Shown here: piece by piece, positions 1 to 64,000 of the stretch
Numbering within the stretch: position 1 is the first letter of the stretch
Layout of the letters: each line of letters starts with the position of its first letter
Program-made: the position numbers and the translations under genes
From: a virus
Direction: 5' to 3' (one strand)
Virus record (IMG/VR): IMGVR_UViG_3300049830_000285
Location: 1-64,000 of that record
Length of the DNA: 64,000 nt
The notes under the pieces: model-generated
Seen by the model: only the letters and a program-made list of their open reading frames with translations
What the model was told of the DNA's origin: nothing
Database searches by the model: none

Positions 1-34
1 TAAATGAACTATATATTAATATGGAGTCCCAAAA

Positions 35-649
35 ATGAGTAAAACATCACCAGTATTAGACATGAGAACTTGTCTAATTGTTGACGCAACATATTCGCCT
101 TATGTTGAAGAAGATTTAGATTCAGATATAGATGACACACCCTTCTCTGAATATGGCAACACTGTTGTGTTGCTGCTGCAAGATATTGAAACATATAATC
201 AATATCACTGCCCGCTGTCAGCGAGTAGCGTGGCAGAATTAGCAAAGCTGGCAGAAGAGCCAACTCCGAGGCAAATGATAAAGTTTGCCGCTGCTTTGAG
301 ACAAAGAGATAAACCAGTCACTCTGCTTGTGGCTACTGATTCTGATTTAGTAACGCCAGATATGATTGAGAAACTTCAAGCAAAAGGATTACTTCAAACC
401 GAAGAAGCAATGAAAAAATATGAAGCTGCTAAGGCGCGTCAAAATGAACTCATTGAAGAGCAAAAAGCAGTTCCACAGTCAGAATACGAGCAATTCATGG
501 CTGAACAAGACGAGCAATTGCGAGATAAATTTGCGCAATGGAGTCGTGAAAAAGAAGAAGCCAGCCGTAAATCTGCATTTTTAGATTTAGATAATATTGA
601 AGACGAGGAAGAAGAAATCGTCGCCAAAAAGACAAGGAAACAACAATGA
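35..649 (+). CDS. Hypothetical acidic protein
   Basis: 204-aa ORF with GGAG RBS upstream; its stop overlaps the dut start (ATGA). No motif recognised. Confidence 0.7.
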   Translation: MSKTSPVLDMRTCLIVDATYSPYVEEDLDSDIDDTPFSEYGNTVVLLLQDIETYNQYHCPLSASSVAELAKLAEEPTPRQMIKFAAALRQRDKPVTLLVATDSDLVTPDMIEKLQAKGLLQTEEAMKKYEAAKARQNELIEEQKAVPQSEYEQFMAEQDEQLRDKFAQWSREKEEASRKSAFLDLDNIEDEEEEIVAKKTRKQQ

Positions 650-1125
650 ATAATCCAATTAAAGTAAGAATTCGACGTTTTAGAGAAGGCGCTGTTATAC
701 CTTCTCGCGGTAGTGATTTAGCAGCAGGTTTTGACCTGTGTGCCTGGATTTCTGATGATTCAGGTGAAACCATCGTTGGAGTTGGTGAAATGGCACCAAT
801 TAAAACCGGGTTGAATATGCGCATTCCAGCAGGTTATGAAGTTCAAATCAGACCGCGCTCAGGATTGGCTTTCAAACACCAAATCACTGTTCAAAACACA
901 CCGGGTACGATTGATGCAGACTACGATGGAGATGGGGAGAAATTCGAAGTTGTTGTTATGCTTAGAAATGAGGGCTTTTCTCCATTTGTAGTCAATCACG
1001 GAGATAGAATCGCACAGATGGTAGTTAATAAATTGCCAGATGTTGTTTTAGTTGAAGATTTTGAAGATAATAATGAGCGAAATGCCAGTAGCCGAGTCGG
1101 AGGGCTTGGCAGCACGGGCACATAA
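646..1125 (+). CDS. dut: dUTP diphosphatase (trimeric dUTPase)
   Basis: Motifs AGFDL, RPRSG, GTIDADY, GDRIAQ and C-terminal RVGGLGSTG. Confidence 0.97.
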   Translation: MNNPIKVRIRRFREGAVIPSRGSDLAAGFDLCAWISDDSGETIVGVGEMAPIKTGLNMRIPAGYEVQIRPRSGLAFKHQITVQNTPGTIDADYDGDGEKFEVVVMLRNEGFSPFVVNHGDRIAQMVVNKLPDVVLVEDFEDNNERNASSRVGGLGSTGT

Positions 1126-1883
1126 TGGAGCGAGAAGCACAAAGGTACGCTGGTTTAATTGTTGCTGAAACACTTCAATACATGAAGGAGGCAATTATTA
1201 ATGGCGAGAGAAACACTCTCGCCATTAATAATTTAGCAGAAGCATATATGCTGGAAAAAGGTGTGTTTCCAGCGTGCAAAGGCTATCGACCACCTTTTCA
1301 TCCATCGTCTTATAATCACGGAACGTGTATTTCTATTAATCACGAAATTGTTCACGGAGTTCCACGAGAAGATAAAATTTTGGTCAATGGAGATATTGTT
1401 GGCTTAGATGTTGTTGGGTTATTTGAAGGGTGGCACGCTGATGCTGCTATAACTGTCTCTGTCGGTGAGATATCTGATTCAGCCGTGAGATTACTTGAAC
1501 AAACTGAAAAAGCGCTGTATCAAGGTATTGAAAATGCCAAGATTGGCGGAACTACAGGAGATATTGGCTACGCTGTTCAAACTCACGCTCGAAAACACGG
1601 ACTTGGTATCGCTAAATATCTATCTGGACATGGTATAGGCAGGGAGATTCACTGTAATCCCTCGGTGCCCAATCTGGGAATACCAGGGAAGGGAGATGTT
1701 TTAGAAGCTGGCATGAGTATTTGCATTGAACCAATGTTGACACTTGGTTCAGACTTAACACACCTTTCAGAAGACACATGGGCAGTTGTGACATCAGATA
1801 ATTCGATTTCAGCGCACTTTGAGCACACTATTCTCATCAGAAACGACGGAGAATTGGAAATATTGACAAAACTTCCGGTATAA
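1125..1883 (+). CDS. map: Methionine aminopeptidase type I
   Basis: CISINHEIVHGVP, GWHADAA, GHGIG..H, CIEP and SAHFEHT metal-binding motifs. Confidence 0.96.
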   Translation: MEREAQRYAGLIVAETLQYMKEAIINGERNTLAINNLAEAYMLEKGVFPACKGYRPPFHPSSYNHGTCISINHEIVHGVPREDKILVNGDIVGLDVVGLFEGWHADAAITVSVGEISDSAVRLLEQTEKALYQGIENAKIGGTTGDIGYAVQTHARKHGLGIAKYLSGHGIGREIHCNPSVPNLGIPGKGDVLEAGMSICIEPMLTLGSDLTHLSEDTWAVVTSDNSISAHFEHTILIRNDGELEILTKLPV

Positions 1884-1893
1884 TGGAGACGAA

Positions 1894-2388
1894 ATGGCAG
1901 AACCCACGTTTAATGAATCGCTAGATTTATACGAGCTTGCATTCAAATTGCAAGACAGATATCGCTATGAACTTGGTCACGTAGACCTTGAACTAATTTA
2001 CTTCGCTGAAAAAATCGGAGAAAAGGGCAAAAAAGCTAAGATTGCCGAAGTGAGTGGAATTACATCGGCTTGGCTTAAGCAGTTGCTTTCTAAGGCTGGA
2101 AAAAACAACAAACTTTATTGTTTGGCGGTTTGGTCACAAGAATGGGGACAGCTCTCCCCTGCACAACAGCAATGGGCTATTTTTAATAGTCTCTATAGCA
2201 TTTCTCTCGAAAATGACGGCAAGCTACGCAAACCAGATGTTCAGGGTCATGGCCCAATCATCGAATTTCTCGGCCCATATTGGCAAGCTCGAAAAGATTT
2301 GCCAGATATGATGAGTGGCGACCCACTTGGCATTCCACCTCCCCCTGAACCAGAAGAGGATATTGAAGAATTGGGAGCCACCCTGTAA
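1894..2388 (+). CDS. Putative phage metallopeptidase-like protein with degenerate active site
   Basis: Family-like layout (W..LS..QQ, LRKPDV) but FNSLYSI stands where HExxH is expected. Confidence 0.5.
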   Translation: MAEPTFNESLDLYELAFKLQDRYRYELGHVDLELIYFAEKIGEKGKKAKIAEVSGITSAWLKQLLSKAGKNNKLYCLAVWSQEWGQLSPAQQQWAIFNSLYSISLENDGKLRKPDVQGHGPIIEFLGPYWQARKDLPDMMSGDPLGIPPPPEPEEDIEELGATL

Positions 2389-2395
2389 TTTCCCT

Positions 2396-2433
2396 AAAAA
2401 AAGACACATCATTTCTTGGTGTGTCTTTTTTTT
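2396..2433. terminator. Intrinsic terminator, probably bidirectional
   Basis: AAAAAAAGACACATC-ATTTCTT-GGTGTGTCTTTTTTT stem-loop with A and T tracts. Confidence 0.8.
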
Positions 2434-2456
2434 GTCAATTGAACTATCATAATATC

Positions 2457-3563
2457 ATGCCCATCAACAAAGATGTACTTTACAACAAATATCGCCCAAA
2501 AACATTGGGGCAGATTTCGCAAACTCACGTTGTTAAAGTCTTAAGAAAACAAATAGAAAAAAAACAACATCCTTCTACTTACTTGCTTGAAGGCCCAGCG
2601 GGAACTGGTAAAACAACGATTGCTCGCGTTGTATGCGCTGCTATGGCGTGCAAAGAGTTATCTGACTCTTATGAGCCATGTGGAGAGTGTTCCTTCTGTC
2701 AGGCGATTTTTGAAGACCGATTTAGAGAGCTGAATGAAGTTAACTGCGCTACTAATGGTGGTGTGGATGATATTAGAAGTATGATATCCGAAAAAATGTA
2801 TATTATGCCGTCACAAGGCAATAAGCGCTTCTTTATTTTGGATGAAGCACACATGCTGACAACTGCTGCTCAAAATGCTCTTTTAAAAATTATGGAAGAG
2901 CCTCCAGATTATGTCGTATTCTTTCTTTGCTCATCTGAGGGTCACAAAATCATCCCGGCTATTAGAAGTAGAGCGCAAATTCACAAATTAAAAAGATTAT
3001 CTGACAAATCATCTAGGGAAATTTTAGATTTTGTTGTAAAACAAGAGCAGTTGTCTACTGAATCAGATGCTTTGGATTTAATTGTTCAAGCAGCGGGTGG
3101 AAGCGGACGCGATGCATTAGTGCTTTTGGAGCAAGTTGCTTTAGTAGGAGTTACTGAAGAAAATGTTCGAGAAGTATTAGGGCGAGGGCCAAAAAGTCAA
3201 GCCATTGATTTCTTAAAGTCGATTTATTCGACCAATAGAGGTGAATGTCAAAGAATTTTGGACGCAGCTTTAATGGAAGGTCGCGATTTGCTTGCGCTTA
3301 TAGAAGAGGCAGAACGCGCACTTATGCAAATGGCACGATACAAGCTCCAACGCACCCCTAGCGCATCACAAGACCCATTATTAGAAGAACTAACCCCTTT
3401 GTGGTCAGGAACTCAACTGGTGGAAGTAACAACTAGCCTAATAGAGATTAACAAATTAATACGGCAAAACGTTCCCGCAGATTTGGCATGCCAGGTCGGG
3501 GTTTTGAAAGTTATAGATAGATTTGCTGCCTTGAAAAAAGCAGAAGAAGCCAGAAAAGCGTAA
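2457..3563 (+). CDS. dnaX: DNA polymerase III gamma/tau-like clamp loader ATPase
   Basis: LYNKYRP, Walker A GPAGTGKTT, Zn site CGECSFC, DEAH, QNALLK..EEPP, SRA. Start moved to ATG 2457 because the 2421 start lies inside the terminator. Confidence 0.95.
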   Translation: MPINKDVLYNKYRPKTLGQISQTHVVKVLRKQIEKKQHPSTYLLEGPAGTGKTTIARVVCAAMACKELSDSYEPCGECSFCQAIFEDRFRELNEVNCATNGGVDDIRSMISEKMYIMPSQGNKRFFILDEAHMLTTAAQNALLKIMEEPPDYVVFFLCSSEGHKIIPAIRSRAQIHKLKRLSDKSSREILDFVVKQEQLSTESDALDLIVQAAGGSGRDALVLLEQVALVGVTEENVREVLGRGPKSQAIDFLKSIYSTNRGECQRILDAALMEGRDLLALIEEAERALMQMARYKLQRTPSASQDPLLEELTPLWSGTQLVEVTTSLIEINKLIRQNVPADLACQVGVLKVIDRFAALKKAEEARKA

Positions 3564-3626
3564 GCTAATTAGTTTCTATCGTCCAAAGATAAATTACAAA
3601 GTTAAATAGCCGCAAGGAGAAACACT

Positions 3627-4265
3627 ATGTCGAAAGACACAGAACAGTTTCTTCGGCTTGTAAAATCCGCAAAAGGCGGCGACGATAGAGCTTTTGACAA
3701 AATATTGTCAGAACTTGAACCGGAACTAAAGAAAATAGCAAAACGATATTTCATCTCGGGGTCTGACCCACAAGATGTACTACAGGAAGGCAGAATTGGC
3801 GTGTGGAAAGCCGTAATGGACTTTGATGACAGTAAGGATATGTCATTTAAGAATTTCGCTCTCAATCTCTGCGTGAAAAGACATGTGATTACCGCTGTGG
3901 CGGCGGCTAATCGAAAAAAGTTTGATTTACATAATAACGCTGCATCACTTGACACCGCTGTGTGGACAGGTGAAGAAGACTCAGAGCAATCATTGGCTGA
4001 TTTTATCGCTGACACGGAGATGCCACTCATCGACCGACTTGTGCAGAATGAAGAGTACGAAGAAAATTCAAATAAAGTAACAAAGCGCCTGACTCCATTG
4101 GAGAAGGCCATTTTCATGGAATACTCCTGCGAAGAGTCTTACAAAGACATCGCAGACGCCCTGGACATTAAACCGAAGGCTGTTGACAATGCTTTAATGC
4201 GAATTCGCAAGAAAGCAAATGACGTGTGGGTTCAATATGAGAAATCTACAAAAGAAAATCAATAG
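3627..4265 (+). CDS. RNA polymerase sigma factor, SigH/Spo0H-like
   Basis: QDVLQEGRIGVWKA..DFD, region-4 SYKDIA..L...KAVDNALMRIRKK; AAGGAG RBS. Confidence 0.88.
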   Translation: MSKDTEQFLRLVKSAKGGDDRAFDKILSELEPELKKIAKRYFISGSDPQDVLQEGRIGVWKAVMDFDDSKDMSFKNFALNLCVKRHVITAVAAANRKKFDLHNNAASLDTAVWTGEEDSEQSLADFIADTEMPLIDRLVQNEEYEENSNKVTKRLTPLEKAIFMEYSCEESYKDIADALDIKPKAVDNALMRIRKKANDVWVQYEKSTKENQ

Positions 4266-4332
4266 TCAAGTGTGCTGAAATGACCTTCTGGATACGATAA
4301 TGAATAATAGCAATATCGTATCCAGGAATATT

Positions 4333-5478
4333 ATGAAGTTCACTCTTTCAAAAACAACAGCACAGTCTGTTTTAACTCAAGCCTTGAAGACATGCAACAC
4401 CAAAGCAAAAGGTGAGGCTGATTCAGAATTTCTCATTTACTATGAAGGCGGCAATATGTACGTAAAGTCAGTTAATGACACTGCGGAGCAAACTATTAAA
4501 CTGCCAGCGCATCAAATTGAAGCAGAAGACGGAGATTCTTTTGCAGCCCCAGGTCAAGCAATTGTAGAATTTTTGCGCCAATTTCCAGATGAAGACCTAG
4601 CATGCAATTATCAAAAGGATAAGAATGCACTAATGATGAGTTCGACTCTTCGTAAAAAGCGGATAGCATTGGTAACAGGTGACCCAGGCGACTTTGTGCC
4701 AATTAATTTTATTCCTGTTGGTAAACCTTTTTCAGTTGACGCAGAGTTACTTGCGAAAGCGTTTAAGTGTACTGCTTTTGCGACATCCACTGATTATGCA
4801 AAAATGCCATATGTGGCTGTAAAACTTCGTGTTGAAAATGACATGCTCAAAACAGAAGCCACGGACGAAGCTCGCATTTCTGTTTTCAAAGTGGAAATCG
4901 AAGATGTTGGAGCAGATAGTGAATTCTTACTTCCAAGAGAAACAGCCGAAAGTCTTAGCTCAATGTTCGACCACGTTGATACTGTCGAAATCCAACCTGG
5001 TCAACATCATTTGCGCATGAACTGGGAAGGCACTGTATTTACATCTAGCCTGGTTGCTAGTCCTAAACCATTCCCAAATATCAGTCAATATTTGGACGGA
5101 GATAAATGTGGTTCTGTCAAAGTATCTCGGGGTGATTTGCTCAGCGCATTGAAAATGGCTGCGCTTGTTGCGCGTGATTCTAGTTTACAGGCAAGTATTA
5201 CACAGGATGGCTTGCTGATATCTACAAATGAAAGAGCTGGTGCATCGCAAGATGTTATTCCAGCACAATCATTTGTAGGCGAAGGCGACACACACATGTC
5301 TTGTAAGCTTTTTACCAAAGCCGTGGAAAGCGCCACCGGAGCTTGGGTAGATATTGAATTTGCTGAAATAAGTGATGGTATTGTGGCACTTATTATCAAA
5401 GATGAGTCTTATCGCCACTTAATGTTTCCAGTGCAGCCAAAGGATTTAGATGCCGACCAAACCGAAGACGAAGAATAA
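4333..5478 (+). CDS. dnaN: DNA polymerase III beta sliding clamp
   Basis: ~380 aa three-domain clamp; ATDEARIS, FPNISQ, terminal HLMFPV; AGGA RBS before ATG 4333. Confidence 0.85.
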   Translation: MKFTLSKTTAQSVLTQALKTCNTKAKGEADSEFLIYYEGGNMYVKSVNDTAEQTIKLPAHQIEAEDGDSFAAPGQAIVEFLRQFPDEDLACNYQKDKNALMMSSTLRKKRIALVTGDPGDFVPINFIPVGKPFSVDAELLAKAFKCTAFATSTDYAKMPYVAVKLRVENDMLKTEATDEARISVFKVEIEDVGADSEFLLPRETAESLSSMFDHVDTVEIQPGQHHLRMNWEGTVFTSSLVASPKPFPNISQYLDGDKCGSVKVSRGDLLSALKMAALVARDSSLQASITQDGLLISTNERAGASQDVIPAQSFVGEGDTHMSCKLFTKAVESATGAWVDIEFAEISDGIVALIIKDESYRHLMFPVQPKDLDADQTEDEE

Positions 5479-6577
5479 TAATTGGGATAAAGTTTACATC
5501 ATCAGCGGTGAGCCACAGCTTTGTAAGATGGCTCTCGCTGAAGTGTTTGATAAAATATCCAACCCAGGTATTAAACGATACTACAAAGATGATGATGCCA
5601 AAAAATTAGCATCATCATTCAATAGCTTTTCGTTTAATGCTTCGCCAGATGCAATCGTTGTTAATAACCCAAAAGCCGAAATGCTTAAGGTGTGTCAATC
5701 AGCCGTGGAAAATGGGCCTTTTAATGTATCTGCGCTAATAATCTTCAATCCCGGTGATTATATGGATGGAAGATTGTCATTTGTGACTGCCGCGAATAAA
5801 AACAAACGCACTTATCATTATGATTGTTTAGAAACCGTGAGTCGCGTGGCTTTAACCGCGTATATAAAAGATTGGGAGTCGGGGACTGGGGTAAATATGA
5901 CCGATGAAGCTCGTAAGTGGCTCATAGCCAACGCGCCGACGACCACTGGAAAAGTCAAAACTCAAGCTGGAAAAAAAGAAGCTGAAGTTTTTGATTTAGA
6001 ACTAATGGAAAGTGAATTGGACAAACCGTATATAATGCGAGTAGATACAGGACAAAAAATCACCATTGATGATTTACAAGAATTATGTACATTCGAGCAA
6101 GGGCATGATGTTTGGGCATTTATCGCCGCTTCGATTGACGGCAGAGTCGATGAGGCGTATCGAGAAATTGGGCGCATGCTTGAATCACAAGATATTAAAT
6201 CTGCGATAGCTTTGCTAATGTCTCAATTGAAATTTCTTATCGGGCTAAAATCTCTCGGTGACAAATATCTATCGTCATCTAGCGATTACGAAATTGCAGC
6301 TAAAATATCATTGTCTCCATATTTAAATTACTATCTCACAGAGGATTGGGTACCATTAGAAACACCATCTATCGCACCTGCAATTAATCCGTGGAGAGTT
6401 AAGAAAGCTTGCGAATCAACACCAAAATGGAGTCTTGAGCAACTTTGCAGACAATATACTGCGGCAGCGTATGCTTATAAAGATTTACGCTTCGGGGTTC
6501 CCGGTGACATCTTATTACCATATTTAATGATGGCTTTATCTGGAAAAATTGAATATCGCGAGCCTATAACAAGCTGA
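5450..6577 (+). CDS. holA: Clamp loader delta subunit (HolA-like)
   Basis: N-terminal VYIISGEP, ESELDK, DVWAFI, NPWRVKK motifs; sits next to dnaN and dnaX. Confidence 0.72.
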   Translation: MPTKPKTKNNNWDKVYIISGEPQLCKMALAEVFDKISNPGIKRYYKDDDAKKLASSFNSFSFNASPDAIVVNNPKAEMLKVCQSAVENGPFNVSALIIFNPGDYMDGRLSFVTAANKNKRTYHYDCLETVSRVALTAYIKDWESGTGVNMTDEARKWLIANAPTTTGKVKTQAGKKEAEVFDLELMESELDKPYIMRVDTGQKITIDDLQELCTFEQGHDVWAFIAASIDGRVDEAYREIGRMLESQDIKSAIALLMSQLKFLIGLKSLGDKYLSSSSDYEIAAKISLSPYLNYYLTEDWVPLETPSIAPAINPWRVKKACESTPKWSLEQLCRQYTAAAYAYKDLRFGVPGDILLPYLMMALSGKIEYREPITS

Positions 6578-6594
6578 CACTGTATAAAATTAAA

Positions 6595-7188
6595 GTGTTA
6601 GATGCTCAATATCAATATATCAATGAACTTGTTGTCAAAACAAAAGCTGGTGACACCGATGCATTAAGTGAACTAGTTCAATATTATCGCCCTCTTATTT
6701 TAGCATCTATTAAACGATGCTTAATAAGAGAACCAAAATTAATTGAATATCGCGAAGATATTGAACAAGAAGCTTATTTGATATTAAATGAATTAGTTCA
6801 GCAATACGATGAGACAATATCACTATTTTCATATTATTTGCTTACCAGATTAGATTACAGAATTTTGTCAAGAGCTAGGCGTTTCATCGGTAAAAATACA
6901 AGTGGGCAGGGCATTGATGAAACGCGATTCTCAAATATGCCAGAGCAATGGGAGCCAATACATATTGTTGACCCATTTAATAGAGTTGGTCTTCAAGAGG
7001 CATTAACCAATGCGATTGACCAATTAAGCGATGCGCAACAAGAAGCGATTGACTTGTATTTCTATCAAGGGCTAAATCAGCAAGAGGCTGCTTTAGCTTT
7101 GAATATCACGCAGGCGTCGTTTTCCAAGCGTTTAAACCGAGCATTATTGCAACTTAGAGAGATTTTACCCGATGATTTTTGCGAGTAA
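6595..7188 (+). CDS. Sigma-70 family sigma factor (ECF-like)
   Basis: AKAGD..A..ELVQYY.P, EDIEQE, region-4 LSDAQQEAIDLYFYQGLNQQEAA..L.I.Q...SKRLNRA; GTG start. Confidence 0.9.
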   Translation: MLDAQYQYINELVVKTKAGDTDALSELVQYYRPLILASIKRCLIREPKLIEYREDIEQEAYLILNELVQQYDETISLFSYYLLTRLDYRILSRARRFIGKNTSGQGIDETRFSNMPEQWEPIHIVDPFNRVGLQEALTNAIDQLSDAQQEAIDLYFYQGLNQQEAALALNITQASFSKRLNRALLQLREILPDDFCE

Positions 7189-7386
7189 GGGAATATTTTT
7201 AGAAAATATCCTATTATCTTAAGTTAGCCGTCTTTATAACTCAAATTTTGCCAAGTGCAAGCGAATGGATTATGACGCACTAAAAACATGCAATACTTAT
7301 AATGTGCATGTATAACATAACAGTAGGTTCGATATTCCTACTAAACCCACCTGTGATTGAACAGTAAACAATCAAAATAAGGAGAT

Positions 7387-8106
7387 ATGCCTGTGCCTCA
7401 AAATGAAATGATTTTAAATTGGAATAACACCATTCGCAAAACAAACGAAGGTGCGCGATATGTTGCTGCGCAAACTGCAACCGGACATCGCGCCAATGGA
7501 TTTAATGCAAGCGAAGCATTAGATTTAATGGTTGGAGACAATTTCGACGTAGACATTGCTAAAGAAGTATTGGCTCAAGTTTACGGTGAAGCGAGCCAGG
7601 GCGCAACACAGCCTAGCAATCCAACTCGATTTGCCATGGTTGTTCCAGTCTCTTACAAAGATGTTGTACCTTTGATTGACGAAGCGTTAACAAAGTTGTC
7701 ACCGTCACAATTTGTAGATTCATTGTTTAATAAGCTGATTGTTTCTTCTAAGCGAGATAGAGACGGTTGGAGACGACTTGCTCATCAATCAATCAACGAC
7801 CCAGTTGCAAAACAAATTTTACACGAAGATTTGCGACCATGGATTGAAGAAACAATGCTTAACTCTGTGTTAATCGCAGAAAAAGAGCAAGGTAGGGTTG
7901 CAATCGTGGATGAAAGCAATAAAAAATATACTGTTTCCTCTGCCACTGGTAGTGCTGAAGTAGACTTGAACGAAGGAACTTGTAGCTGTGATAGATTTAA
8001 CAGTGGTTGTTTTGCTTCCTTTGGTCTTGCTTGTGAACATATGGTTCGAGCGGCTGATACCATTTCCCCGTTCGAGCGATTAACTCGTGCATTAAAAGGC
8101 AAATAA
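7387..8106 (+). CDS. Hypothetical protein with C-terminal SWIM-type zinc finger
   Basis: CSC(x14)CEH pattern after a YTV..A.V beta hairpin; AAGGAG RBS. Confidence 0.65.
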   Translation: MPVPQNEMILNWNNTIRKTNEGARYVAAQTATGHRANGFNASEALDLMVGDNFDVDIAKEVLAQVYGEASQGATQPSNPTRFAMVVPVSYKDVVPLIDEALTKLSPSQFVDSLFNKLIVSSKRDRDGWRRLAHQSINDPVAKQILHEDLRPWIEETMLNSVLIAEKEQGRVAIVDESNKKYTVSSATGSAEVDLNEGTCSCDRFNSGCFASFGLACEHMVRAADTISPFERLTRALKGK

Positions 8107-8113
8107 ACATCTA

Positions 8114-8150
8114 CAAAAAGAGCCGATGCATTAAGCATCGGCTCTTTTTG
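8114..8150. terminator. Intrinsic terminator
   Basis: Perfect 16-bp stem CAAAAAGAGCCGATGC / GCATCGGCTCTTTTTG with ATTAA loop. Confidence 0.9.
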
Positions 8151-8212
8151 TTTTAAAAGTAGTGATATTGACTACAAATCATGAATCAATTCAGTATCTA
8201 TTGAGTTGAACA

Positions 8213-9493
8213 ATGGCACAAACATTTATTCTCCCACCGCGTAAAGTTTCCAGTGGAGCAGTTGATTTAACTACTCTTGACTCCACATATATGCGCGTTG
8301 ATGGAGTAAATGGGCCTTTTACCGGCCCAGTATCAATGGGAACTCAATTAATAACAGTTGGTAATTTAGCATCGAATCCTGTTGGCGGAAGCCCCGGACA
8401 GATGTACTTTAATACCACTGCTAAGCAAATTAGAGTCTACGAAGATAATATCAATCAATGGCAGAGTATTATTGCTGATACAAATATTACACTTAGTAAT
8501 GCCACTGCTAATCAAATGAATTTCATTGGTGGTAGTGGAATTGATGGCGGTGGCGGGAATCTAACATTTCGAGTTACAGCATCTGCTTCCACTGCACACG
8601 TGGTGTCCATTAATAGCATGGGAACGTCTTTCTCTATTGTTGGTGGTATATCTCCGCAAAGAACACTTACGGTTCAATCATCAATCGGATTAAACGGACA
8701 AGGCTTTTCTATTACCCTTAATTCTGATTCATATTTGAGTTTGAATAGTCAAACACTTACCATTACAGCTAGCACAAGTGACATCACCCTTAAACCATCT
8801 AGTTCTACAGCCACCACCTATAACATAGCTACACATGCTACAAATTCGTGGCTACTATCTATCGGCGGAGCAGCTTTCCCAGGTGCAGCGGGAACCATGT
8901 TTCATGCTTCAAGTACCACCTTTGGTCAAATGTCCACTTTGGCGCTTGGTAGCTTTGGCTATGTTTTAACTGCTGGCTCCACTGCCCCACAATGGAGTGA
9001 CCTGGGTGCTATTGCAATTACCTGGGTTGCACCATCTTCAATAACATATAATCCCGCTGGCGGTGGATTTGGCACTTATGGCACCAACTACGCCCTTCAA
9101 TTAAACGGTACACCCAAAGCTACTGCCGCTGGTGCATTGGCGCAAATTGGAAATGGTGGTTTTGCTGGTGGTGGTGGTGATTTTACCGGAAGCGCTAACG
9201 GTACATTCATCGGTTTGAACACCGCCTCTGGATTCACTGGAAATATTATTGATATTCAGGTAGCTGGAGTAACTTTCATCAAAGTCACCAATAGTAAAGC
9301 AATCACTATTGGCTCATCAGCATCGACACTCGGTTTCTTTGGTCAAACTCCAGCAGTGCGTCCATCTGCATACACAGCATCTAATGTCACAACCGATAGG
9401 TCTTATGATGCGGACGCAACTTCCATTGATGAAATAGCCGATGTATTGGGAACATTGATTACAGATTTAAAGAATCTTGGCTTGCTTCAGTAA
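8213..9493 (+). CDS. Virion fibre-like Gly/Thr/Ser-rich structural protein
   Basis: 426 aa, beta-rich and low-complexity; GQMYFNTT...VY motif and C-terminal LITDLKNLGLL typical of phage fibres. Confidence 0.55.
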   Translation: MAQTFILPPRKVSSGAVDLTTLDSTYMRVDGVNGPFTGPVSMGTQLITVGNLASNPVGGSPGQMYFNTTAKQIRVYEDNINQWQSIIADTNITLSNATANQMNFIGGSGIDGGGGNLTFRVTASASTAHVVSINSMGTSFSIVGGISPQRTLTVQSSIGLNGQGFSITLNSDSYLSLNSQTLTITASTSDITLKPSSSTATTYNIATHATNSWLLSIGGAAFPGAAGTMFHASSTTFGQMSTLALGSFGYVLTAGSTAPQWSDLGAIAITWVAPSSITYNPAGGGFGTYGTNYALQLNGTPKATAAGALAQIGNGGFAGGGGDFTGSANGTFIGLNTASGFTGNIIDIQVAGVTFIKVTNSKAITIGSSASTLGFFGQTPAVRPSAYTASNVTTDRSYDADATSIDEIADVLGTLITDLKNLGLLQ

Positions 9494-9587
9494 TTAAAAT
9501 AGCATAAATACAAGGTGTACTTATCACAAACTCTTAAATTCAGAGTATAAGTCACAAATTTTGTGATTTTATCTGTAAAAGGAGACT

Positions 9588-10340
9588 ATGGATACAAACG
9601 ATAATTTCCAGGATTTGGATGTAATGGATGCAGAGCTTGAAGAAGCTTCTGTTATTCAAAATATTCAAATAGTTAATACTAAAAGTGATTTACATGATTT
9701 GGGTATTTCAGATGCTAAATTGGCTAAGCCAAGAAAAATATCTGATTTACTTGAAACAGATAAACCTTTGGTTCCAATTCCAACAGATTTAATGATGGAT
9801 ACAATTTATACATCGAGAATCGAATCTCGATGTGTTTTGTGCCGTTCCCCGTGGCGCGTTCGCGCTGAGCATTGGTATTTAGAAAATGGACGAAAACCCA
9901 ACTCGGTTGTAAATTTCTTCCGCAAATATTTCAATGCTGTAATATCCTGGGAGTGCGTGGACACACATATGTCAAATCACTGCACTTTAGAATCACTGGG
10001 GAAAAATGGATTAGTGGATTTGGAAGCCCAAGAAGCAGACATGGCTCGGTGGAGATACCGGGAGCTGGACTTAGCTGTTTTAGGTACATTGGCTGAAATT
10101 AATGAACTTCGTGGTATTAGTTGTAAAACCAAGCCCGACTTAATGATAAGACGAGCTGGATTGTTGAATCAGCTATATGCCAGACTGGTCGAATACAAGC
10201 GCTTGCGTGATGAAGCAAGCGCAAATATGAGAGTAGATATTTTCTCTGTTCTAATGGAAGTCTATAAAAAGCTACCAGATAATGAATCGAAGAAAATTCT
10301 ATTAAACACAGTGCAAGAACTTCGTGAACAATATGCATAG
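9588..10340 (+). CDS. Hypothetical protein, candidate terminase small subunit
   Basis: Directly upstream of TerL; CVLC...HMSNH putative Zn site then helical C-terminus. The TerS call rests on position only. Confidence 0.4.
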   Translation: MDTNDNFQDLDVMDAELEEASVIQNIQIVNTKSDLHDLGISDAKLAKPRKISDLLETDKPLVPIPTDLMMDTIYTSRIESRCVLCRSPWRVRAEHWYLENGRKPNSVVNFFRKYFNAVISWECVDTHMSNHCTLESLGKNGLVDLEAQEADMARWRYRELDLAVLGTLAEINELRGISCKTKPDLMIRRAGLLNQLYARLVEYKRLRDEASANMRVDIFSVLMEVYKKLPDNESKKILLNTVQELREQYA

Positions 10341-10342
10341 TA

Positions 10343-12517
10343 TTGAAATTCATGAGAAAAACAAAAAATAACAGTGAAGTAAAAGCATCCTCGGAAATTG
10401 CTGAAAGTTTTAAACGAGGCTTGGCTGCCTTTTCACAGGCAGCTTTAGAAGACCAACGTCTGTTAGAACCAGACGAGCACGAGGCAATTCCGGGTGAATT
10501 GCTGGATGAAGACGATTTCGATATTCCGGTGTCCAAAGGGAAGAGAGACAATTGCCCGCCACCGCCCGAGCCTGAAAAAAACAAATTTAACATTGACGGA
10601 ATGGTCGATGTTGTTGTTTTTTGCGAGCACGCTTATTTTCTCAATCTTCGATTAACACCGTGGCAAAAGTTAATTCTTAAGGTTTTTTACTCTGGTAGCC
10701 CAGGTAACACAAATCTTACTATCGAGGATAACAAAACAACAGATTGTTCCGGGTGTGTCTGGAATTACAACAGAAAGTTTGAAAATCTTTATTACAAATC
10801 GCTATTAAAAGACGAGGAAGGCGGGAAGGGAAGCTTGATGCCACCGGAAAACTCCCCATGTTTAATGTGCAATAGATTCAAGTCTGAAATCAGAGCCAAA
10901 CGTTACGAGAAGTTGCGAGAAGAGGCTATTCGACAAGACCAATTTGATGAAATAACATTGTTAGAAGCTCGTGAGTTAGTTGACATGTTTCAAACTGAAA
11001 TGGATTTGCTAAATGACCCTCAGATTGAGCATAAAGTTAGGCAGCAAATACTTGATAAATTCGGTAGAAAATTCCAAGAACTTATTTTGGTACTTGGTCG
11101 TCGTTCTGGAAAATCATTTTTAACGGCTGTTATTACGCTTTATGAAGTATATCGCTTCTTGATGATGGGGCATCCACAGGGAAGATATCCTATCATGGAA
11201 TTTGATATTATAACCATTTTGAATGTTGCTGTTTCTGAGGGTCAGGCAAAAATGGCTATTTTTGATAAAATTAGACAGCTTGCTGAATCCAGCCCGTATT
11301 TTGTGCAATACATCGGAAAGTCATTGCAGAATGAAATGTTCTTCTTAACAGACCACGACAAAGAAGAAAATGTAAGAAGGTTATCAAGAGGTCAAGAGGC
11401 AATGGTTGGAACCATCCAGCTCAAATCTGGGCACTCAAATGCCTCGGGAATGGTTGGAGGAACCATGGCTGTTATCATCATTGATGAAATGGCTGAAATG
11501 GCACCAGCGTCTGCCGAGGGCGGCACCGACGATGAATTGTACGATAAGTTGAAGCCTGCTATTTCTACTTTTGGACGAGATGGGAAAATGATATGTATTT
11601 CCAACCCTCTTGGCCCATATGGTAAATTTTATAAACTGTACTTAGATAGCTTTGACGATAACCTGGTTTTAATGGCTCAGTTGCCCACTTGGTTATCAAA
11701 TCCTTATATTGAGCAAGCTTTTCTTAACCAACAAAAGAAAAAAGACCCCACGAATTACCACGTCTTTTATGGCGCTAAATTTGGCTCTTCTGGTTCTGAT
11801 GCTTGGATAAGTGACGCTTATGTTAAGCGAGCTTTTGAACACATGGGACACACCAGAAGAGCAATTGATGGTAGACCGATGACACGCTATTTCGCGCACC
11901 TTGACCCATCGAAGTCATCGGATTACTATACGCTTGTTGTCTGTCACTCAGAGCCTATGGAAAATGCAATTGGGCCGGACGGAAAGCCAATGCAGCGAAT
12001 TATCATTGACCATATGCATATGTGGAAACCAAAGGGAAAAAACCAACCTATTAATTCCGAAGAAGTGGACAGATATATTCTTAAGCTTGCCACCAGGTTT
12101 AAGTTTGCTCAAATCAGCTATGACCAATGGAACAGTCAAAGTTCAATCACTAAATTGGTTAATCACGGATTAAACGCAGTGCAAAAAACATTTGATATGA
12201 AGTATAAATCAAGCATTTATGGTGAGTTGTATGAATTATTTAATGACGATAGAATCATTTTTTACAATGTTGATTCATTGTATGAAAATGAAACTGACGG
12301 TAAATTTGAAGAATTAATGGAAGTTACTGAATGTAAGAGACAATTTGTGAACTTGCAGAGAAAATTCAGTGGTAAATCATATAAGATTGAAGCACTTCCC
12401 GGATTTCAGGATGATTTTTGCGATGCCGTTGCTGCTGCTTCCTACGAAGCTCTTAAAGACAAAGTATATTCAACTCTTCCGAGGCTACGAACAGCGATGT
12501 TAAGGGGAATCCGATAA
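10343..12517 (+). CDS. terL: Terminase large subunit
   Basis: LTPWQ, Walker A LGRRSGKS, Walker B IIIDE, ISNP coupling motif, RNase H-type HLDPS, YDQWNS, DDFCDAVA. The ATG at 10352 may be the real start. Confidence 0.93.
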   Translation: MKFMRKTKNNSEVKASSEIAESFKRGLAAFSQAALEDQRLLEPDEHEAIPGELLDEDDFDIPVSKGKRDNCPPPPEPEKNKFNIDGMVDVVVFCEHAYFLNLRLTPWQKLILKVFYSGSPGNTNLTIEDNKTTDCSGCVWNYNRKFENLYYKSLLKDEEGGKGSLMPPENSPCLMCNRFKSEIRAKRYEKLREEAIRQDQFDEITLLEARELVDMFQTEMDLLNDPQIEHKVRQQILDKFGRKFQELILVLGRRSGKSFLTAVITLYEVYRFLMMGHPQGRYPIMEFDIITILNVAVSEGQAKMAIFDKIRQLAESSPYFVQYIGKSLQNEMFFLTDHDKEENVRRLSRGQEAMVGTIQLKSGHSNASGMVGGTMAVIIIDEMAEMAPASAEGGTDDELYDKLKPAISTFGRDGKMICISNPLGPYGKFYKLYLDSFDDNLVLMAQLPTWLSNPYIEQAFLNQQKKKDPTNYHVFYGAKFGSSGSDAWISDAYVKRAFEHMGHTRRAIDGRPMTRYFAHLDPSKSSDYYTLVVCHSEPMENAIGPDGKPMQRIIIDHMHMWKPKGKNQPINSEEVDRYILKLATRFKFAQISYDQWNSQSSITKLVNHGLNAVQKTFDMKYKSSIYGELYELFNDDRIIFYNVDSLYENETDGKFEELMEVTECKRQFVNLQRKFSGKSYKIEALPGFQDDFCDAVAAASYEALKDKVYSTLPRLRTAMLRGIR

Positions 12518-12576
12518 AAGGTTCAAGGTTGTATGGGTTCAGATACGTAAATGGTATACAGAGCTATGTGGATAAT

Positions 12577-13692
12577 ATGAAGTGTCTTACTTGTGAACAA
12601 AAGGGAGTGGTAATAGCAATGCTATTTAATGACATGCATCAAAAGCATGTTTGCCCAAGATGTTTCGCAGCAAATGAAGATAATATCCGCATTGCTCAAT
12701 TTGGTGGTGCTACTGGCGGAAGACCAAATGCATACTCTCCGGGCACATCACCTGCCGGCCAGGGTGGTGGAAGTAAAAATTATGGAATCAATGATTTTGG
12801 AGCAGACAAAACCATTGATTCTATAATTTCTGGAAGTCATAATCCACCACAAATTGATGAGCACCGCAACATCGAGCGTAGACTTGAAGTATATCATCAA
12901 CATAAAGAAGAAGATATGATTCCATACTGGTTAACCCCAGAAGAACGCGAAAAACTAAGAATTAAAAAAGAAGTGCGTAGACGAAATGAATGGTTGGAAA
13001 AATCCAAACACATGACAGACACAAATGCGGTTTCATATATTCAAAGAAATTTTCAGCCAAAGCCAGAGCACATGTCTACATTGGAGTCCCAGTTAATCAA
13101 TAGACACAAGTACAAGCCTGGGGATAAATCAAAATATGAAGACGAACTGCCGCCTGTTGCTAAGCCCGAACGAATTCACATGGCTCAAACAACAACACAC
13201 GGACGAACAAGTCCGTTTGACTCTACTACAGATGACGAAGAAGAAGCAGCGTATCCCAATTTTGACAATATCAGAATGAAAACACCACTGGGTGTTGGCA
13301 ACGCCCCTACTTTTGATAAAGGTTCAGAACTTGATGAATATTTAGACAAAGCATATAAGGCAGACTGGGGTGGATTAGAAGGGCCAAATGAGCCTACGTT
13401 GATGGACATTCCTAACGCAGATAATATCGGAAATCATTCGTGGGGATTTGGAGACAAAATTCCGTCTGCTGTTCATGGCGAAATAGATAGCGACTTAGAT
13501 GCATTTATGCCACTTGAACAACAGCTTGAAAGTACCAAAAGGCAAGAATCGCCCTTGCGCAATCCAAATGACCCATTTAGCTACTGGAGCGAATACGAAA
13601 CTGCGAAAGGTGTCGGAACACCTGGGGAGCCACTTGGCTTTGCTGATAAATATAGTGGCGGTTCATTCAATCCAAGCCCTATTCCTCGCTAA
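12577..13692 (+). CDS. Probable virion/internal head protein with N-terminal Zn ribbon
   Basis: CLTC..CPRC followed by RIAQ and a disordered body; lies in the head module after a putative late promoter. Confidence 0.55.
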   Translation: MKCLTCEQKGVVIAMLFNDMHQKHVCPRCFAANEDNIRIAQFGGATGGRPNAYSPGTSPAGQGGGSKNYGINDFGADKTIDSIISGSHNPPQIDEHRNIERRLEVYHQHKEEDMIPYWLTPEEREKLRIKKEVRRRNEWLEKSKHMTDTNAVSYIQRNFQPKPEHMSTLESQLINRHKYKPGDKSKYEDELPPVAKPERIHMAQTTTHGRTSPFDSTTDDEEEAAYPNFDNIRMKTPLGVGNAPTFDKGSELDEYLDKAYKADWGGLEGPNEPTLMDIPNADNIGNHSWGFGDKIPSAVHGEIDSDLDAFMPLEQQLESTKRQESPLRNPNDPFSYWSEYETAKGVGTPGEPLGFADKYSGGSFNPSPIPR

Positions 13693-15554
13693 CGCTTGGT
13701 GTGTAACCTGACTTGTTTGCTATTTTTCATCTTTGAAAAATAGACTTCTTTTGGCAAAATGTTTAAATCATAAACCATTGGCACGAGCACATTAGTTAAT
13801 GATTTGTGCTTTTGCTTGTATTCTGTGTACATACTGTTAATCAATTGGCTTGGTGCATTTTGTCCACACAATGCTTTTCTCCATTGATACCAACCAGAAT
13901 CATCTCTGTTTAGTTGATATTTTGCTTCTGCCAAGTGCTTGTATGGGAGAAGCATTTCGTATAACAAGTTACAGTGTTTCAACAATTCAGATGAATGTGA
14001 ATTTATTTCATTGTTTGATAGCCACTCATTCACATAACCGCCCAACCAAAAAAAATGATTCTTAATATCAACTTGCTCGCCATTATAGTTCGCGATTAAG
14101 CTAGCAGAGTGATTGAAATTACTAAACAGCAACCATACAATGAGATTATTTTTCAAATTTATGTAATCATCATGAGAAATGTCAGGCGCATTAAATTGGT
14201 CTTTATCATTTAGCCATGTTCCTTTAATAATAGCTCTCAATCCAAGCGCGACCAAGGATTCCTCGAAATTCTCTTTAGTGATTCCCCATCCACTGCCGTT
14301 AGCATAAGGCGCTGACAATAAATATGCTTGTTTGGAGTGCATCACGTCATTTGCGGCAAATACGGCAAATCCCATAGCGTCTTCGGGTAATTTGGTTAGA
14401 TTAATAGTTTTGTCGGGTGACGCCACTGTGATAGCGCTAGTAAATGGTACAGAATCAATAGTGTTTTTCGGACGCTTCACCCACTTGCTCAATGGTGCTG
14501 AAGGGGTAAAAAACGCCTTCTTACCAACTAATTTACGATTTTCATAAACATCTACATCAACTGATTTTTGGCTGCCAGATGATGACCAAATACTAAATAC
14601 AACGGGCCATTCTCCAGTCGTTCCTTCGAACTCGCTGCAATGAAAACAAAAACCATCAATAAACTTAAATGAGCTTAACCACTCTTGGTAAAACGATGAA
14701 TATGTTGGATTCATCGCAAATGATATTTGAGTGAACATTCCCACAGTAACATTCAAGTTATACTTATCGACCAGTTGTTTGATTTTCCATAAAAACTGTG
14801 TTGTAAGATTGGATGAGGCTTTATTCATCGCGGCTTCTTTCATCAAGGCACCTATTCGAGTATCTGCGACTCCCTTTTTATGGTCATCTCTTATGGTTGG
14901 GCTGGCAGAATATGGCGGGTTCAAGATAAACACCCACTCTGTGGATGTTTCAAGAAAATCATAATTCATATCAGAGTTAAGAAAATCTTGTGAAAACACA
15001 TGCCCGTTTTTGAATTTAGAACTGTTTAATATGTCAACATCTTCCGCGTTCAACGTTGACATATATAGCTGAGAATGCATTTCATTTGGACATTTTTTCG
15101 TAAGATTTCCAGTGCCACAACACATATCCCACCATGGCGTGGTGTACATTTTTTCACCAAGGTGCTTTGATAAATATGCATGTCCCAAGTCAGCATAAAA
15201 AGTGGGTGTGAAAAATTCGCCATCTGTTCTTCTAGACCACAAATCCACCAATCTATCTTTTTGTGATGTGATTTCGTTTAAGTTACCAGGCCTTGCATAT
15301 TTACCCCAGAATTCAAGATACGCCCAATGATTTAATTGAACATCTCCGCTCGCTGTTTGAACAGTATGGTGATACACGTCATATGTTCCGCGCTCACTTA
15401 TATCTTCAAAAAAAGCTTGTACATAAGTTTGCGTATCATGTCCCTCTGGCGCAAATTTCATCCATTCGTCAAATACTTTGTCGAAATTATTGGATGTAAT
15501 ATATGTTTTTGTCGGCTCAAAGTCATCGAGCATTTTTAACAAATTGTTTGCCAT
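13689..15554 (-). CDS. N6-adenine DNA methyltransferase with long TRD-like C-terminus (Type IIG-like, no obvious nuclease domain)
   Basis: GEFFTP, motif I DMCCGTGNL, catalytic ILNPPY. Start placed at 15554 (or 15569); the track's 15758 start overlaps glf. Confidence 0.85.
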   Translation of the reverse strand: MANNLLKMLDDFEPTKTYITSNNFDKVFDEWMKFAPEGHDTQTYVQAFFEDISERGTYDVYHHTVQTASGDVQLNHWAYLEFWGKYARPGNLNEITSQKDRLVDLWSRRTDGEFFTPTFYADLGHAYLSKHLGEKMYTTPWWDMCCGTGNLTKKCPNEMHSQLYMSTLNAEDVDILNSSKFKNGHVFSQDFLNSDMNYDFLETSTEWVFILNPPYSASPTIRDDHKKGVADTRIGALMKEAAMNKASSNLTTQFLWKIKQLVDKYNLNVTVGMFTQISFAMNPTYSSFYQEWLSSFKFIDGFCFHCSEFEGTTGEWPVVFSIWSSSGSQKSVDVDVYENRKLVGKKAFFTPSAPLSKWVKRPKNTIDSVPFTSAITVASPDKTINLTKLPEDAMGFAVFAANDVMHSKQAYLLSAPYANGSGWGITKENFEESLVALGLRAIIKGTWLNDKDQFNAPDISHDDYINLKNNLIVWLLFSNFNHSASLIANYNGEQVDIKNHFFWLGGYVNEWLSNNEINSHSSELLKHCNLLYEMLLPYKHLAEAKYQLNRDDSGWYQWRKALCGQNAPSQLINSMYTEYKQKHKSLTNVLVPMVYDLNILPKEVYFSKMKNSKQVRLHTKR

Positions 15555-15558
15555 ACAC

Positions 15559-15582
15559 AGCTTATACATGACTGTATAAGCT
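15559..15582. promoter_or_regulatory. Palindromic back-to-back promoter/operator
   Basis: AGCTTATACA-TGAC-TGTATAAGCT, a perfect 10-bp inverted repeat between the divergent MTase and glf starts. Confidence 0.6.
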
Positions 15583-15589
15583 ATATGTA

Positions 15590-16696
15590 ATGAAATACGA
15601 CTATCTAATTGTTGGAGCTGGGCTTTTCGGATGCACCTTTGCGCATGAAGCTCACAAGCACGGCAAAAAGGTACTCGTAATAGAAAAGAGACCGTATATC
15701 GGGGGAGATTGCCACACCGAGGAAATGGAGGGCATTCATGTTCATTTACACGGGCCACATATATTTCATTGCTCGCAGAAGTATTTATGGAATTATATCA
15801 ATCAGTTCGCGAGTTTTAATAATTTTCAATTAAGAGTTAAGGCAAACTACAACAACAGACTTTATTCATTTCCAATCAATCTGAGCACGATGCATGAAGT
15901 TTGGGGTGTGACAACGCCAGCGGCTGGAAAAGATAAAATTGCCAACACACTTGTTCCGTGCGACAATCCAAAGAATTTTGAGGATTTTGCTTTGTCGCAA
16001 ATCGGAAGTGAATTATATCAAATGTTTATTTATGGATACACTAAGAAAGTATGGAGTAAGGAGCCCAAATTATTGCCATCATCCATTATTAAACGCCTTC
16101 CGTACAAACTCCATCACTGCGGTAGACACTACCCGGATACAGATATTTATGAAGGTATTCCCGTTGGCGGGTACACTCAAATCTTTGAAAAAATGTTAAA
16201 TGGAGTTGAGGTGTTGCTTAACACAGATTTTTTAAGCAACAAACAATATTACGAATCCCTTGCAGACAAGGTAGTTTACACAGGAGCACTAGACCAGTAT
16301 TTCAACTATGAACACGGTGCTTTGGAATTCCGCTCATTGCGATATCAACTTGAACGTCACGATGGTGATTATCAAGGGCATGCGCAGATTAATTACACCC
16401 ATGAAGATATTCCATGGATTAGAATTATTGAGCATAAGCATTTTGAGTTTAAAGCAAGTCTGCCGCACACTTATATTAGTAAAGAGTTTCCAGAGCCATA
16501 TGATGGCACAAATTTGCCATATTATCCTCTTAACGATGAAAAAAACAATGCTTTACAAAAAACATACCAACATCAGGCTAGTTTGATACCCAATTTAATA
16601 GTAGGCGGAAGGTTGGGCGAGTATCGTTATCAAGATATGGATATTGTGCTGGCAGCAGCATTACACACAGCTCGAAAGGAGTTCGAAGGAGCATAG
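15590..16696 (+). CDS. glf: UDP-galactopyranose mutase
   Basis: YDYLIVGAGLFG FAD motif, HLHGPHIFH, YGYTKKVW, PYYP, GRLGEYRYQDMD. Confidence 0.95.
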   Translation: MKYDYLIVGAGLFGCTFAHEAHKHGKKVLVIEKRPYIGGDCHTEEMEGIHVHLHGPHIFHCSQKYLWNYINQFASFNNFQLRVKANYNNRLYSFPINLSTMHEVWGVTTPAAGKDKIANTLVPCDNPKNFEDFALSQIGSELYQMFIYGYTKKVWSKEPKLLPSSIIKRLPYKLHHCGRHYPDTDIYEGIPVGGYTQIFEKMLNGVEVLLNTDFLSNKQYYESLADKVVYTGALDQYFNYEHGALEFRSLRYQLERHDGDYQGHAQINYTHEDIPWIRIIEHKHFEFKASLPHTYISKEFPEPYDGTNLPYYPLNDEKNNALQKTYQHQASLIPNLIVGGRLGEYRYQDMDIVLAAALHTARKEFEGA

Positions 16697-16708
16697 TAGA
16701 ACAACTTA

Positions 16709-17155
16709 ATGATGAATCATAATATTTGGATAAAAATAGCTAACATAGCGGATACGTTAGATAAGCAAGGTTTTTTTAAAGAAGCTGATGACTTAGATAG
16801 CGTGCTCAGAACAGCACAATATTATGTAAATCCTGGTGTCGTTCCCATTGATGACCGGATGATTCCTGGTGATGAAGTTTTTCCAGAAGCCGAAGAAAGC
16901 GAACAATTGCGTATGAAAAACATGGGCAGATATCGTGTTCCTGAATATTCATCCCTCCCTGGCGGCGATAATCCAGCATCTGAGAAAGGTAACAACATTT
17001 TCAATATGGATGGAACAGATAATATCGACGGTTTTGCACAAGTGGACGAATTCCCGTCGCCAAGTATGGACGGAAACACCAAAGCATATGAGTGGGACAA
17101 CTATCGTGGAGAAAATTCTCAACCGCCATACACCAAGCTAATGCCAAGAGGTTAG
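16709..17155 (+). CDS. Hypothetical protein with N-terminal shared helical tag
   Basis: IANIADTLDKQGFFKEADDLD followed by RTAQ. Confidence 0.65.
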   Translation: MMNHNIWIKIANIADTLDKQGFFKEADDLDSVLRTAQYYVNPGVVPIDDRMIPGDEVFPEAEESEQLRMKNMGRYRVPEYSSLPGGDNPASEKGNNIFNMDGTDNIDGFAQVDEFPSPSMDGNTKAYEWDNYRGENSQPPYTKLMPRG

Positions 17156-17209
17156 TTTTTCAAAAAGGTAAAACACACATTTTTCATTAAATAAGCAATA
17201 GAGGAAATC

Positions 17210-17737
17210 ATGCCACAACCAATCATTCCTATTCATCAAATGAACAATCTTGATTCTTTATTCGTTAGAGAATCTGAATCAGAAAATTACGACCATTTAC
17301 TAGGTTCGTTAAGCGCTATGCAGCAGCAATTAATGGGCGGCGCAGCAAGCGAAAAAACGGCGGCGCGATATAGTGACAACATGGTTAATCACCTTGAGGC
17401 TATCTCCCAAGAAGAAGAAGAATTATTAACGGTGGCTAACTCAATGATTTCCGTTGGGCGAACTGGACAAACATATTATCGTGTTCCAAAAACAATATCT
17501 GACTCGGAATTAATTGGCTTAAAGACTCAGGGATTGGTTGTTGGAAGCGGCAGGGTTGTTGCATTTACAGACCGAGCTAAGGTGGCGCTTCGCGAAAGAT
17601 GGCTGATTGCTGAAAACACTTTGAAGAAAAATCGCGTTAAAGATGGTTTCGACCATCCTATGAAAACTGCGGAAACTTCTGATAAATTTACACGAACATC
17701 TGAAAGAAAAAGAAAAATTATTGTATCAGAGGAGTAA
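17210..17737 (+). CDS. Hypothetical protein (head module)
   Basis: 175-aa ORF with GAGGA RBS. Confidence 0.65.
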   Translation: MPQPIIPIHQMNNLDSLFVRESESENYDHLLGSLSAMQQQLMGGAASEKTAARYSDNMVNHLEAISQEEEELLTVANSMISVGRTGQTYYRVPKTISDSELIGLKTQGLVVGSGRVVAFTDRAKVALRERWLIAENTLKKNRVKDGFDHPMKTAETSDKFTRTSERKRKIIVSEE

Positions 17738-17738
17738 C

Positions 17739-18551
17739 ATGACTAAAATGATTAATGGTGTGCCTCTTCAAGCGCATGCTGAATCTATTGCTAAAACAAT
17801 GCATGAATTAGCGCAATGGAGTAAAGCACACCCAAATTCAAGAAAATATCACCGCAACTTAATCAAGCTGCCGCCTGTGTTTTTGTTGAATAATGATAGT
17901 CACGGCGACGGATTACAAAATTTGATTGCCATAATCAAAACGATTGGAGACTATGAAGATGGCGATATTAACGGCAATTATCCAAAATTAGCCGACCTAC
18001 CAGATATCTACAATGCATACAGCGGTAAGCCAGTGCTATCTAATAAGGATTTGCGAAAAATCCACAATTGGGTTCAACAAGTTAGCTTCGGCATTCGTGC
18101 AGCTATTATGGAGCAAGAAGAGCAAAAGCCGCTTTTTGCAGATTGGGATAAGTTTACTACACCCGAGCGAGTTTTTCGAAGACTGTATTTACACAACCAC
18201 AGACGTTCATTTATCACATGTTCTCCGACTAATAAAAATGAATACAAGCCATTAAGATATGCAGATGAAACCATTAAGATGAAATTAATCGAACAAGAAT
18301 ATGAACAACGTCGAAATAAAAAATCATCTACCAAGTATGGTGCTAAGCTAACAAATCAAGAATGGCAACAATACGGATTATCTGGACAACCTGTAAGACA
18401 TATGCGAAAAGAAATAGAAGAAAAGATATCAGTTTTACTCACGCTTGCTGAAAAACACGACATTGATGGTGAATATGAGCAGGCAGATGGCATTACGCAG
18501 AGAATAAATAATATGAATGCCGAATTAGCAACGCTGGAAAGTAGAACCTAA
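17739..18551 (+). CDS. Hypothetical protein with C-terminal shared helical tag
   Basis: GAGGAG RBS before ATG 17739; ends LLTLAEKHDIDGEYEQADGIT. Confidence 0.65.
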   Translation: MTKMINGVPLQAHAESIAKTMHELAQWSKAHPNSRKYHRNLIKLPPVFLLNNDSHGDGLQNLIAIIKTIGDYEDGDINGNYPKLADLPDIYNAYSGKPVLSNKDLRKIHNWVQQVSFGIRAAIMEQEEQKPLFADWDKFTTPERVFRRLYLHNHRRSFITCSPTNKNEYKPLRYADETIKMKLIEQEYEQRRNKKSSTKYGAKLTNQEWQQYGLSGQPVRHMRKEIEEKISVLLTLAEKHDIDGEYEQADGITQRINNMNAELATLESRT

Positions 18552-18564
18552 TGGAGACAAGTTA

Positions 18565-21033
18565 ATGAAGTTTTTAAGATTGAATGAATATCACCCGGTG
18601 CGAACAGCAGAGGTTATCGAAGCGCTAAGCGTTTATGACATATTGCATGAAATACGCAATGAAATCCGAGCTGCAAAGGCGAACGGGCGTGTTATTACGG
18701 CTTCAATGAACCTCTTTAGCTTAAAAATTGCAAAAACAATAGAAAGTCAATCGAGCACGACGACGCTTTTGTCAAACATGGCAGAAGAATTAGCACATAT
18801 TAAGGCGAAAAACCCAGACCCCGAAGGACAAAAACAAGCTATTTCCAGTTGGCTTTTTGGCCCACGTGGACATTGGACTTTTCTGTGGGAGTCGCTTTAT
18901 GAAAATTATTTACCGCGCTTAACTAAAGCTTTAGTGAGAGGATTCGGCGGCACACCTCCTGTTGATGAAGAGGCTGCCAACGATATTGCCATGAAAGCAA
19001 TTGGTGAGTTCATGGAGCAAAAAGATAGCGCCTCCGTGGTTTCAGCGTTAGCTCAATTTGATTCATCCAAAGGCTCTTTGATGACATGGCTTGAGGGTGG
19101 TATACGATGGACAACTCAGCGAATGGTTAGGAATCATCTTAAATTACAGAATAGCGAAACTAGCACAAATCAAAAAATTGGTGATAATGATGATACCGAA
19201 ATGGGAGAAATGCTTCCAGACAAGAGTGCCGAAGACCCATTTGATATTGTTGATTATACTGAAAAAACAGATAGGCTCATTTCAACATTTGCGCGTTACA
19301 GAAGAACACTGAAAGAGCAAATCGAGCACTCTGACAATCCAGCAGAAAAATTTAAGCTTCAGAATCTTTTGCAGCATATCAGCAATCCCGCAAATGATGT
19401 TTCTCAAAAAATCGCAACATTGAAAAACACAGCAACTGATATTGATATAATTAATGATGAATTAGCTGATACAAAAAGCGAAAAACAAAAATTATTTTCC
19501 ACTCTAAGTGGAAAAAACCCAGACGCTAATACACTTAATATGGCTAAAACATATATTGAGAAATTCAAACAGAAAATTATCAAGCTAAACACAGCGATGG
19601 AAAAGAAAGTTGAAGCTTTTAATGCAATTTATTCTGAATTAAATGACATGGCACAATATGATGCAGAAACTGGCGCAACTCGAATTGAACCAGAGATGCC
19701 TGCACCAGCGCCAATGCAACAAGAAGTTGCGCCTGGGGTAGAGGCTGAGCCAGGAGAAATGGCACCAGAACAATCTCCGATTGTAGATGAACCCATGATG
19801 CGAACCAAGGCGATTGGTAATCGTGTTATTTTAAGCCCTGCTGACCAAAAAATAATGGAAGATAGAATGCGGGCTTCTCGCGATAAATTGAGACCAGAAA
19901 TCTATCGGTCGGTGTCTTTTCCTGACAAGAAAAGAGATTTAAAACAACGTTCTAATAATTTATTTAATCTAAAAGAGGTTTCAGATAATATTACAACACA
20001 AGATGATTTAGACCACTTGATTCAAGGCGACTTTTCCAAAGCATCTGTGCAAGCAATATATTCTGACATTTTTGTGCGCGGCATGTTATATGTTAGAGAC
20101 CAGGCAGCAATGGATAAAGCTTATTCCCCTGAAATTATTTCCGACTCTGAAGAAATGCGAAGGGCTTTAAGTAAGTTTAGTGATTTTGTAATCAACGAGG
20201 TAAACAATAATCCAAATTTACAAGCAAAAGAAGCTGAATATAAATCTTTACCAGCTCAAGAACAAATTCAAGTTGCTTCAAGTTTGAACAATCTATCACC
20301 TGTGGGTTATGTATTACATAGTTTGAAAAAATTAGTTGACGATGACGAAATAAAAAAAGACGGAACAATAAAAACTCAAGCAGGAAAGGAAAACAAATTT
20401 AGAACATTGTATGAATATTTCGACCATGCGGCTCGTGCGTCTGCATATGGAGCTTATAAAGATGAAGCGCTTAAAGACGAAAATTGGGAAAAATTAACAG
20501 ACGAAGAAAAAGCTATACGAATCGAAGAATTTAAGAAAAGAGGATTTGATGATTTGACAGACGAAGAACGAGCACGAATTTCTAAAAAAGTTTATGAAGA
20601 CCAATATGGTGCTGGGCATCGAGGAATGTCTACAGGAAGATTACGAGATAAAAGTATAGAAACAAAGAAATTTGAACCAAGATATCCACAGAAACCGGAT
20701 ACCGATGGAAGTAGATATCAAGAAATTATGAATAGAGAGCTGTGGAGAATTGGGCGAGAGAAAGCAAGGGGAAATCCGATAAATGCGCCCAGATATCCTG
20801 ATGAACAACATCATCAATATCGAAACCCAGCTTGGGGCACGGATAGTTGGTATGAAATTTCTGACAATCCTGAGGATTTTAAGAATGCAAACAAGCCACA
20901 AAAAGGAGACACACTGGCTCAATCTGGTGTTATTGAATTTCTTCTTAGAATTGCAAATGAATTTGATAATCACGGTTTTTATCGAGAAGCCGAAATGACA
21001 AATAATGATATTAAGCGTTTAATTCATGGATAA
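18565..21033 (+). CDS. Large protein with sigma-70 region 2/3.2-like domain and C-terminal shared tag; probable virion-packaged protein
   Basis: LYENYLPRL..., FDSSKGSLMTWL...IRW, STNQKIGDNDDTEMGEMLPD; ends LLRIANEFDNHGFYREAE. Confidence 0.65.
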   Translation: MKFLRLNEYHPVRTAEVIEALSVYDILHEIRNEIRAAKANGRVITASMNLFSLKIAKTIESQSSTTTLLSNMAEELAHIKAKNPDPEGQKQAISSWLFGPRGHWTFLWESLYENYLPRLTKALVRGFGGTPPVDEEAANDIAMKAIGEFMEQKDSASVVSALAQFDSSKGSLMTWLEGGIRWTTQRMVRNHLKLQNSETSTNQKIGDNDDTEMGEMLPDKSAEDPFDIVDYTEKTDRLISTFARYRRTLKEQIEHSDNPAEKFKLQNLLQHISNPANDVSQKIATLKNTATDIDIINDELADTKSEKQKLFSTLSGKNPDANTLNMAKTYIEKFKQKIIKLNTAMEKKVEAFNAIYSELNDMAQYDAETGATRIEPEMPAPAPMQQEVAPGVEAEPGEMAPEQSPIVDEPMMRTKAIGNRVILSPADQKIMEDRMRASRDKLRPEIYRSVSFPDKKRDLKQRSNNLFNLKEVSDNITTQDDLDHLIQGDFSKASVQAIYSDIFVRGMLYVRDQAAMDKAYSPEIISDSEEMRRALSKFSDFVINEVNNNPNLQAKEAEYKSLPAQEQIQVASSLNNLSPVGYVLHSLKKLVDDDEIKKDGTIKTQAGKENKFRTLYEYFDHAARASAYGAYKDEALKDENWEKLTDEEKAIRIEEFKKRGFDDLTDEERARISKKVYEDQYGAGHRGMSTGRLRDKSIETKKFEPRYPQKPDTDGSRYQEIMNRELWRIGREKARGNPINAPRYPDEQHHQYRNPAWGTDSWYEISDNPEDFKNANKPQKGDTLAQSGVIEFLLRIANEFDNHGFYREAEMTNNDIKRLIHG

Positions 21034-21400
21034 GCAAGCTGAGTTTAGGGTTCGATTTGTCGCCAATAACATTGCTGACAGAACGAAGGGGTTAATGTTC
21101 GCATCTCCGTTGGATGATGATGAAGTGGCTTTATTTGTTTTTCCATACAGCGATAGATATGGATTTTGGAATAAAAATGTATCATTTCGGTTAAGTTTGG
21201 CTTTTCTAGATGAAAACCAAAAGATTGTAGATATTAAAGATTTAGAGGCACAATCTCACGCATTGGTATCTCCAGACCATGATGCAAAATATGTTGTTGA
21301 GGCACAAAGTGGTGCATTTGACAGACTAGGAATTAAAACTGGCGACTTTTTGGTGTTTGACGCAAGTCAAAATAAACTAAAAACAATAAAAAAAGCTTAA
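21026..21400 (+). CDS. DUF192 family protein
   Basis: RTKGLMF, FWNKNV.F.L.LAF.D and YVVE motifs. Confidence 0.85.
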   Translation: MDKQAEFRVRFVANNIADRTKGLMFASPLDDDEVALFVFPYSDRYGFWNKNVSFRLSLAFLDENQKIVDIKDLEAQSHALVSPDHDAKYVVEAQSGAFDRLGIKTGDFLVFDASQNKLKTIKKA

Positions 21401-21488
21401 TTTTTTGAAAAAGGCAGGAACCACTAACACTTTTTTCAAAAAATATTCTAACACATGCGCATTTGCGTATACGTGGGAGAATACAACA

Positions 21489-22520
21489 ATGGCAGAAAGA
21501 ATTTTTCCAACTCAGCCCCAAGAACAGCTTGGTAGCAAATTGGTTTTTAACGGTATCGACATTGATACATTGATGACCAAATTGGCTGAAACACAAGATG
21601 ACACCAAAAAAGACGGCTTGTCTCCTGAGCTTCGCGAACAGATTGCGGCAATGAAATTAAACATTGTTACTAGCGATAAGGATGATGATGACGTATGTCA
21701 GTCATGCGGTATTGCAGACGCCGTAGAAGGCGGCGATTTATGCAAGAATTGCAAAAAAGATACACGAGAAGCAAAGAAAGCTATTCCTGAAGCATTTAAA
21801 GCTCATATGTTCAAGTCTAAAGACGCGAAAGATGAAGAGGGCGATGAAAAAGAGGGCGATGAAGGAGAAAGCGATGTTGTTGAAGGCAAAAAAGCCGAAG
21901 CGCGACGACGACGAATTCGATTTACAGCAGCTTCTCAGCTTTCACCAGAAGCAGCAGCCGCTGCTAAAGAGCAAGGCGACGAAGAATTGTTTAATGCAAT
22001 TTTGGCTGCGCGAAGTGATGTTCGAGTTCGAGAAGCACAGCGCTTGATTTCCCTTAGCGAAGAAGCCTTGAAGCGAGAAGCATCAAGCGTCACCAAGAGA
22101 AGTGCCTACCGAATGTCAGTTGTTAAGAATGTTGAAGACACACGACGAGCTATTGCTAGCACAGATTCGAAAGAAAATAACTCTGATTTCAAGTCAGTAA
22201 AGTCTATGACTGATGATGAAAGAAACTATTTCCGACGCACAGCTTTGGCTAAAGGTCTCCCAGAAGAGTATGTAGATAACATGTTTGCTGTAGAAGATAA
22301 TTCTAGTGCAGATACTTCGATTGAAGCAAGTATTCGAGACATCATGGCATCCACATTGGCTGTTGATACCAAGAAGGCAGCAGTTGGCGGTTTGGTAAAG
22401 ACTGCTATGCTCGACAGTGAGAATATTGCTCGATTGAAGAAATACTGGAAAGACGACCTCGGTTATGGCGACGAAGCTTGGATTGATGACTTGTTCACCA
22501 CCAAGTATGACAAAAAATAA
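21489..22520 (+). CDS. Probable internal head protein
   Basis: GGGAG RBS before ATG 21489; CQSC..CKNC, acidic linker, helical C-terminus. Confidence 0.6.
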   Translation: MAERIFPTQPQEQLGSKLVFNGIDIDTLMTKLAETQDDTKKDGLSPELREQIAAMKLNIVTSDKDDDDVCQSCGIADAVEGGDLCKNCKKDTREAKKAIPEAFKAHMFKSKDAKDEEGDEKEGDEGESDVVEGKKAEARRRRIRFTAASQLSPEAAAAAKEQGDEELFNAILAARSDVRVREAQRLISLSEEALKREASSVTKRSAYRMSVVKNVEDTRRAIASTDSKENNSDFKSVKSMTDDERNYFRRTALAKGLPEEYVDNMFAVEDNSSADTSIEASIRDIMASTLAVDTKKAAVGGLVKTAMLDSENIARLKKYWKDDLGYGDEAWIDDLFTTKYDKK

Positions 22521-22574
22521 TCCAAAAGGTTGTATTCTCTGTGCCCTGGTAATTCCAGGGCACATAAGGACAAA

Positions 22575-22790
22575 ATGAAAGAAGGAATTGGAAGAGAAGA
22601 AACCCGAAATTTGGAGCCTTATATTAAAAGACTCGAAAAATTGTTGGCCCAGTCATCTGACCGTCAACATAAAATCGGCAATACAACCGGAAACAATGTC
22701 GCTGGAAATAACACGAAACATTTACCAAATTTTTCGACCAACAGCATTATTGATTCACAACTATGGAAAAAAGACAATAGCGGGAGCTAA
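22575..22790 (+). CDS. Small hypothetical protein
   Basis: AAGGA RBS after the hairpin TGTGCCCTGG/CCAGGGCACA (22540-22564). Confidence 0.45.
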   Translation: MKEGIGREETRNLEPYIKRLEKLLAQSSDRQHKIGNTTGNNVAGNNTKHLPNFSTNSIIDSQLWKKDNSGS

Positions 22791-22795
22791 ACACC

Positions 22796-23695
22796 ATGAG
22801 CAAATTTAGAAGAGTAGAAGAAACACAAGCCGTTCCACAATATATTGATGAACGATTTGCTGGCACAAGTAATGACGACCCATACAAAAAACTTCGTGAA
22901 GGTCGTCAGGATAGACAAATGAAGATTGCTTCTCAAGAAATGGGAAGCCGTAGAGTGGAATCTCCAAAGGTTAATGAATGGGAACATCGTGAGTCTCAAA
23001 GCGAGTATGTTCAACCGTCAATGATGAGAGAATTTGACGAACAGTTAACAAGATTTAGCGCGGCTGACGTAAATCCAAATTCAGTTCGACGTTTAGACAC
23101 TGGATATGACGCTGGATTAAATACACGTTCTGCTGGAAATCAATTATTTGTAACTGAAACCGACGCTATTGATTTGATTCGAAGAGGAGCCTCTATGTGG
23201 AACTCAGACTTTGATGATATTTCAAGAGTATGCAATGCATCTATGTCTGAAAATGATGATGTATTTCAAGACCAAGAGAAGCGACGAAGTGCGCGGCAGG
23301 CGAGTCATCAAAAATGGGAAAAGAAAGCTTCACGACGCGAAATGCTTGGCAGAACCAATGTTCTTGACCGCGCAGGCGCAGTTGTTAGAAACTCGTTCCG
23401 AAATGAATATGATACAGCAACTGGTTTTGGTATGCCAAATTATGATTCTGTTTTAGAACAGGAAAAAACTCGAATGCAGCAACAACAAGAATCGCGAGAA
23501 TCACGGCTTGAATTGAAGCGACGAGGATATAGCCCAGAAGAGCGACAAAGCACATGGGAAGAGCATGCAACGCGAGCCGTACATGCTTCAAGATTCCAAG
23601 ATGTAAAGCTTGATTGGGTTGACCGCTATGTTCAGAAATATGACGACGACGACAACAATCAGGTTGATTTATCACAAGAATTGAGACGACGTTAA
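22796..23695 (+). CDS. Hypothetical charged protein (head module)
   Basis: 299-aa ORF in a tightly packed operon. Confidence 0.65.
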   Translation: MSKFRRVEETQAVPQYIDERFAGTSNDDPYKKLREGRQDRQMKIASQEMGSRRVESPKVNEWEHRESQSEYVQPSMMREFDEQLTRFSAADVNPNSVRRLDTGYDAGLNTRSAGNQLFVTETDAIDLIRRGASMWNSDFDDISRVCNASMSENDDVFQDQEKRRSARQASHQKWEKKASRREMLGRTNVLDRAGAVVRNSFRNEYDTATGFGMPNYDSVLEQEKTRMQQQQESRESRLELKRRGYSPEERQSTWEEHATRAVHASRFQDVKLDWVDRYVQKYDDDDNNQVDLSQELRRR

Positions 23696-23704
23696 GGTGT
23701 AATA

Positions 23705-24748
23705 ATGGCGTACAATTTTGTCAAAGCACAAATGGTACCCGCTGCGCAAGAACCTATTGATGCCTCTAATCCCGCAAGTGGCATCAATAACATTCAAATG
23801 CAAGGTGGAGTGGACGCTGGAGGCGCTAATAGTGGCGCTCCTGGCGCTGAGGGTGGAGTGCCAGCAGCCGAAGCCAAAAGGTTGTTAAATCAAGTTGCTG
23901 CCGCTGGGCTGAAAGCACCAGAGTTTAAAGGTGTTGTTGAAGATTTATACAATCGCGTTACAGACCCAATTATTCAAGAGAAAGTTGGAAAGCTAATGCA
24001 GGCGCTTGAGAAAAATAACGACCCACGCTCACAAACAACAGACCCACAAACTGGGATTAAAGACCCGACTGCATCAGAAATGGCGCAACAATTAGTTATG
24101 GAGATTAACGAAATGGAAAAAAGAGATAGAGCCGAAGAAAGTGCAAAAGCTGCAAACAGCAAATATTTTAACCTTCGTGAATCTGCTGCCGCTAAGGGCA
24201 AAAAGAAGAAAAGAGATTCACGCGGTAATCCATTTAAAGTTTTGATGGGTAAGGTCGGTAAGCTTTTAGACCATGGTATTTCTAAAAAAGATATTGTCAG
24301 ATTTTTGCTCAAAGAAGGTCACTGGAATGAAGACACTGTTGAAAAAGCAGTTAATTTAGTTCGAGATTATAACAAAAAGAAACGTGGAGGCAGTGAAAGT
24401 AAAAAAGATGATACAGATAAGCAAGAAACTACTGCATCCATGCAGAAAGACAATACTGTGGCAAAAAACAGTTTTAATCTTAAGCGATATGCGCAAACTT
24501 CTTTAGAGTTAGACGGAATCTATGGTATTCAGCCAGAATGGTCTAAACGCTCTACTGCTGAGTTAATTATGCGTGCAGCTTGGTTGTTATCTTTACAAGA
24601 TTACGACGAAAATACGCGACAAGGTGATAGTAGAAAAGCAGCCAGCAAAAAGGGTGTAACAGCTCAATTGAAAGATATCAAAAAAGCTTTAACGGAACGC
24701 GGGTTTGATGGCGAAGAATTGTTCACAAACCTGAAAAGGAGAGTTTAA
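23705..24748 (+). CDS. Probable internal head protein
   Basis: 347 aa; NFVKAQ, FNLRESA and FNLKRYAQ motifs. Confidence 0.65.
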   Translation: MAYNFVKAQMVPAAQEPIDASNPASGINNIQMQGGVDAGGANSGAPGAEGGVPAAEAKRLLNQVAAAGLKAPEFKGVVEDLYNRVTDPIIQEKVGKLMQALEKNNDPRSQTTDPQTGIKDPTASEMAQQLVMEINEMEKRDRAEESAKAANSKYFNLRESAAAKGKKKKRDSRGNPFKVLMGKVGKLLDHGISKKDIVRFLLKEGHWNEDTVEKAVNLVRDYNKKKRGGSESKKDDTDKQETTASMQKDNTVAKNSFNLKRYAQTSLELDGIYGIQPEWSKRSTAELIMRAAWLLSLQDYDENTRQGDSRKAASKKGVTAQLKDIKKALTERGFDGEELFTNLKRRV

Positions 24749-24749
24749 T

Positions 24750-26264
24750 ATGGATAAGATGAAAGTAAAAACTATTTTGTCAGAAACGAAAGAAATGGAA
24801 ACAAAAGACAAAGAGCCAAAAGAAAAGGAAATACCAGAAGCTCCAAAGGAGAAAGAAACATCAGAGGCTCCAAAGGAGAAAAAGATGCCAGAAGCTCCAG
24901 CATTAATTGGCGGCGGCGGATTGTTAGAACTTATTCATGACACTATTGGTCGTATCACTGATATTCTTCAAGAAGCTAGTAGCGGGGCAAAAGCCCACGG
25001 CGAAAATGAAGATAAAGTAGAATTTGTTGATGATGCGCCAGAGGATACAAATATCAAAGCTCTTCCGTTTGCTGGTGAAAAATCTGACGCATGTGGCATG
25101 TTGGCTGAAGATGATTTAAAGAATATGGTTCCTGGCGACAATATTGTCACTGAAGAATCGCCAATCAATGAAATGAAGAATAAACCCTTTTCCATTGAGA
25201 TTTTAAATGATAATGATTTCGATAATGCAGACCCAGTGGTTAATAACTTCAAGAATGAAATGGGCGGCGTTGGTGGAATGATTAAGATTCTGAAAATTAG
25301 CGGGCCGAATTCTTTAGAAAAACTTGCCGTTATGTATGACAAGTTGAATCAGATTCGAATAGCTAATAGGGCAACCGAGCTACAAGAAGTATTTCAACAC
25401 GTAAATAATCTTGCTGCTGGTAAAGGTGCGAGACATCAGCTTATTGCAGTTCAGAAGCTTGAAAAATTAGCAAAAGATTCTTCAAAAGAAGAGCGTTTTG
25501 CTTTGCTGAAAGCAAAAGATGCCATTTTAGAAGGCACAGCTCAGCATCTTGATGCTGCTGGTTTTAGAATTCGAGGTGTTTTCTCACAATATGCGCCAGA
25601 AAAGATGGTAAGAACAGCTTACACTAATTTGGAAACACAATCTGGGGAACTTATTATGATGCCGCAAGGAAAACATCAACTTGGATATCCCACAACCCTT
25701 GAACTTTCAAAATTTAGAGACCATAGTGTAGATGCTAAAATTGACCCAAATACAGGCGAAGTTAAAAACGGCTATGTGGGATTTGAGCAACGACGAGACA
25801 ACATGGAAGCTGCCAGAAATCGTTTTGAAATTCATAGAAATCCAGTTAACGATGAGTCGCTTTTAACTTTAGCCAAAAATGAAAGAGCTAAGCCATTAAC
25901 TAAAAACGAGCGAAACTTCGAACAAAGACTTGATGAAGATGTTAAGGGAAGATATGACGAGAAATCATGGGAAAAAAGCAGAGAGCAAATGCTTGATGAC
26001 ACCCCTGAGGCAAAACTTGGACATCACGGTGAACCCAAAGAAGACGAAAGTATCGCAAGAACTTTATCTAAAACAGCGCAAAAGTACGATAAAATTGACC
26101 CTAAATCAGACGACACTCTTGGTGGACAAATTGCTAATAGTCACAAAGATATTAAAAAAGATATGACTCTTGAAGAAATGTTAGATGACGAAAGAGTTGG
26201 TTTAACTGACGAAGAATTAGATATGTTGCTTGAAGAATGGCTTGAAAAATCTCGGGAAGATTAA
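24750..26264 (+). CDS. Probable internal head protein
   Basis: 504 aa, acidic, with VRTAY and SKTAQ sites. Confidence 0.65.
   Translation: MDKMKVKTILSETKEMETKDKEPKEKEIPEAPKEKETSEAPKEKKMPEAPALIGGGGLLELIHDTIGRITDILQEASSGAKAHGENEDKVEFVDDAPEDTNIKALPFAGEKSDACGMLAEDDLKNMVPGDNIVTEESPINEMKNKPFSIEILNDNDFDNADPVVNNFKNEMGGVGGMIKILKISGPNSLEKLAVMYDKLNQIRIANRATELQEVFQHVNNLAAGKGARHQLIAVQKLEKLAKDSSKEERFALLKAKDAILEGTAQHLDAAGFRIRGVFSQYAPEKMVRTAYTNLETQSGELIMMPQGKHQLGYPTTLELSKFRDHSVDAKIDPNTGEVKNGYVGFEQRRDNMEAARNRFEIHRNPVNDESLLTLAKNERAKPLTKNERNFEQRLDEDVKGRYDEKSWEKSREQMLDDTPEAKLGHHGEPKEDESIARTLSKTAQKYDKIDPKSDDTLGGQIANSHKDIKKDMTLEEMLDDERVGLTDEELDMLLEEWLEKSRED
24816..24899 (+). repeat. 3 x 27-bp coding tandem repeat (PKEKExxEA)
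   Basis: PKEKEIPEA PKEKETSEA PKEKKMPEA P. Confidence 0.85.
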
Positions 26265-26269
26265 GAATT

Positions 26270-26800
26270 ATGTGGTATCGACAGGCTCAGGGTTTTGGTG
26301 GGGGAGTTTTAAGTCCCGTTGAAGTTGCTATTCAACGGGCTTTATCTCCCAATTCTGCATCATCCGTGACGCCAGATGCCTCAATTATTCCCGCACAAGA
26401 TGGCCAGGTTGAATCAACCGATAATCAAGAGCAATCACCCATGAATGAAAACCCAGATGCTTATGAGCAAAGGATTTGGGATACATTAGTAAATCGAACC
26501 GATGGTGCGCAGGCAGATGGTGTGAGTGTTGATGGTGGAAAAATAAGTGGCGATGGCGGGGCTGTTGAAGCAGGCGATGCCCGAAGATTATCACCTTTTC
26601 ATCAGAATCCAGAAGAAACCACAATGGAAGAGCAGTTAGAGTCTGTTCGTCAACAAAATGTCAACACTGACCCAACACAATCTATGTCTTCAACTGAAAA
26701 CAGTAGAGGTAACGAATTGGTTCGGGGTGAATTCCCACATGCATCTGGAAAAGGTTGGAATGGTTATGAAGATTTGCCCTCAGATAAAAGCTGGGCTTAA
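26270..26800 (+). CDS. Hypothetical protein with MWYxxAQ N-terminus
   Basis: Starts MWYRQAQ, remainder disordered; immediately upstream of the portal. Confidence 0.6.
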   Translation: MWYRQAQGFGGGVLSPVEVAIQRALSPNSASSVTPDASIIPAQDGQVESTDNQEQSPMNENPDAYEQRIWDTLVNRTDGAQADGVSVDGGKISGDGGAVEAGDARRLSPFHQNPEETTMEEQLESVRQQNVNTDPTQSMSSTENSRGNELVRGEFPHASGKGWNGYEDLPSDKSWA

Positions 26801-26837
26801 CTGTATAACTATAATACAACATTTCTTGGTGTAAATC

Positions 26838-29270
26838 ATGGCTAATAATAATAACAAAGCGGAGGGACTAGACGTTGCAATTGCGTCAGCAGCAAGAGAA
26901 GCTCTTGGTAAAAAGTCCACCCGTACCGCAGCAAGCACAACCCCACCTGGTGCGAATTCTTCAGAACATGTTCCACTTCCGGGTGTCCGAACGGGGCGCA
27001 TGGATGGAACGGTTACCAGGCGAATGGGGCAGTTCTCGGGCGGTGGTAGTAATACCAGCTTAGGGCCACCATCATTTTACGCACCATGGTTAACCGCATC
27101 TTCTTGGCAAATACCCAATAATAGAAAGGAAATCTATTTATGGGCACAATGGTGGGTTGATAACGAACCTAAAGTTGCCGCTGGTATTGAATTTTACACA
27201 GATTTTCCATTAAGTGGCTTTACACTTGAATGCCCAAATGCTTATGTTAAAGATTACTTTGAGAAGTTGAACAAAAAGCTGAAAATCAGTAAGAAAAATC
27301 CGCAAATTTCTCAAGAATATCATCTTAGGGGAGATTGTTTTGTTTTAGCCTCGCTAGAGTGCGAAAAATGTGGTGGAATGAATGAAGACCCCGATACGGG
27401 TGAACCGTGTAAACACGAAGGCGCTTCGTGGAAGGGATTGTCAATTTTAAATCCAGACCACATTGAAGTTCATCCAGCTATGCTCGACCAAGAGCCAGAA
27501 TATTTCTTCTTACCAGATGATATGATGAAAAAAGTAGTTCAGGAAAGAAGACCTGAAAAACTTTATAATTCAATGAGACCAGAAATGCGAAAGCTGATTT
27601 TAAGCGGTCAGCCAATTCATTTCTCTCCAGAATGTATTTATCACTTTAAGCGCGGCGGTCAACCCTGGCAGCCATTTGGTACCTCTCTTTTGCGTCGATT
27701 GTTCCAGACTCTTGCTTATAAGGATAAATTGCGTCAAGCTCAATGGTTGGTTGCAGAACGACACATCATTCCTATTAAAATCGTTAAGATTGGTGATAAA
27801 GACCGACCCGCAACAGAAGAAGATTTGATTGATGCACAAGACGAGCTTACAGCCCTCGCAAATGACCCTCTTCTTACTATTGTAACTCACCACGCATTTG
27901 ATTTTGATTATGTTGGCGCAAGCGGTAAGGTGCTGCAACTAACAAATGAATATGAAAATCTAAACCAAGATATTATTGATGGCTTGATGTTAAATAAAGC
28001 TATTATTAATGGCGAAGGGCCGTCATATAGTAATGCTCAAGTTGGATTGCTTACAATGGCTAAAAGACTTGAAAGATTCCGAGAAGAAGTGGCATTCTGG
28101 ATGGAAGAGCATCTTTATAAACCAGTTGCTATGTGGAACGGATTTACCACAGAAGGTAAGCGTGGTCAAATCGAATATGTTTACCCGACAGTAAAATTTG
28201 ATGATTTGCAATTACGAGATGACACCGGAAAGTTACAAACACTATTAGCTGCAAATCAGGCTGGTATTGTTTCAAATCAATCTGTTGTTGAAGCTTTGGG
28301 ATTACCATATGACCAAGAAGTTGAAAGACTTAGATTTGAACAAGGTTCTTCATTTATATCTTCACCAGACTTAATGAACACTGACATGAATAATGGATTT
28401 GGTCAAGGCGCGGGCGGCATGGGCAACGGCTTCCGTGGCCCAATTCCAGGGGCTCCGGGTGGTGCTCCAGGTGGCGCATCTCCAAGTGCCCCGATGGGAG
28501 CACCAGATATGGGCGGCATGCCTGGTTTGGCACCAGCAGCGAGTAATGACTGGAAAGCTAATTATAGATTTGCTTCCACGGTCAGCGGGGATATGTATGA
28601 TGTTCAATTGGCAACATGTCAAAATGAGCGCATTATTCGAACAGCTAGTAGAAAAATTCTCAGTCAAGCACATAAGGAATACATTGAAAGCATCGCACCA
28701 GTAACGGGAAGAGGCGCTTTGGGCGCTCTAGATATAGAGCCAAATGATGTATTTTCACAACTTGCTTTTGGGCCGAATGATGGTGGGCCGTTCTGTACTG
28801 CTATGAATAGAGCAGCTATGTATGAGATTATTCAATTTGATAAAGAAATGACTAATCGAGGCATGGTAAGAACTGGCGCTAAGAAAGGTGAAACCAAGCA
28901 AACATATCGCTTTACATCATTGGAACAAAAGCTATATCGACTCTTAATGCAAGCTGGATTACCTTTTGCCTGGTATGCACAGTATCTTGCTGGGCCGATG
29001 ACACAGCACTTCGAATATCAACTAGATGCCGCTATCCCAGCTATTAAATTGGGATTGGAAGCGGACGGTGAAATCTATCATAGTAATCCTGAAAAAATTG
29101 CTAAAGATAGAAAACGAGACTCATTACTAGCAACACAAGGTTGGACAATACTTCGTTTCACTGAAAGCGAATTAAATGAACATCCAGAAGAAGTGTTAAA
29201 AGTTATTATGCAAATGATTAGAAGGCTGATGGGCGCTGGCGAACATGTCGGTTCTACCGTTATTTTGTAA
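26838..29270 (+). CDS. Portal protein fused to a C-terminal DUF559/Vsr-like endonuclease domain
   Basis: Portal-type core (PFGTSLL, HIIPIKIVKIG, NAQVGL) directly upstream of the protease. After a Gly/Pro linker comes LEQKL..., YQLDAAIP..KLGLEADGEIYH...DRKRD.LL..QGWTILRF. Confidence 0.8.
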   Translation: MANNNNKAEGLDVAIASAAREALGKKSTRTAASTTPPGANSSEHVPLPGVRTGRMDGTVTRRMGQFSGGGSNTSLGPPSFYAPWLTASSWQIPNNRKEIYLWAQWWVDNEPKVAAGIEFYTDFPLSGFTLECPNAYVKDYFEKLNKKLKISKKNPQISQEYHLRGDCFVLASLECEKCGGMNEDPDTGEPCKHEGASWKGLSILNPDHIEVHPAMLDQEPEYFFLPDDMMKKVVQERRPEKLYNSMRPEMRKLILSGQPIHFSPECIYHFKRGGQPWQPFGTSLLRRLFQTLAYKDKLRQAQWLVAERHIIPIKIVKIGDKDRPATEEDLIDAQDELTALANDPLLTIVTHHAFDFDYVGASGKVLQLTNEYENLNQDIIDGLMLNKAIINGEGPSYSNAQVGLLTMAKRLERFREEVAFWMEEHLYKPVAMWNGFTTEGKRGQIEYVYPTVKFDDLQLRDDTGKLQTLLAANQAGIVSNQSVVEALGLPYDQEVERLRFEQGSSFISSPDLMNTDMNNGFGQGAGGMGNGFRGPIPGAPGGAPGGASPSAPMGAPDMGGMPGLAPAASNDWKANYRFASTVSGDMYDVQLATCQNERIIRTASRKILSQAHKEYIESIAPVTGRGALGALDIEPNDVFSQLAFGPNDGGPFCTAMNRAAMYEIIQFDKEMTNRGMVRTGAKKGETKQTYRFTSLEQKLYRLLMQAGLPFAWYAQYLAGPMTQHFEYQLDAAIPAIKLGLEADGEIYHSNPEKIAKDRKRDSLLATQGWTILRFTESELNEHPEEVLKVIMQMIRRLMGAGEHVGSTVIL

Positions 29271-29443
29271 AAGTATTCTTTAGCAGGTGTTAGAGAATAC
29301 TTCACCAAATAAATGAATACAATAGCTTCAAAAACATCTTAATTTTTTGAAAAACTAAAGGTATCAGCCCAATTCTTGCAGAAATGCTCTATTAGACTGA
29401 TTTTCAAAAAACTTGAAGCGAAAAACAGGAGAAAGCCAACATT

Positions 29444-32400
29444 ATGATGGAAAGACAAGGCAAATCAGGCGGATTCATTACGATAAGTAGTCTGATTATG
29501 AGTGAGGATAGAAAGAAAGCTGTTCCGCAGCGTCTTGCTATGGCTTCAGGTTCTGCTATGCGAATGGCAGCAAAAGAGGGTCTTTTAAGTTTATATGCTG
29601 ATGCAGATGATGTATTAGATAAATATAAAGATTTCGATATCGCCGCTTCTATGCGCGAACACAAAGGAAAATTACTGTGGGTGAGAGCGCGAGCTATTGA
29701 CGCAGATGTTGCTAACGCAAACGGTGATTATTTCAGTGAAAAGGAATTGCTTGGTGAGGTTGTTGACCAAAAGGGTAACAAAATGCCAGCCTACAAAACG
29801 TTTGAAGGCGTTCCGATTTACACAAACCACAAAAATGATGATATTGAACAAGCCAAGGGTATGGTTGTTTATGCCGAATGGGATGAAAAAGAAAAATGTG
29901 TTTATTGTACATTTATCGTAGACGAAGAAGCATATCCTGAAATTGCACGTGGTATTCGAGTTGGATATATGCATGATGTCTCAATGGGATGTCAAGTTGA
30001 ATCCGGTACATGTTCTGAGTGCGAAAATAAAGCATCAACAGAAAAAGAATATTGTGATTGTCTTAAAAAGTATAAAGGCAAAAAGCATCCCAAAACTGGT
30101 AAAAAGGTTTACGAAAAAAATCATGGTATCAAATTTATTGAACTTTCTGTTGTTGGTGACGGCGCTTTCGATAGTTGTATGATTGAAGAAATCTACGATG
30201 TAGATGATATTCTAAACAAAGCTGCTAATCTTGACAAAAGAGCAGAGTCAATCAGAAGTTCAATCATTGTCGCAAGTACATCCACTCCAAAAGACTTCAT
30301 GGTACGAAGAGCATATGAAGATTGTCTTCGTACTGCATATGATACAACTAAGCAGACTATTCGTGTAGCACAAAGTGCTGGCACGTTAGTTGGCGGTCAA
30401 TTGCTTGCTGGAGAGGGAGCGGGAAATAACACTACAGTTTCCAACATCTTGAAGTTCCTTGGTATTGAAGGTACCGCAGGATTGAATATTCTTGATATGT
30501 TGAACTTAGCGCTCAACTTTTTGGAAGTTGCCGTTATGAATCTTTTCGCTAGAAAAGATAATGTAGATTTGGCACACGTTGGCAAAATCACTAAATCTAT
30601 GGCTGATTTACAATCAACCATGCAAGATATGATTGATGATGGAGTCGAAACAGGCGGAAATGGTCAGCAACCTATGAATCAAGGTTCAATGCAGCCACCA
30701 CAAGAAGCACAACCAGGTGGTCAAACTCCACAAGACGATTATTCACAGGGCGCAGTAGGGCGCTCAATGGGGCCTCAAGCTCCACAGGGCGCACCTCAAG
30801 GTGGCGCACCTCAAACACAGAATCAGGCATTCCAGGGAATGCCGATGGGATTTGGTGGTGGTATTTTTGCCAACAGCAATTTCAACCGCGTAGTTTGGGC
30901 ACATGATGATGAGGAAGAGGTTTCTAGCAGAACTGTCACGGCAGCTACTATGCGAGAAACAAATGAATCATTTGAAATGAGCCCTGCGACTTACAACAGT
31001 AAGTCCGTGACAAAGTTGGCAGAATCTATTATGAGTCTAGCTGACACGCTTGGTGTATCAACTCATCAAGCAACCCCAAATCCAGTAGTGGCATCAAAAC
31101 CACTGCCAAACAAACCAAGCACCCAGACCGGAGGAAATAAAACAATGAGCATTGACTTTTTCAAGCAGTTCAAACAGTCTCGCAATAAGCGAGAGGCCGC
31201 GGTGATGGAGCAGGAAGTCAAGGTTTCTGATAAATCAGGACATCAACTTCGGCTCTCCGCTGACGGTAGCATCAAGGCATATTATCAAGGACAACTTGTT
31301 CCTGATTTTGACCCAATTCTTACAGAAGAGCACAAAGCAGCTATTGAAGCTGAAGACGGCCCTCGCGTAGCCGCCGCCCTTTTATCAGATTTTCAGAGAT
31401 TTACTCGAACTGCTGAGTGGAAACCATCTCATGAATACAATGAAACACGAGAAGAACAATTAGAAGCAGTTCGAACTGGAACTGACGATGATGTGAAAGA
31501 AAATCTTCTTGGTGATAAAGCTGGTCGATATAATCGAACCAACGAAGAGCAAGATATCAAAGAAAGAGAGCTTGGTAAGAAAGATTTGCGACCTGGCACC
31601 GACGATGAGGTAAAAGAAAATCTTCTTGGTGACAAAGCTGGATTGTATTCTCGACAGAACAATGAAATTGATGTTCGAGAGAATTTAATCAATGACGCTC
31701 GACGTGGGCACCCTGTCGATGTTATTGAACTCCAACTTGACCAAGTTCGAAAGAATTACGGGCCTGGTGACACTGGTTTGGTTACAACTGCGAGTGTTGA
31801 TGCTTTGTGCAAAGCTGTTATTGCTGCACGAGTAACTCCAGAAGAAGTTGTTGAAGCAACTCAAGTGCTTGCTGAAAGAGCTGATTTCGTTGAATTGCTT
31901 CAACTTGCTCACCTTGGTGATAAAACTCGCCGCGTTGAAGCAAAGCGAAATGATTTCTGGAAACTTGGTAGCACCGAAATTGCTGCTGAAGCTGCTGTAC
32001 TTGACGCTCTTGGAACTGCTGTAACTAATGAAATTACTGCTGCTGACATTGCAGAATGTCTTCATGTTGTAACATCAGAAGTAAGCAAGGCTATTCAGTC
32101 AGTTACTCGAATGGTTAAAGCTCATATAGGAGACAACTCTGGTGTCGAACCTTCTATGTTGCGCAAGACAGTTTCTAAAGCTGACAAATATCGCGCAGCT
32201 TTGGCTACCATTGCCGAAACTGAAACCGAACAACCGATGAAAGACCATATCAAAACAGCTTTGTTTGCTTTTGCAAATGCCGCTGACGAATTGGCTGCTC
32301 ATCCACATGAAATTGTTGCTGCTTTATCAAGTGTTGAAGAATCTGATTTGCTCGCAGACATGGAGCTTGCTCGTTCTGCCGCAGTTCGCGCTTCTCGATT

Positions 32401-33760
32401 AACAGTTAGAGCACGTCGCGATTTCTGGGGTGCGGGACGCTTTGCTTCTAAAGAAGGCGTTTATGAAAATGTTGTTGGTTGGTTGGCTGACTATGCGGAA
32501 GCTGGTAACTACTCCAGCGGAAGCATTGTTACTGCTGCTAAGAAATTGGTTGCACAGCCAGTTGCTGCTGAGAAATTAATCAGCAAGGTTATTACAACCA
32601 CAACTAAAACAGCCGCTATTCAGGTAACTGACGAGCGAACAAGCACCAAGCGATTGGAATGCACTGTGACCGATATTGGTCTTGACCCGAAAGATGAGGG
32701 TTTTGAATCTGCTTTTCGAGACAAGGCAATTGAAATCATGGCTTCCAACGGATACACAGTTGACCCATCTACTTTCACATTCACTGATTTAAATATCAAC
32801 GGCGAAACAGTTAGCGCATCTGTAACCTCTACAGTTCGAAAAACATTTAATGCCGATGCTCCTAGCACTGGTATGGTGTCTGGTGCAACTGATGGTGGCG
32901 ATATTTCAGCCAATGTTTCAGCACCTGGTTCAGAAGAAATAGCTGAAGCAGCTCCTACCGAAGAGCCAACAGTAGTTATGAGTGAATCAATCAAGAACAT
33001 TCGAATCGCACAGCGACAAGAAATCTTGAGTCGATATGCTCAAATGCCTGGTGGTGGTGGTGGTATGGGCGCTGGTGCCCCTGGTGGAGCTGGTGCTCCT
33101 CCTGCTGGTGATTTAGCTGGTGCGGCTGACGGACTTGGCATTTCCTCGTTCACTGCTCCAACTGCTGAAAATCCAGATGAAGACCCAACAAATGTTGACG
33201 ATATGTCTGAACCAGGAACTAAAAAGCCATGGGGGACAATTTGTCCACAGTGTGGTAGTGAAGATGTTGATGTTGCAAACGGTGAAGGCAACTGTAACTC
33301 ATGTAATGCTCAAATTGAGTATGAGTTCAGCGCCAAAGTTAAGCCAAGTAGTGACAAAGATAAAGGAGCTGAGCCAGCACCTGCCGCTGACGAAGCCGCA
33401 GCACCTGAGCTTGGTGGAGATATGGGACTTGGCGGAGCAACTGCTCCTGCACCTGCTGGTGGCGCTCCCGGTGGAGCCGCACCTGGCCCTGGTGGAACTG
33501 CACCAATGATGATGTCCGCCTCTTACAAGACTAGCCCAGAAGTATTGATTCGTGTTGCACAACTTGGTGACAATTTCGATAGAAATGCTGAAAAGGTTCT
33601 TCCTGTGGGATTCGTATGTCCTAAGTGTGGAGACAAGAATGCAAACAAAATTGCATCAATCGGACGCTCCTATTGCTACGAATGCGGAACCATTGCCGCA
33701 TCTGAAATTCAAGAAAGAAACGGAGAACTTTACTCCACCATTTCATGGGTTATTAACTAA
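29444..33760 (+). CDS. Prohead maturation protease fused to a long scaffold/core region
   Basis: N-terminal NANGDYF, FEGVPIYTNH (His), DVSMG (Ser), FIELSVV; followed by ~1200 aa of helical and low-complexity sequence and two C-terminal Cys4 ribbons. Confidence 0.8.
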   Translation: MMERQGKSGGFITISSLIMSEDRKKAVPQRLAMASGSAMRMAAKEGLLSLYADADDVLDKYKDFDIAASMREHKGKLLWVRARAIDADVANANGDYFSEKELLGEVVDQKGNKMPAYKTFEGVPIYTNHKNDDIEQAKGMVVYAEWDEKEKCVYCTFIVDEEAYPEIARGIRVGYMHDVSMGCQVESGTCSECENKASTEKEYCDCLKKYKGKKHPKTGKKVYEKNHGIKFIELSVVGDGAFDSCMIEEIYDVDDILNKAANLDKRAESIRSSIIVASTSTPKDFMVRRAYEDCLRTAYDTTKQTIRVAQSAGTLVGGQLLAGEGAGNNTTVSNILKFLGIEGTAGLNILDMLNLALNFLEVAVMNLFARKDNVDLAHVGKITKSMADLQSTMQDMIDDGVETGGNGQQPMNQGSMQPPQEAQPGGQTPQDDYSQGAVGRSMGPQAPQGAPQGGAPQTQNQAFQGMPMGFGGGIFANSNFNRVVWAHDDEEEVSSRTVTAATMRETNESFEMSPATYNSKSVTKLAESIMSLADTLGVSTHQATPNPVVASKPLPNKPSTQTGGNKTMSIDFFKQFKQSRNKREAAVMEQEVKVSDKSGHQLRLSADGSIKAYYQGQLVPDFDPILTEEHKAAIEAEDGPRVAAALLSDFQRFTRTAEWKPSHEYNETREEQLEAVRTGTDDDVKENLLGDKAGRYNRTNEEQDIKERELGKKDLRPGTDDEVKENLLGDKAGLYSRQNNEIDVRENLINDARRGHPVDVIELQLDQVRKNYGPGDTGLVTTASVDALCKAVIAARVTPEEVVEATQVLAERADFVELLQLAHLGDKTRRVEAKRNDFWKLGSTEIAAEAAVLDALGTAVTNEITAADIAECLHVVTSEVSKAIQSVTRMVKAHIGDNSGVEPSMLRKTVSKADKYRAALATIAETETEQPMKDHIKTALFAFANAADELAAHPHEIVAALSSVEESDLLADMELARSAAVRASRLTVRARRDFWGAGRFASKEGVYENVVGWLADYAEAGNYSSGSIVTAAKKLVAQPVAAEKLISKVITTTTKTAAIQVTDERTSTKRLECTVTDIGLDPKDEGFESAFRDKAIEIMASNGYTVDPSTFTFTDLNINGETVSASVTSTVRKTFNADAPSTGMVSGATDGGDISANVSAPGSEEIAEAAPTEEPTVVMSESIKNIRIAQRQEILSRYAQMPGGGGGMGAGAPGGAGAPPAGDLAGAADGLGISSFTAPTAENPDEDPTNVDDMSEPGTKKPWGTICPQCGSEDVDVANGEGNCNSCNAQIEYEFSAKVKPSSDKDKGAEPAPAADEAAAPELGGDMGLGGATAPAPAGGAPGGAAPGPGGTAPMMMSASYKTSPEVLIRVAQLGDNFDRNAEKVLPVGFVCPKCGDKNANKIASIGRSYCYECGTIAASEIQERNGELYSTISWVIN
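31478..31645 (+). repeat. Duplicated coding segment GTDD(D/E)VKENLLGDKAG
   Basis: Two near-identical ~48-bp copies 117 bp apart. Confidence 0.85.
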
Positions 33761-33776
33761 GAAAACTTAGTTATCC

Positions 33777-33808
33777 GGCTCCTAAGGCATCGCCTTGGGA
33801 GCCTTTTT
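33777..33808 (+). terminator. Intrinsic terminator
   Basis: GGCTCCTAAGGC-ATC-GCCTTGGGAGCC-TTTTT. Confidence 0.85.
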
Positions 33809-33887
33809 GGTTCATTATAAGCTTTTTTCACAGAATATGCCATGTTTTGCAGGTGAAAACAAAAAAGATTTAGAAGACATTAAGTGT

Positions 33888-33907
33888 TGCGAGAAATAGT
33901 TCTCGCA
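33888..33907 (+). promoter_or_regulatory. 5' leader hairpin of the scaffold-capsid transcript
   Basis: TGCGAGAA-ATAG-TTCTCGCA ahead of the GGGAG RBS for 33935. Confidence 0.4.
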
Positions 33908-33934
33908 CGAGACAGAAAGGGAGCAAGTCAGTAA

Positions 33935-35794
33935 ATGAAAACTCAAAATACAAGCGCCCACCGTGATGCGGTTCGAAAGTCAATGAAATTGGCTGAGTTC
34001 CGTGACATCTTAAGTGCTACTGACGCAACCGATATGGAAACCTGTGTAAATGATTTAGTCAAGAATGCAGGATTGAGCATAACGGAGGCGCGAGTAGTTG
34101 CTGCTGCCTATCGCAACGAAGCTCTTCCTCGAATTGCCCATGAAATGGGATTAGGAGAAGAAGAAGCAAGAGGTGCAATAGGACTTCATGGTGGCATGAA
34201 GACTACTGACTTCGCAAAAGCTAAACCACACGACGACGAATTTAAAGACGACAAGGATGGCATCTTGCCTAGCGATGAATCTATTGATGAGGAAATCGAA
34301 GAGCATGGTCACACTCCATCAGCAGAGGAAGAAGGTATGGAAGGGGAAACCCCTGAAATGCACTCACCGGAAGTTGAGGAAGCTATCGAAGATAAAGGCG
34401 CTATGATGCCTAACGAAGATTTAAACACAGATTTAAGCGAAGTAAACGAAGATAAAGGCGAAACAGCTTTAATACAAATTGAAGTACCCGCAAGCGAGAT
34501 TGATGCAGTTCAACGATTGTTGGACGAACATTTCGGAGGCGGATTAAACGCTCACGATGATGATGCCCTGCCAATCAAGGAAGAATCTCTTCCAATGGAT
34601 GGTGGTGCAGAATTTGCGGAATCAGCCCCGGCAAACCCGCTAAATACACACGAACACGAACAGGTGGAACCACAAATGGATGCAAAACAGCTATTAGCTC
34701 GCAGAAATGAACGTGCTGCAATTCTTGCAGGCACAAACACCCGCACGGTTACTGCCGAAGATGACACAAAGCCAAAGGACATTGGACTTGGCAAGGATAC
34801 TTCTGATGGTGGAAAATCGTTCCAGTATGCGGGAGATGCTCAATATAAGGGCGAAGACGACCGACCAACTGCTACTAAGCAGAATTCTGAAGGCAATAGC
34901 CTTCGAGAACAGAATCCTACTTTCAAGAAGCAGCCAGTCCCAACCAACAACGCTGATAACCTACAGCTTAAGAGCGGCTATGACGCTGTTAAGAGAGAAG
35001 GCAGCCCTGACGGAACATTAGATTACACAGTCGATTTCGACCAGTTGAATAAAATTCCTTCGTCAGACCCAGACAGAATTGACGGATATACCGTCCCAAC
35101 ACAAATGCAAGAAGTAGTTGGCCCACGTAAGACGACTATTGCTGAGCGCATTGTAGAATGCAGCGGATGTAATAACCCTCATACAAAGTCTATTAATCAA
35201 GCTGAGTGTCAGGACTGCAAAACAGTCATTGCTATCTGTGAAGATTGCGAGAACGAAGGCTATTGCCCAGTTTGTGCAGGAGTCACAGTTGCTAAGACCG
35301 TTGAGGCAGAAGACAGTGGTGTAACAATCGAAATTGATGCCAAGAAAGATACTGAAGAAGCAAAGGGTACCAACCCTAGCGTCAAGCAGAACAATGGTGA
35401 TGGTTTCGTTCGCAAGCCACATGAAGACGACGAATCATCTCGTAAAGCGATGGCTCTATCCCAAGCTCGTATGAAGACAGCTTACTCTGTAAGCTACAAA
35501 CTTGCTTTGGCTGGTGTTATTGAAGCCGAGGAAGTGGACAGCAATGTGGATATGTGGTTGGCTGATGGCTTGAGCCCAGCGACTATGGTTTCACAAGGCA
35601 AGTTAATGCTTAAGTCCGCATCGTCAGCGGCAGAAAGAGTTGCTTCTAGCTTCTCTGATAATCGCAACGTTCGAACAGCGAACGTCTCTTTGAACCCTGG
35701 TGCATTTGTTACTGCGTCTACGCAAAACAATGCTCCAAATGACTTAAGAGAGGCTCTTCGCAGCATTCTCATGCCGAAATACGAGGATTCTTAA
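33935..35794 (+). CDS. Acidic scaffolding-like head protein
   Basis: 619 aa, very acidic, internal Cys cluster, helical C-terminus; lies between the protease and capsid genes. Confidence 0.6.
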   Translation: MKTQNTSAHRDAVRKSMKLAEFRDILSATDATDMETCVNDLVKNAGLSITEARVVAAAYRNEALPRIAHEMGLGEEEARGAIGLHGGMKTTDFAKAKPHDDEFKDDKDGILPSDESIDEEIEEHGHTPSAEEEGMEGETPEMHSPEVEEAIEDKGAMMPNEDLNTDLSEVNEDKGETALIQIEVPASEIDAVQRLLDEHFGGGLNAHDDDALPIKEESLPMDGGAEFAESAPANPLNTHEHEQVEPQMDAKQLLARRNERAAILAGTNTRTVTAEDDTKPKDIGLGKDTSDGGKSFQYAGDAQYKGEDDRPTATKQNSEGNSLREQNPTFKKQPVPTNNADNLQLKSGYDAVKREGSPDGTLDYTVDFDQLNKIPSSDPDRIDGYTVPTQMQEVVGPRKTTIAERIVECSGCNNPHTKSINQAECQDCKTVIAICEDCENEGYCPVCAGVTVAKTVEAEDSGVTIEIDAKKDTEEAKGTNPSVKQNNGDGFVRKPHEDDESSRKAMALSQARMKTAYSVSYKLALAGVIEAEEVDSNVDMWLADGLSPATMVSQGKLMLKSASSAAERVASSFSDNRNVRTANVSLNPGAFVTASTQNNAPNDLREALRSILMPKYEDS

Positions 35795-35830
35795 TCGGTT
35801 TCGGAAATCTCTAGGAGGAAATAAAAAACA

Positions 35831-36508
35831 ATGGCTATTCGACCACTATTCGAACTCATTCAAGGAAACTTCGAAATGAGCAAATCAGTTACCTGCTTGG
35901 CAGGTGACGCCTTAGTCCGCAGCCCATATACTGGACTCTGCATTGTTGCAGACCGTTCTTTGGTTGCAACTGCATACAACTCGGGCACAGGTGCCTTCAG
36001 CCACACAGCGCATACATTTGTAGGCTTTGCTGCTGATGACCACGCTCGAACTGGTGCAACGATGATTCTGCCTGACCCAGTTGGTTCAACTGTTGTTAGC
36101 TCAGATGGTAGCACGTTCACTGCTTCTAACAACGGTTTCTATGCTGTTGCAAAGCGAGCTTTGGGCGATTTCGTTGACGAACTCGTAACTAACGTTTCTG
36201 ACCCAACTAGTGGTTCCACTGGTTATCAGGGCCCACGCCGAGGTATTGGTGTTTACACCTCTCCTTCAGGTCAATTCGTTACAGACCGATTCGTTGCTGT
36301 TATTACAACTGCTGCAAGCACCGACGACACCAACCCATACACATTCTTGCCAGGTGACTACTTGACATTCGGTGCGACCGCAAATGCTGGAAAGCTTGTT
36401 GCTATCGACCGAGCCAACCCAACCTTCGGTGAACCCGTTGCTAAAGTTGACAAGTACGACGCTACCGCAGGATTGCTGTACTTCACACAAATCGGAGCTA
36501 TTAACTAA
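35831..36508 (+). CDS. Probable capsid decoration/cement protein
   Basis: 225 aa, beta-rich, strong AGGAGG RBS, directly before the MCP gene. Confidence 0.55.
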   Translation: MAIRPLFELIQGNFEMSKSVTCLAGDALVRSPYTGLCIVADRSLVATAYNSGTGAFSHTAHTFVGFAADDHARTGATMILPDPVGSTVVSSDGSTFTASNNGFYAVAKRALGDFVDELVTNVSDPTSGSTGYQGPRRGIGVYTSPSGQFVTDRFVAVITTAASTDDTNPYTFLPGDYLTFGATANAGKLVAIDRANPTFGEPVAKVDKYDATAGLLYFTQIGAIN

Positions 36509-36546
36509 GGTTAGTGCCTAACGAGGAAAAGGAGAATTAAAAGAAA

Positions 36547-37407
36547 ATGAGCATGGTACGAAACAATCGAAACACCAATGAGCAAAGAGAAGCTATTATT
36601 GCAATGGCTCTTGACACCGCCGATGGACGTGTTGCTCTCGCGCAAGCGATGGTGGAACCCATCAAAACAAGCTTGATGTATCAAGCAATCGGACGTAAGC
36701 TTTTGATGGTAGACGAATTGCCTCAAGGCGCTCTCCCACGATACGAACGAGATGTGGCTGTGAAGTCATATGTCATTCCAAAGCGTGGTATGGTTCCAAC
36801 TCACGTAGTTGAAGCTGAAGAGTTGTTAATCCCAGTTGTTGAGTTGGCTACCAACCCTACAATCAAGATTAACGAAATCAACCAACGACGATACTACATC
36901 GTTGACCGAGCGCAAGTTCGTGCAAAGGATAGTATCCAACGACAAGAAGACGTTGAAGTGTTCAAGGTCATCAACGCCGCAGTTCCTACCGACCACAGCA
37001 TTGCTGTTGCTGGTACATTGCAGCCAGAAAACATCAACCTCGCGTTGACGTTGATTGAAGAGCACGAATTGATTGGCGCAAAGGTCATTATGCACCCACA
37101 GCGCTACAAGGACGTTCGAGACTGGGGTAAGGATTTCTTCGACGAGGCAACTCAACGAGACATCTTGATGACTGGTCTTTACGGTCACATCTACTCTGCG
37201 GACATCCATGTTTCGACAATGGTTCCAAAGAACGCTGTGTACGTGCTTGCACCTGCGCAGTTCGTAGGCGCGATGCCTGTTCGACAGGACATCACTGTTC
37301 TTCCTGCTGACGACCCTAAGAAGCTTCGACTTGGTTGGGTTGTTTTCGAAGAAGTTGGCTTCGGTGTTATAAACGACTACGCGATTAGTCGAATCATCGT
37401 TAGCTAA
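36547..37407 (+). CDS. Major capsid protein (compact HK97-fold type)
   Basis: GRVALAQAMVEPI, VDELPQGALPRYERD, QRQED, GWVVFEEVG; highly biased codons; followed by a strong terminator. Confidence 0.85.
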   Translation: MSMVRNNRNTNEQREAIIAMALDTADGRVALAQAMVEPIKTSLMYQAIGRKLLMVDELPQGALPRYERDVAVKSYVIPKRGMVPTHVVEAEELLIPVVELATNPTIKINEINQRRYYIVDRAQVRAKDSIQRQEDVEVFKVINAAVPTDHSIAVAGTLQPENINLALTLIEEHELIGAKVIMHPQRYKDVRDWGKDFFDEATQRDILMTGLYGHIYSADIHVSTMVPKNAVYVLAPAQFVGAMPVRQDITVLPADDPKKLRLGWVVFEEVGFGVINDYAISRIIVS

Positions 37408-37444
37408 TAACTAACAACAATTAAAAAAATAGTTTACTATTTTT

Positions 37445-37476
37445 AGGCTAGAAAGGAAACTTTCTAGCCTTTTTTT
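37445..37476 (+). terminator. Intrinsic terminator after the MCP gene
   Basis: AGGCTAGAAAG-GAAA-CTTTCTAGCCT-T tract. Confidence 0.92.
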
Positions 37477-37492
37477 ATGGTATAATTAGGTT

Positions 37493-37930
37493 ATGTTAGA
37501 AAGATGGAAGTTAAAAACTCCGCGAGATAAATCGTTAATAAATATTCACGTTTTACATCAAGAGACATTTAATAAATTTGGTTATTATCCAGAAGAAATA
37601 TCTCATGCATCAAGCAAAGAAGTCGCCTGGAAGTGCCTAGATTGTCCAAAAATATCGTTCGGAAGAGAAAAGGATATTAAAAAAGGTAAGAGATGCTTGT
37701 CTTGCGCACAAAGAATAAGAACTCAAAATCGCAATCAGCAAATGAAAGAACAAGGCTTAGCTCCAAACGGTATCGTTTTAGGAACTAGAAATAAAGTTGG
37801 TTATCGAGAAAAACACCGATTATGGCGTAAAAAATGGCGTGCCACTCCAATTGGCTGTCTAACCAACCGTCTTCGCGTCAGTCTGAAGAGAGTTCATAAA
37901 GGGATGATTGTAAGATATCACAATATCTAA
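37493..37930 (+). CDS. Zinc-ribbon protein, possibly a truncated homing endonuclease
   Basis: SSKEVAWKCLDC...CLSC ribbon and NRLRVSL segment; ends before any nuclease motif. Confidence 0.5.
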   Translation: MLERWKLKTPRDKSLINIHVLHQETFNKFGYYPEEISHASSKEVAWKCLDCPKISFGREKDIKKGKRCLSCAQRIRTQNRNQQMKEQGLAPNGIVLGTRNKVGYREKHRLWRKKWRATPIGCLTNRLRVSLKRVHKGMIVRYHNI

Positions 37931-37950
37931 AATAGTGGTATAATTTACTT

Positions 37951-38478
37951 ATGGTACTAATAGTTCACGAAGACGTTCAAAACATATTGCCTCATTTAGA
38001 TTCATTTGTTATTAGTAATGAATTTGATAAAGTCAAAATAAATCTTGCAAAGCACATTGCCAATAAAAATAATATTGGATATGAAACAATTGATGCGTTT
38101 GATTTTCCTGCTGCTACCACCATTAAAGGCTATGCTATAGAATTCTTAAAGAAACACAACGTTAAGAATATTGATGTGTTGGATAATTTAAATTTGATAT
38201 ACATATTTGCCAATGCTTTAGGTTTTCGCAAGACTGAAGAATATGAAGTTTACTCTGAAGAGCAAATGCAACATTGGCGCAAAACAAGCACGACGGCAAA
38301 TAAAAACGCAGAAGAAGAAAAACATCTTCGTGCTGCTTATGCGATGAATGTCATAAACACTGCAATTGAAAGCGCACACGCAAAAGGATTAGCACTCGAT
38401 GTCACGCTTCTGACAAAAGAAGAATTATTTCCAAATAGAACTATAGTTAGCGCCGCGAGAATGAATAAAGGATTTTAA
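37951..38478 (+). CDS. Hypothetical protein
   Basis: 175-aa ORF with TGGTATAAT 6 nt before the ATG. Confidence 0.6.
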   Translation: MVLIVHEDVQNILPHLDSFVISNEFDKVKINLAKHIANKNNIGYETIDAFDFPAATTIKGYAIEFLKKHNVKNIDVLDNLNLIYIFANALGFRKTEEYEVYSEEQMQHWRKTSTTANKNAEEEKHLRAAYAMNVINTAIESAHAKGLALDVTLLTKEELFPNRTIVSAARMNKGF

Positions 38479-38672
38479 TGCACAGGAATACTCTTCGCGC
38501 ACAAGCATTAAAGGCATTGTTTCCTAAATTCAATGGCAAAATTGAAGATTACATCATTGATGTACAAATTCAATCATTGATTGCGCGTGGCATTATGGAA
38601 GAAGGCGATTTGTATATAATTTTTGACCCTGATTGGACACAGGGTATTCCAAGCGTGGCTCCATATTTTTGA
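38478..38672 (+). CDS. Small hypothetical protein
   Basis: 64 aa, TAATG-coupled to the upstream gene. Confidence 0.5.
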   Translation: MHRNTLRAQALKALFPKFNGKIEDYIIDVQIQSLIARGIMEEGDLYIIFDPDWTQGIPSVAPYF

Positions 38673-39200
38673 TTACAATTCCACTTCTTGCTTATTGAAA
38701 AACGCTTTGGGTTGAAGTAATTTACCGCTCCACCACTCAAGTTCGACACCAGCTTCTGCCAAGAGTTCAATTGCGTGTTTATGGTCTTCTGTCCATCGGT
38801 GGTCGGCAAGTCCATAGGCTGCGTCATAAGCTTCTTGCCCATCTTTGTGTACGATAACCTTAGAGATACCAACCTGAACAATTGCTCTGGCGCAATCCAT
38901 ACAAGGCATAATCGTAACATAAATCGTACAATTCTCTAAACTTGTACCTTGACGAGCGCTGTTATAAATTGCATTTCGCTCTGCGTGTTCTGTGTAAAGA
39001 TATTTGAGCGGTCTCTCGTGTCGCGGGTCATCGTCCCCCCATGGAGATGTGCCTCTGCACCAGCCATTATAGCCCATAGCAAGCACAACGTTTGTTGGAT
39101 TGACTACAACCGCGCCAACCTTAGTTCCCTTGTCAGAGCTACGCATTGCCATAAGACAAGCCATAGTCATAAATGTTTCTTTCCACTCTGCTCTTTTCAA
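38673..39200 (-). CDS. dCMP deaminase (ComEB-like)
   Basis: KVGAVVV, MGYNG, HAERNAI and PCMDC Zn motifs. Confidence 0.93.
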   Translation of the reverse strand: MKRAEWKETFMTMACLMAMRSSDKGTKVGAVVVNPTNVVLAMGYNGWCRGTSPWGDDDPRHERPLKYLYTEHAERNAIYNSARQGTSLENCTIYVTIMPCMDCARAIVQVGISKVIVHKDGQEAYDAAYGLADHRWTEDHKHAIELLAEAGVELEWWSGKLLQPKAFFNKQEVEL

Positions 39201-39679
39201 TTTCGTCTACTCCACACAATCTGTGATTCGTATTTCATTATAGCACCTTCGTAGGGCTTAATTGAATCTTCTGGCGTAAGAACAACAACACTGGAGCGAG
39301 GAATGCGAAAATAACTCCATCGGCTATCTAATGGAGAATCTATCCATTCTGGCGTCACACGGACACTTGTTGTCAATCGCATGTCGCCCTTATTAAGAGA
39401 TAAATCTGGAATAATTTCCTCTTCTTCAATGTTCGAACACCACTGGGCACATTCTTCTTTAAATTCATATAAACCACCCTCATATTCTCCATTACAGAAT
39501 GATTCAGGGTAAAATCCGGGAACAAGCTCAAGTAAAGGTATGTGTTCGATGACAAGGAGAACACAGTTATAAATAATGGTTGCGGGTTCAATAAGCTCAA
39601 GATATTTTGGCTTTGCATCAGAATCGCGCATATAAAACAAGCGCGAAGCCTCTTTCAGTTCTTCTTCTTTCGTAGACAT
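39197..39679 (-). CDS. Hypothetical protein
   Basis: 160 aa; overlaps the deaminase start by 4 nt. Confidence 0.55.
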   Translation of the reverse strand: MSTKEEELKEASRLFYMRDSDAKPKYLELIEPATIIYNCVLLVIEHIPLLELVPGFYPESFCNGEYEGGLYEFKEECAQWCSNIEEEEIIPDLSLNKGDMRLTTSVRVTPEWIDSPLDSRWSYFRIPRSSVVVLTPEDSIKPYEGAIMKYESQIVWSRRN

Positions 39680-39698
39680 TGTGCAGATTGTACCTTAA

Positions 39699-40037
39699 AT
39701 GTACGAATATAATAATATGAACGAAAGATTGTTAGAACTTGAGGATTTTACACCACTCAGTGCTTTTGCTCCAAATTTTGCCAAATGGCTCAACCATGCT
39801 GATAGAAATAGTAAAAATGATGAATTATTGCGTTTTTACGGTCAACAATTAACTGCTGCCGAAGCAGCGTTTTGCGGTAGTTATGCCAGACATATAATCC
39901 TTGGTACGCAGCCGCCGAATCTAGAAGAAGGGTCTTTTGATGGTTCTCCGGTTTATCGACAATGTTTGTTGGAAAAAATTGTAAGAGAGAAATTGAAAAC
40001 AGATAATTATGTCTTTCCATTAGCAGTTAGGATTTAA
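39699..40037 (+). CDS. Hypothetical protein
   Basis: 112-aa ORF; the start could be 39717. Confidence 0.5.
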   Translation: MYEYNNMNERLLELEDFTPLSAFAPNFAKWLNHADRNSKNDELLRFYGQQLTAAEAAFCGSYARHIILGTQPPNLEEGSFDGSPVYRQCLLEKIVREKLKTDNYVFPLAVRI

Positions 40038-40053
40038 TTGTAAAATATCACTA

Positions 40054-40347
40054 ATGAGTGACGAAAACCCATTAGTGAAGCAATCATCGTTAGATGATAT
40101 TGCAGAAAATTGCACATTGGCGTGTTTGGAGCACGGAGCCAATCTATATCGAAATATCATATCAGCTTGTTTCGAATCAAAATTTCAAGGCATGGATGAA
40201 TGCATGAATTTCATTGACAGCATGATACACGCAGACATTAGTCATTTAACTGGTGCAGAACAACGAGCTGTGCTCTTGACACTGAACAATATTCGCATAG
40301 CATTCGCTCATCAAAGAGAGTTAATAATCAAGGCATACGATAAATAG
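40054..40347 (+). CDS. Hypothetical protein
   Basis: 97-aa ORF with TAAAAT 7 nt before the ATG. Confidence 0.55.
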   Translation: MSDENPLVKQSSLDDIAENCTLACLEHGANLYRNIISACFESKFQGMDECMNFIDSMIHADISHLTGAEQRAVLLTLNNIRIAFAHQRELIIKAYDK

Positions 40348-40360
40348 GTATACTCACGGA

Positions 40361-40930
40361 ATGGATGTAAAAATACCAGACCTTTACGCTCCTCTTTTTG
40401 ACAACAAAAATGGTGTAGTAAAGTATCCGAACGATGTTCTTAGGAAAATTGCCGAACCCGTTGGCGAAAATGAAGATGTCAGTGCTATTATCGCACAAAT
40501 GTCAAATATTCTTGGTAAAACAACTGGTATAGGATTAGCAGCGCCACAAATAGGTGTCAGCAAACGTATTATCATGGTGAGACGCGATAAGAGATATGCT
40601 TTAATTAACCCAGTTATTGAAGAAGCCTCTGGTGTTTTTACAGCAGACGAAGGCTGTATGAGCATCCCGAATCTATGGGGACATGTTGTTCGTCATCAAT
40701 CAATCACTCTCCGTGGCACCTCTCCACATGGAAAGGAAGTGGTGCTCAAGCTCACAGACATGGAAGCTGTTGTGCCTCAGCATGAAATCGACCATTTAGA
40801 TGGAATATTATTCATTGACAAATCCATTCCAAAATCACTTAATTGGTTTGCGAAAAAAATTGGAATACCGTTAAGCGCCGAGTTTGAAGATATCCTCAAG
40901 AATGAAGACGAAGAAGGTACACAATCATGA
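40361..40930 (+). CDS. def: Peptide deformylase
   Basis: GIGLAAPQIG, EGCMS and QHEIDHLDG motifs. Confidence 0.97.
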   Translation: MDVKIPDLYAPLFDNKNGVVKYPNDVLRKIAEPVGENEDVSAIIAQMSNILGKTTGIGLAAPQIGVSKRIIMVRRDKRYALINPVIEEASGVFTADEGCMSIPNLWGHVVRHQSITLRGTSPHGKEVVLKLTDMEAVVPQHEIDHLDGILFIDKSIPKSLNWFAKKIGIPLSAEFEDILKNEDEEGTQS

Positions 40931-41457
40931 TAACAATTGACGAATTGCAAGTCACGCAACGGAATATTAGGAATCCAGAGCAACTTGCGCGAATGACTGC
41001 ATTTGTAAAGAACGATGGATTTTTCACCAAAAATTGTTTAAGCAAGCACCAAAGTCGTGGAAAGACATCTCCATTAATCGAAATCACACAATTTGAAGAT
41101 GGACAATATTTTTTACACGACGGACATCATCGTGCAGCCGCTATTGTGCTGGGTGGAAGAGATTTCATCGACGGGACAGAATATCGAATCCGTCAGTTCA
41201 CATATGAACAATACATCAAACCAAATTTAGCAGTTGAATGGTGGACACCGTTCGACCCTAGAATCGAACTTCGTCTCACGGATACTTCCACTTACAAAAA
41301 TATGTTACATAAGCTGAAAGATGCTGTTCCCCCAGAAACAGAGGATATTTCAATGCTGGAGGAAGCATTGCTGCATAGCATTTACACTAAGCGTCATTTA
41401 TACGTCGAACCCCGAAATGGTTTGTTTACATTGCGCGAATTTGTAGGCTCTTTGTAA
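40927..41457 (+). CDS. ParB/Srx-like domain protein
   Basis: PLIEI...YFLHDGHHRAAA. Confidence 0.65.
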   Translation: MITIDELQVTQRNIRNPEQLARMTAFVKNDGFFTKNCLSKHQSRGKTSPLIEITQFEDGQYFLHDGHHRAAAIVLGGRDFIDGTEYRIRQFTYEQYIKPNLAVEWWTPFDPRIELRLTDTSTYKNMLHKLKDAVPPETEDISMLEEALLHSIYTKRHLYVEPRNGLFTLREFVGSL

Positions 41458-41478
41458 CATCTGGTAGAATATCACTGT

Positions 41479-42015
41479 ATGTGGTATCGAAACATTGTGA
41501 CAGCGGAGCAACACACAAGTGTAATTGTGGCTCTTTGGCTGCCCGATGACAAAGCAAAAAAACTGGCTTTGAAAAAAACAGACGTAGACAAACCCGAAGC
41601 TGCTGACAGTCTACATTTAACAATGCTTTATATCGGAAAAGCAGATGCGCTTAAAGATAAACGTGAGCTTATTGAATCCGCTCTAGAAGCTATGTCAAAT
41701 CAATACCCGGCAATTAAGGGTAAAGTTCAAGGCGTTGGATGTTTTTCTGGCAATGATGAAACAAAACCATTTTATGCATCTTATGATTCTGCGGAGCTTT
41801 CAGAAATTCGACAAAAACTTGTTGAAACGATGGAATCTTTGGGAATCGAGCTTGATAAGACACATGGATTCACACCCCATATTACATTGGCTTATATTGA
41901 TGCCAATGATGATTTACCAAATGTTAATGTTCCAGATTTAGCTATAGATTTTGACAAATTGACACTAGCCTGGGCTGGAAAGCAAACTCATTATTCTTTA
42001 AACCAAAAAAGTTAA
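41479..42015 (+). CDS. 2H phosphoesterase (2'-5' RNA ligase / Acb1-like)
   Basis: Two HxT motifs, LHLTMLY and FTPHITLAY; N-terminus MWYRNIVTAEQ. Confidence 0.85.
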   Translation: MWYRNIVTAEQHTSVIVALWLPDDKAKKLALKKTDVDKPEAADSLHLTMLYIGKADALKDKRELIESALEAMSNQYPAIKGKVQGVGCFSGNDETKPFYASYDSAELSEIRQKLVETMESLGIELDKTHGFTPHITLAYIDANDDLPNVNVPDLAIDFDKLTLAWAGKQTHYSLNQKS

Positions 42016-42021
42016 GTAAAT

Positions 42022-43026
42022 TTGACATTATCCATGTATATGGATAATGTGATAGATGTAAATATACCAAAATTTTGGCTTGAGCAAGAGTATGTCGTAA
42101 AGCAGCGCAGTATGCAAGAAATTGCTTTTGATTTAGGTATCAGCGCTCAAATAGTATATAAAATTTTATGTACATATGGTATTCAAGTGCGAACTAATCA
42201 ATATGCCAGAAAACATCTCTCAATAGACAAAGATTGGCTTATTGAAGAGTATGTAAACAAAAGAAGAAGCACAACTGATATTTCGAAAGAATTGAATTGC
42301 GGTTACAACACAATTAATCGAAGATTACGAGAATACGGTATTGTGGTTCGTGATAATGGAAAGCCGCAAAAAACAGAATTATTAGGACAAACATTCGGCA
42401 AATGGACGGTGCTCTGCGAGATACCAGGAAAGACAGAACATCACTCTTGTCAATGGAAATGTCAATGCGTTTGCGGACAAATCAAAACACTGTCTACATA
42501 CACTTTGACATCTGGCGCTAGTAAAGGGTGTCTCACATGCGATATCGCGCAGACACAAGCGGAAAAGCACGTGATTACATCTTATTACTGGGGTTCTCTG
42601 CAAAGCAGTGCAAAAAAAAGAGGTTTAGATTTTGCAGTTACCAAAGATTATGTGGCTGATTTATATGAGAAACAGGGTCGAAGGTGCGCTTTAACTGGAT
42701 TGCGTCTGAATATGGCTGATACTCACTGCGCTTGGCGTGAGGGAAAGCAAACTGCTTCATTAGACCGTATTAACTCACTTATGACATATGAAGACGGTAA
42801 TGTTCAATGGGTTCATAAAATGGTTAATCTTGCAAAATGGGATATGCCACAAGAAGAATTTATTAGAGTTTGCCATTTGGTTGCTAAATTGCACCCTATG
42901 GAAATCGAAGAAGAAGTTGAAAATCCAGAAATTAGCATAGATGATGAAGAGACTTCAGAATGGGATTCAGATTTGTGGAGATGGGTGGATGAAAGAGTCA
43001 AACAAAAACAAATAGAAGAAGCGTAA
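42022..43026 (+). CDS. Free-standing homing-endonuclease-like protein (HNH-related)
   Basis: Two HTH-like repeats (WL..EY..K.RS...I..L), GQTFGKWTV..WKCQCVCG, RCALTG, SLDRINS..Y..GNVQWV...N. Start may be ATG 42034 or 42040. Confidence 0.75.
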   Translation: MTLSMYMDNVIDVNIPKFWLEQEYVVKQRSMQEIAFDLGISAQIVYKILCTYGIQVRTNQYARKHLSIDKDWLIEEYVNKRRSTTDISKELNCGYNTINRRLREYGIVVRDNGKPQKTELLGQTFGKWTVLCEIPGKTEHHSCQWKCQCVCGQIKTLSTYTLTSGASKGCLTCDIAQTQAEKHVITSYYWGSLQSSAKKRGLDFAVTKDYVADLYEKQGRRCALTGLRLNMADTHCAWREGKQTASLDRINSLMTYEDGNVQWVHKMVNLAKWDMPQEEFIRVCHLVAKLHPMEIEEEVENPEISIDDEETSEWDSDLWRWVDERVKQKQIEEA

Positions 43027-43092
43027 TACGTATAGAATTAAAAAGGATTTCAGTTGATTTTGCGGTAAAATAATAGTTCGCGAGATGTCCCT

Positions 43093-43215
43093 ATGAGCAA
43101 AGAAAACCAAGAACTTAGCCTATCCTCTTCAGAGGAACGACAACCTGCCGAAGTAGAACAATCAGAAACAGATGCATTTTGGCATGCATATCCGTTAATG
43201 TTTGAACAATCGTAA
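43093..43215 (+). CDS. Possible 40-aa peptide
   Basis: MSKENQELSLSSSEERQPAEVEQSETDAFWHAYPLMFEQS; not in the ORF track; preceded by AGGA-N18-TAAAAT. Confidence 0.3.
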   Translation: MSKENQELSLSSSEERQPAEVEQSETDAFWHAYPLMFEQS

Positions 43216-43327
43216 TTTTATATTGTGATTGTAAGTCTATTACGAGGGGTGGAAGTAATTCTGCCCCTCGCAGGCGTACTCGCTATATTTCCTCAAAATC
43301 ATATTTTCTGTGGTATCATATGGGAAC

Positions 43328-43402
43328 GACCCCATAGTTCAGTGGTGGAACAGCTATCTCTAAAATGGCGTGTCGCGAGTCCGATTCTCGCTGGGGTCAC
43401 CA
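43328..43402 (+). tRNA. tRNA with CUA anticodon (amber suppressor type)
   Basis: Acceptor GACCCCA/TGGGGTC, D stem GTTC/GAAC, anticodon stem GCTAT/ATGGC with loop CT-CTA-AA, T stem GCGAG/CTCGC with loop TCCGATT, discriminator A, encoded CCA. Confidence 0.88.
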
Positions 43403-43416
43403 AGAGTAAAAAAAAT

Positions 43417-44217
43417 ATGAAACGATTCCTTAAATGGTTATCGGGTCTCTTCAATGTGTTCATGGACAAGGTTGAAGACCCAATGATTATGATTGACCAG
43501 GCTAAACGCGACATGCAAGAAAGCCTAGTCCATAATCGTGAACTCGCCGTACAAGCCTTGACACAAAAGAATAACCTAGCTGCTATGGTTAAAGCCGCTG
43601 AATCTCAGGTGGAAAAAAACAAGGCACAAGCTGGAATGGCTCTTAAGCAACGCGAAAGCTATGCACAAGGCACACCCCAGTATGATAATGCGCAAAAATT
43701 AGCTTTGCAATTCGCTGGAGAAATGCAAAACAATCAAGCACAGCTTGCCAATCTTCAAGCTTCATATGAACAAGCCGATGCTGCATGTGTAAATGTTAAA
43801 AAGGCATGTGACCGACAAGAAGCAGACTTCCGAAAGAAACTTGGCGAAGCTGCTGCTATGAAGGCAAACTACAAGAGCGCACAAGTTCAAAATGCTATTC
43901 AAAAAGCATTGTCGGAATTCAATTTCGAGAACATCAATGAGGGCTTTGGTGCTGCTGGTGAAAAGATTCAGAATATGCAAAGCGAAGCTGCTGCTCGAAC
44001 AGAAATGCAGAATTCGTCTCTTGCTGGAAAAGTTGCTGAACTCGAAGATGCTTCACACGACTTTGAGGCTCAAAATGCACTCTCTGACTTGGAAAAGCAA
44101 CTTGGCTTTGCTCCAACAACTGTGCAGACAACTGCGGCTCCACAGACCGTTTCTGTTGGCACGGGTGGGACTCCTGGCGGCGCATTAAGCGACCTTACCC
44201 AGCGTCTTAACCAATAA
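43417..44217 (+). CDS. pspA: PspA/IM30 (Vipp1-like, ESCRT-III superfamily) protein
   Basis: N-terminal amphipathic helix, DKVEDP.IMIDQA.RDM, long coiled coil, F..M.EKI..M..EAAA, LSDLEKQLG. True start is 43417 because the 43225 start runs through the tRNA. Confidence 0.85.
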   Translation: MKRFLKWLSGLFNVFMDKVEDPMIMIDQAKRDMQESLVHNRELAVQALTQKNNLAAMVKAAESQVEKNKAQAGMALKQRESYAQGTPQYDNAQKLALQFAGEMQNNQAQLANLQASYEQADAACVNVKKACDRQEADFRKKLGEAAAMKANYKSAQVQNAIQKALSEFNFENINEGFGAAGEKIQNMQSEAAARTEMQNSSLAGKVAELEDASHDFEAQNALSDLEKQLGFAPTTVQTTAAPQTVSVGTGGTPGGALSDLTQRLNQ

Positions 44218-44223
44218 TCAATC

Positions 44224-44251
44224 GTTTGGGGCGTATAAAATCGCCCCAAAC
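44224..44251. promoter_or_regulatory. Stable hairpin between pspA and the second tRNA
   Basis: GTTTGGGGCG-TATAAAAT-CGCCCCAAAC; no U tract. Confidence 0.55.
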
Positions 44252-44260
44252 ACAACAAAT

Positions 44261-44348
44261 GCTCCAGTAGCTCAATGGTCAGTAGCCACGGTTTCTAAAG
44301 CAGAAGGCCCTCACAAGGTATATGCGGGTTCGAGTCCCGTCTGGAGCG
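44261..44348 (+). tRNA. Type II (long variable arm) tRNA-like gene, CUA anticodon, defective anticodon stem
   Basis: Acceptor GCTCCAG/CTGGAGC, D arm GCT..AGC, loop TT-CTA-AA, T arm GCGGG-TTCGAGT-CCCGT. Anticodon stem ACGGT/GCAGA has two mismatches; no encoded CCA. Confidence 0.6.
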
Positions 44349-44359
44349 CTCAAATTTAT

Positions 44360-44824
44360 ATGTTTAACAATTACCCCAATCCTGAACAAATCTGGTTTTT
44401 GCATGAAATAATGCAACCAGCCAATCGTCAATTTCCACCGACTACCCAAGAGGCTATTGATGACGAGGAAGAAATCAAACAACGATGTCGGCATATAAAC
44501 TTTATCTTTAATGAGTTGAAATGGAAAATAAACACCATTTTCTCCGAAGAAGAACAAGCCGAACTTCGAAGTCAACTTAATCCATTTAATAGGCCTGGTG
44601 AAATTTTCTTTGGCGCTGAGCATTATGCTGGATATGCAGAAGACCGAGTTCACGAAGCATTAACATCTGCTTTTGGTATTACTGGTGGATTGCAGCAGGG
44701 CGGCTTGATGGGCTCTGAGCAAGATGCCGCCGAAACAATTGCAAAAGGAAAAGAAGAAATTAAAGGATTTTTGTTGAAACTTGCTGAAAAACTTGGTGTT
44801 AAGGGCATGAAATTTGAAGATTAA
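44360..44824 (+). CDS. Hypothetical protein
   Basis: 154-aa ORF starting 12 nt after the tRNA-like gene. Confidence 0.6.
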   Translation: MFNNYPNPEQIWFLHEIMQPANRQFPPTTQEAIDDEEEIKQRCRHINFIFNELKWKINTIFSEEEQAELRSQLNPFNRPGEIFFGAEHYAGYAEDRVHEALTSAFGITGGLQQGGLMGSEQDAAETIAKGKEEIKGFLLKLAEKLGVKGMKFED

Positions 44825-44841
44825 CAAGAATTCCTCAAAAT

Positions 44842-44889
44842 CATGTTGTAGAATAATACTAACAAAGTGAATACCATGTTGTAGAATAA
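44842..44889 (+). repeat. 15-bp direct repeat CATGTTGTAGAATAA x2 (tandem promoter-like)
   Basis: Copies at 44842-44856 and 44875-44889, each containing TAGAAT. Confidence 0.6.
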
Positions 44890-45005
44890 ACAAATCAAAT
44901 CTCACGCGCTTACCGAGGCGATGATTTCATCATCCGCTGAACGTGCGCCACCCGTGTGTCTCCTAACCTGCTTCGACACTACTACACGACCTTAGGAGAT
45001 TTAAA

Positions 45006-45419
45006 ATGAACACACTATCAAAACAAATTACGCCACTCTTCTTTAATGAAGACACTCGACACAACTGCTACAACGAAGTCAAAAAGCATTGGCTTAAACT
45101 TCAGGCTAACAGTGAAGAGCATCCGCTCACACTTGCTCACCACATTCTTTACGCTATTTTGCGTGGAAAGGATTGGCGCAAGGCTTTCACACCAGTTAGT
45201 AACGAGGTAAAGCTCGCGAATGGTGCAAGAGCAGAACTTGCTTTAACAGAGGCACAATACAGTCTTAATGCCCGTCTTGACGTGTTTAATGACTTCGCAC
45301 CACTGATTGACCCGAAAACATGCGCTGAGCTTGTCAGAGCAGCTATACAAGGTCGAAGAGCGGGCGCGTATAATCCAGCCGCTATTGAAGATATGCTTCT
45401 AAGCAAGGCGGTGGCATAA
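45006..45419 (+). CDS. Hypothetical protein
   Basis: AGGAG RBS; HHILYAILRGK motif. Confidence 0.65.
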   Translation: MNTLSKQITPLFFNEDTRHNCYNEVKKHWLKLQANSEEHPLTLAHHILYAILRGKDWRKAFTPVSNEVKLANGARAELALTEAQYSLNARLDVFNDFAPLIDPKTCAELVRAAIQGRRAGAYNPAAIEDMLLSKAVA

Positions 45420-45445
45420 TGAGTCTGGATTTGTAGAACGAAAAC

Positions 45446-45745
45446 ATGTATATTTATGTTTTCGTTCGAACAGATATTCCTGTCGCTGACCAAATGGTTC
45501 AAGTTGGACACGTTTGTTATGAGGCTGGGCTAAAATTCAAAGCACAAGATGATACGTATTTAGTGCTCTGTCAGGTTGCTTCGCAAGAAGATTTACTTGA
45601 AGTTGAAATGAGGCTCAATAATTCTGGTGTAGAAACACATAAGTTTTTCGAGCCCGATGATGACATGGGGTATACAGCGCTTTGTACTCAGCCGATTAGC
45701 AAAGCAAATCGTAACTTGTTCCGAAGATATAAACTTTGGACATAA
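45446..45745 (+). CDS. Peptidyl-tRNA hydrolase Pth2-like protein
   Basis: YVFVRTDIP...QMVQVGH, FFEPD, YTALC pattern of phage Pth2-like proteins. Confidence 0.6.
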   Translation: MYIYVFVRTDIPVADQMVQVGHVCYEAGLKFKAQDDTYLVLCQVASQEDLLEVEMRLNNSGVETHKFFEPDDDMGYTALCTQPISKANRNLFRRYKLWT

Positions 45746-45796
45746 CAAAAGGAATAATGCTGCCGATTGGAGAAAAAATCTTTAATCGGTGGCATT

Positions 45797-46426
45797 ATGC
45801 GTTTATCCCTGGCAAAAAAACTTCTGAAAATAGCTAACGAACTCGACGCGCTCAGTTTGTATGAAGAAGCAAATTCCTTAACAAATATAGTGAGAGAAGC
45901 ACAAACTATGCCTGATATGTCTCAGACCCAAGCACCAACACAGCCATATCAACAGCCATATCAACAGCAACCTTGGACTGCTCCCGCCGCCGCACCAACA
46001 CCCTACAACGCTCCTCAAGCTCCCTACAACGCTCCATACAACGGTTATGCACAACAACAGAGTGGATGGTATAACCAACCTCAAATACCGCTGCCTCCGC
46101 AGAATAACGTAAATCCACAACAGACACAGCAACAACTGTTAAATATGCCAGCTAGTCCATTTACGGCAGTTAGGTTTGGGCCAGATGGTAAACCTCTTCC
46201 GCAACAAAGACAGCAGACAATGCAAGAATATGTAAACAACTATATCAAATCTATGCAAAGCAAAATGCAAGGTCAGGGTCAATCTGGCGCAAATAATACG
46301 ATTCAAAACGCTAGACAAATGCAGATTCAACAACGAAGAAATGAATTAGCTGCCGAAGATGCTCAATTGGCGTCAGAGCAATACAATCAAAATCTTGGTG
46401 ACGGACATCCAAAATTATATAAGTAA
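45797..46426 (+). CDS. Gln/Pro-rich protein with N-terminal shared helical tag
   Basis: LLKIANELDALSLYEEANSLT followed by VREAQ, then a low-complexity Q/P/Y body. Confidence 0.65.
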   Translation: MRLSLAKKLLKIANELDALSLYEEANSLTNIVREAQTMPDMSQTQAPTQPYQQPYQQQPWTAPAAAPTPYNAPQAPYNAPYNGYAQQQSGWYNQPQIPLPPQNNVNPQQTQQQLLNMPASPFTAVRFGPDGKPLPQQRQQTMQEYVNNYIKSMQSKMQGQGQSGANNTIQNARQMQIQQRRNELAAEDAQLASEQYNQNLGDGHPKLYK

Positions 46427-46828
46427 TTCAATCAGCATATCTTCGCCAACAATAGCGAATTGTTCAAAGGTAATATTTGGCACTTGAAATTCGACATTAC
46501 CCTTATCGTTTTTCCATATTTTACACTGGGATAGGTATTTACTTAGTGAAGTAACAATAAGTTCGCCAGCTTTTTTTCTCACTACGCCGAATGCACCGAA
46601 ACCAGCAATCGTGGCTTCTTTAATATTGATTTCGATATTACCATTTTCTAATGGATAAATCTGAAGGCGCATGGTTACAGCACCAAGTTTTAGATTTTTC
46701 TTAAAAGTGACATCTCCGTTTAAAGAGACATTCTGTTTCAAAATGTCAAGCGTTGGTATATATTTCGCATCAGTGAGTAACGCTGATAGCAAATCCACTA
46801 TTTCAGACTTGTTACATCGAATAATCAT
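46415..46828 (-). CDS. Hypothetical protein
   Basis: 137 aa, TAATG-coupled to the upstream small gene. Confidence 0.6.
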   Translation of the reverse strand: MIIRCNKSEIVDLLSALLTDAKYIPTLDILKQNVSLNGDVTFKKNLKLGAVTMRLQIYPLENGNIEINIKEATIAGFGAFGVVRKKAGELIVTSLSKYLSQCKIWKNDKGNVEFQVPNITFEQFAIVGEDMLIELLI

Positions 46829-47022
46829 TAGCCAGGTGTAATAATTACTTCAAGAATGACAGACGTATCTTTCGCAAGTGATTTTGTTAATTTAATGTCA
46901 CCTTCTATTGCGACCCCTTCAATGATTTGTTCCATTGCATCGAGTTTAACACCGGGGAACATCTGCTCAATCAATTTAATGATTTTTACAGGTTCGCTAC
47001 TTGACATTGTTAATTTAGCCAT
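46828..47022 (-). CDS. Small hypothetical protein
   Basis: 64 aa; AGGAG RBS within a CTCC-ATTA-GGAG mini-hairpin. Confidence 0.55.
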   Translation of the reverse strand: MAKLTMSSSEPVKIIKLIEQMFPGVKLDAMEQIIEGVAIEGDIKLTKSLAKDTSVILEVIITPG

Positions 47023-47105
47023 AATATACTCCTAATGGAGATTACACTCATTGGACAAAGTAATCCTTTTCCTCATATGTGAAAAATGTGGTAATATTTC
47101 ACATA

Positions 47106-47570
47106 ATGAACAAACTTATCATTATGCGAGGCTTGCCAGGTTCTGGTAAAAGCACCAAAGCGCAACTATTGGTTGGTGATGGTAAAATCTACGCTACTGA
47201 TGATTATTGGGGTGACGATTATGCTTTTGACCGAGCACGTATTGGAGAAGCACATGAATGGAATCAACAGCGCGTTCACGAGGCGATTGTTGCTGGCGTA
47301 AGTCCAATTGTTGTAGATGCGACAAATATGCAAATGTGGGAGATGCAACCTTATGTTGAATTTGCTAACGCTTTTAACTACGATATATCCTTCCATGAAT
47401 CAGATGCGCCTTGGAAATTTGATGCAGAAGAACTTGCACAGAGAAATCGACACGGAGTTCCTATTGAAATTATCAAGCAAATGTTGATGAATTGGGAGAA
47501 AGAACCAACAGTGGAAAAAGTTCTTGCAGCAGTTCGACCCAAGTTTGGTAGTTGGCGGGACGAAGAATAA
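47106..47570 (+). CDS. P-loop kinase (AAA_33 / N4BP2- and PNK-like)
   Basis: IIMRGLPGSGKST, ATDDY, VVDATN, RNRHGVP. Confidence 0.85.
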   Translation: MNKLIIMRGLPGSGKSTKAQLLVGDGKIYATDDYWGDDYAFDRARIGEAHEWNQQRVHEAIVAGVSPIVVDATNMQMWEMQPYVEFANAFNYDISFHESDAPWKFDAEELAQRNRHGVPIEIIKQMLMNWEKEPTVEKVLAAVRPKFGSWRDEE

Positions 47571-47584
47571 TCTTCATCGTCAAT

Positions 47585-47620
47585 AAAAGAGAGACAGCAA
47601 ATTCTACTGTCTCTCTTTTT
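47585..47620. terminator. Intrinsic terminator
   Basis: AAAAGAGAGACAG-CAAATTCTA-CTGTCTCTCTTTT. Confidence 0.85.
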
Positions 47621-47728
47621 GTATTAAGGTATTTTTAATGTCGCAAATTGCTCTTAAATAGTATAGGAATTTTTGAAATTCTACATAAATATTCCATAGG
47701 TGGTGCTACGAACACCACTTTTACTAAC

Positions 47729-48799
47729 ATGACAATAGCTCTATGCGGATTTTATGCTAAATACAATTTTGGAGATGACTTGATGGCTCATCATCTTTCC
47801 AGGGTGCTATCTGTTGACGACACACATACTGTTAGAATTTTTTCAGATAAAAGTCTTGATAATGTAGAAAATGGTATGGCGTCCAATGGTCATTTAGATT
47901 GTGATGTTATTGTTATCGGTGGCGGCGGAATCGTCAACAATGATTTTTGGGCATTCAAAAATGATGGATTGATAAAACTCAAAAATGCACAAAAGCCCAT
48001 CGCATTTGTCAATGTAAATATTACGAGCGAGATTTTGAAAGATTCACAACTGATTGAGGATTTAAAATCTCTAAAAGCCAAATGGTGGGTTAGAAATAGA
48101 CAATCTGTGGATATTTTAACAGAAATCGGCATCACAGCATCACTTGTGCCAGATATCAGTTTTAGGCCAGGTGTCGTAACGCCATATAATAAAATGGCTG
48201 GAAAGAAACAATTATCAGTATTCTTAAACAGTTATGTATTTAACGACTTGCTTCATAACGACAATGTAAATCAATTTGTTCAAGCATTGCATAACTGTCG
48301 AATTATAGCTCAATTTTGTGATTGGATGGCAACTTTTGGTTGGAATATAACGTTCTTTTCGGCTCACACAGCTAAGTATGTTGATGACCGAATTCCATCT
48401 GCCTTTGTCTTTGGAACGATGCAAAATAAAGATGCAGCTAAATGGGTTGCAGAACCATTGGCATGGGATGACTTGATAAGAGAAATAGCACACAGTGATT
48501 TGGTGCTATCTATGCGTTTTCACTCAACAACAACGGCGTTGGCAGCAGGAGTTCCGTGTGTAGACATTACTCATCATGCAAAGAATAAATCTTTGCTTGA
48601 TGAAATTGGCGCACTATGTATTTCGGCTGAATATTCTTCACTTACACACGAGGCTCTTGTAAAAGCAGCGCAATGTGCAGAAAACCCAACATCTCATGAT
48701 AATAGAGTAAAAGCTTATCGCTCTGAAGCTGCTACTCGTTGGGAGTTATTTGACCGAGAATGGAGCACATACTTAAACAATCTAGAAGGATTACAATGA
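47729..48799 (+). CDS. Polysaccharide pyruvyl transferase family protein
   Basis: CGFYAKYNFGDD, VIGGGGI, VRNRQS, VPDISF, SMRFHS motifs. Confidence 0.85.
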   Translation: MTIALCGFYAKYNFGDDLMAHHLSRVLSVDDTHTVRIFSDKSLDNVENGMASNGHLDCDVIVIGGGGIVNNDFWAFKNDGLIKLKNAQKPIAFVNVNITSEILKDSQLIEDLKSLKAKWWVRNRQSVDILTEIGITASLVPDISFRPGVVTPYNKMAGKKQLSVFLNSYVFNDLLHNDNVNQFVQALHNCRIIAQFCDWMATFGWNITFFSAHTAKYVDDRIPSAFVFGTMQNKDAAKWVAEPLAWDDLIREIAHSDLVLSMRFHSTTTALAAGVPCVDITHHAKNKSLLDEIGALCISAEYSSLTHEALVKAAQCAENPTSHDNRVKAYRSEAATRWELFDREWSTYLNNLEGLQ

Positions 48800-50214
48800 A
48801 CAACAACGACCACCACAACAAAGAAAATTTCTCAACAAAACTGCTAAGGGAAATGTGGGAATTTATATTTCACAAACACGATTCCCCCCATTGTGGTTGC
48901 CCTCCTCACTGCGGCGAACCCCCTCATTGTGGCGAACCCCCTCACTGCGGTTGTCCCCCTGACGGTGGCGGCATAAACATTGGTTGTGCTTTTGCTTTAT
49001 TTTTGTTTTGGTTTTGGCTGCCAGTGATGATGTTTGTTATGAAACTTGGAAGTAAATCAAATAAAAAAAAAGATGAAGAAATTAAAGTAAAGCCAAAAGT
49101 TGCTTTTATTAGTGTTTATAACACTCCATGCGGTATATCAACATACAACGAACAATTGATAAAACAATTGAGAAAGCATGCTGATGTTCATGTGTTCGCT
49201 GAATATGCCGATGATGAAAAAAATATCAGCATAGAAGGCGACCCCGATTTTGTAACTCGTTGTTGGAGTCGGACTGAGCACCCTAAAACAAAATTAATGT
49301 TTGCAGTGGATAACTGGAAACCAGATTTGATTCATTTTGGTCATGAATATGGTTTTTTTGCCAAAGCCTATTTGTTCACGTCTCTTGTTTCTTGGTTCAA
49401 AGCACACAAATATATTGTTATAGCAACAATGCATTCTATTTATGAGCACAGAGATAAAACTGTTCAAGAGGCGAGTGGTCAAATTATTATCACACATACA
49501 GAGTCTGGTAAAAAATGTCTAACAGATAAAGGAATAGACCCGTCTATTATCACCGTCATTCCACATGGCTCCAATGTTTTAGATGGTGATGCTGGTAATC
49601 CGAAGTTACTACCAGCACTCTGGAACACATGGCAGAACGAACATACAATTTTTCAACCCGGTTTTCTGTTTGACTACAAGGGTCATATTAGGATGCTTGG
49701 TGTGATAGCTGAGTTGAAAGAAAAATACCCAGATATTCATTACATTATTCAAGGTTCTGAAAACCCAAATAACATGAAGGAACACGACAGGGTATTTCAA
49801 CGATTAGTTTCAGAATGTAAACGATTGAATATAGAGGAAAACGTTACCATCAATCGAGGCTTTGTGAGCGAAGATGTATTGATGTCGTTTGTTCGCACCA
49901 CCAAAGTATGTGTTTTGCCATATATTAGCCATCCCGAGCACGATGTTTGCTCTACATCTGGTATTGCCAGAGTAGTAGTCGGGACTGAAATACCGCTAAT
50001 CACAACCAAAGTACATCTTTTTGATGATGTTGCTGGCATAGCCACTCAAGTAGGGAATGACCATGAACTGTATAATGCTATTGATGATGTATTTAGCAAC
50101 CCGCAAGCGCAAGGCGCTGCGAACAATGCTCGCGTGGAATTTTTGAAACAAACCAATTGGGATAATGTTGCAAAAATGCACTTTGACTTGTATACAAAGG
50201 TTATAAAGGGCTAA
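48796..50214 (+). CDS. GT-B glycosyltransferase (family 4-like) with N-terminal His/Cys repeat and TM helix
   Basis: PCGISTY, TMHS, IPHG, GFL..YKG, VLPY, SG..R motifs; hydrophobic AFALFLFWFWLPVMMFVM. Confidence 0.8.
   Translation: MNNNDHHNKENFSTKLLREMWEFIFHKHDSPHCGCPPHCGEPPHCGEPPHCGCPPDGGGINIGCAFALFLFWFWLPVMMFVMKLGSKSNKKKDEEIKVKPKVAFISVYNTPCGISTYNEQLIKQLRKHADVHVFAEYADDEKNISIEGDPDFVTRCWSRTEHPKTKLMFAVDNWKPDLIHFGHEYGFFAKAYLFTSLVSWFKAHKYIVIATMHSIYEHRDKTVQEASGQIIITHTESGKKCLTDKGIDPSIITVIPHGSNVLDGDAGNPKLLPALWNTWQNEHTIFQPGFLFDYKGHIRMLGVIAELKEKYPDIHYIIQGSENPNNMKEHDRVFQRLVSECKRLNIEENVTINRGFVSEDVLMSFVRTTKVCVLPYISHPEHDVCSTSGIARVVVGTEIPLITTKVHLFDDVAGIATQVGNDHELYNAIDDVFSNPQAQGAANNARVEFLKQTNWDNVAKMHFDLYTKVIKG
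48886..48957 (+). repeat. 4 x 18-bp coding repeat encoding PHCG(C/E)P
   Basis: PHCGCP PHCGEP PHCGEP PHCGCP. Confidence 0.9.
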
Positions 50215-50240
50215 AACATGAAATATTGTGTGGTGATGTC

Positions 50241-50675
50241 ATGAAAAGAAAAGAAGTTATTGCTACGTTGATTCATATTTCTGATGATTTAGATAGCATG
50301 GGAATGTTTGATGATGCAGATTCGCTAACCCGTTTTGCACAAGCTTGGGGCGAATTAGGGATGCACGATGTAGAATCGAATCCAGATAACGATGCCGCAG
50401 AGCATGGATTTATGGGCGAGCATCAATATGAACAAGAGCAAAAATTAATGAATGAAATGAACAATGAAGATGCATTGATGACTCTTGATGCACGCATTAA
50501 GGAACTTCAACATAAACCAGCTCCAACAATGGAAGAAATTCACGAATTAGAATCTCTGTTGGATTATCGAATGGGCGACGGATTTGATTCTTCAAATGTA
50601 TCTTCTCCGCACAAACACGATGAATCCGGTTTTGTCAATGAATTGCAAAACGCGGGCGCTAAAGTAATTAACTAA
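50241..50675 (+). CDS. Hypothetical protein with N-terminal shared helical tag
   Basis: LIHISDDLDSMGMFDDADSLT followed by RFAQ. Confidence 0.65.
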   Translation: MKRKEVIATLIHISDDLDSMGMFDDADSLTRFAQAWGELGMHDVESNPDNDAAEHGFMGEHQYEQEQKLMNEMNNEDALMTLDARIKELQHKPAPTMEEIHELESLLDYRMGDGFDSSNVSSPHKHDESGFVNELQNAGAKVIN

Positions 50676-50998
50676 GTGTTGATATCACCAAGACCAAGCC
50701 AAAAATCTTCATCGAAAGGTGGAGATTCAACACTTTGTTTTTCAGACTCTGATTGACTAAAAACTTGTTCATTTGTTGTGGTGTCAAATCGCAAATCTGA
50801 ATATTTTTCTTTTAAACTTGTCATCATGTCGGCGGTAGCGAGTTTAAAATCAGCATGAGACTGTAATGAAATACACAGCCAATTTATTAAATCTTTTTGC
50901 GAAAAATCAGAAGATTTTCTTGCTCTCATGCCGCGAATCATCTGCATTAATTCATTGGCTTCTTGTCTCATTTTATTAATTGCTTCTTTGGGTTCCAT
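50672..50998 (-). CDS. Hypothetical protein, last gene of the tail operon
   Basis: 108-aa ORF converging on the 50241 gene. Confidence 0.55.
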   Translation of the reverse strand: MEPKEAINKMRQEANELMQMIRGMRARKSSDFSQKDLINWLCISLQSHADFKLATADMMTSLKEKYSDLRFDTTTNEQVFSQSESEKQSVESPPFDEDFWLGLGDINT

Positions 50999-50999
50999 A

Positions 51000-51827
51000 T
51001 TAATCCGGTGGTCTATTTGGGTGTCCTATTGGAAAACGATTTTTCCATGTATCAAAATCAAATCCGCTACTATCTTTAATTTCTGGTATATCTATTACAG
51101 TGGTGGAATTGGACGAAACTTGTCTTTCAGTGTAAATACCCATTACGTCAGCTCGCGCCATTCTTACAATTTGCATTCTTTCCCAATCGCCAGCCGTGAT
51201 ATCTTTAAGCTCTTTTAAACTCAATGAACTCCAACCATCGCAAATAGCAATAGTTTCAGGAATAATAGAGGGAATAGGAACACCTTCCTGAGCTTGATTA
51301 TTCAGATATTTTATGGTTGCTTCATAGAGTTTTTGGGCCTCTTGCGTGGTTACACTCGTAATTGCTTTATATTTGTGCCACAGAGCATCTATTACGTCAT
51401 ATTGAAGGCGCTCTAGCACATAACCATCTTTGTTGAAAACAACATTCTGTGATTTTTCATCAGCTATCCAAACAATGGCTCGCGAAAGTGTGTGCCTTCG
51501 TTCATATTCTTCCGAATAATAATCAACATCATTATCTGTTGTGCGAAATGCTTTCAAATCAATATTCATAGCTGTTTGCCAATCTAATTCTGAAACACAA
51601 AAAACAACAATACATTTGTCGATTGGAATATCAAGCAAAAATTGATTATCTATAACATCTGGTAATGTTTTCAGCCATGCTTTGAAATCTAGCTGCATGA
51701 CGACTGGTTCTATTGCTTCAGGGGGTGCGGTAGATTCTCGCTGCAAATCAATAGGCTTGTTGGTTTGTGCCATCTTTGACCTACCAAGCATATTTTGCAT
51801 ATTTTTGATTACTTCTTGTTCATCCAT
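51000..51827 (-). CDS. Hypothetical protein, possible tail assembly chaperone
   Basis: 275 aa, coupled to the upstream tube-like gene. Function inferred from position only. Confidence 0.45.
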   Translation of the reverse strand: MDEQEVIKNMQNMLGRSKMAQTNKPIDLQRESTAPPEAIEPVVMQLDFKAWLKTLPDVIDNQFLLDIPIDKCIVVFCVSELDWQTAMNIDLKAFRTTDNDVDYYSEEYERRHTLSRAIVWIADEKSQNVVFNKDGYVLERLQYDVIDALWHKYKAITSVTTQEAQKLYEATIKYLNNQAQEGVPIPSIIPETIAICDGWSSLSLKELKDITAGDWERMQIVRMARADVMGIYTERQVSSNSTTVIDIPEIKDSSGFDFDTWKNRFPIGHPNRPPD

Positions 51828-53038
51828 TAGCTTTCTTCCGTATTGCCATCTTCGCTAGTATCTAAAATGACAGTTCCTAAATCAAATTCAGAAACTGGTA
51901 AATCGCTTGTTTTGAATCCCATTTGTATTGCATTGTCGGCTGCGCGAGCAATAAAGTTATACAAGTGATACCAACCCTGACCTGGAATTTGTTTAACAAT
52001 AGGTTTTTGCCATTCAATATTAGACATTGGGAATAAAAACGGCCCACCAAAATACATAGTTAAAGCGCCAGTGTCTGCATTGGTACTTGAAGTCCCCACC
52101 ATAATGGTGTGATTCCTGGAAAAATAGGAAATACTGCCGCTTACTTTACGATTTTTAATTTCAGCAAATCGCGGCCCGTCGGAATCACTATGAGCGCCTT
52201 TGTTACCAGTGAAAACAAAATCAACATCTTGCGTCATGGATAGTTTCATTTCTATAATTCGCATTGATGGTGATTCTTTTTCTAATTCATAAAATGGGAC
52301 TAAGTAGTCTTTCAAAGATTGTAAATCAGTAAAAATATCTTGGGCAGACATGCAATCAATCATACTTGCAGTCCTGTATGCTTGATAATCAGTGGTACCG
52401 CTGTAATCAATAGTGATGGGCGTCACGATATCCATTATTGGTGATTTAATAGCTTTACCACCAGCAAATTCAACATCAATATTTACGGGTGATAAACCAC
52501 CCTCTCCGCTGACAGAAAAAGAAACGCGCTTGAAAAATACCGGCCCGAACATATTTCTACTCAACAATGTAGTGCTCAACATCATTGGCATGGCTGGGAA
52601 CAATACACTTTGCCAAATAGCATATTCTGCGTCATATGTTTCTGCATTTTGATTACCATTAATATCAAAATTTGGTACAAGCGGGCTAAATTCAAATGAA
52701 CCAGTATAAACATGTGCAGTTGCATCGAGATAATTGAATGGCGACACGGTAAAAATGGTTGGTAGCGTTTTGTATAGTCCCTCGCCCTCATCATCATTAT
52801 AGGATTTCAGCCACATTTTGTTCCAAAATGGGTCGCCTTTCTTGATTTTTGAAAAAACACCACGATTGCCAAGTCCCCTTAAATCCCATGTGTATACTTC
52901 TCTAACAGCATCTGGATTATTTCGATATAATCCCGCCGTGACTTGATTCGGGTCGCTCCATATGCTGGAATCTTTTTCTGTCAGTGACATAACGAAGACA
53001 AGATTTTTAGATGCTGGTATGTGAGTAGTTGTTGGCAT
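51827..53038 (-). CDS. Tail tube-like structural protein
   Basis: Beta-rich; RKVSGSISY and GALTMYFGG segments shared with the 53451 gene. Confidence 0.45.
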   Translation of the reverse strand: MPTTTHIPASKNLVFVMSLTEKDSSIWSDPNQVTAGLYRNNPDAVREVYTWDLRGLGNRGVFSKIKKGDPFWNKMWLKSYNDDEGEGLYKTLPTIFTVSPFNYLDATAHVYTGSFEFSPLVPNFDINGNQNAETYDAEYAIWQSVLFPAMPMMLSTTLLSRNMFGPVFFKRVSFSVSGEGGLSPVNIDVEFAGGKAIKSPIMDIVTPITIDYSGTTDYQAYRTASMIDCMSAQDIFTDLQSLKDYLVPFYELEKESPSMRIIEMKLSMTQDVDFVFTGNKGAHSDSDGPRFAEIKNRKVSGSISYFSRNHTIMVGTSSTNADTGALTMYFGGPFLFPMSNIEWQKPIVKQIPGQGWYHLYNFIARAADNAIQMGFKTSDLPVSEFDLGTVILDTSEDGNTEES

Positions 53039-53433
53039 TATTCTTTTCCGCTTGTCATTTTAAGCCATTTTTTAGCTAAGGCTCGCACTAAAGTGTCGTG
53101 CATTTTGCCAACAATATGATTTTCTATTGGAATCATTTGATTATTTGAATCATACAAATTCCATTCTTTAAAAAATCTCAAAACAATAGAACGATAAAAC
53201 ACAGCTCGTCTCACTAAGGTGTCGCCGTTAATGTGATTAATGATAGAAGCATTTTCTAATATTCTTGACATATTATCAAAATCTCTTCCAATCACTGAAC
53301 AATTTAAGGTTTTAGCATTAACATCAGTATCATCTGGTAGCATGACAACTGCAATTAATTTACCTGATTTGTCAACAATGGATTTAAAATACACTGTTAA
53401 TTCAAATGGGTCATCGGAAACAAATACAGACAT
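53038..53433 (-). CDS. Hypothetical protein, possible tail assembly chaperone
   Basis: 131 aa with FFKEWNL motif; lies between the two tube-like genes. Confidence 0.45.
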   Translation of the reverse strand: MSVFVSDDPFELTVYFKSIVDKSGKLIAVVMLPDDTDVNAKTLNCSVIGRDFDNMSRILENASIINHINGDTLVRRAVFYRSIVLRFFKEWNLYDSNNQMIPIENHIVGKMHDTLVRALAKKWLKMTSGKE

Positions 53434-53450
53434 ATTATCCTTATACGTGT

Positions 53451-54821
53451 TTATGGTTGTGTCGAGTAATCAAGTCTTGGCATATCGTCATAATTTTCAG
53501 CTAACATGCTCCATTCTAATTTACGGTCTACATCACTTTCTGCTTTACCCGAGCCCTTAGATGGAGTCCACGCAACTTCATTGATAGTAATTTGAAAACC
53601 ACCAAAATTAATATTGATACCACCCTTGTTAATACCCGATGGGCCAGCCAATCTTTCAAGCACAGACCATGCATCTAAGGGTGATTTATATGAAATAGTT
53701 CCAGTGATAGTTCTCCCCTCGGAATACAATGATGTAGGGTGATTATTTTCATCATGTCGCTTGGCAGTATTGGTTGCTAATGAATGTGACGTGTAAACGT
53801 CACTCAAATGATTATCTACAACAATACTAATTCCAGTTACAGTAACCGGATGAATGTTTAGCCCTTGATATCCGCCAAATAATTCATTACCAAGTGCCAC
53901 ACCCAACCCAAAAGCGCCAGAAGTGGGAGTTGGAGATGATAGAGTTAGTTCTGAACCAAAAATCAATCGTCCTAAACCCTTTGCTCCCATACTTGTTAGC
54001 AAAGCTTGCTGAACAGCCTTTAGGTCAACTTGTGCTTTTCGAAATGTATTAATATGAGCCAACTCAACATTAAGGTCAATGGATGATTTTAAATCTGAAG
54101 CCTCAATAGTCAATTTGTTAACCAAACATGGAGTCAACATGCCTTCTCTTAAAGACATTAATGAAAAATCAGGCTCTCTTTCTGGCCCTGCGAGCATTGG
54201 TGCAAACGATAGTAATGTTTGCTGAGTGGTATGATTGTATTGTGTCGGATTGATTAGTACAATCTTTCTATCTGCTTTTGAAATTGAATCTACCGTTACT
54301 GTTTCATATTCCTCGCCGCTACCGTCTAATGGGATAATTGTAATCGGAAAGGGAGTAACAAATGTTAAAAAATCAGCAATATTATCTGTGTAAATTTCAG
54401 ATTGACCAGACGTGATAATCGTATCTCCTATGGGTGATATTAGTCTCCCGACTGAAGCTGTCGCGCTACCCCACCACGCTTGTTTACATAAATCCCACAG
54501 AAGCGCTATAACTGGGTCAACCCAACCTTCTGTTGGAATTATGATTGGTACAAGCACATTTGTGCGAGATTTGCGAACACCAATCTGAATGGTTGCTGAT
54601 TCAGCCCCTTCACCCGCTAATCGACTTTGATAGGCGGAGCTTTGCGATAGATTAAAGTCAAAAGATTTTGCTGGAATGACATTATTGGGTTTGATATCAT
54701 TCACATTAAACGTGAAATTATTTTCATTAGGATTATTTTTCAATATTGCCAACAAATCAGTAAAGCCTTGGTCAAAACCAAGGCTCGAATAAAGACTTTG
54801 CATTTCTGAATAATCACTCAT
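53451..54821 (-). CDS. Tail tube-like structural protein
   Basis: Beta-rich; GRTITGTISY and GGININFGG segments. Confidence 0.45.
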   Translation of the reverse strand: MSDYSEMQSLYSSLGFDQGFTDLLAILKNNPNENNFTFNVNDIKPNNVIPAKSFDFNLSQSSAYQSRLAGEGAESATIQIGVRKSRTNVLVPIIIPTEGWVDPVIALLWDLCKQAWWGSATASVGRLISPIGDTIITSGQSEIYTDNIADFLTFVTPFPITIIPLDGSGEEYETVTVDSISKADRKIVLINPTQYNHTTQQTLLSFAPMLAGPEREPDFSLMSLREGMLTPCLVNKLTIEASDLKSSIDLNVELAHINTFRKAQVDLKAVQQALLTSMGAKGLGRLIFGSELTLSSPTPTSGAFGLGVALGNELFGGYQGLNIHPVTVTGISIVVDNHLSDVYTSHSLATNTAKRHDENNHPTSLYSEGRTITGTISYKSPLDAWSVLERLAGPSGINKGGININFGGFQITINEVAWTPSKGSGKAESDVDRKLEWSMLAENYDDMPRLDYSTQP

Positions 54822-57631
54822 TATGGCGCTGTCTCCACCGTAATTAAATCATATACACTCCAGTCAATAGAACCATCTGTCATCAGGCGCAAATTGGCAC
54901 CTGGAACCACTTGAATATCATCAACTCTATCATATAAATCAGAAGCTCCGCCCAATAAAAATCTAGTATCGCGAGATGTTCCACGAGGAATGGTGACGGT
55001 GGGAAGTTGCACCACTTTTCCTGTAGCACCGAGGCGGGCTTTCACTGTTACCAAAAGTTCATTTTTCGTACTAGTGTCTTCACTTGATTCCACATTTTCC
55101 CCAGATTGAGATACGCTTGGGAGTCTTCCACGGTCGGAAGTAATTTCAACGGCTGGTACATAAACAGATAATCTGCGCCCTGTCTGAGCCTTGTTGTTGG
55201 TTAGGCGAATACCACGCCTGGTTAAGTATAATCCAGTTCTTCCGTAATCCAACCAGCCGAGTAAGCGCAAATATGCTGTTTTATTATTTTGAAGTGTCCA
55301 AGTGCCAGTGTTATTTTGTTCACCATCTGGTGCATAACCATATTGACCAGTGACAACTGAAGTGCTGATATATGTACTGATTCTAGCACCAACAGGCGGG
55401 CTGCTTCGCCCAATGACAATCCAATAAGTAGAACCGCCTGATAATACGTAATCAAACTGACTTGTGTAGAAGGCAGGAGAGGTGGTTAAGTCTTTAAAAT
55501 AGATTGGTGTTCCAGCAGCGACAACTGCGCCTGGGCTGCCAGCATTATTTGCGTGCAAATGAATTGTCAGAAAATCATTGTCATTTCTAACAGAACTAGT
55601 TTTTCTAAGTTTTAAACGTAATCCGCCGAGCTGAGTCCCGCTAAACGATGATATTTTAATTGTCTCCGCTTGAGCATGCAATAATTCATCTGCATTCAAT
55701 GTTGGGGTAACACGCACTTTTGTTCCACTCACTTCACCGGGCACAATACCACTCGAATAAGCGCCTCTATGTAAATATATATTTGAACTTGGTGTAGCAG
55801 AGCGACCAATGACAATCCAATATGTCCCGGCAACTAATGTATAAGCCAAGGCTTTATTGAATACTGTATAACCAGTTCCGATTTCGCTGAACAAAATGTT
55901 TTCTCCCTGTTTCATAAACGCACCGGGTTCTCCAGCGGAATCTGCCACTAGGTTTAGTGTGAGATAATCTGTTCCAGTTCCAGTTAATGCGAGAGAAGAT
56001 TTAATTTCTAATTCTATTTCCGTGATAGGAGTGGTGCCACCAACGGTAAATTTAAACGCATCATATGTATTACCAAGTCTTTCTTCTACACTCATTGTAT
56101 CAGTTGGAATGGCAAAAGAACCACTACCAGTTACAGTTCCAACGGTAGTTAATCTTGCCTCTGTTTGGTCTCCAGCTACAGTTGCTCTTCGATAAATATG
56201 ATAAAAGAGAGCACCAGGCACAGAAGACCATGTGAGTTCATTGACAAAATAATTCGAAGAATTTGTATCCGTCGTAGTTACAATATAGCTCGCTGGAGTT
56301 TCTCCATAAGTTGACCCAGACGGTAACACTGCGGAAACTCCGTATACATAAGTTCCTCTTCTTAGAGTTGATGGCACAGATGTAGATGTAAAATTGTGTG
56401 TAGCTAACCCAGAAACTTGTGAATTATTGATTAATGGATTCGTTAAATCATATAAATCGCCTCTAAAAATTCCAAAAGTGTGTTGCAAATCATCGTTATT
56501 GAAGTCGTAATATGCTTTTTTGAATGATTCCGGGAATTCCATCCTTTCAAGGTCATAAAAACTAACACCACGGGCAAAATATGAATTCGCTCTAAATGGC
56601 TGACTGCCCCAATATTGTCTAAAGCTCGGGTTATTGTTCGTGGCAATAGAGTTCGTATAATCTGTTAATGCTGCAATTGCATCACCAAATGATATAGTTT
56701 GTTTAACTTGTTTAAGATTAGCTCTTGATGCTGTGACGATTTTCAAAATAGTCTTAGCGTCACTGGATTCAAAAACAGTAGCATCAGAAGGCCATTCCGA
56801 AACTGTACTTGATATATACGCCGCAGTTGGAGCGACGATATTTGTTGCAATAGTTGGGGCTGTAACCAAAACATTTGCGATTGGCAGCCAATCAGAAGGC
56901 ATTGGGGGATAATATGAAAATACATCCGGGTCTGTCCCCGATGAAACAACTGGTATACCAACTATTGATTGCACCCTTGGCTCATATATGAAATATACTC
57001 GCGTATTTTGCGGAAATATATCACCTAAAATACCATAATTAACTCCATCGGGTGTAAAGCTTGGGTCAACTTGTAATGCAGTTCCATTTGAATTAAAACC
57101 ACTAAAAACAACAAATGATGTTCCAACGTGGGCTTTTAATGGAAATCCAAGATTTACAGGCGTTGCCGTGTCTGCTACATACAAAACTTGGTCTGAGCTT
57201 GAAGCGGATTGTGAAACAACTGTTGAATATAGCTGAGATGCTTTTTTAGCTTCAGATAATGGGAAGCCAAGTTTCACTCCATATTGATATGTATTATCAT
57301 ATTGCTTTGCTGTTGCTCGTGCAATTGGAACTCTTTGTGCCTCAACTGATATTCTTTGAGTCTTATATGCGACAGTACCACCGCTTACTGATACAAAAGT
57401 TGGTTCATTGGCGTGGTCGTAAGTAACACTAAAGCCCCGGGGGGAGCTTTCCAAAACACCAAATCTCGGCAATTGATTTGTAGAAGACAGGTCAGATAAC
57501 TGAGCCATTTCAAATAAAGCCGTACCTGGTGTGTCTTCACTACCTATGCCATCTCTGACACCAATATATGCATCACCCACGGCGCGAGCATATTCGACAA
57601 TATATTCTTCGATTCTTGCAGTTGTTGCCAT
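54821..57631 (-). CDS. Large virion structural protein with two beta-sandwich repeats
   Basis: 936 aa; two copies of LTxxL.A..AG.PG...YWIVIGRS. Confidence 0.6.
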   Translation of the reverse strand: MATTARIEEYIVEYARAVGDAYIGVRDGIGSEDTPGTALFEMAQLSDLSSTNQLPRFGVLESSPRGFSVTYDHANEPTFVSVSGGTVAYKTQRISVEAQRVPIARATAKQYDNTYQYGVKLGFPLSEAKKASQLYSTVVSQSASSSDQVLYVADTATPVNLGFPLKAHVGTSFVVFSGFNSNGTALQVDPSFTPDGVNYGILGDIFPQNTRVYFIYEPRVQSIVGIPVVSSGTDPDVFSYYPPMPSDWLPIANVLVTAPTIATNIVAPTAAYISSTVSEWPSDATVFESSDAKTILKIVTASRANLKQVKQTISFGDAIAALTDYTNSIATNNNPSFRQYWGSQPFRANSYFARGVSFYDLERMEFPESFKKAYYDFNNDDLQHTFGIFRGDLYDLTNPLINNSQVSGLATHNFTSTSVPSTLRRGTYVYGVSAVLPSGSTYGETPASYIVTTTDTNSSNYFVNELTWSSVPGALFYHIYRRATVAGDQTEARLTTVGTVTGSGSFAIPTDTMSVEERLGNTYDAFKFTVGGTTPITEIELEIKSSLALTGTGTDYLTLNLVADSAGEPGAFMKQGENILFSEIGTGYTVFNKALAYTLVAGTYWIVIGRSATPSSNIYLHRGAYSSGIVPGEVSGTKVRVTPTLNADELLHAQAETIKISSFSGTQLGGLRLKLRKTSSVRNDNDFLTIHLHANNAGSPGAVVAAGTPIYFKDLTTSPAFYTSQFDYVLSGGSTYWIVIGRSSPPVGARISTYISTSVVTGQYGYAPDGEQNNTGTWTLQNNKTAYLRLLGWLDYGRTGLYLTRRGIRLTNNKAQTGRRLSVYVPAVEITSDRGRLPSVSQSGENVESSEDTSTKNELLVTVKARLGATGKVVQLPTVTIPRGTSRDTRFLLGGASDLYDRVDDIQVVPGANLRLMTDGSIDWSVYDLITVETAP

Positions 57632-58500
57632 TATGTTATCAATGTAATCCCTAAAACTTCACTTAAATATTGCTCTAATCTTGCTGGCATAATATTGCTA
57701 CCACTTTTTTGCCAATAATGTAGAAAATCTGGCTCCCACGTCGGTAGTTGAACCCAAGTGTTTACAATATTTTGTACAGCATTCTCTGAAATATTTACAC
57801 CAGCTATCACATTGTTATAATTCGTAATAGCTGCTGGAATAAGAGTAACACCCATGTTTTCTTCTGCATAACCGCCCCAGCCTCTTGGTTTTCTAACATC
57901 AATTAAGTGTGTTTCTATGCGATTTTTATAGCTTTCATTAGAATCATAATAAGTGATATCCATGATAAAGCGATAGATTTCCAAAATAAAGCCACTACTC
58001 GGTGGCGCGACAGGTGTAATATCTCCATTTTGTAAAGCTGATATTGCTGTGTCGATATCAAAATCTTTATTCATTAATATTCTCGTTCCAGTGCCGTTAG
58101 TGCCGCCTCTTAACAATAGTGGGACAATAGTTGGTGCTGTTGGAGCTGTATTACTTTGCAAAAATATACTACCAAAAGCATAAACATTTTGTAACGGTTC
58201 TGCGCCACCAATATCCAACAATGATGACAGAGATAATCCAGATTCAACAGAGGGAATATTCAATAAGTCTCCCTCTTGTCTGGTGACGCCAATACTTATT
58301 ACCGCTTCCTTGGCATAATTAGTCGTCAATTGTGGTTCAACAGAGGCGTATCCCCAACATAAATCTAAATCCCTGACCGTAAGATTCACACCCATCGCGA
58401 ATTCCTCTAAAGACAATGATGTGTCTTGCGAAGAATAGATTAAATCTCTTCCTCGCAGCATCGAATCTAAAACATTCGCTGTGTATTTATTTGGTGACAT
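57631..58500 (-). CDS. Hypothetical structural protein
   Basis: 289 aa, TAATG-coupled on both sides. Confidence 0.55.
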   Translation of the reverse strand: MSPNKYTANVLDSMLRGRDLIYSSQDTSLSLEEFAMGVNLTVRDLDLCWGYASVEPQLTTNYAKEAVISIGVTRQEGDLLNIPSVESGLSLSSLLDIGGAEPLQNVYAFGSIFLQSNTAPTAPTIVPLLLRGGTNGTGTRILMNKDFDIDTAISALQNGDITPVAPPSSGFILEIYRFIMDITYYDSNESYKNRIETHLIDVRKPRGWGGYAEENMGVTLIPAAITNYNNVIAGVNISENAVQNIVNTWVQLPTWEPDFLHYWQKSGSNIMPARLEQYLSEVLGITLIT

Positions 58501-61500
58501 TATGTGCTCCTCAACACTAAGATGTCGCCAGGGGGCGCACCATGAGTCGATGTTGAAAACGCATCAGATGTTTTACCAACAGAAAGAAAAACAATTCGGT
58601 CTGCGTTATTTGGTGTTATTTGTACAGGGATAGGCGCAATATCTGTGGCACCGAGACTAACATAAGCGGCTAAATTGGATGGTGGAGACCATTCTAGATG
58701 TAATTTTTCATTATCAGAACCATCGTATGGAGCACCATAATAGTGTTCTACTACAACAGAATAGTAAAGTCCAGATGTTAATGATGGTGTCATGGCTGTT
58801 AATATTTGCTGACTATTAGGGTCAGCAGTAGGCCATGAATCAATTAATAATTCTCCTTCAAAATAAACTCGAACGCCGTCATTAAATGTTGCTTTAATAC
58901 GATGTGCTCCGGTCTCTAAAGCCTGTACACTGCTTTCAAAGCGACCGTTGAAGTACGTACTCTGAGTGGTGCTAAAGTCATAGCTTGTGTAGTTTAATGT
59001 ATTAGTCATAACATCAACGTCGGGCGCAACATTAATATCAATAAACTTGTAACTACCAGAATTTCTTTTCCACCACAAATTTCTCCAACCTTGCGCAGCA
59101 GGAAGCTTAACAGTGTAATCGTATGTTGTACCACCGATTTCGTACCTTACACATACGTAAATATCTTTACTTCTCCGAACATATGACCAGGAAAACCCGT
59201 CATTAACAGCCCTTGGGTAAATAGATATTGGGCCGGATGTTGGCATTTTATCACATGTAAATGCCCAATATCCATCCACTTTGTAAATAGATGTATGCTC
59301 TCTTGCGGTATTTGGGCCTGGTAGATATTGCAAGATGTTGGCAGTCGAGCGATTGAATGCGCCCAAGATAAAGCGACTCGATTGATAGAACTTAAACCAC
59401 GCAGAGCCAGAATCTACCTGCCAAACATTTGCACTATCTGTTTTAGCAACATGTTCTGGGCTTGAACCTTTATCAATAACAACAACTCCGCCAGATACCT
59501 GAGCGTTTTTGGTTAACACAAACCAATAATTACTCCCGATTGTTGCGCCATCTATCGCAAATGTAAATTCTTGCCATGTATTTGTAAGTGTGTTGATTCT
59601 TATAAAACTACCATCCAGTGCCTGTACAACCACTGGTACACCGCCACCAGCATCACTGTAAATAAATGCAGTGAATTTATCATCTGAACTATTGTATGGT
59701 ATTAATGTTAAATTAGTTGAGTCGGGAATGAATTTCATTCTTATAACGAACGAGCGCATCTGTGATACAAGAGATGCTGACGCGAGATAAATAGCTTGTG
59801 ATTTGGCCAAAAATGGCTCTTCAAACCCAGTGTATGCATTTCCACTGTGGTCAATAAGCAAAGCCCCGGAAGCTGGCGATACATTATCATAACATTTAAA
59901 CCAAGCACCGCCACTGCCAACTCTCCATGTGTCTGCACTTGGGGTATCCCACATTGTTGAGTTCCATAGATAAGAAATACCGCCGCCAGTTGGATTAGAG
60001 CCATTGACGCTATCAAATACAATTGTTCCGCCCTCGGTGGGAGCGCTTTTTTCTAACACAATCCAATATTTAGTTCCAGTGGATAAGCTCGCGTACAGAT
60101 TGCATCTAAATTCTTGATATGCACTTGTGAACGAACTATAGCTAATTTCCCCACCTGTGACAATTAATTCTCCGGGAATATTTTGAGCATTGTCATTAAC
60201 TGTATTTGAATATAGAGAAACGGTGATATGTTCGCTGTTCGTATTTGTCAACAATCCTGTTGTATTTGCAATGTCAAATACACATTTTGCCTTAAATGAA
60301 AATTCTCCCACTCCACTGGCGTCAGTTGTCGATAAGTAAAAACCAATAGAAGTAGACACAAATGGTTTTTCTTTTCCAGTATTAGCAGAAGCATCTAGTG
60401 CTGCATCACTGGGAAGTTGAGCCTGTGTGCCAAAATTTTCTAAATCGCCAGCCGCTAGATTAGATGGTGCAATAGTAAAAGAATCAGAGCGCAGACTTGA
60501 CAACGGCGGCATTGCCTCTTCTCCATCGCTTTGTATTGCCCCAAAATACGGATTTGTATTTTCTTTCCAATATGGAATCGTCGCGAAGCTATAATCAGAA
60601 ATACTAATAGATGCGCCTCGCAGTGCAACAAAATCATTTGGATACTGACGTAAATCAACAGTGTAAAATTCGCCGCCAGAATCGAGATATAGTTGAACAA
60701 ATATATCTATTTGTTCCTGGGTGTATCCTTGATTTTCCAGATTTTTTCTAAATTGTGCTTCTGTTGTTTTGGTTTCATCTTCTGGCGCAACAACTTTTGT
60801 ATATAAAGTGCGATAATCTCCCATAGATAAATCTGGAACTATACCAGCATAACCATGTAGTCTCCACTCATCTATAGTTTCAAGAGTACCACTTGCCCTT
60901 GATGCTCTTTCTTCGTCGGTGCCTTTCTTGTAATAACCAATTGTTGTTAAACCCTGAGATATTCTATTGGCATACTCTTGATTAGTAAGATAATATTTAG
61001 AAGCCATAATATCCCAATCTTTTTGAAATGTATTTTCATCAATGTCTTCGAGAAGTAGGCGCAGTTTATAATCTAACCCAATTCGAACACCAGCGGAGTC
61101 AGTATCCAGCACACTACAGGATTCAGATGGTTCAAGAAAAATCTCAAATTTGGTTGGGATATTAAATCTATTGTTTTTGAGATACAATTTATCTGAATCA
61201 AATCTTAAAACTTCCGTAGAAGGTGGTAAACCAGATAATTCTTCAATCATTCCTCTCGCAGAAGCAGTAAATTGAAATGCTATTGGCGTTTCATCAACCG
61301 CCGCTTGTAGTAATGGATTGTGTGGTTTCTTTAACAATCCGCGAAATGTTTGCGAAGCATTTCCATCTGGATTTACCAATGCAAGGCGTGAATTAGCCAG
61401 TGTATTTGGTGTCCTGGAGCCTGGGACAACCAAATGAAAAGCCGCATTCAAAACGGGATTGTTAAAATGAGTTGAGCGATAATTTTGTACCGTTTTAGCC

Positions 61501-63119
61501 AACGAACCAAGTAAACTGTCTGTTAATATTGTGTCATCAAATGGTGGATGGGCGAATGTTACCGCTGGTTGGTCAATAAACAAAATTGAAAAGTTTTGAT
61601 GTAAATTGCTACTTGTTACGCCTTCAAAATCATTTGTTTTAACTGCCCCAATCAACCCTCCATCCACGCCTTCAACTGTTTGATAGAGTGTGCCCGGAGC
61701 GCGACGATAAACCACTCTTGCAATAACGGTGTAATCTTGCGGTGGAATAGGCCAGTATGAAAAATTACTCCAATTATCGGGATAATCTTCGGGGGATATA
61801 GGAGCGCCTACAAAAACCAATGGGTCTGATTGCGGATAATCAAATTCAGTACCTCGATTTTTAGTAAGATATAATACTGGCACAGCATCGCCAGTATTAA
61901 TATCCAATAGATATCCGGTAATACTATTTGTTAAACCATGTGTTGCAGACTCAGGCCAATCATGTAATAAATGATATGCGGCTGGAGCTGTGGGATTACT
62001 ATATTGTCCATCAAAGAATTGAAAATGAGTTCTACGTTTGTCAATCAAATGAAGATTAGATGTTACAGAATTAGATTTATCATTGATTGCCAAGCTAGAC
62101 CAAGTGAGTCTATCTGTTATCTCATTGCGAAAATAGCTTTTCTTTTCCCATTTAATTAAATGGTCACTGGTAACAACAACAACAGGATTGCCATTTGCGG
62201 CGTTTTGCGTTCCAATAGTAAATGTATCCTTTGAACCCCAATAAATAACAATATGCCACCACTCGTTATTTAACCAATTGGTTAAAAAAGCAGGCCTAGT
62301 TACGGTAATATCCCAGCTAGTATTTACGGAGCCATTTCTTGCAATAGAGTAATCCAGTTGAGTCAAAATACCATTAGTGTCATCACTTACAGGCGGCTGA
62401 GTTAGAGCACCCCATGAACTAATTGTTCCATTTCCAGAGACGACGGCAGTTTGGTGTAAATTGGCATGAGAATATAAGCGTACATCTAATGGAGCGTCTG
62501 TTGCTGCATTAGTGAGCATCACTCCCTCAAGCTCTTCTTTGGTCAATGTAAATCGAAAATCTTTTACCGGAGATGTTCCGCCTGTGGTGTTTTTAATAGA
62601 AAGCCAACGAGCATTCTGCCAAAATCCAACCTGATGATATGTACCAGAGCCAACGTGATATCGGACTGGTGTTAACCGAGTAAGTCGAGAGGCGTAGCTG
62701 GGTTCTGAATTTTCGTCATTATTAGATGGTCGAGCACGCGGATATCCCTTCCATTGGTTATAATCCCAAACTCCCCATCCCTCCGGTGTGGGTGGCCCAT
62801 CATAACTTGGATTCCAATTTCCAGATACATATGCGGGAAATAACGATTGTGTTTTACCATTATCAGCTAAAACAGCTCCACCTTGAATTCCATATCCAAC
62901 TCGGTCTAGACTACCAAATTTTAATAATGACGTGTTGGGAAGTGCATAATCAAAATCATGAAAACGAACAGAACCCTTCAATCGACATAATGCTCTCTCT
63001 AGCCGTAACAATGCTCCTGGGCGTCTATCTATGTCCCCTATAGGTGTATCTATTGCTCCCCAAGCTCTTCCTAAAGATTCTGTCAAAAGCGTGAGTTGTT
63101 TTCTGTCAATATTTGTCAT
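58500..63119 (-). CDS. Large virion protein (baseplate/receptor-binding-like) with beta-sandwich repeats and a C-terminal PA14 domain
   Basis: 1539 aa; NDGVRVYFEGELLIDSW...YYSVVVEHY...LHLEWSPP is PA14-like; YWIVLEK and YWFVLTK repeats. Confidence 0.65.
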   Translation of the reverse strand: MTNIDRKQLTLLTESLGRAWGAIDTPIGDIDRRPGALLRLERALCRLKGSVRFHDFDYALPNTSLLKFGSLDRVGYGIQGGAVLADNGKTQSLFPAYVSGNWNPSYDGPPTPEGWGVWDYNQWKGYPRARPSNNDENSEPSYASRLTRLTPVRYHVGSGTYHQVGFWQNARWLSIKNTTGGTSPVKDFRFTLTKEELEGVMLTNAATDAPLDVRLYSHANLHQTAVVSGNGTISSWGALTQPPVSDDTNGILTQLDYSIARNGSVNTSWDITVTRPAFLTNWLNNEWWHIVIYWGSKDTFTIGTQNAANGNPVVVVTSDHLIKWEKKSYFRNEITDRLTWSSLAINDKSNSVTSNLHLIDKRRTHFQFFDGQYSNPTAPAAYHLLHDWPESATHGLTNSITGYLLDINTGDAVPVLYLTKNRGTEFDYPQSDPLVFVGAPISPEDYPDNWSNFSYWPIPPQDYTVIARVVYRRAPGTLYQTVEGVDGGLIGAVKTNDFEGVTSSNLHQNFSILFIDQPAVTFAHPPFDDTILTDSLLGSLAKTVQNYRSTHFNNPVLNAAFHLVVPGSRTPNTLANSRLALVNPDGNASQTFRGLLKKPHNPLLQAAVDETPIAFQFTASARGMIEELSGLPPSTEVLRFDSDKLYLKNNRFNIPTKFEIFLEPSESCSVLDTDSAGVRIGLDYKLRLLLEDIDENTFQKDWDIMASKYYLTNQEYANRISQGLTTIGYYKKGTDEERASRASGTLETIDEWRLHGYAGIVPDLSMGDYRTLYTKVVAPEDETKTTEAQFRKNLENQGYTQEQIDIFVQLYLDSGGEFYTVDLRQYPNDFVALRGASISISDYSFATIPYWKENTNPYFGAIQSDGEEAMPPLSSLRSDSFTIAPSNLAAGDLENFGTQAQLPSDAALDASANTGKEKPFVSTSIGFYLSTTDASGVGEFSFKAKCVFDIANTTGLLTNTNSEHITVSLYSNTVNDNAQNIPGELIVTGGEISYSSFTSAYQEFRCNLYASLSTGTKYWIVLEKSAPTEGGTIVFDSVNGSNPTGGGISYLWNSTMWDTPSADTWRVGSGGAWFKCYDNVSPASGALLIDHSGNAYTGFEEPFLAKSQAIYLASASLVSQMRSFVIRMKFIPDSTNLTLIPYNSSDDKFTAFIYSDAGGGVPVVVQALDGSFIRINTLTNTWQEFTFAIDGATIGSNYWFVLTKNAQVSGGVVVIDKGSSPEHVAKTDSANVWQVDSGSAWFKFYQSSRFILGAFNRSTANILQYLPGPNTAREHTSIYKVDGYWAFTCDKMPTSGPISIYPRAVNDGFSWSYVRRSKDIYVCVRYEIGGTTYDYTVKLPAAQGWRNLWWKRNSGSYKFIDINVAPDVDVMTNTLNYTSYDFSTTQSTYFNGRFESSVQALETGAHRIKATFNDGVRVYFEGELLIDSWPTADPNSQQILTAMTPSLTSGLYYSVVVEHYYGAPYDGSDNEKLHLEWSPPSNLAAYVSLGATDIAPIPVQITPNNADRIVFLSVGKTSDAFSTSTHGAPPGDILVLRST

Positions 63120-63122
63120 ATA

Positions 63123-63902
63123 TCAATCCCAAGAATCTGTAGGTACAGTGTCTGGCCCATATGCTGTCTGTTTCACCAACTCTTCCATCATGATTGAAAA
63201 TTCAGATGCATGCAATAATTGTTTCCCCATACCATCATCACTTGGTTTAATGTCAGTCATGTCAACATTGTACAAAAAGCGAACGGCTCGTCTTTTGTCA
63301 TTTTGATAATAAAGAATTCTATCTCTTGCTTGTGTGGTGAGATTTGGAACTGAAACACTATTTCGAACATCTGTGTCAAGCAATTCATATGCCGCTCTCG
63401 CTACTCCAGAGTCCACAAATGGAGGAATTGTATCGGTTGAGGGATGCGTTTCCAACCATGTGTTGGTTAAATCTGTTTCTACGATTGTAACATAAGGTGC
63501 AAATAATGTGGCATGTGTCAACGTAAAATGCAAAGGAGACATAATTTTTTTGTTACATATGGGGCACTTAACCATCACCCATATTCTTTTATGCGGCAAT
63601 AATGTCTCAAATAAAATACGAGCCATTTCTTGACTAACTCTTTCAGATATCTCTTTGTTATCATTCTGAGCCCATGTTTGAATAGTGATTGTATGGGTGA
63701 GTTTATAAAGACTATGAGCGTATTTTTGTGGCTTGGAAGTGGAACCCTTAATGACAATCGCTGGTTGCTCAGGGATTGTCTCTTGGTCGCCAAAAAGGAA
63801 TTGTTTAATTACACGGTCATAAACAACGTTTTGACCCGCGTTGTTTTTTGGCAAATCTGTAAATAAGATGCCGCGTACCGTTTCATAGACTTGTTCAAGC
63901 AT
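63123..63902 (-). CDS. Probable tail completion/neck protein
   Basis: 259 aa; PEQPAIVI, HTITIQTW, CPIC..H..H insert. Function inferred from position and appearance. Confidence 0.4.
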   Translation of the reverse strand: MLEQVYETVRGILFTDLPKNNAGQNVVYDRVIKQFLFGDQETIPEQPAIVIKGSTSKPQKYAHSLYKLTHTITIQTWAQNDNKEISERVSQEMARILFETLLPHKRIWVMVKCPICNKKIMSPLHFTLTHATLFAPYVTIVETDLTNTWLETHPSTDTIPPFVDSGVARAAYELLDTDVRNSVSVPNLTTQARDRILYYQNDKRRAVRFLYNVDMTDIKPSDDGMGKQLLHASEFSIMMEELVKQTAYGPDTVPTDSWD

Positions 63903-63913
63903 GCTTGTCTGTA

Positions 63914-63942
63914 ATTTCTAGCAGAAGTCTTTGAAATCCTTG
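63914..63942 (-). promoter_or_regulatory. Putative late (sigmaH-like) promoter of the tail operon
   Basis: Minus strand CAAGGA-N18-GAAAT; the same motif occurs at 9512, 12525, 17165, 29358 and 50197 on the + strand. Confidence 0.5.
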
Positions 63943-64000
63943 ATTACTTGGAGTCTGATTTTCCGCCAGAAGCTGGGTTGCGCGGAGCATTCATCAAAGT

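What the first reader, a model, noticed from the sequence alone, without database searches (positions are those of the whole stretch)
16736..50343. Shared ~22-aa terminal tag on five unrelated proteins: candidate modular capsid cargo-loading system
Aligned copies: IANIADTLDKQGFFKEADDLD-SVLRTAQ (16736-16819, N-term), LLTLAEKHDIDGEYEQADGIT (18435-18500, C-term), LLRIANEFDNHGFYREAEMTN (20941-21003, C-term), LLKIANELDALSLYEEANSLT-NIVREAQ (45821-45904, N-term) and LIHISDDLDSMGMFDDADSLT-RFAQ (50268-50343, N-term). The rest of each protein is dissimilar, and two of the genes lie far from the head operon. All three N-terminal copies are followed by R-x-A-Q. One C-terminal copy is preceded by a weaker TLAQ. 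The tagged genes at 16709, 45797 and 50241 have exact or near late-promoter motifs. T4 capsid-targeting sequences removed by gp21 are the established precedent. Inference: a portable helical hairpin docks cargo into the prohead, and the protease then frees the cargo for ejection.
Basis: partly seen in the sequence, partly recalled or inferred. Interest (0 to 1): 0.88.

Follow-up and report, generated by a model that had tools for sequence, protein, structure and literature searches.

The report
Portable hairpin tag on huge-phage proteins
A large uncultured freshwater phage puts the same small, self-folding two-helix module on at least eight otherwise unrelated late proteins, probably as an address label for the assembling phage head, but where the label sends them has not been shown.

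Summary
The window is the first 64 kb of a 177.7-kb fragment (about 47% complete) of a huge phage whose capsid protein is 47% identical to that of Bacillus phage G. All five copies are where stated. Three more lie outside the window, giving six N-terminal and two C-terminal tags.

The tag is an undescribed, confidently predicted helical hairpin of about 38 residues. It has no Pfam, PHROGs, NCBIfam or PDB sequence match. It occurs in 1,061 protein clusters (50% identity), with one to three copies per protein.

Evidence for a head-assembly role:
- Three tagged genes sit in a conserved block between terminase and portal.
- Every tag transcription unit starts with a spacing-specific promoter-like motif, also found before the head-protease gene and the tail operon.
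- R-x-A-Q is specifically over-represented in proteins of the first 75 kb (head and tail modules), and some sites are conserved in orthologues.

Evidence against:
- The tag profile cross-hits cellular TPR_10/12 repeats.
- The Q is not conserved across the tag family.
- Complete relatives with 56-62% capsid identity, and phage G, have no tags.
- Most tagged genes in relatives lie far from head genes.

Packaging and cleavage are untested. This scan has already found similar hairpin tags in at least eight other huge-phage genomes, and this same motif in one.

The parts
16709..17155 (+). 148-aa protein. N-terminal hairpin tag (aa 1-37, nt 16709-16819) ends in L-R-T-A-Q and is followed by Y-Y. The body is disorder-rich and acidic.
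   Evidence: Orthologues in G008 and G005 keep the tag and the junction (RIAQYV, KFAQYY).
17210..17737 (+). 175-aa untagged protein between tagged genes, a candidate partner by co-occurrence only.
   Evidence: Homologues are present in all 7 tag-positive near-complete relatives, absent from G017, G018 and phage G, and marginal in G019. It is syntenic next to tagged genes. No Pfam or PHROG match.
17721..18551 (+). 276-aa protein (270 aa from the ATG at 17739) with a C-terminal hairpin tag (nt 18417-18530).
   Evidence: Orthologues at 33-44% identity in G008 and G013 keep the C-terminal tag.
18565..21033 (+). 822-aa protein with a sub-threshold sigma-70 region-3-like stretch (aa 185-227) and a C-terminal hairpin tag (nt 20920-21027), preceded by TLAQ.
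   Evidence: The positional equivalents in G008 (802 aa) and G013 (775 aa) have no BLAST similarity in the body. G013's keeps a C-terminal hairpin by HMM (E 0.012); G008's is recognisable only by eye.
45797..46426 (+). 209-aa Q/P-rich protein with an N-terminal hairpin tag (nt 45797-45904) ending V-R-E-A-Q.
   Evidence: The orthologue P0012 has K-E-A-Q.
50241..50675 (+). 144-aa acidic protein with an N-terminal hairpin tag (nt 50241-50343) ending T-R-F-A-Q.
   Evidence: The orthologues P0010 and P0019 have RFAQFFGE and KTAESFGD.
16676..16701 (+). Promoter-like motif AAGG-N18-AGAA, 7 nt before the 16709 start.
45749..45774 (+). Promoter-like motif AAGG-N18-AGAA, 22 nt before the 45797 start.
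50197..50222 (+). Promoter-like motif AAGG-N18-TGAA, 18 nt before the 50241 start.
29358..29383 (+). The same promoter-like motif, 60 nt before the protease polyprotein gene.
29444..33760 (+). 1438-aa polyprotein with an N-terminal head-maturation-protease-like domain (aa 84-246) and four R-x-A-Q sites (aa 307, 1187, 1197, 1370).
   Evidence: phrog_18299, E 3e-19. Sites. The site at aa 307 (IRVAQSAGTLV) is conserved as IRLAQQAGTLV in G005.
26838..29270 (+). Portal protein with a C-terminal restriction-endonuclease-like domain.
   Evidence: Portal_Mu and phrog_16240, E 3e-36; MTES_1575/DUF559 at aa 726-794.
33935..35794 (+). 619-aa acidic scaffold-like protein in the canonical scaffold position. 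It has the relaxed form of the promoter motif upstream.
   Evidence: Position only; no family hit.
35831..36508 (+). 225-aa protein in the position of the phage G gp26 capsid decoration protein.
   Evidence: Position only.
36547..37407 (+). Major capsid protein.
   Evidence: phrog_2522, E 6.5e-67. It is 47% identical to Bacillus phage G gp27.
12529..13692 (+). 387-aa protein: a zinc-ribbon-like N-terminus, then the junction DNIRIAQFGGATGG (aa 47-60), then a long disorder-rich tail. No hairpin.
   Evidence: The G005 orthologue begins MSENIRIAQFGG.
26270..26800 (+). 176-aa acidic protein beginning MWYRQAQGFGGG: a different leader with the same kind of junction.
   Evidence: The relatives have MWYRKVVSFGGG and WYRLSQKTLGIGGG, so the A-Q is not conserved here.

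Best explanation
The shared element is a self-folding antiparallel helical hairpin of about 38 residues. Its pattern is L-x-K-[IL]-A-N-x-L-D-x-x-G-x-[YFH]-x-E-A-[DN]-x-[LIV]-[TD]-x-[VI]-[MI]-[KR]-[KR]-[LI]-A. I read it as a portable protein-protein docking module. This lineage of huge phages, related to Bacillus phage G, fuses it to the N-terminus, C-terminus or interior of many fast-evolving proteins.

In this phage at least eight late-expressed proteins carry it. Most likely it recruits them to one common partner during head assembly: the scaffold or core, or the inner face of the shell. In this phage the N-terminal tags end in [ILV]-R-x-A-Q, which is probably the recognition site of the head-maturation protease, so the tag would be clipped off after docking.

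Shown here:
- the module, its fold prediction and its modularity;
- its wide distribution;
- its co-regulation motif;
- its place in a conserved terminase-to-portal gene block;
- the enrichment of R-x-A-Q.

Inferred only: the partner, entry into the prohead, cleavage, and any ejection into the host.
For: 1. Real and modular. There are eight copies in the contig, on bodies with no mutual similarity. The library of 50%-identity representatives holds 1,061 clusters at E<=1e-3. Of 124 tagged proteins scanned, only singletons carry any Pfam domain: FHA, AP2, ferritin-like, ATP-grasp, sigma region 3 and zinc ribbons.

2. Independent fold. In the AF2 model of the 130976 protein, residues 1-40 have pLDDT 92-98, with helices at 3-19 and 23-38. 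Residues 45-85 fall below 50.

3. Selection on the tag alone. The large C-tagged protein has no BLAST-detectable body similarity between relatives (822, 802 and 775 aa). The G013 equivalent keeps a C-terminal hairpin by HMM (E 0.012). The G008 one is tag-like only by eye, with no HMM hit.

4. Head context. The block TerL, 12529, N-tag, 17210, C-tag, C-tag, DUF192 and onward to portal, protease, scaffold-like, decoration-like and MCP is conserved in G008 and G013. G005 has it without the two C-tag genes. In L010 a tagged gene lies two genes upstream of TerL and the portal.

5. Co-regulation. AAGG-N18-NGAA precedes 9 of 209 genes. These are five tagged genes (one at the head of every tag transcription unit), the protease polyprotein, the first gene of the tail operon, and two others. 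Other spacers give 0-3 genes.

6. Junction. R-x-A-Q in non-tag proteins of the first 75 kb is 16 observed against 3.4 expected (P 7e-7). The rest of the contig has 1 against 3.6. Seven scrambled or substituted control tetrapeptides are not enriched. It remains 13 against 3.4 (P 6e-5) after removing the dUTPase family motif, the portal site that is conserved even in phage G, and one doubtful ORF extension.

7. Junction conservation. Sites are conserved in orthologues: RTAQYY, RIAQYV and KFAQYY in one family; DNIRIAQFGG and MSENIRIAQFGG in another; IRVAQSAGTLV and IRLAQQAGTLV in the protease polyprotein. Helix B ends exactly at the Q.
Against: - No direct evidence of virion association exists.
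- The tag profile cross-hits cellular TPR_10/TPR_12 repeats, and viral proteins carry tandem copies. The hairpins may therefore pack on one another rather than on a capsid protein.
- Across 226 copies the residue after [KR]-x-[AS] is variable (Q 30, E 22, K 19, D 18). Tags in close relatives end in Q, M, I, E, D, S or K. Cleavage at A-Q cannot be general.
- Complete G-like genomes with 56-62% MCP identity (460-488 kb), phage G, LR745208.1 and Tunturi_5 have no tags. A conserved feature of the shell is therefore unlikely to be the receptor.
- In complete relatives most tagged genes lie in arrays far from the head module, among homing-endonuclease genes.
- Six of the eight bodies are short, disorder-rich, mostly acidic tails, which is unusual for ejected effectors.
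- Some R-x-A-Q hits are ordinary family motifs (dUTPase, portal).
Confidence: 0.45

Rival explanations
1. The hairpin is a homotypic or heterotypic association module. Single TPR-like hairpins from different proteins stack on each other, so tagged proteins co-assemble into one multi-protein body. That body could be a matrix or condensate of acidic disordered tails. It need not be inside the capsid and need not involve cleavage.
For: - The profile cross-hits TPR_10/12 with the same residue spacing.
- Natural viral proteins carry 2-3 hairpins, some directly tandem with a 33-46 residue period (P0042, P0033, P0027, P0036).
- The bodies are disorder-rich and acidic.
- Tags occur at either end or internally.
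Against: - AF2 of the three-hairpin protein P0033 gave only pLDDT 63.5, and no fold match with E<2. Stacking is therefore not shown.
- No Pfam TPR model hits any of the 124 tagged proteins at E<=1e-3, nor the two typed consensus tags and eight multi-hairpin proteins at E<=10.
- It does not explain the promoter shared with the protease gene and the tail operon, or the conserved place in the TerL-portal block. It is, however, compatible with those, and with the best explanation if the co-assembly is the prohead core.
Confidence: 0.2
2. The tag addresses cargo to another part of the virion or another machine. Candidates are the tail lumen or baseplate, as with N-terminal payload signals of contractile injection systems served by an AAA+ ATPase, or the capsid exterior, as docked decoration or fibre proteins.
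For: - The promoter motif also heads the tail operon (63902, minus strand).
- The gene at 50241 abuts the tail module.
- An AAA gene exists at 2421-3563.
Against: - The only AAA gene in the contig is neither next to tail genes nor next to tagged genes.
- Three tagged genes sit in the head block, not the tail block.
- No tagged body resembles a fibre or decoration fold, though this was not tested structurally.
Confidence: 0.15
3. The tag binds a host or phage intracellular hub, such as RNA polymerase. It would bring diverse small modulators, and the sigma-like 822-aa protein, to that hub with no role in the particle.
For: - The 822-aa protein has a near-threshold sigma-70 region-3 match and lacks an evident region 4, with the hairpin at its C-terminus.
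- Many tagged genes in relatives lie in hypervariable arrays typical of host-interaction genes.
Against: - The promoter class is shared with structural genes, which suggests late rather than early expression.
- The tagged genes sit in a conserved head-block position.
- The sigma-like match is below Pfam's cut-off (24.8 against 25.3 bits).
Confidence: 0.1

Closest known systems
Capsid targeting sequence (CTS) of phage T4 internal proteins IPI, IPII, IPIII and Alt, removed by the prohead protease gp21 (Mullaney and Black 1996, as reviewed in PMC9026906)
   Same: A conserved terminal leader sits on otherwise divergent, fast-evolving proteins. The genes are partly in variable arrays. A head-maturation protease is encoded nearby. 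A short motif at the end of the leader is also enriched in head proteins.
   Different: The T4 CTS is a 10-19 residue N-terminal peptide ending in L/I-x-E. Here the element is a 38-residue folded hairpin that also occurs C-terminally, internally and in tandem. The putative site is [RK]-x-A-Q and is not conserved across the tag family. There is no sequence similarity. Packaging is proven for T4 and untested here.
N-terminal propeptides of head and ejection proteins in phiKZ-like giant phages (SPN3US gp245 substrates; PMC10052503, PMC7411985)
   Same: The setting is a giant phage with many internal head proteins. The protease motif recurs in several head proteins and in the protease itself, which auto-cleaves.
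   Different: Those propeptides are 20-254 residues and are not a shared portable module. Their cleavage is after Glu. The capsid lineage is different (phiKZ-like against G-like).
TPR_10 / TPR_12 tetratricopeptide repeats (PF13374, PF13424)
   Same: The residue spacing is identical: L-x-x-[LI]-A-x-x-[LY]-x-x-x-G-x-Y-x-E-A. The fold is helix-turn-helix. The tag profile scores such repeats in cellular proteins. Tandem copies have a period near 34 residues in some viral proteins.
   Different: No Pfam TPR model hits any tagged viral protein at the thresholds used. Most proteins carry a single copy, whereas TPR domains need three or more. Helix B is longer. L-D replaces the usual aromatic residue.
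C-terminal helix-turn-helix coat-binding domain of P22-type scaffolding proteins (from general knowledge, not tested here)
   Same: It is a small terminal helical hairpin that docks a largely extended or disordered acidic protein to the inside of a procapsid. Two tagged proteins here carry the hairpin C-terminally and lie in the head block.
   Different: No sequence or discriminating structural match was obtained; the hairpin matches generic alpha-hairpins at Z 6-7. Here the same hairpin sits on many proteins and mostly at the N-terminus.
N-terminal packaging signals of extracellular contractile injection system payloads
   Same: It is a shared N-terminal address on unrelated payloads of a phage-tail-like particle.
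   Different: Those signals are disordered peptides read by a dedicated AAA+ ATPase encoded in the cluster. Here the tag is folded, and no AAA+ gene is linked to the tags or the tail genes.

Membership tests
T4-type capsid targeting sequence (CTS) | Short (10-19 residue) N-terminal propeptide | tested here: not met
   The element is about 38 residues, is predicted as a folded hairpin, and also occurs C-terminally and internally.
T4-type capsid targeting sequence (CTS) | Leader conserved while the mature parts are unrelated | tested here: met
   No pairwise similarity among the eight bodies. Only singleton Pfam domains among 124 tagged proteins.
T4-type capsid targeting sequence (CTS) | Leader ends at the prohead-protease cleavage motif and is removed | tested here: inconclusive
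   R-x-A-Q ends four of six N-terminal tags. It is enriched in proteins of the first 75 kb (16 against 3.4) and conserved in some orthologues. The Q is not conserved family-wide. Cleavage itself is not testable with these tools.
T4-type capsid targeting sequence (CTS) | Leader is sufficient to direct a protein into the prohead | not testable with these tools
   This needs fusion and encapsidation experiments.
TPR repeat (Pfam TPR clan; TPR_10/TPR_12) | Match to a curated TPR model at or above its cut-off | tested here: not met
   No TPR family for the window proteins at E<=0.1. None for the two typed consensus tags and eight multi-hairpin proteins at E<=10. None for the 124 tagged proteins at E<=1e-3. 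One weak TPR_2 hit (E 0.007) falls on the tag of P0055.
TPR repeat (Pfam TPR clan; TPR_10/TPR_12) | Helix-turn-helix of about 34 residues with the TPR residue pattern | tested here: inconclusive
   The tag profile hits cellular TPR_10/12 proteins over 3-9 stretches, and the spacing is identical by inspection. The fold search finds only generic alpha-hairpins, TPRs among them, at Z 6-7.
TPR repeat (Pfam TPR clan; TPR_10/TPR_12) | Three or more tandem repeats forming a superhelix | tested here: not met
   All eight proteins of this phage have one copy. Among the 165 database proteins with tag-domain hits, 89 have a single N-terminal copy. A minority have 2-3 copies.
Scaffolding-protein coat-binding helix-turn-helix (P22 type) | Terminal hairpin that binds the coat protein | not testable with these tools
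There is no discriminating fold match.
eCIS-type payload signal with dedicated AAA+ ATPase | AAA+ ATPase gene linked to the tail or payload cluster | tested here: not met
   PF00004 finds a single AAA gene in the contig, at 2583-2984 (ORF 2421-3563). It is not adjacent to tail genes or tags. The contig is only 47% complete, so absence elsewhere is not shown.

The most novel reading that the evidence does not exclude
A widespread, uncatalogued, self-folding hairpin domain is the address label by which a clade of huge phages loads a changing repertoire of proteins into the prohead. These include a sigma-like factor and many disordered acidic proteins. A head protease that cuts after [RK]-x-A-Q then releases them. 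This would be a structurally distinct, domain-based counterpart of the T4 CTS, and it could serve as a programmable protein-packaging tag.
Probability: 0.35. Interest if true: 0.8.

Novelty: new variant of a known kind. Interest (0 to 1): 0.62.

Why it matters
If the hairpin is a head-loading address, it would show that huge phages outside the T4 and phiKZ groups evolved their own modular system for packing proteins next to the DNA. The system would rest on a folded domain, not a short peptide.

It would assign a role to more than a thousand clusters of proteins without annotation in environmental phage genomes. It would also offer a portable tag for loading chosen proteins into large capsids.

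The [RK]-x-A-Q motif would give the first handle on the specificity of the maturation protease in the phage G lineage. Even if the destination is different, a single docking module shared by this many unrelated late proteins points to an unknown hub in huge-phage biology.

Tried and rejected
- **tblastn of two typed consensus tags against 50,697 phage records.** No meaningful hit.
- **tblastn of the 822-aa protein against the phage collection and against 11 related records.** Nothing found.
- **PDB sequence search with the tag profile.** Nothing below E 1.
- **AF2 of the three-hairpin protein P0033.** Low confidence (pLDDT 63.5). Foldseek against the PDB gave no match with E<2.
- **Foldseek against BFVD, and VIA-wide, with the 130976 protein model.** Only generic alpha-hairpins at Z 6-7, so no fold family can be assigned.
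- **ESM Atlas search.** Only unnamed viral clusters, all scoring under 0.9.
- **Literature word search for the motif letters.** One unrelated paper.
- **Sequencing runs.** No RNA holder is listed; there are four freshwater DNA metagenome runs from three studies.
- **A tag inside the protease polyprotein.** There is a look-alike by eye in G004 and a half-match in the window. Neither is significant by HMM (iE 2), and the regions do not align. Rejected.
- **Genome-wide count of the promoter pattern.** It equals chance (22 against 24.9 in shuffles). Only its position before genes and its spacer specificity carry weight.

Full report
**What the DNA is.** The window is the first 64 kb of a single 177,708-bp viral contig with 40% G+C. 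CheckV rates it 47% complete. Its major capsid protein (36547-37407) matches phrog_2522 at E 6.5e-67 and is 47% identical to gp27 of Bacillus phage G. Hundreds of close relatives exist on environmental contigs of up to 0.42-0.49 Mb. The holders in public runs are freshwater metagenomes. It is therefore a fragment of a huge, uncultured, G-like phage.

**Head module.** The genes run in this order:
- TerL, 10343-12517.
- Portal, 26838-29270.
- A 1438-aa polyprotein whose N-terminal part matches a head-maturation protease family (phrog_18299, E 3e-19).
- An acidic scaffold-like 619-aa protein.
- A 225-aa protein in the position of phage G's decoration protein.
- The MCP.

An HMM built from them finds three more in the same contig, all N-terminal, at 130976(+), 130402(+) and 88173(-). 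A family HMM built from 216 viral copies recovers exactly these eight and nothing else. The eight bodies have no detectable similarity to one another. The six N-tagged bodies are short and rich in disorder-promoting residues. Four of these six carry 19-27% Asp plus Glu and net charges of -10 to -31.

**What the element is.**
- *Distribution.* A profile search of 1.84 billion representatives finds 1,061 clusters at E<=1e-3. Most are small proteins (median 147 aa) that start with the tag, typically MNKKQ...
- *Copy number.* Among the 165 retrieved proteins with tag-domain hits, about 60 viral ones carry two or three copies, N-terminal, internal or C-terminal. A few are directly tandem with a 33-46 residue period.
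- *Fold.* AlphaFold2 with a 124-sequence alignment predicts residues 1-40 of the 130976 protein at pLDDT 92-98, as helix 3-19, a turn and helix 23-38. A segment below 50 follows.
- *Databases.* Pfam, PHROGs and NCBIfam do not know it. The PDB holds no sequence relative. Fold searches return only generic alpha-hairpins.
- *TPR resemblance.* The one known resemblance is to TPR_10/TPR_12 repeats. The tag profile scores cellular proteins made of these repeats over several stretches each, and the residue spacing is the same. No TPR model detects the viral proteins in return. I therefore call it TPR-like in pattern and do not file it as a TPR.

**Evidence that it is selected as a module.** The gene order TerL, 12529, N-tagged 16709, 17210, C-tagged 276-aa, C-tagged 822-aa, DUF192, 21405, 22796, 23705, 24750, 26270, portal is conserved. 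It appears in relatives G008 and G013, whose MCPs are 83% and 72% identical. G005 (85%) has the block without the two C-tagged genes.

The 276-aa orthologues (33-44% identity) keep the C-terminal hairpin. The large protein after it is 822, 802 or 775 aa and has no BLAST-detectable similarity between genomes. In G013 it still ends in a hairpin by HMM (E 0.012). In G008 the ending is tag-like only by eye.

Elsewhere, tagged genes form tandem arrays of three to seven small genes among homing-endonuclease genes. This is the pattern of a diversifying family with a fixed handle.

**Link to virion assembly.** This evidence is indirect, but there are several lines of it.
1. Three tagged genes lie in the conserved terminase-to-portal block.
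2. In a more distant phage (L010) a tagged gene lies two genes upstream of TerL, portal, protease and MCP.
3. The pattern AAGG-N18-NGAA is no more frequent genome-wide than chance (22 against 24.9). It does, however, lie within 110 nt upstream of nine genes, against 0-3 for any other spacer from 15 to 21. Five of the nine are tagged genes, one at the head of every tag transcription unit. The others include the protease polyprotein and the first gene of the tail operon (P 2e-6). A relaxed form precedes the scaffold-like gene. In relatives, the first gene of a tag array carries the pattern.

*In this contig.*
- In non-tag proteins of the first 75 kb it occurs 16 times against 3.4 expected from each protein's own composition (P 7e-7).
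- In the rest of the contig it occurs once against 3.6.
- Q.AR, QA.R, RA.Q, R.AE, R.AN, R.SQ and R.GQ show no excess.
- Three hits are better explained otherwise: the dUTPase GDRIAQ motif, a portal site that is also present in phage G and G004, and a doubtful ORF extension. Without them the count is 13 against 3.4 (P 6e-5).
- Four sites lie in the protease polyprotein.

*Conservation in orthologues.*
- IRVAQSAGTLV in the window corresponds to IRLAQQAGTLV in G005.
- The 16709 family has RTAQYY, RIAQYV and KFAQYY.
- The 12529 family has DNIRIAQFGG after a zinc ribbon in this phage, but MSENIRIAQFGG at the very N-terminus in G005.

*Related observations.*
- An aromatic residue and glycines often follow the motif, and it also closes other leaders (MWYRQAQGFGGG at 26270).
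- K-x-A-Q is enriched in the AT-rich tag-bearing contigs G004, G001 and G002, but not in G003 or the phage G head locus.
- In the model, helix B ends exactly at the Q.

All this fits a maturation-protease site, by analogy with T4 gp21 and SPN3US gp245 (PMC9026906, PMC10052503). Against it as a property of the tag: the residue after [KR]-x-[AS] is variable across 226 copies and in close relatives. At best this phage has made its tags cleavable.

**Limits on the capsid-docking reading.**
- Tag number falls with MCP distance. Genomes with 83% or higher MCP identity have 7-11 tags. Those at 70-78% have 3-4. Three complete 460-488-kb genomes at 56-62% have none. Phage G, LR745208.1 and Tunturi_5 also have none. 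The positive control recovers all eight in the window's contig.
- The receptor is therefore not a universally conserved shell feature.
- The untagged 175-aa 17210 protein co-occurs with the tags and sits among them. That pattern is confounded by phylogeny.
- Tandem hairpins and the TPR-like pattern leave open that tags bind each other.

**Verdict.** It is an undescribed portable hairpin domain on late proteins of a huge-phage clade, probably a docking or address module tied to head assembly, with a plausible protease junction in this phage. The destination and the cleavage are unproven.

This scan has already reported comparable hairpin tags in at least eight other huge-phage genomes and this same motif in another genome. 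This case is therefore one more member of a recurring and still unpublished theme. I found no paper describing it.

Noticed in passing
window 43328-43402 and 44261-44349: ARAGORN calls a tRNA with anticodon CTA, labelled Pyl, which would read amber codons. It also calls an 89-nt tRNA-Phe with the unusual anticodon AAA. Whether the phage reads TAG as sense was not examined; the ORFs used here are open under table 11.
   Followed up: no
window 26838-29270: The portal protein carries a C-terminal domain (aa 726-794) that matches the restriction-endonuclease-like families MTES_1575 and DUF559. This fusion is unusual for a portal.
   Followed up: no
G000 contig 65880-66365 (minus strand, just beyond the window): The 161-aa protein has an N-terminus (IERIASKLESINHPRAKELRRIAQFFGDTG) that looks like a divergent hairpin with the same R-I-A-Q-F-F-G junction. 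The tag HMMs do not detect it, so the tagged set may be larger than eight.
   Followed up: partly
window 12529-13692 and 26270-26800: Two further late proteins have different leaders, a zinc ribbon and MWY. Each is followed by R-x-A-Q, then glycines, then a long disorder-rich tail, the same architecture as the hairpin-tagged proteins. In G013 the 26270 position is occupied by a hairpin-tagged 117-aa gene instead.
   Followed up: partly
window 15590-16696 and 47648-50214: A gene that looks from its sequence like an FAD-dependent UDP-galactopyranose mutase lies directly upstream of the tagged gene at 16709. This is my reading; no family search was run on it. Two genes that look like glycosyltransferases, also by my reading of the sequence, lie directly upstream of the tagged gene at 50241. 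The second has a HCG(C/E)PP repeat and a hydrophobic segment. The first is absent from the same block in G005, so it is probably an insertion.
   Followed up: partly
P0034, P0036, P0081, P0105 (database proteins, not in the window): This is a family with a conserved unannotated N-terminal domain (DQHGIFQHFQ...LSTRYSPDR.GVQ...DPYTNKIYDYN.GFKTEDGR.FPGGS) followed by two or three hairpin tags. It has no Pfam or PHROG match.
   Followed up: partly
window 21026-21400: A DUF192 (PF02643, E 2e-21) gene is a conserved member of the terminase-to-portal block in this phage, at 53-57% identity in G008, G005 and G013. Its role in head assembly is unknown.
   Followed up: partly
P0031 (database protein): This is a 673-aa protein with an N-terminal ferritin-like domain and two hairpin tags. 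It recalls ferritin-like cargo of encapsulins, but it may be a fused gene call.
   Followed up: no

Follow-up and report, generated by a model that had tools for sequence, protein, structure and literature searches.

An 822-aa protein encoded among the head genes of a large phage contains, at aa ~61-226, a segment that derives from a sigma-70-family factor and has lost regions 3.0/3.1 and region 4. This segment is a genuine, divergent sigma-70-family module: a sigma-2 fold with a region-3.2 finger behind it. The gene occupies 18565..21033 (+) of the 64,000-nucleotide stretch of DNA that was analysed (the window), where it forms one uninterrupted reading frame (P0001) with GGAG 7 nt upstream of its ATG as a good ribosome-binding site. 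With a genuine sigma core-binding domain and a finger, the protein probably grips host RNA polymerase as an incomplete sigma copy lacking domain 4. The best explanation overall, to which we would give an even chance, is a region-4-independent partner of RNA polymerase that is tethered via its tag and coiled coil and plausibly delivered by the virion; polymerase binding, an effect on transcription, processing and packaging are the parts of it that we infer.

The whole ORF belongs to a small conserved family of ~720-960 aa, and its product is modular. An N-terminal leader of two helices with a conserved MKFxR start (aa 1-60; 18565..18744, +) holds RTAE (aa 13-16; nt 18601-18612, +) and VITAS (aa 43-47; nt 18691-18705, +), the two sites that a sequence-only reading of this DNA had placed ahead of the domain. 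Behind it comes the sigma-2-like domain (aa ~61-197, equivalent to regions 1.2-2.4; 18745..19155, +), which was recognised by hhalign, ESM Atlas, the AlphaFold model, VIA-align and the Atlas fold search and contains an A-x-D-I-A helix and an FDxSxGxLxxWLxGG block. The acidic region-3.2-like finger (aa 198-226; 19156..19242, +) is identified by Pfam Sigma70_r3, by matches to RpoD/SigA chains in the PDB and by conservation, and has the pattern E-x-S-x-N-x-x-I-G-D-N-D-D-T-E-x-G-E/D-M. Both peptides quoted in the sequence-only reading were located as it had said: LWESLY has its first residue at aa 106 (nt 18880), and aa 200-216 hold the finger peptide STNQKIGDNDDTEMGEM. A long helical, coiled-coil-like segment (aa 227-375; 19243..19689, +) is represented in the model by helix 231-254, at the model edge, and gives profile matches to SNARE/PspA-type coiled coils. 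It is followed by a variable Pro/Glu/Ala-rich linker (aa 376-415; 19690..19809, +), which the alignment shows to be the least conserved part of the protein, and by a conserved, confidently modelled all-alpha C-terminal domain (aa ~416-790; 19810..20934, +). A helical-hairpin tag with a pattern beginning h-h-x-I-A-x-x-h-D-x-x-G-x-h-x-x-A-D/E closes the C-terminus (20947..21030, +).

Pfam Sigma70_r3 (PF04539) matched aa 185-227 through positions 34-76 of its 78 profile positions. The score was 28.1 bits for a fragment covering aa 91-260, and again in a six-frame search of the genome, relative to a cut-off of 25.3; the full-length protein, at 24.8 bits, fell under that cut-off. Five of seven close family members were matched as well, the family profile matched region 3.2 of E. 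coli RpoD, and PDB chains of RpoD/SigA matched the same region. The finger proposed from sequence alone is thus supported above chance. Pfam Sigma70_r2 (PF04542) did not match the whole protein or its fragments at E <= 10, and a six-frame Sigma70_r2 search of the genome found only two ordinary sigmas. For hhalign, the comparison set consisted of 29 SigH-like sigmas, the phage's own SigH-like sigma being the one at 3627-4265. The probability of a match was 90% with a whole-protein profile and 95.3%, E 2.1e-8, with a domain profile (E ranging from 1.5e-6 to 2.1e-8 overall), with target aa 113-222 aligned to sigma aa 28-132 over 97 columns. The score of 56.6 compares with values of <=16.8 for reversed and 20 column-shuffled controls. 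The second phage sigma (about 6595-7188), used as a single sequence, had no meaningful hhalign match. Language-model features (ESM Atlas) of aa 95-240 were closest to Sigma70_r2 clusters (0.94), with 23 of 30 feature matches carrying the Sigma70_r2 family set and sigma factors in all structure rows (7/7). Short stand-alone relatives of aa 95-240 were not found in a word-seeded search. The resemblance to sigma-70/ECF region 2, also claimed at the outset, is one on which hhalign (90-95%), language-model features and structure searches agree.

The AlphaFold model has a pLDDT of ~88 across aa 70-195, and the finger is disordered in this isolated model. The best VIA-align rows were sigma-2 domains with Z scores of 6.3-7.3, led by SigH of M. 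tuberculosis (73 aa aligned at 3.3 A, Z 7.3) and continuing with an EcfG-type RpoE (Z 7.1), phiEco32 gp36 and SigW (both Z 6.8) and T4 gp55 (Z 6.3); these values, 7.3 at most, are ones that helical models often reach by chance. In the Atlas fold search, Sigma70_r2 families took five of the eight rows and a sixth was named a sigma-70 family factor, with alignments of 97-115 aa at 2.8-4.2 A. Foldseek against the PDB returned no match at E <= 1e-3 for either the sigma-like or the C-terminal-domain model, with E-values of 0.25 or worse for the sigma-like one. The structural similarity expected by the sequence-only reading was seen in VIA-align, where sigma-2 domains headed the rows, and in Atlas, but not in Foldseek at E <= 1e-3. 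For the C-terminal domain, feature-based and fold-based searches found no relative, a BFVD search with its model likewise gave no match at E <= 1e-3, and its best VIA Z (7.9) was to generic helical or TPR-like proteins. Searches of PHROGs, phage records and BFVD revealed no likeness to a known internal, ejection or virion protein.

What is missing from the module bears on what it could do. Neither PF04545 nor PF08281 matched the protein, hhalign alignment stops at the finger, and the AlphaFold model continues past the finger as a single long helix, confirming the absence of a region 4 HTH that had been noticed before. Regions 3.0/3.1 were not detected anywhere in the protein, the Sigma70_r3 match being limited to the profile positions given above. 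With regions 4 and 3.0/3.1 undetected, the protein is without a -35 or extended -10 reading head. A degenerate sigma-4 HTH was considered for the hairpin tag and rejected (hhalign probability 0.1%). Within the sigma-2-like domain, the D-x-x-Q-E core-binding signature of region 2.2 reads D-I-A-M-K, with the D kept, and the Q-E positions are N-D, E-E, D-D or Q-Q in relatives; the alignment at this site is ambiguous because of an adjacent insertion. The insertion, of ~9 residues, follows the 2.1/2.2 helix, and the helix that corresponds to region 2.3/2.4 carries a conserved G-G, so that canonical docking and DNA melting are not assured.

A profile search of 1.8 billion representative proteins gave 33 family members and zero ordinary sigmas at E <= 1e-3. 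The family is restricted to one clade, made up of large phages whose capsids are phage-G-like; these are uncultured phages of about 160-205 kb with a capsid protein related to that of Bacillus phage G. The source phage itself is known from metagenomes only. Members share 17-67% identity, the finger core (aa 200-214) is the third most conserved 15-mer and the FDSSKGSLMTWLEGG block the fifth, and in the finger the sigma consensus, I-G-D-x-D-D-[ST]-x-x-G-D-h, is preserved even in members that are <25% identical. A tblastn search of 50,697 phage records found no match to the protein, and with PHROGs the sole match was to a tail fibre family, weak and of coiled-coil type. Phage G gp7, a large gene upstream of the portal there, is unrelated (hhalign probability 0.2%). 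Our literature searches turned up no virion or head operon described as having a sigma-like protein.

The gene lies between that for TerL (10343-12517) and those for the portal (26838-29270), a protease fusion of 1438 aa and the capsid, and is co-oriented with the head genes. This terminase-portal placement is common to all relatives with readable context, down to 17% identity, in keeping with the head-module position claimed earlier. A DUF192 gene (21026..21400, +) overlaps its stop by 8 nt and likewise comes next in each of the five relatives whose gene context was read. The ~35-aa helical-hairpin tag, originally described as shared, is real and occurs in 8 ORFs of the genome, the 822-aa protein and seven others. 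They include two upstream neighbours, one of 148 aa with the tag at its N-terminus (16709..17155, +) and one of 276 aa with the tag near its C-terminus (17721..18551, +), and also ORFs at ~88 kb and ~131 kb, well away from the head block. Neither the remaining tag-bearing proteins nor the unnamed neighbours drew a match in Pfam or PHROGs. A weak RNA_pol_Rpb2_7 match in the neighbour at 21405-22520, over C-x-x-C...C-x-x-C, was read as a zinc-ribbon resemblance and not as a polymerase subunit. A scan of 12-30 kb for promoter and terminator consensus found nothing above shuffled expectation, and terminator-like sites there were all weak; by eye, one hairpin+T-run terminator was seen at ~8.1 kb and another at ~37.4 kb, the two flanking the head-gene block of ~8.2-~37.4 kb. 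UDP-galactopyranose mutase and DUF192 are non-structural genes in the same block, so position alone is weak evidence for packaging. The two bona fide sigma factors, one SigH-like (3627-4265) and the other at about 6595-7188, sit in the replication module, and the 822-aa protein accordingly counts as the third sigma-like protein in the window, as had been suggested. The record has these two sigmas and no RNA polymerase genes, pointing to dependence on the host polymerase.

The TAS of VITAS is kept even in distant relatives, within a conserved MKFxR...TAS leader. In the head module, 14 T-A-[E/S] sites were observed where 5.4 were expected, one of 200 shuffles reaching as high a count. The rest of the genome showed no enrichment (34 sites, 31 expected). 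The leader (aa 1-60) may be a propeptide with maturation-protease sites, and site enrichment together with leader conservation hints at prohead processing without establishing virion delivery.

Sigma-2 is the part of a sigma factor that recognises the -10 element and docks onto the beta-prime clamp helices; the finger of region 3.2 extends into the active-site cleft and the RNA exit path. By analogy, the sigma-like module would occupy the sigma-2 and sigma-3.2 sites on the core of host RNA polymerase and act as a region-4-independent core partner in the manner of T4 gp55. The core would gain a phage-specific, -10-type specificity, and the host primary sigma would be excluded simultaneously. 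The coiled coil, the novel C-terminal domain and the hairpin tag could tether the protein to, or oligomerise it with, its tagged neighbours. Incorporation into the prohead, followed by delivery with the DNA at the next infection, is the least supported step; it is plausible given the gene's place in the terminase-portal-capsid block and the conserved candidate maturation sites that the protein has behind its conserved N-terminal leader. In its fullest form the proposal is a capsid-packaged, protease-processed sigma-like subunit that is injected with the DNA and captures the host core via sigma-2 and finger, permitting region-4-independent transcription of the incoming genome or blocking host sigma A before any phage gene expression, with the hairpin tag as a loading or assembly signal for a co-delivered set. 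We regard this full version as a tentative and rather unlikely possibility.

Other readings of the same evidence keep the fold and change its use, or dispute the fold. An acidic low-complexity stretch and a helical bundle might look like a sigma by chance, as could be argued from the borderline single-HMM score of the full protein (24.8 bits) and the Foldseek E-values of 0.25 or worse. This is very improbable, since Pfam region 3, hhalign with its clean controls, language-model neighbours, two structure searches and family-wide conservation all agree. A real sigma fold might instead be a relic, recruited as a structural or assembly module (a scaffold, an internal body or a component of an ejection channel) after contact with RNA polymerase had gone. 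The head-operon position, the long coiled coil, the loss of the Q-E core-binding residues in the 822-aa member and an undetectable Pfam region-2 signal would all suit such a role. The finger, however, keeps its consensus at <25% identity though it is disordered alone, a pattern more in line with a conserved external partner, the polymerase cleft for example, than with a role in packing, and we consider a relic distinctly improbable.

If contact with the polymerase is retained, the module may serve purely as a decoy or jammer, with sigma-2 and finger filling the sigma site and the cleft without initiation; transcription by host sigma-A would be shut off and the two ordinary phage sigmas would act later. 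The undetected regions 4 and 3.0/3.1, the altered D-x-x-Q-E signature and 2.3/2.4 helix, and a finger that as would-be cleft plug is the best conserved element of the module are what a jammer would lead one to expect, and phage proteins that displace sigma are precedented (PMC12276001; bioRxiv 10.64898/2026.10.05.756390). Yet FDxSxGxL..W, the -10-reading loop and helix in sigmas, is conserved like the finger and would not be needed by a plug, the phage's own sigmas would compete with a jammer, and the jammers known so far are small, unlike this multi-domain protein of 800 aa; we think a pure decoy doubtful. Alternatively, the protein may never enter the capsid and work late in the same infection cycle, either as a gp55-like late sigma or as a coupler of RNA polymerase to another late machine (e.g. 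tagged neighbours or DUF192) through its coiled coil, C-terminal domain and tag. This would accord with the structural resemblance to T4 gp55, a sigma-2-only factor, with translational coupling to DUF192 and conserved adjacency to tagged neighbours, and with tagged ORFs at ~88 kb and ~131 kb, which argue against a purely capsid-targeting role of the tag. On the other side, a late sigma is normally produced ahead of late genes and not from the head-gene block, the replication module already has two conventional sigmas, and T-A-[E/S] enrichment and the conserved leader suggest processing. A non-packaged late factor is hence a possible reading that we hold to be on the unlikely side. The preferred reading remains the tethered, region-4-independent polymerase partner.

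Compared with known systems, the module shares with group 3/4 sigmas (SigH-like and ECF, including the phage sigma at 3627-4265) the sigma-2 helical fold (hhalign probability 95%, structural matches) and a common pattern running from A-E/x-D-h-h-x-x-A-h through F-D-x-x-x-G-x-h-x-x-W-L to a linker/finger S-h-D/N...G-D-x-D...G-D-h-I. It differs from them in lacking a region 4 HTH and a Pfam Sigma70_r2 match, in the ~9-aa insertion after the 2.1/2.2 helix, and in being embedded at aa 61-226 of a protein encoded among head genes, which also has a leader, a coiled coil, a C-terminal domain of novel type and a tag. Its finger is nearer to the RpoD consensus P-I-G-D-D-E-D-S-H-L-G-D-F-I-E-D of primary sigma factors (RpoD/SigA) than to the phage's own sigma; of region 3, it has profile positions 34-76 alone, and the region 3.0/3.1 helices are absent. 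The late sigma T4 gp55 (PDB 7d7c/7d7d) also comes from a phage, is organised around a sigma-2-like domain and has no region 4, and it binds the beta-prime clamp helices. It is a structural match (Foldseek prob 0.57, VIA Z 6.3) with an undetectable sequence relation. By contrast, gp55 is a protein of 185 aa that acts together with gp33 and the sliding clamp, and its gene lies outside the head operon. Virion-delivered transcription effectors are represented by T4 Alt, N4 vRNAP and the phiKZ/AR9 virion RNAP (PMC5512222, PMC7598289, PMC13434306). The likeness to these would be one of concept alone, a packaged protein reprogramming transcription at DNA entry; all of them have enzymatic activity, as an ADP-ribosyltransferase or as RNA polymerases, not one is a sigma-like subunit for the host core, and homology is absent. 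PhiEco32 gp79 and mycobacteriophage D29 gp53 displace host sigma by occupying sigma-binding surfaces or the RNA channel of RNA polymerase (PMC12276001; bioRxiv 10.64898/2026.10.05.756390). They differ in being small proteins that are not in head operons, and a sequence relation to the 822-aa protein was not seen.

Phages are known to take over host transcription through stand-alone sigmas, small inhibitors, modifying enzymes and whole packaged polymerases. Different from these is a conserved sigma-2 and finger module without region 4 inside an 800-residue head-operon protein, accompanied by two further uncharacterised modules, the C-terminal domain without known relative and the hairpin tag. 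It would be a natural "minimal sigma" and could help to define how much sigma-2 and finger achieve by themselves on a core of Gram-positive type. If packaged, it would be a specificity subunit for the host polymerase deliverable from the virion, and an injected sigma-like subunit would constitute a third route of immediate-early takeover, the other two being RNA polymerases and modifying enzymes that are packaged.

The reading frame at 18565-21033 (+ strand) comprises 822 codons without a stop, and GGAG lies 7 nt 5' of its ATG. The sequence-only reading had proposed that it encodes a sigma region 2 followed by a region-3.2 finger, and the peptides quoted for this were found where it had placed them. 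The proposal was borne out by hhalign, the Pfam Sigma70_r3 model, language-model features and structure searches; by contrast, the Pfam region-2 model found no match in the protein. Sigma70_r3 matched aa 185-227 with its finger half (positions 34-76 of 78), scoring 24.8 bits for the full protein and 28.1 bits both for an aa 91-260 fragment and in a six-frame genome scan, against a cut-off of 25.3 bits. It also matched five of seven close family members, and PDB searches retrieved region 3.2 of SigA and RpoD. When a profile of 17 family members was aligned by hhalign to one of 29 SigH-like sigmas, aa 113-222 fell on aa 28-132 of the latter, a stretch covering region 2 and the linker, with 90% probability. 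Cutting the family profile to aa 95-240 gave a probability of 95.3%, an E value of 2.1e-8 and a score of 56.6, against 12.6 for the reversed template and at most 16.8 for twenty column-shuffled templates.

Predicted structures were examined as well. An AlphaFold model of aa 1-260 had a pLDDT of 74.5 overall and of ~88 over aa 70-195, with the finger (aa 200-225) disordered, as it should be in a free sigma. Foldseek with the sigma-like model returned no significant match in the PDB, though sigma chains dominated the list. Sigma-2 domains ranked first in an exhaustive VIA-align search, in which about 20 of 50 rows were sigma factors; the Z scores of M. tuberculosis SigH (7.3 over 73 aa, 3.3 A), an EcfG-type RpoE (7.1), phiEco32 gp36 (6.8), SigW (6.8) and T4 gp55 (6.3) are, taken alone, within the chance range for helical models. 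For aa 95-240, the Atlas model had seven structural neighbours, each a sigma factor, and the nearest clusters by language-model features were Sigma70_r2 (0.94), the family set of 23 of the 30 matches. Of the eight rows from an Atlas fold search, five were Sigma70_r2 families and a sixth bore the name of a sigma-70 family factor. Cumulatively, it is the agreement of several independent lines, rather than the Z scores alone, that shows the sigma resemblance to be real.

Measured against the full sigma-70 family definition, the protein lacks region 4 and stays below the Pfam region-2 threshold. The reported lack of a region-4 HTH holds for Pfam, hhalign and the AlphaFold model, in which one long helix directly follows the finger. 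We compared the C-terminal tag with region 4 as a possible hidden copy and rejected it. Region 3.0/3.1 was not found in the protein either, since the alignment to the Pfam region-3 model is confined to its second half. The helix A-N-D-I-A-M-K-A-I-G-E-F-M parallels the sigma helix A-E-D-L-V-Q-E-x-F-L-K-A-W, whose Q-E pair contacts the clamp helices according to sigma-70 genetics. These two positions read M-K here and vary among relatives; about 9 residues are inserted behind the helix, and a conserved G-G lies inside the equivalent of the region 2.3/2.4 helix. The module is therefore sigma-derived, yet not a standard sigma.

A profile search of 1.8 billion representatives matched only 33 proteins, none of them an ordinary sigma. 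Full-length members have 724-961 aa and keep the architecture down to 17% identity. When 15-mers are ranked by conservation across the family, the finger (aa 200-214) comes third and the FDSSKGSLMTWLEGG block fifth, the remaining top ranks being taken by stretches of the C-terminal domain, leader and tag. That the finger is nearly invariant yet disordered alone argues for a conserved external partner, for which the polymerase cleft would be the obvious candidate. Binding of core polymerase by the sigma-2/finger module is the reading we favour. The module would occupy the sigma-2 and sigma-3.2 sites of the host enzyme and act independently of region 4, in the manner of T4 gp55, and the outcome could be either a phage-specific -10-type specificity or plain exclusion of sigma A.

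Outside the module, a leader of two helices beginning with a conserved MKFxR makes up aa 1-60, and both T-A-[E/S] sites, the originally described RTAE (here aa 13-16) and VITAS (aa 43-47), are exposed there. Coiled-coil-like behaviour (aa 227-375) and a variable Pro/Glu linker (aa 376-415) lead to a confidently folded all-alpha domain (aa 416-790; pLDDT 87.4 and pTM 0.88 for aa 412-822) with no relatives in the PDB, BFVD or the ESM Atlas. The previously noted C-terminal tag proved to be a helical hairpin occupying the last ~35 residues (h-h-x-I-A-x-x-L-D-x-x-G-x-h-x-x-A-D...). Its HMM found eight otherwise unrelated ORFs in the genome: 16709-17155, 17721-18551, 20947-21030 (in the present gene), 45767-46426 and 50226-50675 in the window, and 87802-88266 (- strand), 130387-130971 and 130964-131503 beyond it. 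The hairpin is N-terminal in six, often with R-x-[AS]-[QN] right behind it, and C-terminal in the present protein and the 276-aa product of the gene directly upstream; among the N-terminal cases is the 148-aa product encoded two positions further upstream. In a relative at 40% identity these three neighbouring genes are all tagged; in another at 20% identity, two of the three are. The tag may serve as a loading signal or mediate hetero-oligomerisation.

The window makes up the opening 64 kb of a viral record of 177,708 bp (47% complete by CheckV estimate), and the record as a whole has no RNA polymerase genes. Upstream on the same strand lie genes for dUTPase, peptidases, clamp loader, beta clamp, two ordinary sigma factors (3627-4265 and 6595-7188, +) and the large terminase (10343-12517, +). 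The first sigma shares 50-55% identity with bacterial sigmas named sporulation-specific by JGI (SigH-type), a resemblance suggestive of a Bacillota host; its linker (S-L-D...E-E-D-S...A-D-F-I) is of the same motif type as the finger. A UDP-galactopyranose mutase gene (15590-16696, +) inside the terminase-to-portal block keeps its place in relatives, one of which adds a glycosyltransferase. It is followed by highly charged ORFs without possible annotation, the present one among them. The sole minus-strand gene of the block (13689-15758) has no Pfam match at E <= 0.01, and its translation contains N-P-P-Y, a motif characteristic of N6-adenine/N4-cytosine DNA methyltransferases. Downstream, the Mu-type portal (26838-29270, +) ends in a DUF559/MTES_1575 endonuclease-like domain (aa ~726-794); relatives' portals also carry this fusion, one with a LAGLIDADG insertion. 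An unusually large 1438-aa protein, kept in relatives (29444-33760, +), combines a head-maturation (prohead) protease domain (aa ~84-246) with a zinc-ribbon match near its C-terminus. The major capsid protein (36547-37407, +) is 47% identical to gp27 of Bacillus phage G, a 497-kb phage; contigs carrying relatives of the present phage measure ~160-205 kb. Elsewhere (85014-87813 of the genome), a CCA-adding/poly(A) polymerase-HD enzyme is split by an intein that itself carries a LAGLIDADG domain. Hairpin and T-run terminators were seen by eye upstream of 8213 and right behind the capsid gene (~37.4 kb); a scan of 12-30 kb gave only weak terminator-like sites, none beyond chance.

Gene order was read in five relatives, from DNA for three and solely from gene lists for two. 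Genes of ~150, ~175 and ~270 aa precede the homologue in four, and on long contigs it lies between terminase and portal. A DUF192 (COG1430) gene, here at 21026-21400 (+) with an 8-nt overlap at the stop, follows directly in all five, which suggests a functional pair.

Delivery with the virion, as first proposed, is suggested by the head-block position, the conserved leader and an enrichment of T-A-[E/S], possibly the motif at which the prohead protease cleaves. Head-module proteins (16700-36600, +) hold 14 such sites against 5.4 expected, a count reached by 1 of 200 shuffles; elsewhere in the genome there is no enrichment (34 versus 31). Against packaging count the non-structural genes also inside the head block, the presence of the hairpin tag also in ORFs at ~88 and ~131 kb, and the fact that the protein resembles no known internal or ejected one. 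We consider packaging possible but the less probable case.

The literature searched, jumbo-phage and polyvalent-protein surveys included, yielded no head-operon or virion protein reported to contain a sigma-derived domain. By sequence and fold, the protein is nearest to group 3/4 sigma factors, the phage's own included, and its finger to the primary-sigma consensus. For jamming of polymerase, the nearest conceptual analogues are phiEco32 gp79 and D29 gp53 (PMC12276001; bioRxiv 10.64898/2026.10.05.756390). For delivery, T4 Alt and the polymerases packaged by N4 and phiKZ-like phages come closest in concept, and the nearest functional analogue is T4 gp55.

Follow-up and report, generated by a model that had tools for sequence, protein, structure and literature searches.

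In an uncultured huge phage, the portal protein carries a C-terminal nuclease domain of the Vsr/DUF559 type, joined to the portal core in one uninterrupted reading frame, and this fusion is conserved across hundreds of uncultured huge-phage lineages. The window analysed here – positions 1 to 64,000 of IMG/VR record IMGVR_UViG_3300049830_000285 – belongs to a record of 177.7 kb with an estimated completeness of 47%, and no member of the clade has been cultured. A previous sequence-only reading of the window had proposed that a single ORF unites a portal core, a Gly/Pro/Met-rich linker and a nuclease domain, and this is borne out by the present analysis, which divides the ORF into four parts: portal core, linker, helical spacer and a DUF559/MTES_1575 nuclease domain (Table 1). 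We hold the anatomy and conservation of the fusion, as described below, with high confidence.

The portal is seen as a passive conduit and sensor, and all packaging cuts in DNA known to us are made by terminase, on the outside of the head. If true, a catalytically intact nuclease on the interior side of the portal would imply either an enzymatic function at the portal vertex or a new class of virion-delivered nuclease. It would also place DUF559, a poorly understood family, in a defined physical setting where its substrate can be sought.

Table 1. Features of the portal–nuclease gene and of the surrounding head module (positions in the window; residues refer to the protein in question).
Feature	Position	Strand	Remarks
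Whole portal–nuclease ORF	26838..29270	+	810 aa plus stop codon
Portal core, residues about 60–513	27015..28376	+	PHROG, Pfam, phage G identity
Low-complexity Gly/Pro/Ala/Met-rich flexible linker, residues about 517–568	28386..28541	+	
Helical spacer, residues 572–690	28551..28907	+	AF2 model, pLDDT mostly 73–88
Vsr/DUF559/EDxHD-type PD-(D/E)xK nuclease domain, residues 691–800	28908..29237	+	
E741-A742-D743 active-site triplet	29058..29066	+	Intein insertion point in relatives
Large terminase (TerL), 724 aa	10343..12517	+	phrog_2 TerL, E 2.8e-26
1438-aa protein with N-terminal prohead-protease domain (about residues 57–246)	29444..33760	+	Downstream of portal
Major capsid protein	36547..37407	+	phrog_2522 major head protein, E 6.5e-67

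A true portal in a head-morphogenesis module

The protein is a true portal, in a lineage that includes Bacillus phage G. Its core is recognised by Portal_Mu in Pfam (PF06074, residues 261–486; 31.7 bits, cut-off 23.9) and by the portal family phrog_16240 (E 3.1e-36), shares about 28–29% identity over residues 58–506 with gp14, the portal of phage G (E 1e-69), and is matched in profile searches by the solved portal YonE of SPbeta (9PHA). An insertion in the core containing C175, C178, C191 and H193 is absent from phage G. The gene lies in a head-morphogenesis module, with TerL, a protease fusion and the major capsid protein encoded on the same strand. Portal rings are dodecamers, and their C-terminal crown faces the capsid interior. 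By analogy, about twelve nuclease domains would be built into each procapsid, on tethers ringing the inner opening of the DNA channel, and the finished virion probably has twelve nucleases immediately inside its DNA entrance.

The terminase in this module was resolved by fold search alone, a sequence-profile search of the PDB having returned nothing. In Foldseek, TerL (AF2 pLDDT 82.5) matches the HK97 enzyme (6Z6D, E 3.4e-18), and it possesses an RNase-H-like nuclease domain of its own at about residues 510–705, with matches to the isolated nuclease domains 5M1O and 5TGE (TM 0.72–0.75 on target); the residues D521, D594, D690, D691 and D694 are invariant. Since the fold of TerL is that of a complete terminase, nuclease included, termination of packaging by the portal domain – one of the roles suggested from sequence alone – is not needed, and it is further disfavoured by the position of the portal C-terminus on the wrong side of the channel. 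For mismatch nicking, another suggested role, the cytosine methyltransferase expected as a partner, on the model of Vsr and Dcm, was not found, and neither a C5 (PF00145) nor an N4/N6 methyltransferase gene occurs in the record, which covers 47% of the genome.

The gene immediately downstream of the portal encodes a protein whose prohead-protease domain matches phrog_2774 (E 1.2e-24) and the head maturation protease family phrog_18299 (E 3.2e-19). This enzyme is the candidate for any processing of the portal tail. Its protease domain has neither a PDB sequence match nor a Pfam match that would point to a cleavage specificity.

One gene, one domain type across the clade

Searches with the 810-aa ORF returned 513 homologues, the best 120 of which are almost all 776–835 aa long and carry the same Pfam pair. 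The same single ORF is found on independent contigs from other samples at 95%, 88%, 85% and so on down to 45% identity, and across JGI, ENA, Logan and NCBI the independent contigs with the single-ORF form number in the hundreds. These contigs exclude an assembly artefact, in which a missing stop codon or a frameshift in the linker would have merged two genes, and we regard that explanation as having a negligible chance of being right. It draws some support from one relative, L004 from a MAG, in which the portal and a separate 260-aa DUF559 ORF occupy two different frames; these frames, however, differ by a one-base indel that falls beside a G-run where the linker begins, the remainder of the linker being readable in the other frame, so that L004 was rejected as a natural split form.

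Rather than being absent from related portals or decayed – outcomes for which the sequence-only reading had allowed – the nuclease domain is retained as a fusion in 233 of 267 relatives, the most divergent of them at about 39% identity, with its catalytic residues intact. The pairwise divergences of nuclease and core are closely correlated (r = 0.96), the nuclease evolving about as slowly as the core, and slow co-divergence of this sort points to a core function rather than to a polymorphic conflict effector. A single relative (P0074) has a different C-terminus; otherwise one domain type is found clade-wide. The flexible tether and the Vsr/DUF559 domain were added to the portal C-terminus once, long ago. 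Their origin from a neighbouring gene was considered and set aside: no DUF559 gene lies within 4 kb of the outgroup portals P0245 and P0260, and the contig of P0217, at 1.9 kb, is uninformative.

No convincing stand-alone version of the domain was found, the seven short matches on contigs of 1–3.8 kb being probably fragments. In GenBank, 56 phage records contain a similar nuclease domain, none of the 40 listed being under a portal annotation, and the best of these phage matches is annotated as a homing endonuclease. Automatic pipelines label many of the relatives ‘very-short-patch-repair endonuclease’, a name under which the portal gene of an entire phage clade goes unrecognised.

Linker and spacer

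The linker is as real as had been supposed. It was found in all 126 intein-free relatives tested, in which it spans 25–88 aa (median 47) and is composed of 27% G, 20% P, 18% A and 11% M, while its sequence as such is not conserved. The spacer that follows it is modelled by AF2 as a long helix (572–600) and two further helices (610–618 and 658–673) with loops between them. Its conservation is limited to the nearer half of the clade, an HMM of the region matching 125 of 267 relatives, and residues 572–690 gave no Pfam match at E up to 10 and only TM values below 0.5 in the structure atlas. Nor does Pfam list a NUMOD or HTH family for residues 572–700 at E up to 10, in a search whose filters drop most matches above about E 0.1; structure searches barely covered this region.

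The sequence-only reading had also pointed to two ‘cleavable’ sites, RFAS and RTAS. Both lie outside the flexible linker, the former (residues 577–580) within the conserved predicted helix 572–600 and the latter (601–604) at its end. Moreover, the pattern R-x-A-[S/G] shows no general enrichment in 15 head-region proteins and does not occur in the major capsid protein, and no conserved cleavage motif is evident across the relatives, in which the residues preceding N-Y-R vary. We therefore set these sites aside as candidate protease targets; the proposal is unsupported, though not disproved.

The nuclease domain and its active site

Pfam assigns residues 726–794 to both DUF559 (PF04480; 37.1 bits, cut-off 20.6) and REase_MTES_1575 (PF18741; 41.5 bits, cut-off 38.2). 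A six-frame search places DUF559 at 28914–29219, in good agreement with the position first proposed (about 28914–29230), and finds it in a single copy in the whole record. Of the two families originally named for this domain, DUF559 thus lies above its cut-off, whereas no Vsr family is listed at E up to 10 – a range in which HMMER filters may drop weaker matches – and DUF559 and MTES_1575 are the only families reported. All of the motifs quoted in support of the assignment are present: QLD730AA, E741-A-D743-G-E-I-Y-H748, D757-R-K-R-D761 and G768-W769-T-I-L-R773-F.

Profile searches of the PDB match the domain to 3HRL (E 4.7e-10) and 3R3P (E 2.3e-6). The AF2 model, with pLDDT above 90 across the domain, and two independent structure searches agree and thereby confirm a Vsr-type alpha/beta fold: Foldseek gives a TM of 0.84 on target, and VIA-align gives Z scores of 11.9 for 3HRL, 11.6 for I-Bth0305I and 9.6 for Vsr, the superposition on 3HRL having an rmsd of 1.8 Å over 93 residues at 29% identity. 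The same fold is also seen, in structure searches, in RNA-binding RAP domains, and that the substrate is DNA is consequently an assumption.

The catalytic set consists of E696, D730, E741, D743, H748 and D757, which, among 53 non-redundant sequences, are invariant except for D743, conserved in at least 90%. By profile alignment to 3R3P and 3HRL, this set maps onto E25, D51, H64, H69 and D97 of Vsr and onto E170, D196, N208, H213 and D222 of I-Bth0305I (PMC3239194), the equivalents of Vsr E25, D51, H69 and D97 being E696, D730, H748 and D757. The E, D, H, D motif of EDxHD homing endonucleases is likewise present, and the domain, judged by these residues, is apparently an active EDxHD-type Mg-dependent endonuclease with a full catalytic set.

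An independent mark of functional importance comes from inteins, which occur in 108 of the 267 portals. In at least nine related lineages, an intein of canonical type separates the codon for E741 from that for residue 742 – the latter being Cys in these lineages – and so sits exactly inside the active-site motif, after the E of E-x-D-G. The inserts are 361–389 aa long, start with C-L-x-P and end with (S/T/K/F)-(H/K/F)-N, followed by C-D-G; that of P0140 contains a LAGLIDADG domain. Inteins persist where their site cannot be deleted or altered, and their presence in the active site marks the E-x-D-G motif as functionally indispensable.

Possible functions of a portal-borne nuclease

As the best overall explanation we favour, with somewhat less than even confidence, a nuclease that stays in the virion and acts on DNA where the portal opens into the head. 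We prefer it because the domains are intact, conserved and co-diverging with the core, because inteins occupy the active site and because convincing stand-alone forms are lacking. The nuclease domain would then be a resident housekeeping part of the DNA-handling machinery – neither a swappable anti-host weapon nor a stand-in for the terminase nuclease. The phage’s own DNA might be acted on while passing or resting at the inner portal mouth, its leading or trailing end being nicked, trimmed or gripped during packaging and ejection, and the intact packaged duplex would be spared if the enzyme, like others of the Vsr family, were specific for a structure or a site. That the enzyme acts on the phage’s own DNA inside the head is a tentative proposal, which we would call possible rather than probable. 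That a nuclease can work at the portal has a precedent in T4 endonuclease VII, which associates with gp20 (Golz and Kemper 1999, cited in PMC9958956).

Several considerations weigh against this preferred reading. An active nuclease amid dense DNA is a hazard, requiring specificity or an inhibitory mechanism; TerL supplies the packaging cuts, and no missing step demands a portal nuclease; with the C-terminus inside the shell, branched or stalled DNA outside the portal is out of reach; and the conservation of the catalytic residues would suit an injected enzyme equally well. In a bolder form, which strikes us as improbable, the twelve domains would be Vsr-type nickases, tethered at the portal’s inner opening and carrying out an unrecognised step of packaging or ejection in this large clade of huge phages. 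Such nickases might relieve torsional or topological stress by nicking or trimming the entering DNA, or might process and hold the leading end of the genome of about 400 kb, and the portal itself would then be a DNA-processing enzyme.

The main rival, which we consider unlikely but worth serious attention, holds that the prohead protease from the next gene cleaves within the linker or behind it and frees a module of about 27 kDa. This module would remain close to the portal, be ejected together with the genome and, soon after infection begins, cut or nick the DNA of the host, of plasmids or of competing phages. It gains plausibility from the portal and MuF fusions with RNase, 2H and InPase domains that are predicted to be injected (PMC5512222), from the protease domain in the adjoining gene, from a long disordered linker that would make an accessible substrate and from the many ejection proteins that huge phages, such as SPN3US, package and process (PMC10052503 and PMC7411985). 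Yet conflict effectors fused to MuF or portal proteins are typically polymorphic, whereas here one fixed domain evolves as slowly as the portal core; to this may be added the want of an evident cleavage motif (R-x-A-[S/G] not being general in head proteins) or of stand-alone forms, and a dose of merely 12 copies per virion. An ejected effector, as the sequence-only reading had envisaged, is thus possible in principle but fits poorly with so monomorphic and slowly evolving a domain. Still less probable, in our estimation, is that an EDxHD homing endonuclease gene, now domesticated or selfish still, inserted at the 3' end of the portal gene and became fused to it in frame, its product cutting, in the cytoplasm and ahead of assembly, the portal region of relatives that co-infect the cell and so biasing inheritance of the head module. 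The nearest characterised phage enzymes of this fold are indeed homing endonucleases, I-Bth0305I among them, as is the best GenBank phage match by its annotation, and the clade, to judge by the inteins, is rich in selfish elements. However, Pfam lists no NUMOD/HTH DNA-binding module at E up to 10, the sequence is nearer to cellular DUF559 (3HRL) than to I-Bth0305I in the profile searches, and a nuclease sequestered in procapsids would work poorly. Homing-type mobility – intron- or intein-embedded or free-standing genes with a patchy spread – is not what is seen either: the domain is a fixed C-terminal fusion co-inherited with the core, with no sign of the cycle of gain, decay and loss typical of homing genes.

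Quite another possibility is that the fold is no longer catalytic and instead binds DNA, or a DNA end, as a plug, or clamp, or helps to organise the first layers of DNA in a very large genome, in the manner proposed for the P22 portal barrel or SPP1 gp7. A location at the inner portal mouth and twelve-fold multivalency on flexible tethers would suit such a role, and it would remove the hazard of an active nuclease within the head. It is nonetheless doubtful, and we rate it as scarcely more probable than homing: the residues of the catalytic set hardly vary, if at all, across a deep clade, the target of the inteins is the active-site motif itself, and pure binding domains derived from nucleases usually lose their catalytic residues.

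Comparison with known systems

We know of no report of DUF559/MTES_1575 on a virion structural protein, and the biochemical function of the family is, to our knowledge, mostly unknown. Its member 3HRL (NGO0050) shares with the portal nuclease both the fold and the motifs E...D...E-x-D-G...H...D-x-x-R-D...G-W...R-F. Known DUF559/MTES_1575 proteins are either stand-alone cellular proteins or have the domain at the C-terminus of helicase or HEPN conflict proteins (PMC3710099). I-Bth0305I (PDB 3R3P; PMC3239194) is likewise a phage-borne Vsr-like domain with equivalent active-site residues, but it is intron-encoded and mobile and has an N-terminal NUMOD/HTH module, whereas the portal nuclease is fixed and vertically inherited, with no such module detected. 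Escherichia coli Vsr (PDB 1CW0 / 1VSR) is the same variant of PD-(D/E)xK with a His general base, its D51, H69 and D97 all being matched here; its context is repair, that of the portal nuclease structural.

Among phages, the closest cultured relative is Bacillus phage G, whose gp14 has a homologous portal core but, at 648 aa, lacks DUF559 and any detectable counterpart of residues 515–810. T4 endonuclease VII (gp49), which associates with the portal protein gp20 (Golz and Kemper 1999, cited in PMC9958956), is also a DNA-structure-specific nuclease physically located at the portal; it is bound non-covalently, has another fold and clears branched DNA coming from outside, whereas the nuclease described here is a covalent part of the portal itself, at the end pointing into the capsid.

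In a literature search that was not exhaustive, no description of portal fusions with DUF559, MTES_1575 or Vsr was found. The nearest parallel in principle is that of Iyer et al. 2017 (PMC5512222), who described RNase (PBECR), 2H phosphoesterase and InPase domains fused to portal or MuF proteins and predicted to be injected, with no mention of Vsr. Common to both is a head or portal component with a C-terminal enzyme that targets nucleic acid and is hence built into the virion, but those effectors vary between relatives, whereas the portal nuclease is monomorphic across a large clade. Portal–enzyme fusions as a kind have thus already been predicted.

The portal gene and its surroundings

The virus record is 177,708 bp long and 47% complete by the CheckV estimate, which implies a huge phage of some 380 kb. 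Its portal gene lies in a normal head module (see the table of features). The portal core exceeds the Pfam cut-off for Portal_Mu (31.7 against 23.9 bits), shares 28% identity with the portal gp14 of Bacillus phage G over residues 58–506 (E 1e-69) and, in a profile search, matches the solved SPbeta portal. Part of this core – a gap in the pairwise alignment with gp14 – is an insertion with the pattern CxxC...CxH and invariant C175, C178, C191 and H193, which may be a zinc-binding knuckle.

Features of the head region and of the 810-aa portal protein (residue numbers refer to the latter)
Feature	Position	Strand	Description
Portal–nuclease ORF	26838..29270	+	810 aa, no break
Portal core	residues ~60–513	+	phrog_16240 'portal protein', E 3.1e-36
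CxxC...CxH insertion	~27351–27431 (residues 172–198)		within portal core
Linker	residues ~517–568		low-complexity, Gly/Pro/Ala/Met
Spacer	residues 572–690		partly helical
Nuclease domain	residues 691–800		compact; DUF559 + REase_MTES_1575
TerL	10343..12517	+	head module
299-aa ORF	22796–23695		head region
Prohead-protease fusion protein	29444–33760		head module; 1438 aa
Major capsid protein	from 36547		head module

Fold and active site of the nuclease domain

The sequence-only reading had placed a DUF559/Vsr-like endonuclease at the end of this frame, and a six-frame search of the genome recovers DUF559 there, at 28914–29219. The domain exceeds the curated Pfam cut-offs for DUF559 (37.1 against 20.6 bits) and REase_MTES_1575 (41.5 against 38.2 bits); the Vsr family itself is not among the matches listed for the module.

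An AlphaFold2 model of residues 565–810, based on an alignment of 53 sequences, has a mean pLDDT of 82, rising above 90 within the nuclease domain. In Foldseek the top-ranked structures are those of I-Bth0305I (3R3P), Vsr (1CW0) and NGO0050, a DUF559 protein (3HRL), and an independent VIA-align search places the same three clearly ahead of the next rows: 3HRL with Z 11.9 (rmsd 1.8 Å over 93 residues, 29% identity), 3R3P with Z 11.6 and 1CW0 with Z 9.6. Sequence profiles also match 3HRL (E 4.7e-10) and 3R3P (E 2.3e-6). The catalytic residues were mapped by profile alignment together with the equivalences between I-Bth0305I and Vsr published in PMC3239194. Among 53 non-redundant relatives, E696, D730, E741, H748, D757, G768 and W769 are invariant, and conservation is 90% or higher at D743, R760, D761 and R773. 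Judged by the modelled fold and the aligned residues, the domain is predicted to be intact in both structure and catalytic set.

Catalytic residues of the portal nuclease and their counterparts
Portal	Vsr	I-Bth0305I
E696	E25	E170
D730	D51 (Mg ligand)	D196
E741	F62 position	extra conserved acidic residue of EDxHD family
D743	H64	N208
H748	H69 (general base)	H213
D757	D97	D222

An ancient and vertically inherited fusion

A word-indexed search found 513 homologues, the best 120 of which are almost all 776–835 aa long and carry the same Pfam pair, and an exhaustive search of 50%-identity representatives returned 318 proteins at E ≤ 1e-30. When our own HMMs for core, spacer and nuclease were run against all 267 fetched proteins, core and nuclease occurred together in 233; the core without nuclease (33 proteins) was mostly found in fragments or in the remotest portals (≤ 36% identity). 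The module is absent from phage G gp14 (648 aa), and no DUF559 gene lies near the portals of two outgroups (P0245 and P0260). Only the nearer half of the clade has a recognisable spacer; in distant members it is much shorter. Across 7,875 pairs of 126 intein-free sequences, nuclease and core identities are tightly correlated (Pearson 0.96), the nuclease being conserved about as much as the core (mean identity 51% where the core is 50–60% identical). No convincing stand-alone form of the module was found, and the sole apparent split gene, in a MAG, is a one-base frameshift beside a G-run. As the fusion is present in hundreds of homologues, co-diverges with the core and is split only by that frameshift, an assembly artefact and absence from related portals – the two weaknesses envisaged in the sequence-only reading – are both excluded. 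It is an old fusion, passed on vertically and found in nearly all members of a large clade.

Three of these loci deserve separate mention. In the split portal (L004:5500–5620, NCBI GCA_040384225.1; 64% identical), the frameshift falls at the linker start and separates the core (522 aa) from a DUF559 ORF of 260 aa; it may mark a pseudogene or a site of true slippage, or stem from an error in sequencing. The one relative with a different C-terminus, P0074 (784 aa, on a 4.1-kb ENA contig), has core, linker and spacer followed by an unrelated stretch of ~110 aa without a Pfam match in place of the nuclease, and could be a true domain replacement or a chimeric contig. Finally, the contigs of P0260 (L008/L009:1–1297) carry, ~2.7 kb upstream of the portal, a 616-aa gene with mCpol/Cas10-palm-like Pfam matches, which may encode a phage-borne cyclic-oligonucleotide polymerase-like protein.

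Inteins in the portal genes

Inteins are exceptionally abundant in the clade's portal genes. Of the 267 relatives, 108 have one to four inserts of at least 120 aa; the insertion sites recur, about five of them in the core and a single one in the nuclease domain (about 103, 121, 175–180, 360, 398 and 741 in the numbering of the window's portal, which itself has no intein). The inserts contain intein splicing, Hint and LAGLIDADG Pfam domains. Such relatives (P0126–P0235) can be very long, for example P0229 (3003 aa), P0228 (2602 aa) and P0205 (2238 aa). In at least nine representative clusters, the nuclease insert sits exactly between the Glu and the following residue of E-x-D-G-x-x-x-H; it starts with C-L-x-P and ends with (S/T/K/F)-(H/K/F)-N, followed by C-D-G, and is a canonical class-1 intein with Cys at +1. 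Inteins gather at conserved functional sites in important proteins, where their imprecise loss is lethal. That the active site keeps an intein, rather than the whole domain being lost, points by inference to a need of the phage for this domain.

LAGLIDADG inteins are also found in TerL relatives (P0299, P0301, P0304, P0325, P0381 and others, 1015–1108 aa). In the same phage record, outside the window, a 935-aa open frame has a LAGLIDADG_3 domain (G000:C1:86181–86348, L010), probably an intein in another gene.

Possible roles of the portal-borne nuclease

Packaging termination, one of the roles raised by the sequence-only reading, is disfavoured: TerL owns a complete nuclease domain, and the portal C-terminus, which by established portal topology faces the capsid interior, is on the wrong side for a headful cut. 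TerL is very divergent and has no PDB sequence match. Its AF2 model (pLDDT 82.5) matches terminases at full length (HK97 TerL with E 3.4e-18 over 533 columns) as well as the isolated nuclease domains of the G20c and P74-26 terminases (TM 0.72–0.75 on target). With D521, D594, D690, D691 and D694 also invariant, the terminase nuclease is accounted for. Before its ATPase, TerL has ~240 extra N-terminal residues; the four invariant cysteines among them (C135, C138, C173 and C176) are suggestive of a zinc-binding module. Classical Vsr repair is probably not the role of the portal domain either; no cytosine-5 methyltransferase was found in the half of the genome available.

The favoured reading, held tentatively, is that of a resident enzyme acting on the phage's own DNA. 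Every procapsid would hold twelve active Vsr-family nuclease domains on flexible tethers of ~50 residues, arranged round the mouth of the portal channel on its inner side. There they would nick, trim or grip DNA as it is packaged or ejected, and specificity for a site or structure would leave the packaged duplex unharmed. Such housekeeping DNA-handling is favoured because the domain is monomorphic, evolves as slowly as the core and is kept despite an active-site intein. A non-catalytic DNA clamp, for which the invariant catalytic residues would have to be reconciled with binding alone, seems improbable. A domesticated homing or competition nuclease, to which the I-Bth0305I-like fold would be suited, has little more than an outside chance; as a mobile homing endonuclease the domain probably does not act, since it is a fixed part of the portal and is inherited together with the core, and Pfam detected no NUMOD/HTH module in the portal protein.

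It is rather unlikely, though less so than these two, that the head protease frees the module for injection as an early nuclease. Of the cleavable linker proposed from sequence, the linker stands: it looks disordered and is G/P/A/M-rich, 25–88 aa long and unconserved in sequence in 126 of 126 intein-free relatives. The proposed sites find no support: both lie outside it, RFAS (577–580) within a predicted helix (572–600) and RTAS (601–604) at its end. They belong to motifs conserved in the nearer clade (Y576, R577, A579; R601, A603); the residues directly before N-Y-R are variable. Across the head proteins R-x-A-[S/G] shows no general enrichment, and the major capsid protein lacks it. Proteolytic processing of the portal tail is no more than a possibility, and the neighbouring protease could be typed by neither Pfam nor PDB sequence match.

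The only local protein enriched in R-x-A-[S/G] is the 299-aa ORF, with four occurrences against 0.3 expected from composition. The protease protein has an N-terminal prohead-protease domain (~57–246) and, after it, more than 1100 residues that include several linkers rich in G/P/A/M/Q and, at the C-terminus, two CxxC pairs resembling zinc ribbons; it looks like a protease–scaffold-type giant fusion.

Comparison with known systems

The portal–nuclease fusion is real, widespread, unexplained and amenable to experiment. We found no description of a portal–DUF559/Vsr fusion in the literature searched, and none of the 40 matches listed from GenBank phage records has a similar domain under a portal annotation; public pipelines name these proteins 'very-short-patch-repair endonuclease' or 'hypothetical protein'. 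Fusions of portal/MuF proteins to enzymatic domains – PBECR RNases, 2H phosphoesterases and InPases – are known from the computational work of Iyer et al. 2017 (PMC5512222), in which 'Vsr' does not occur. MuF- and portal-fused toxins are polymorphic anti-host effectors (PMC5576092, PMC5512222), whereas the nuclease described here is monomorphic and shares the slow evolution of the portal core. For a nuclease at the portal there is a non-covalent precedent in T4, where endonuclease VII associates with gp20 (Golz and Kemper 1999, as cited in PMC9958956).
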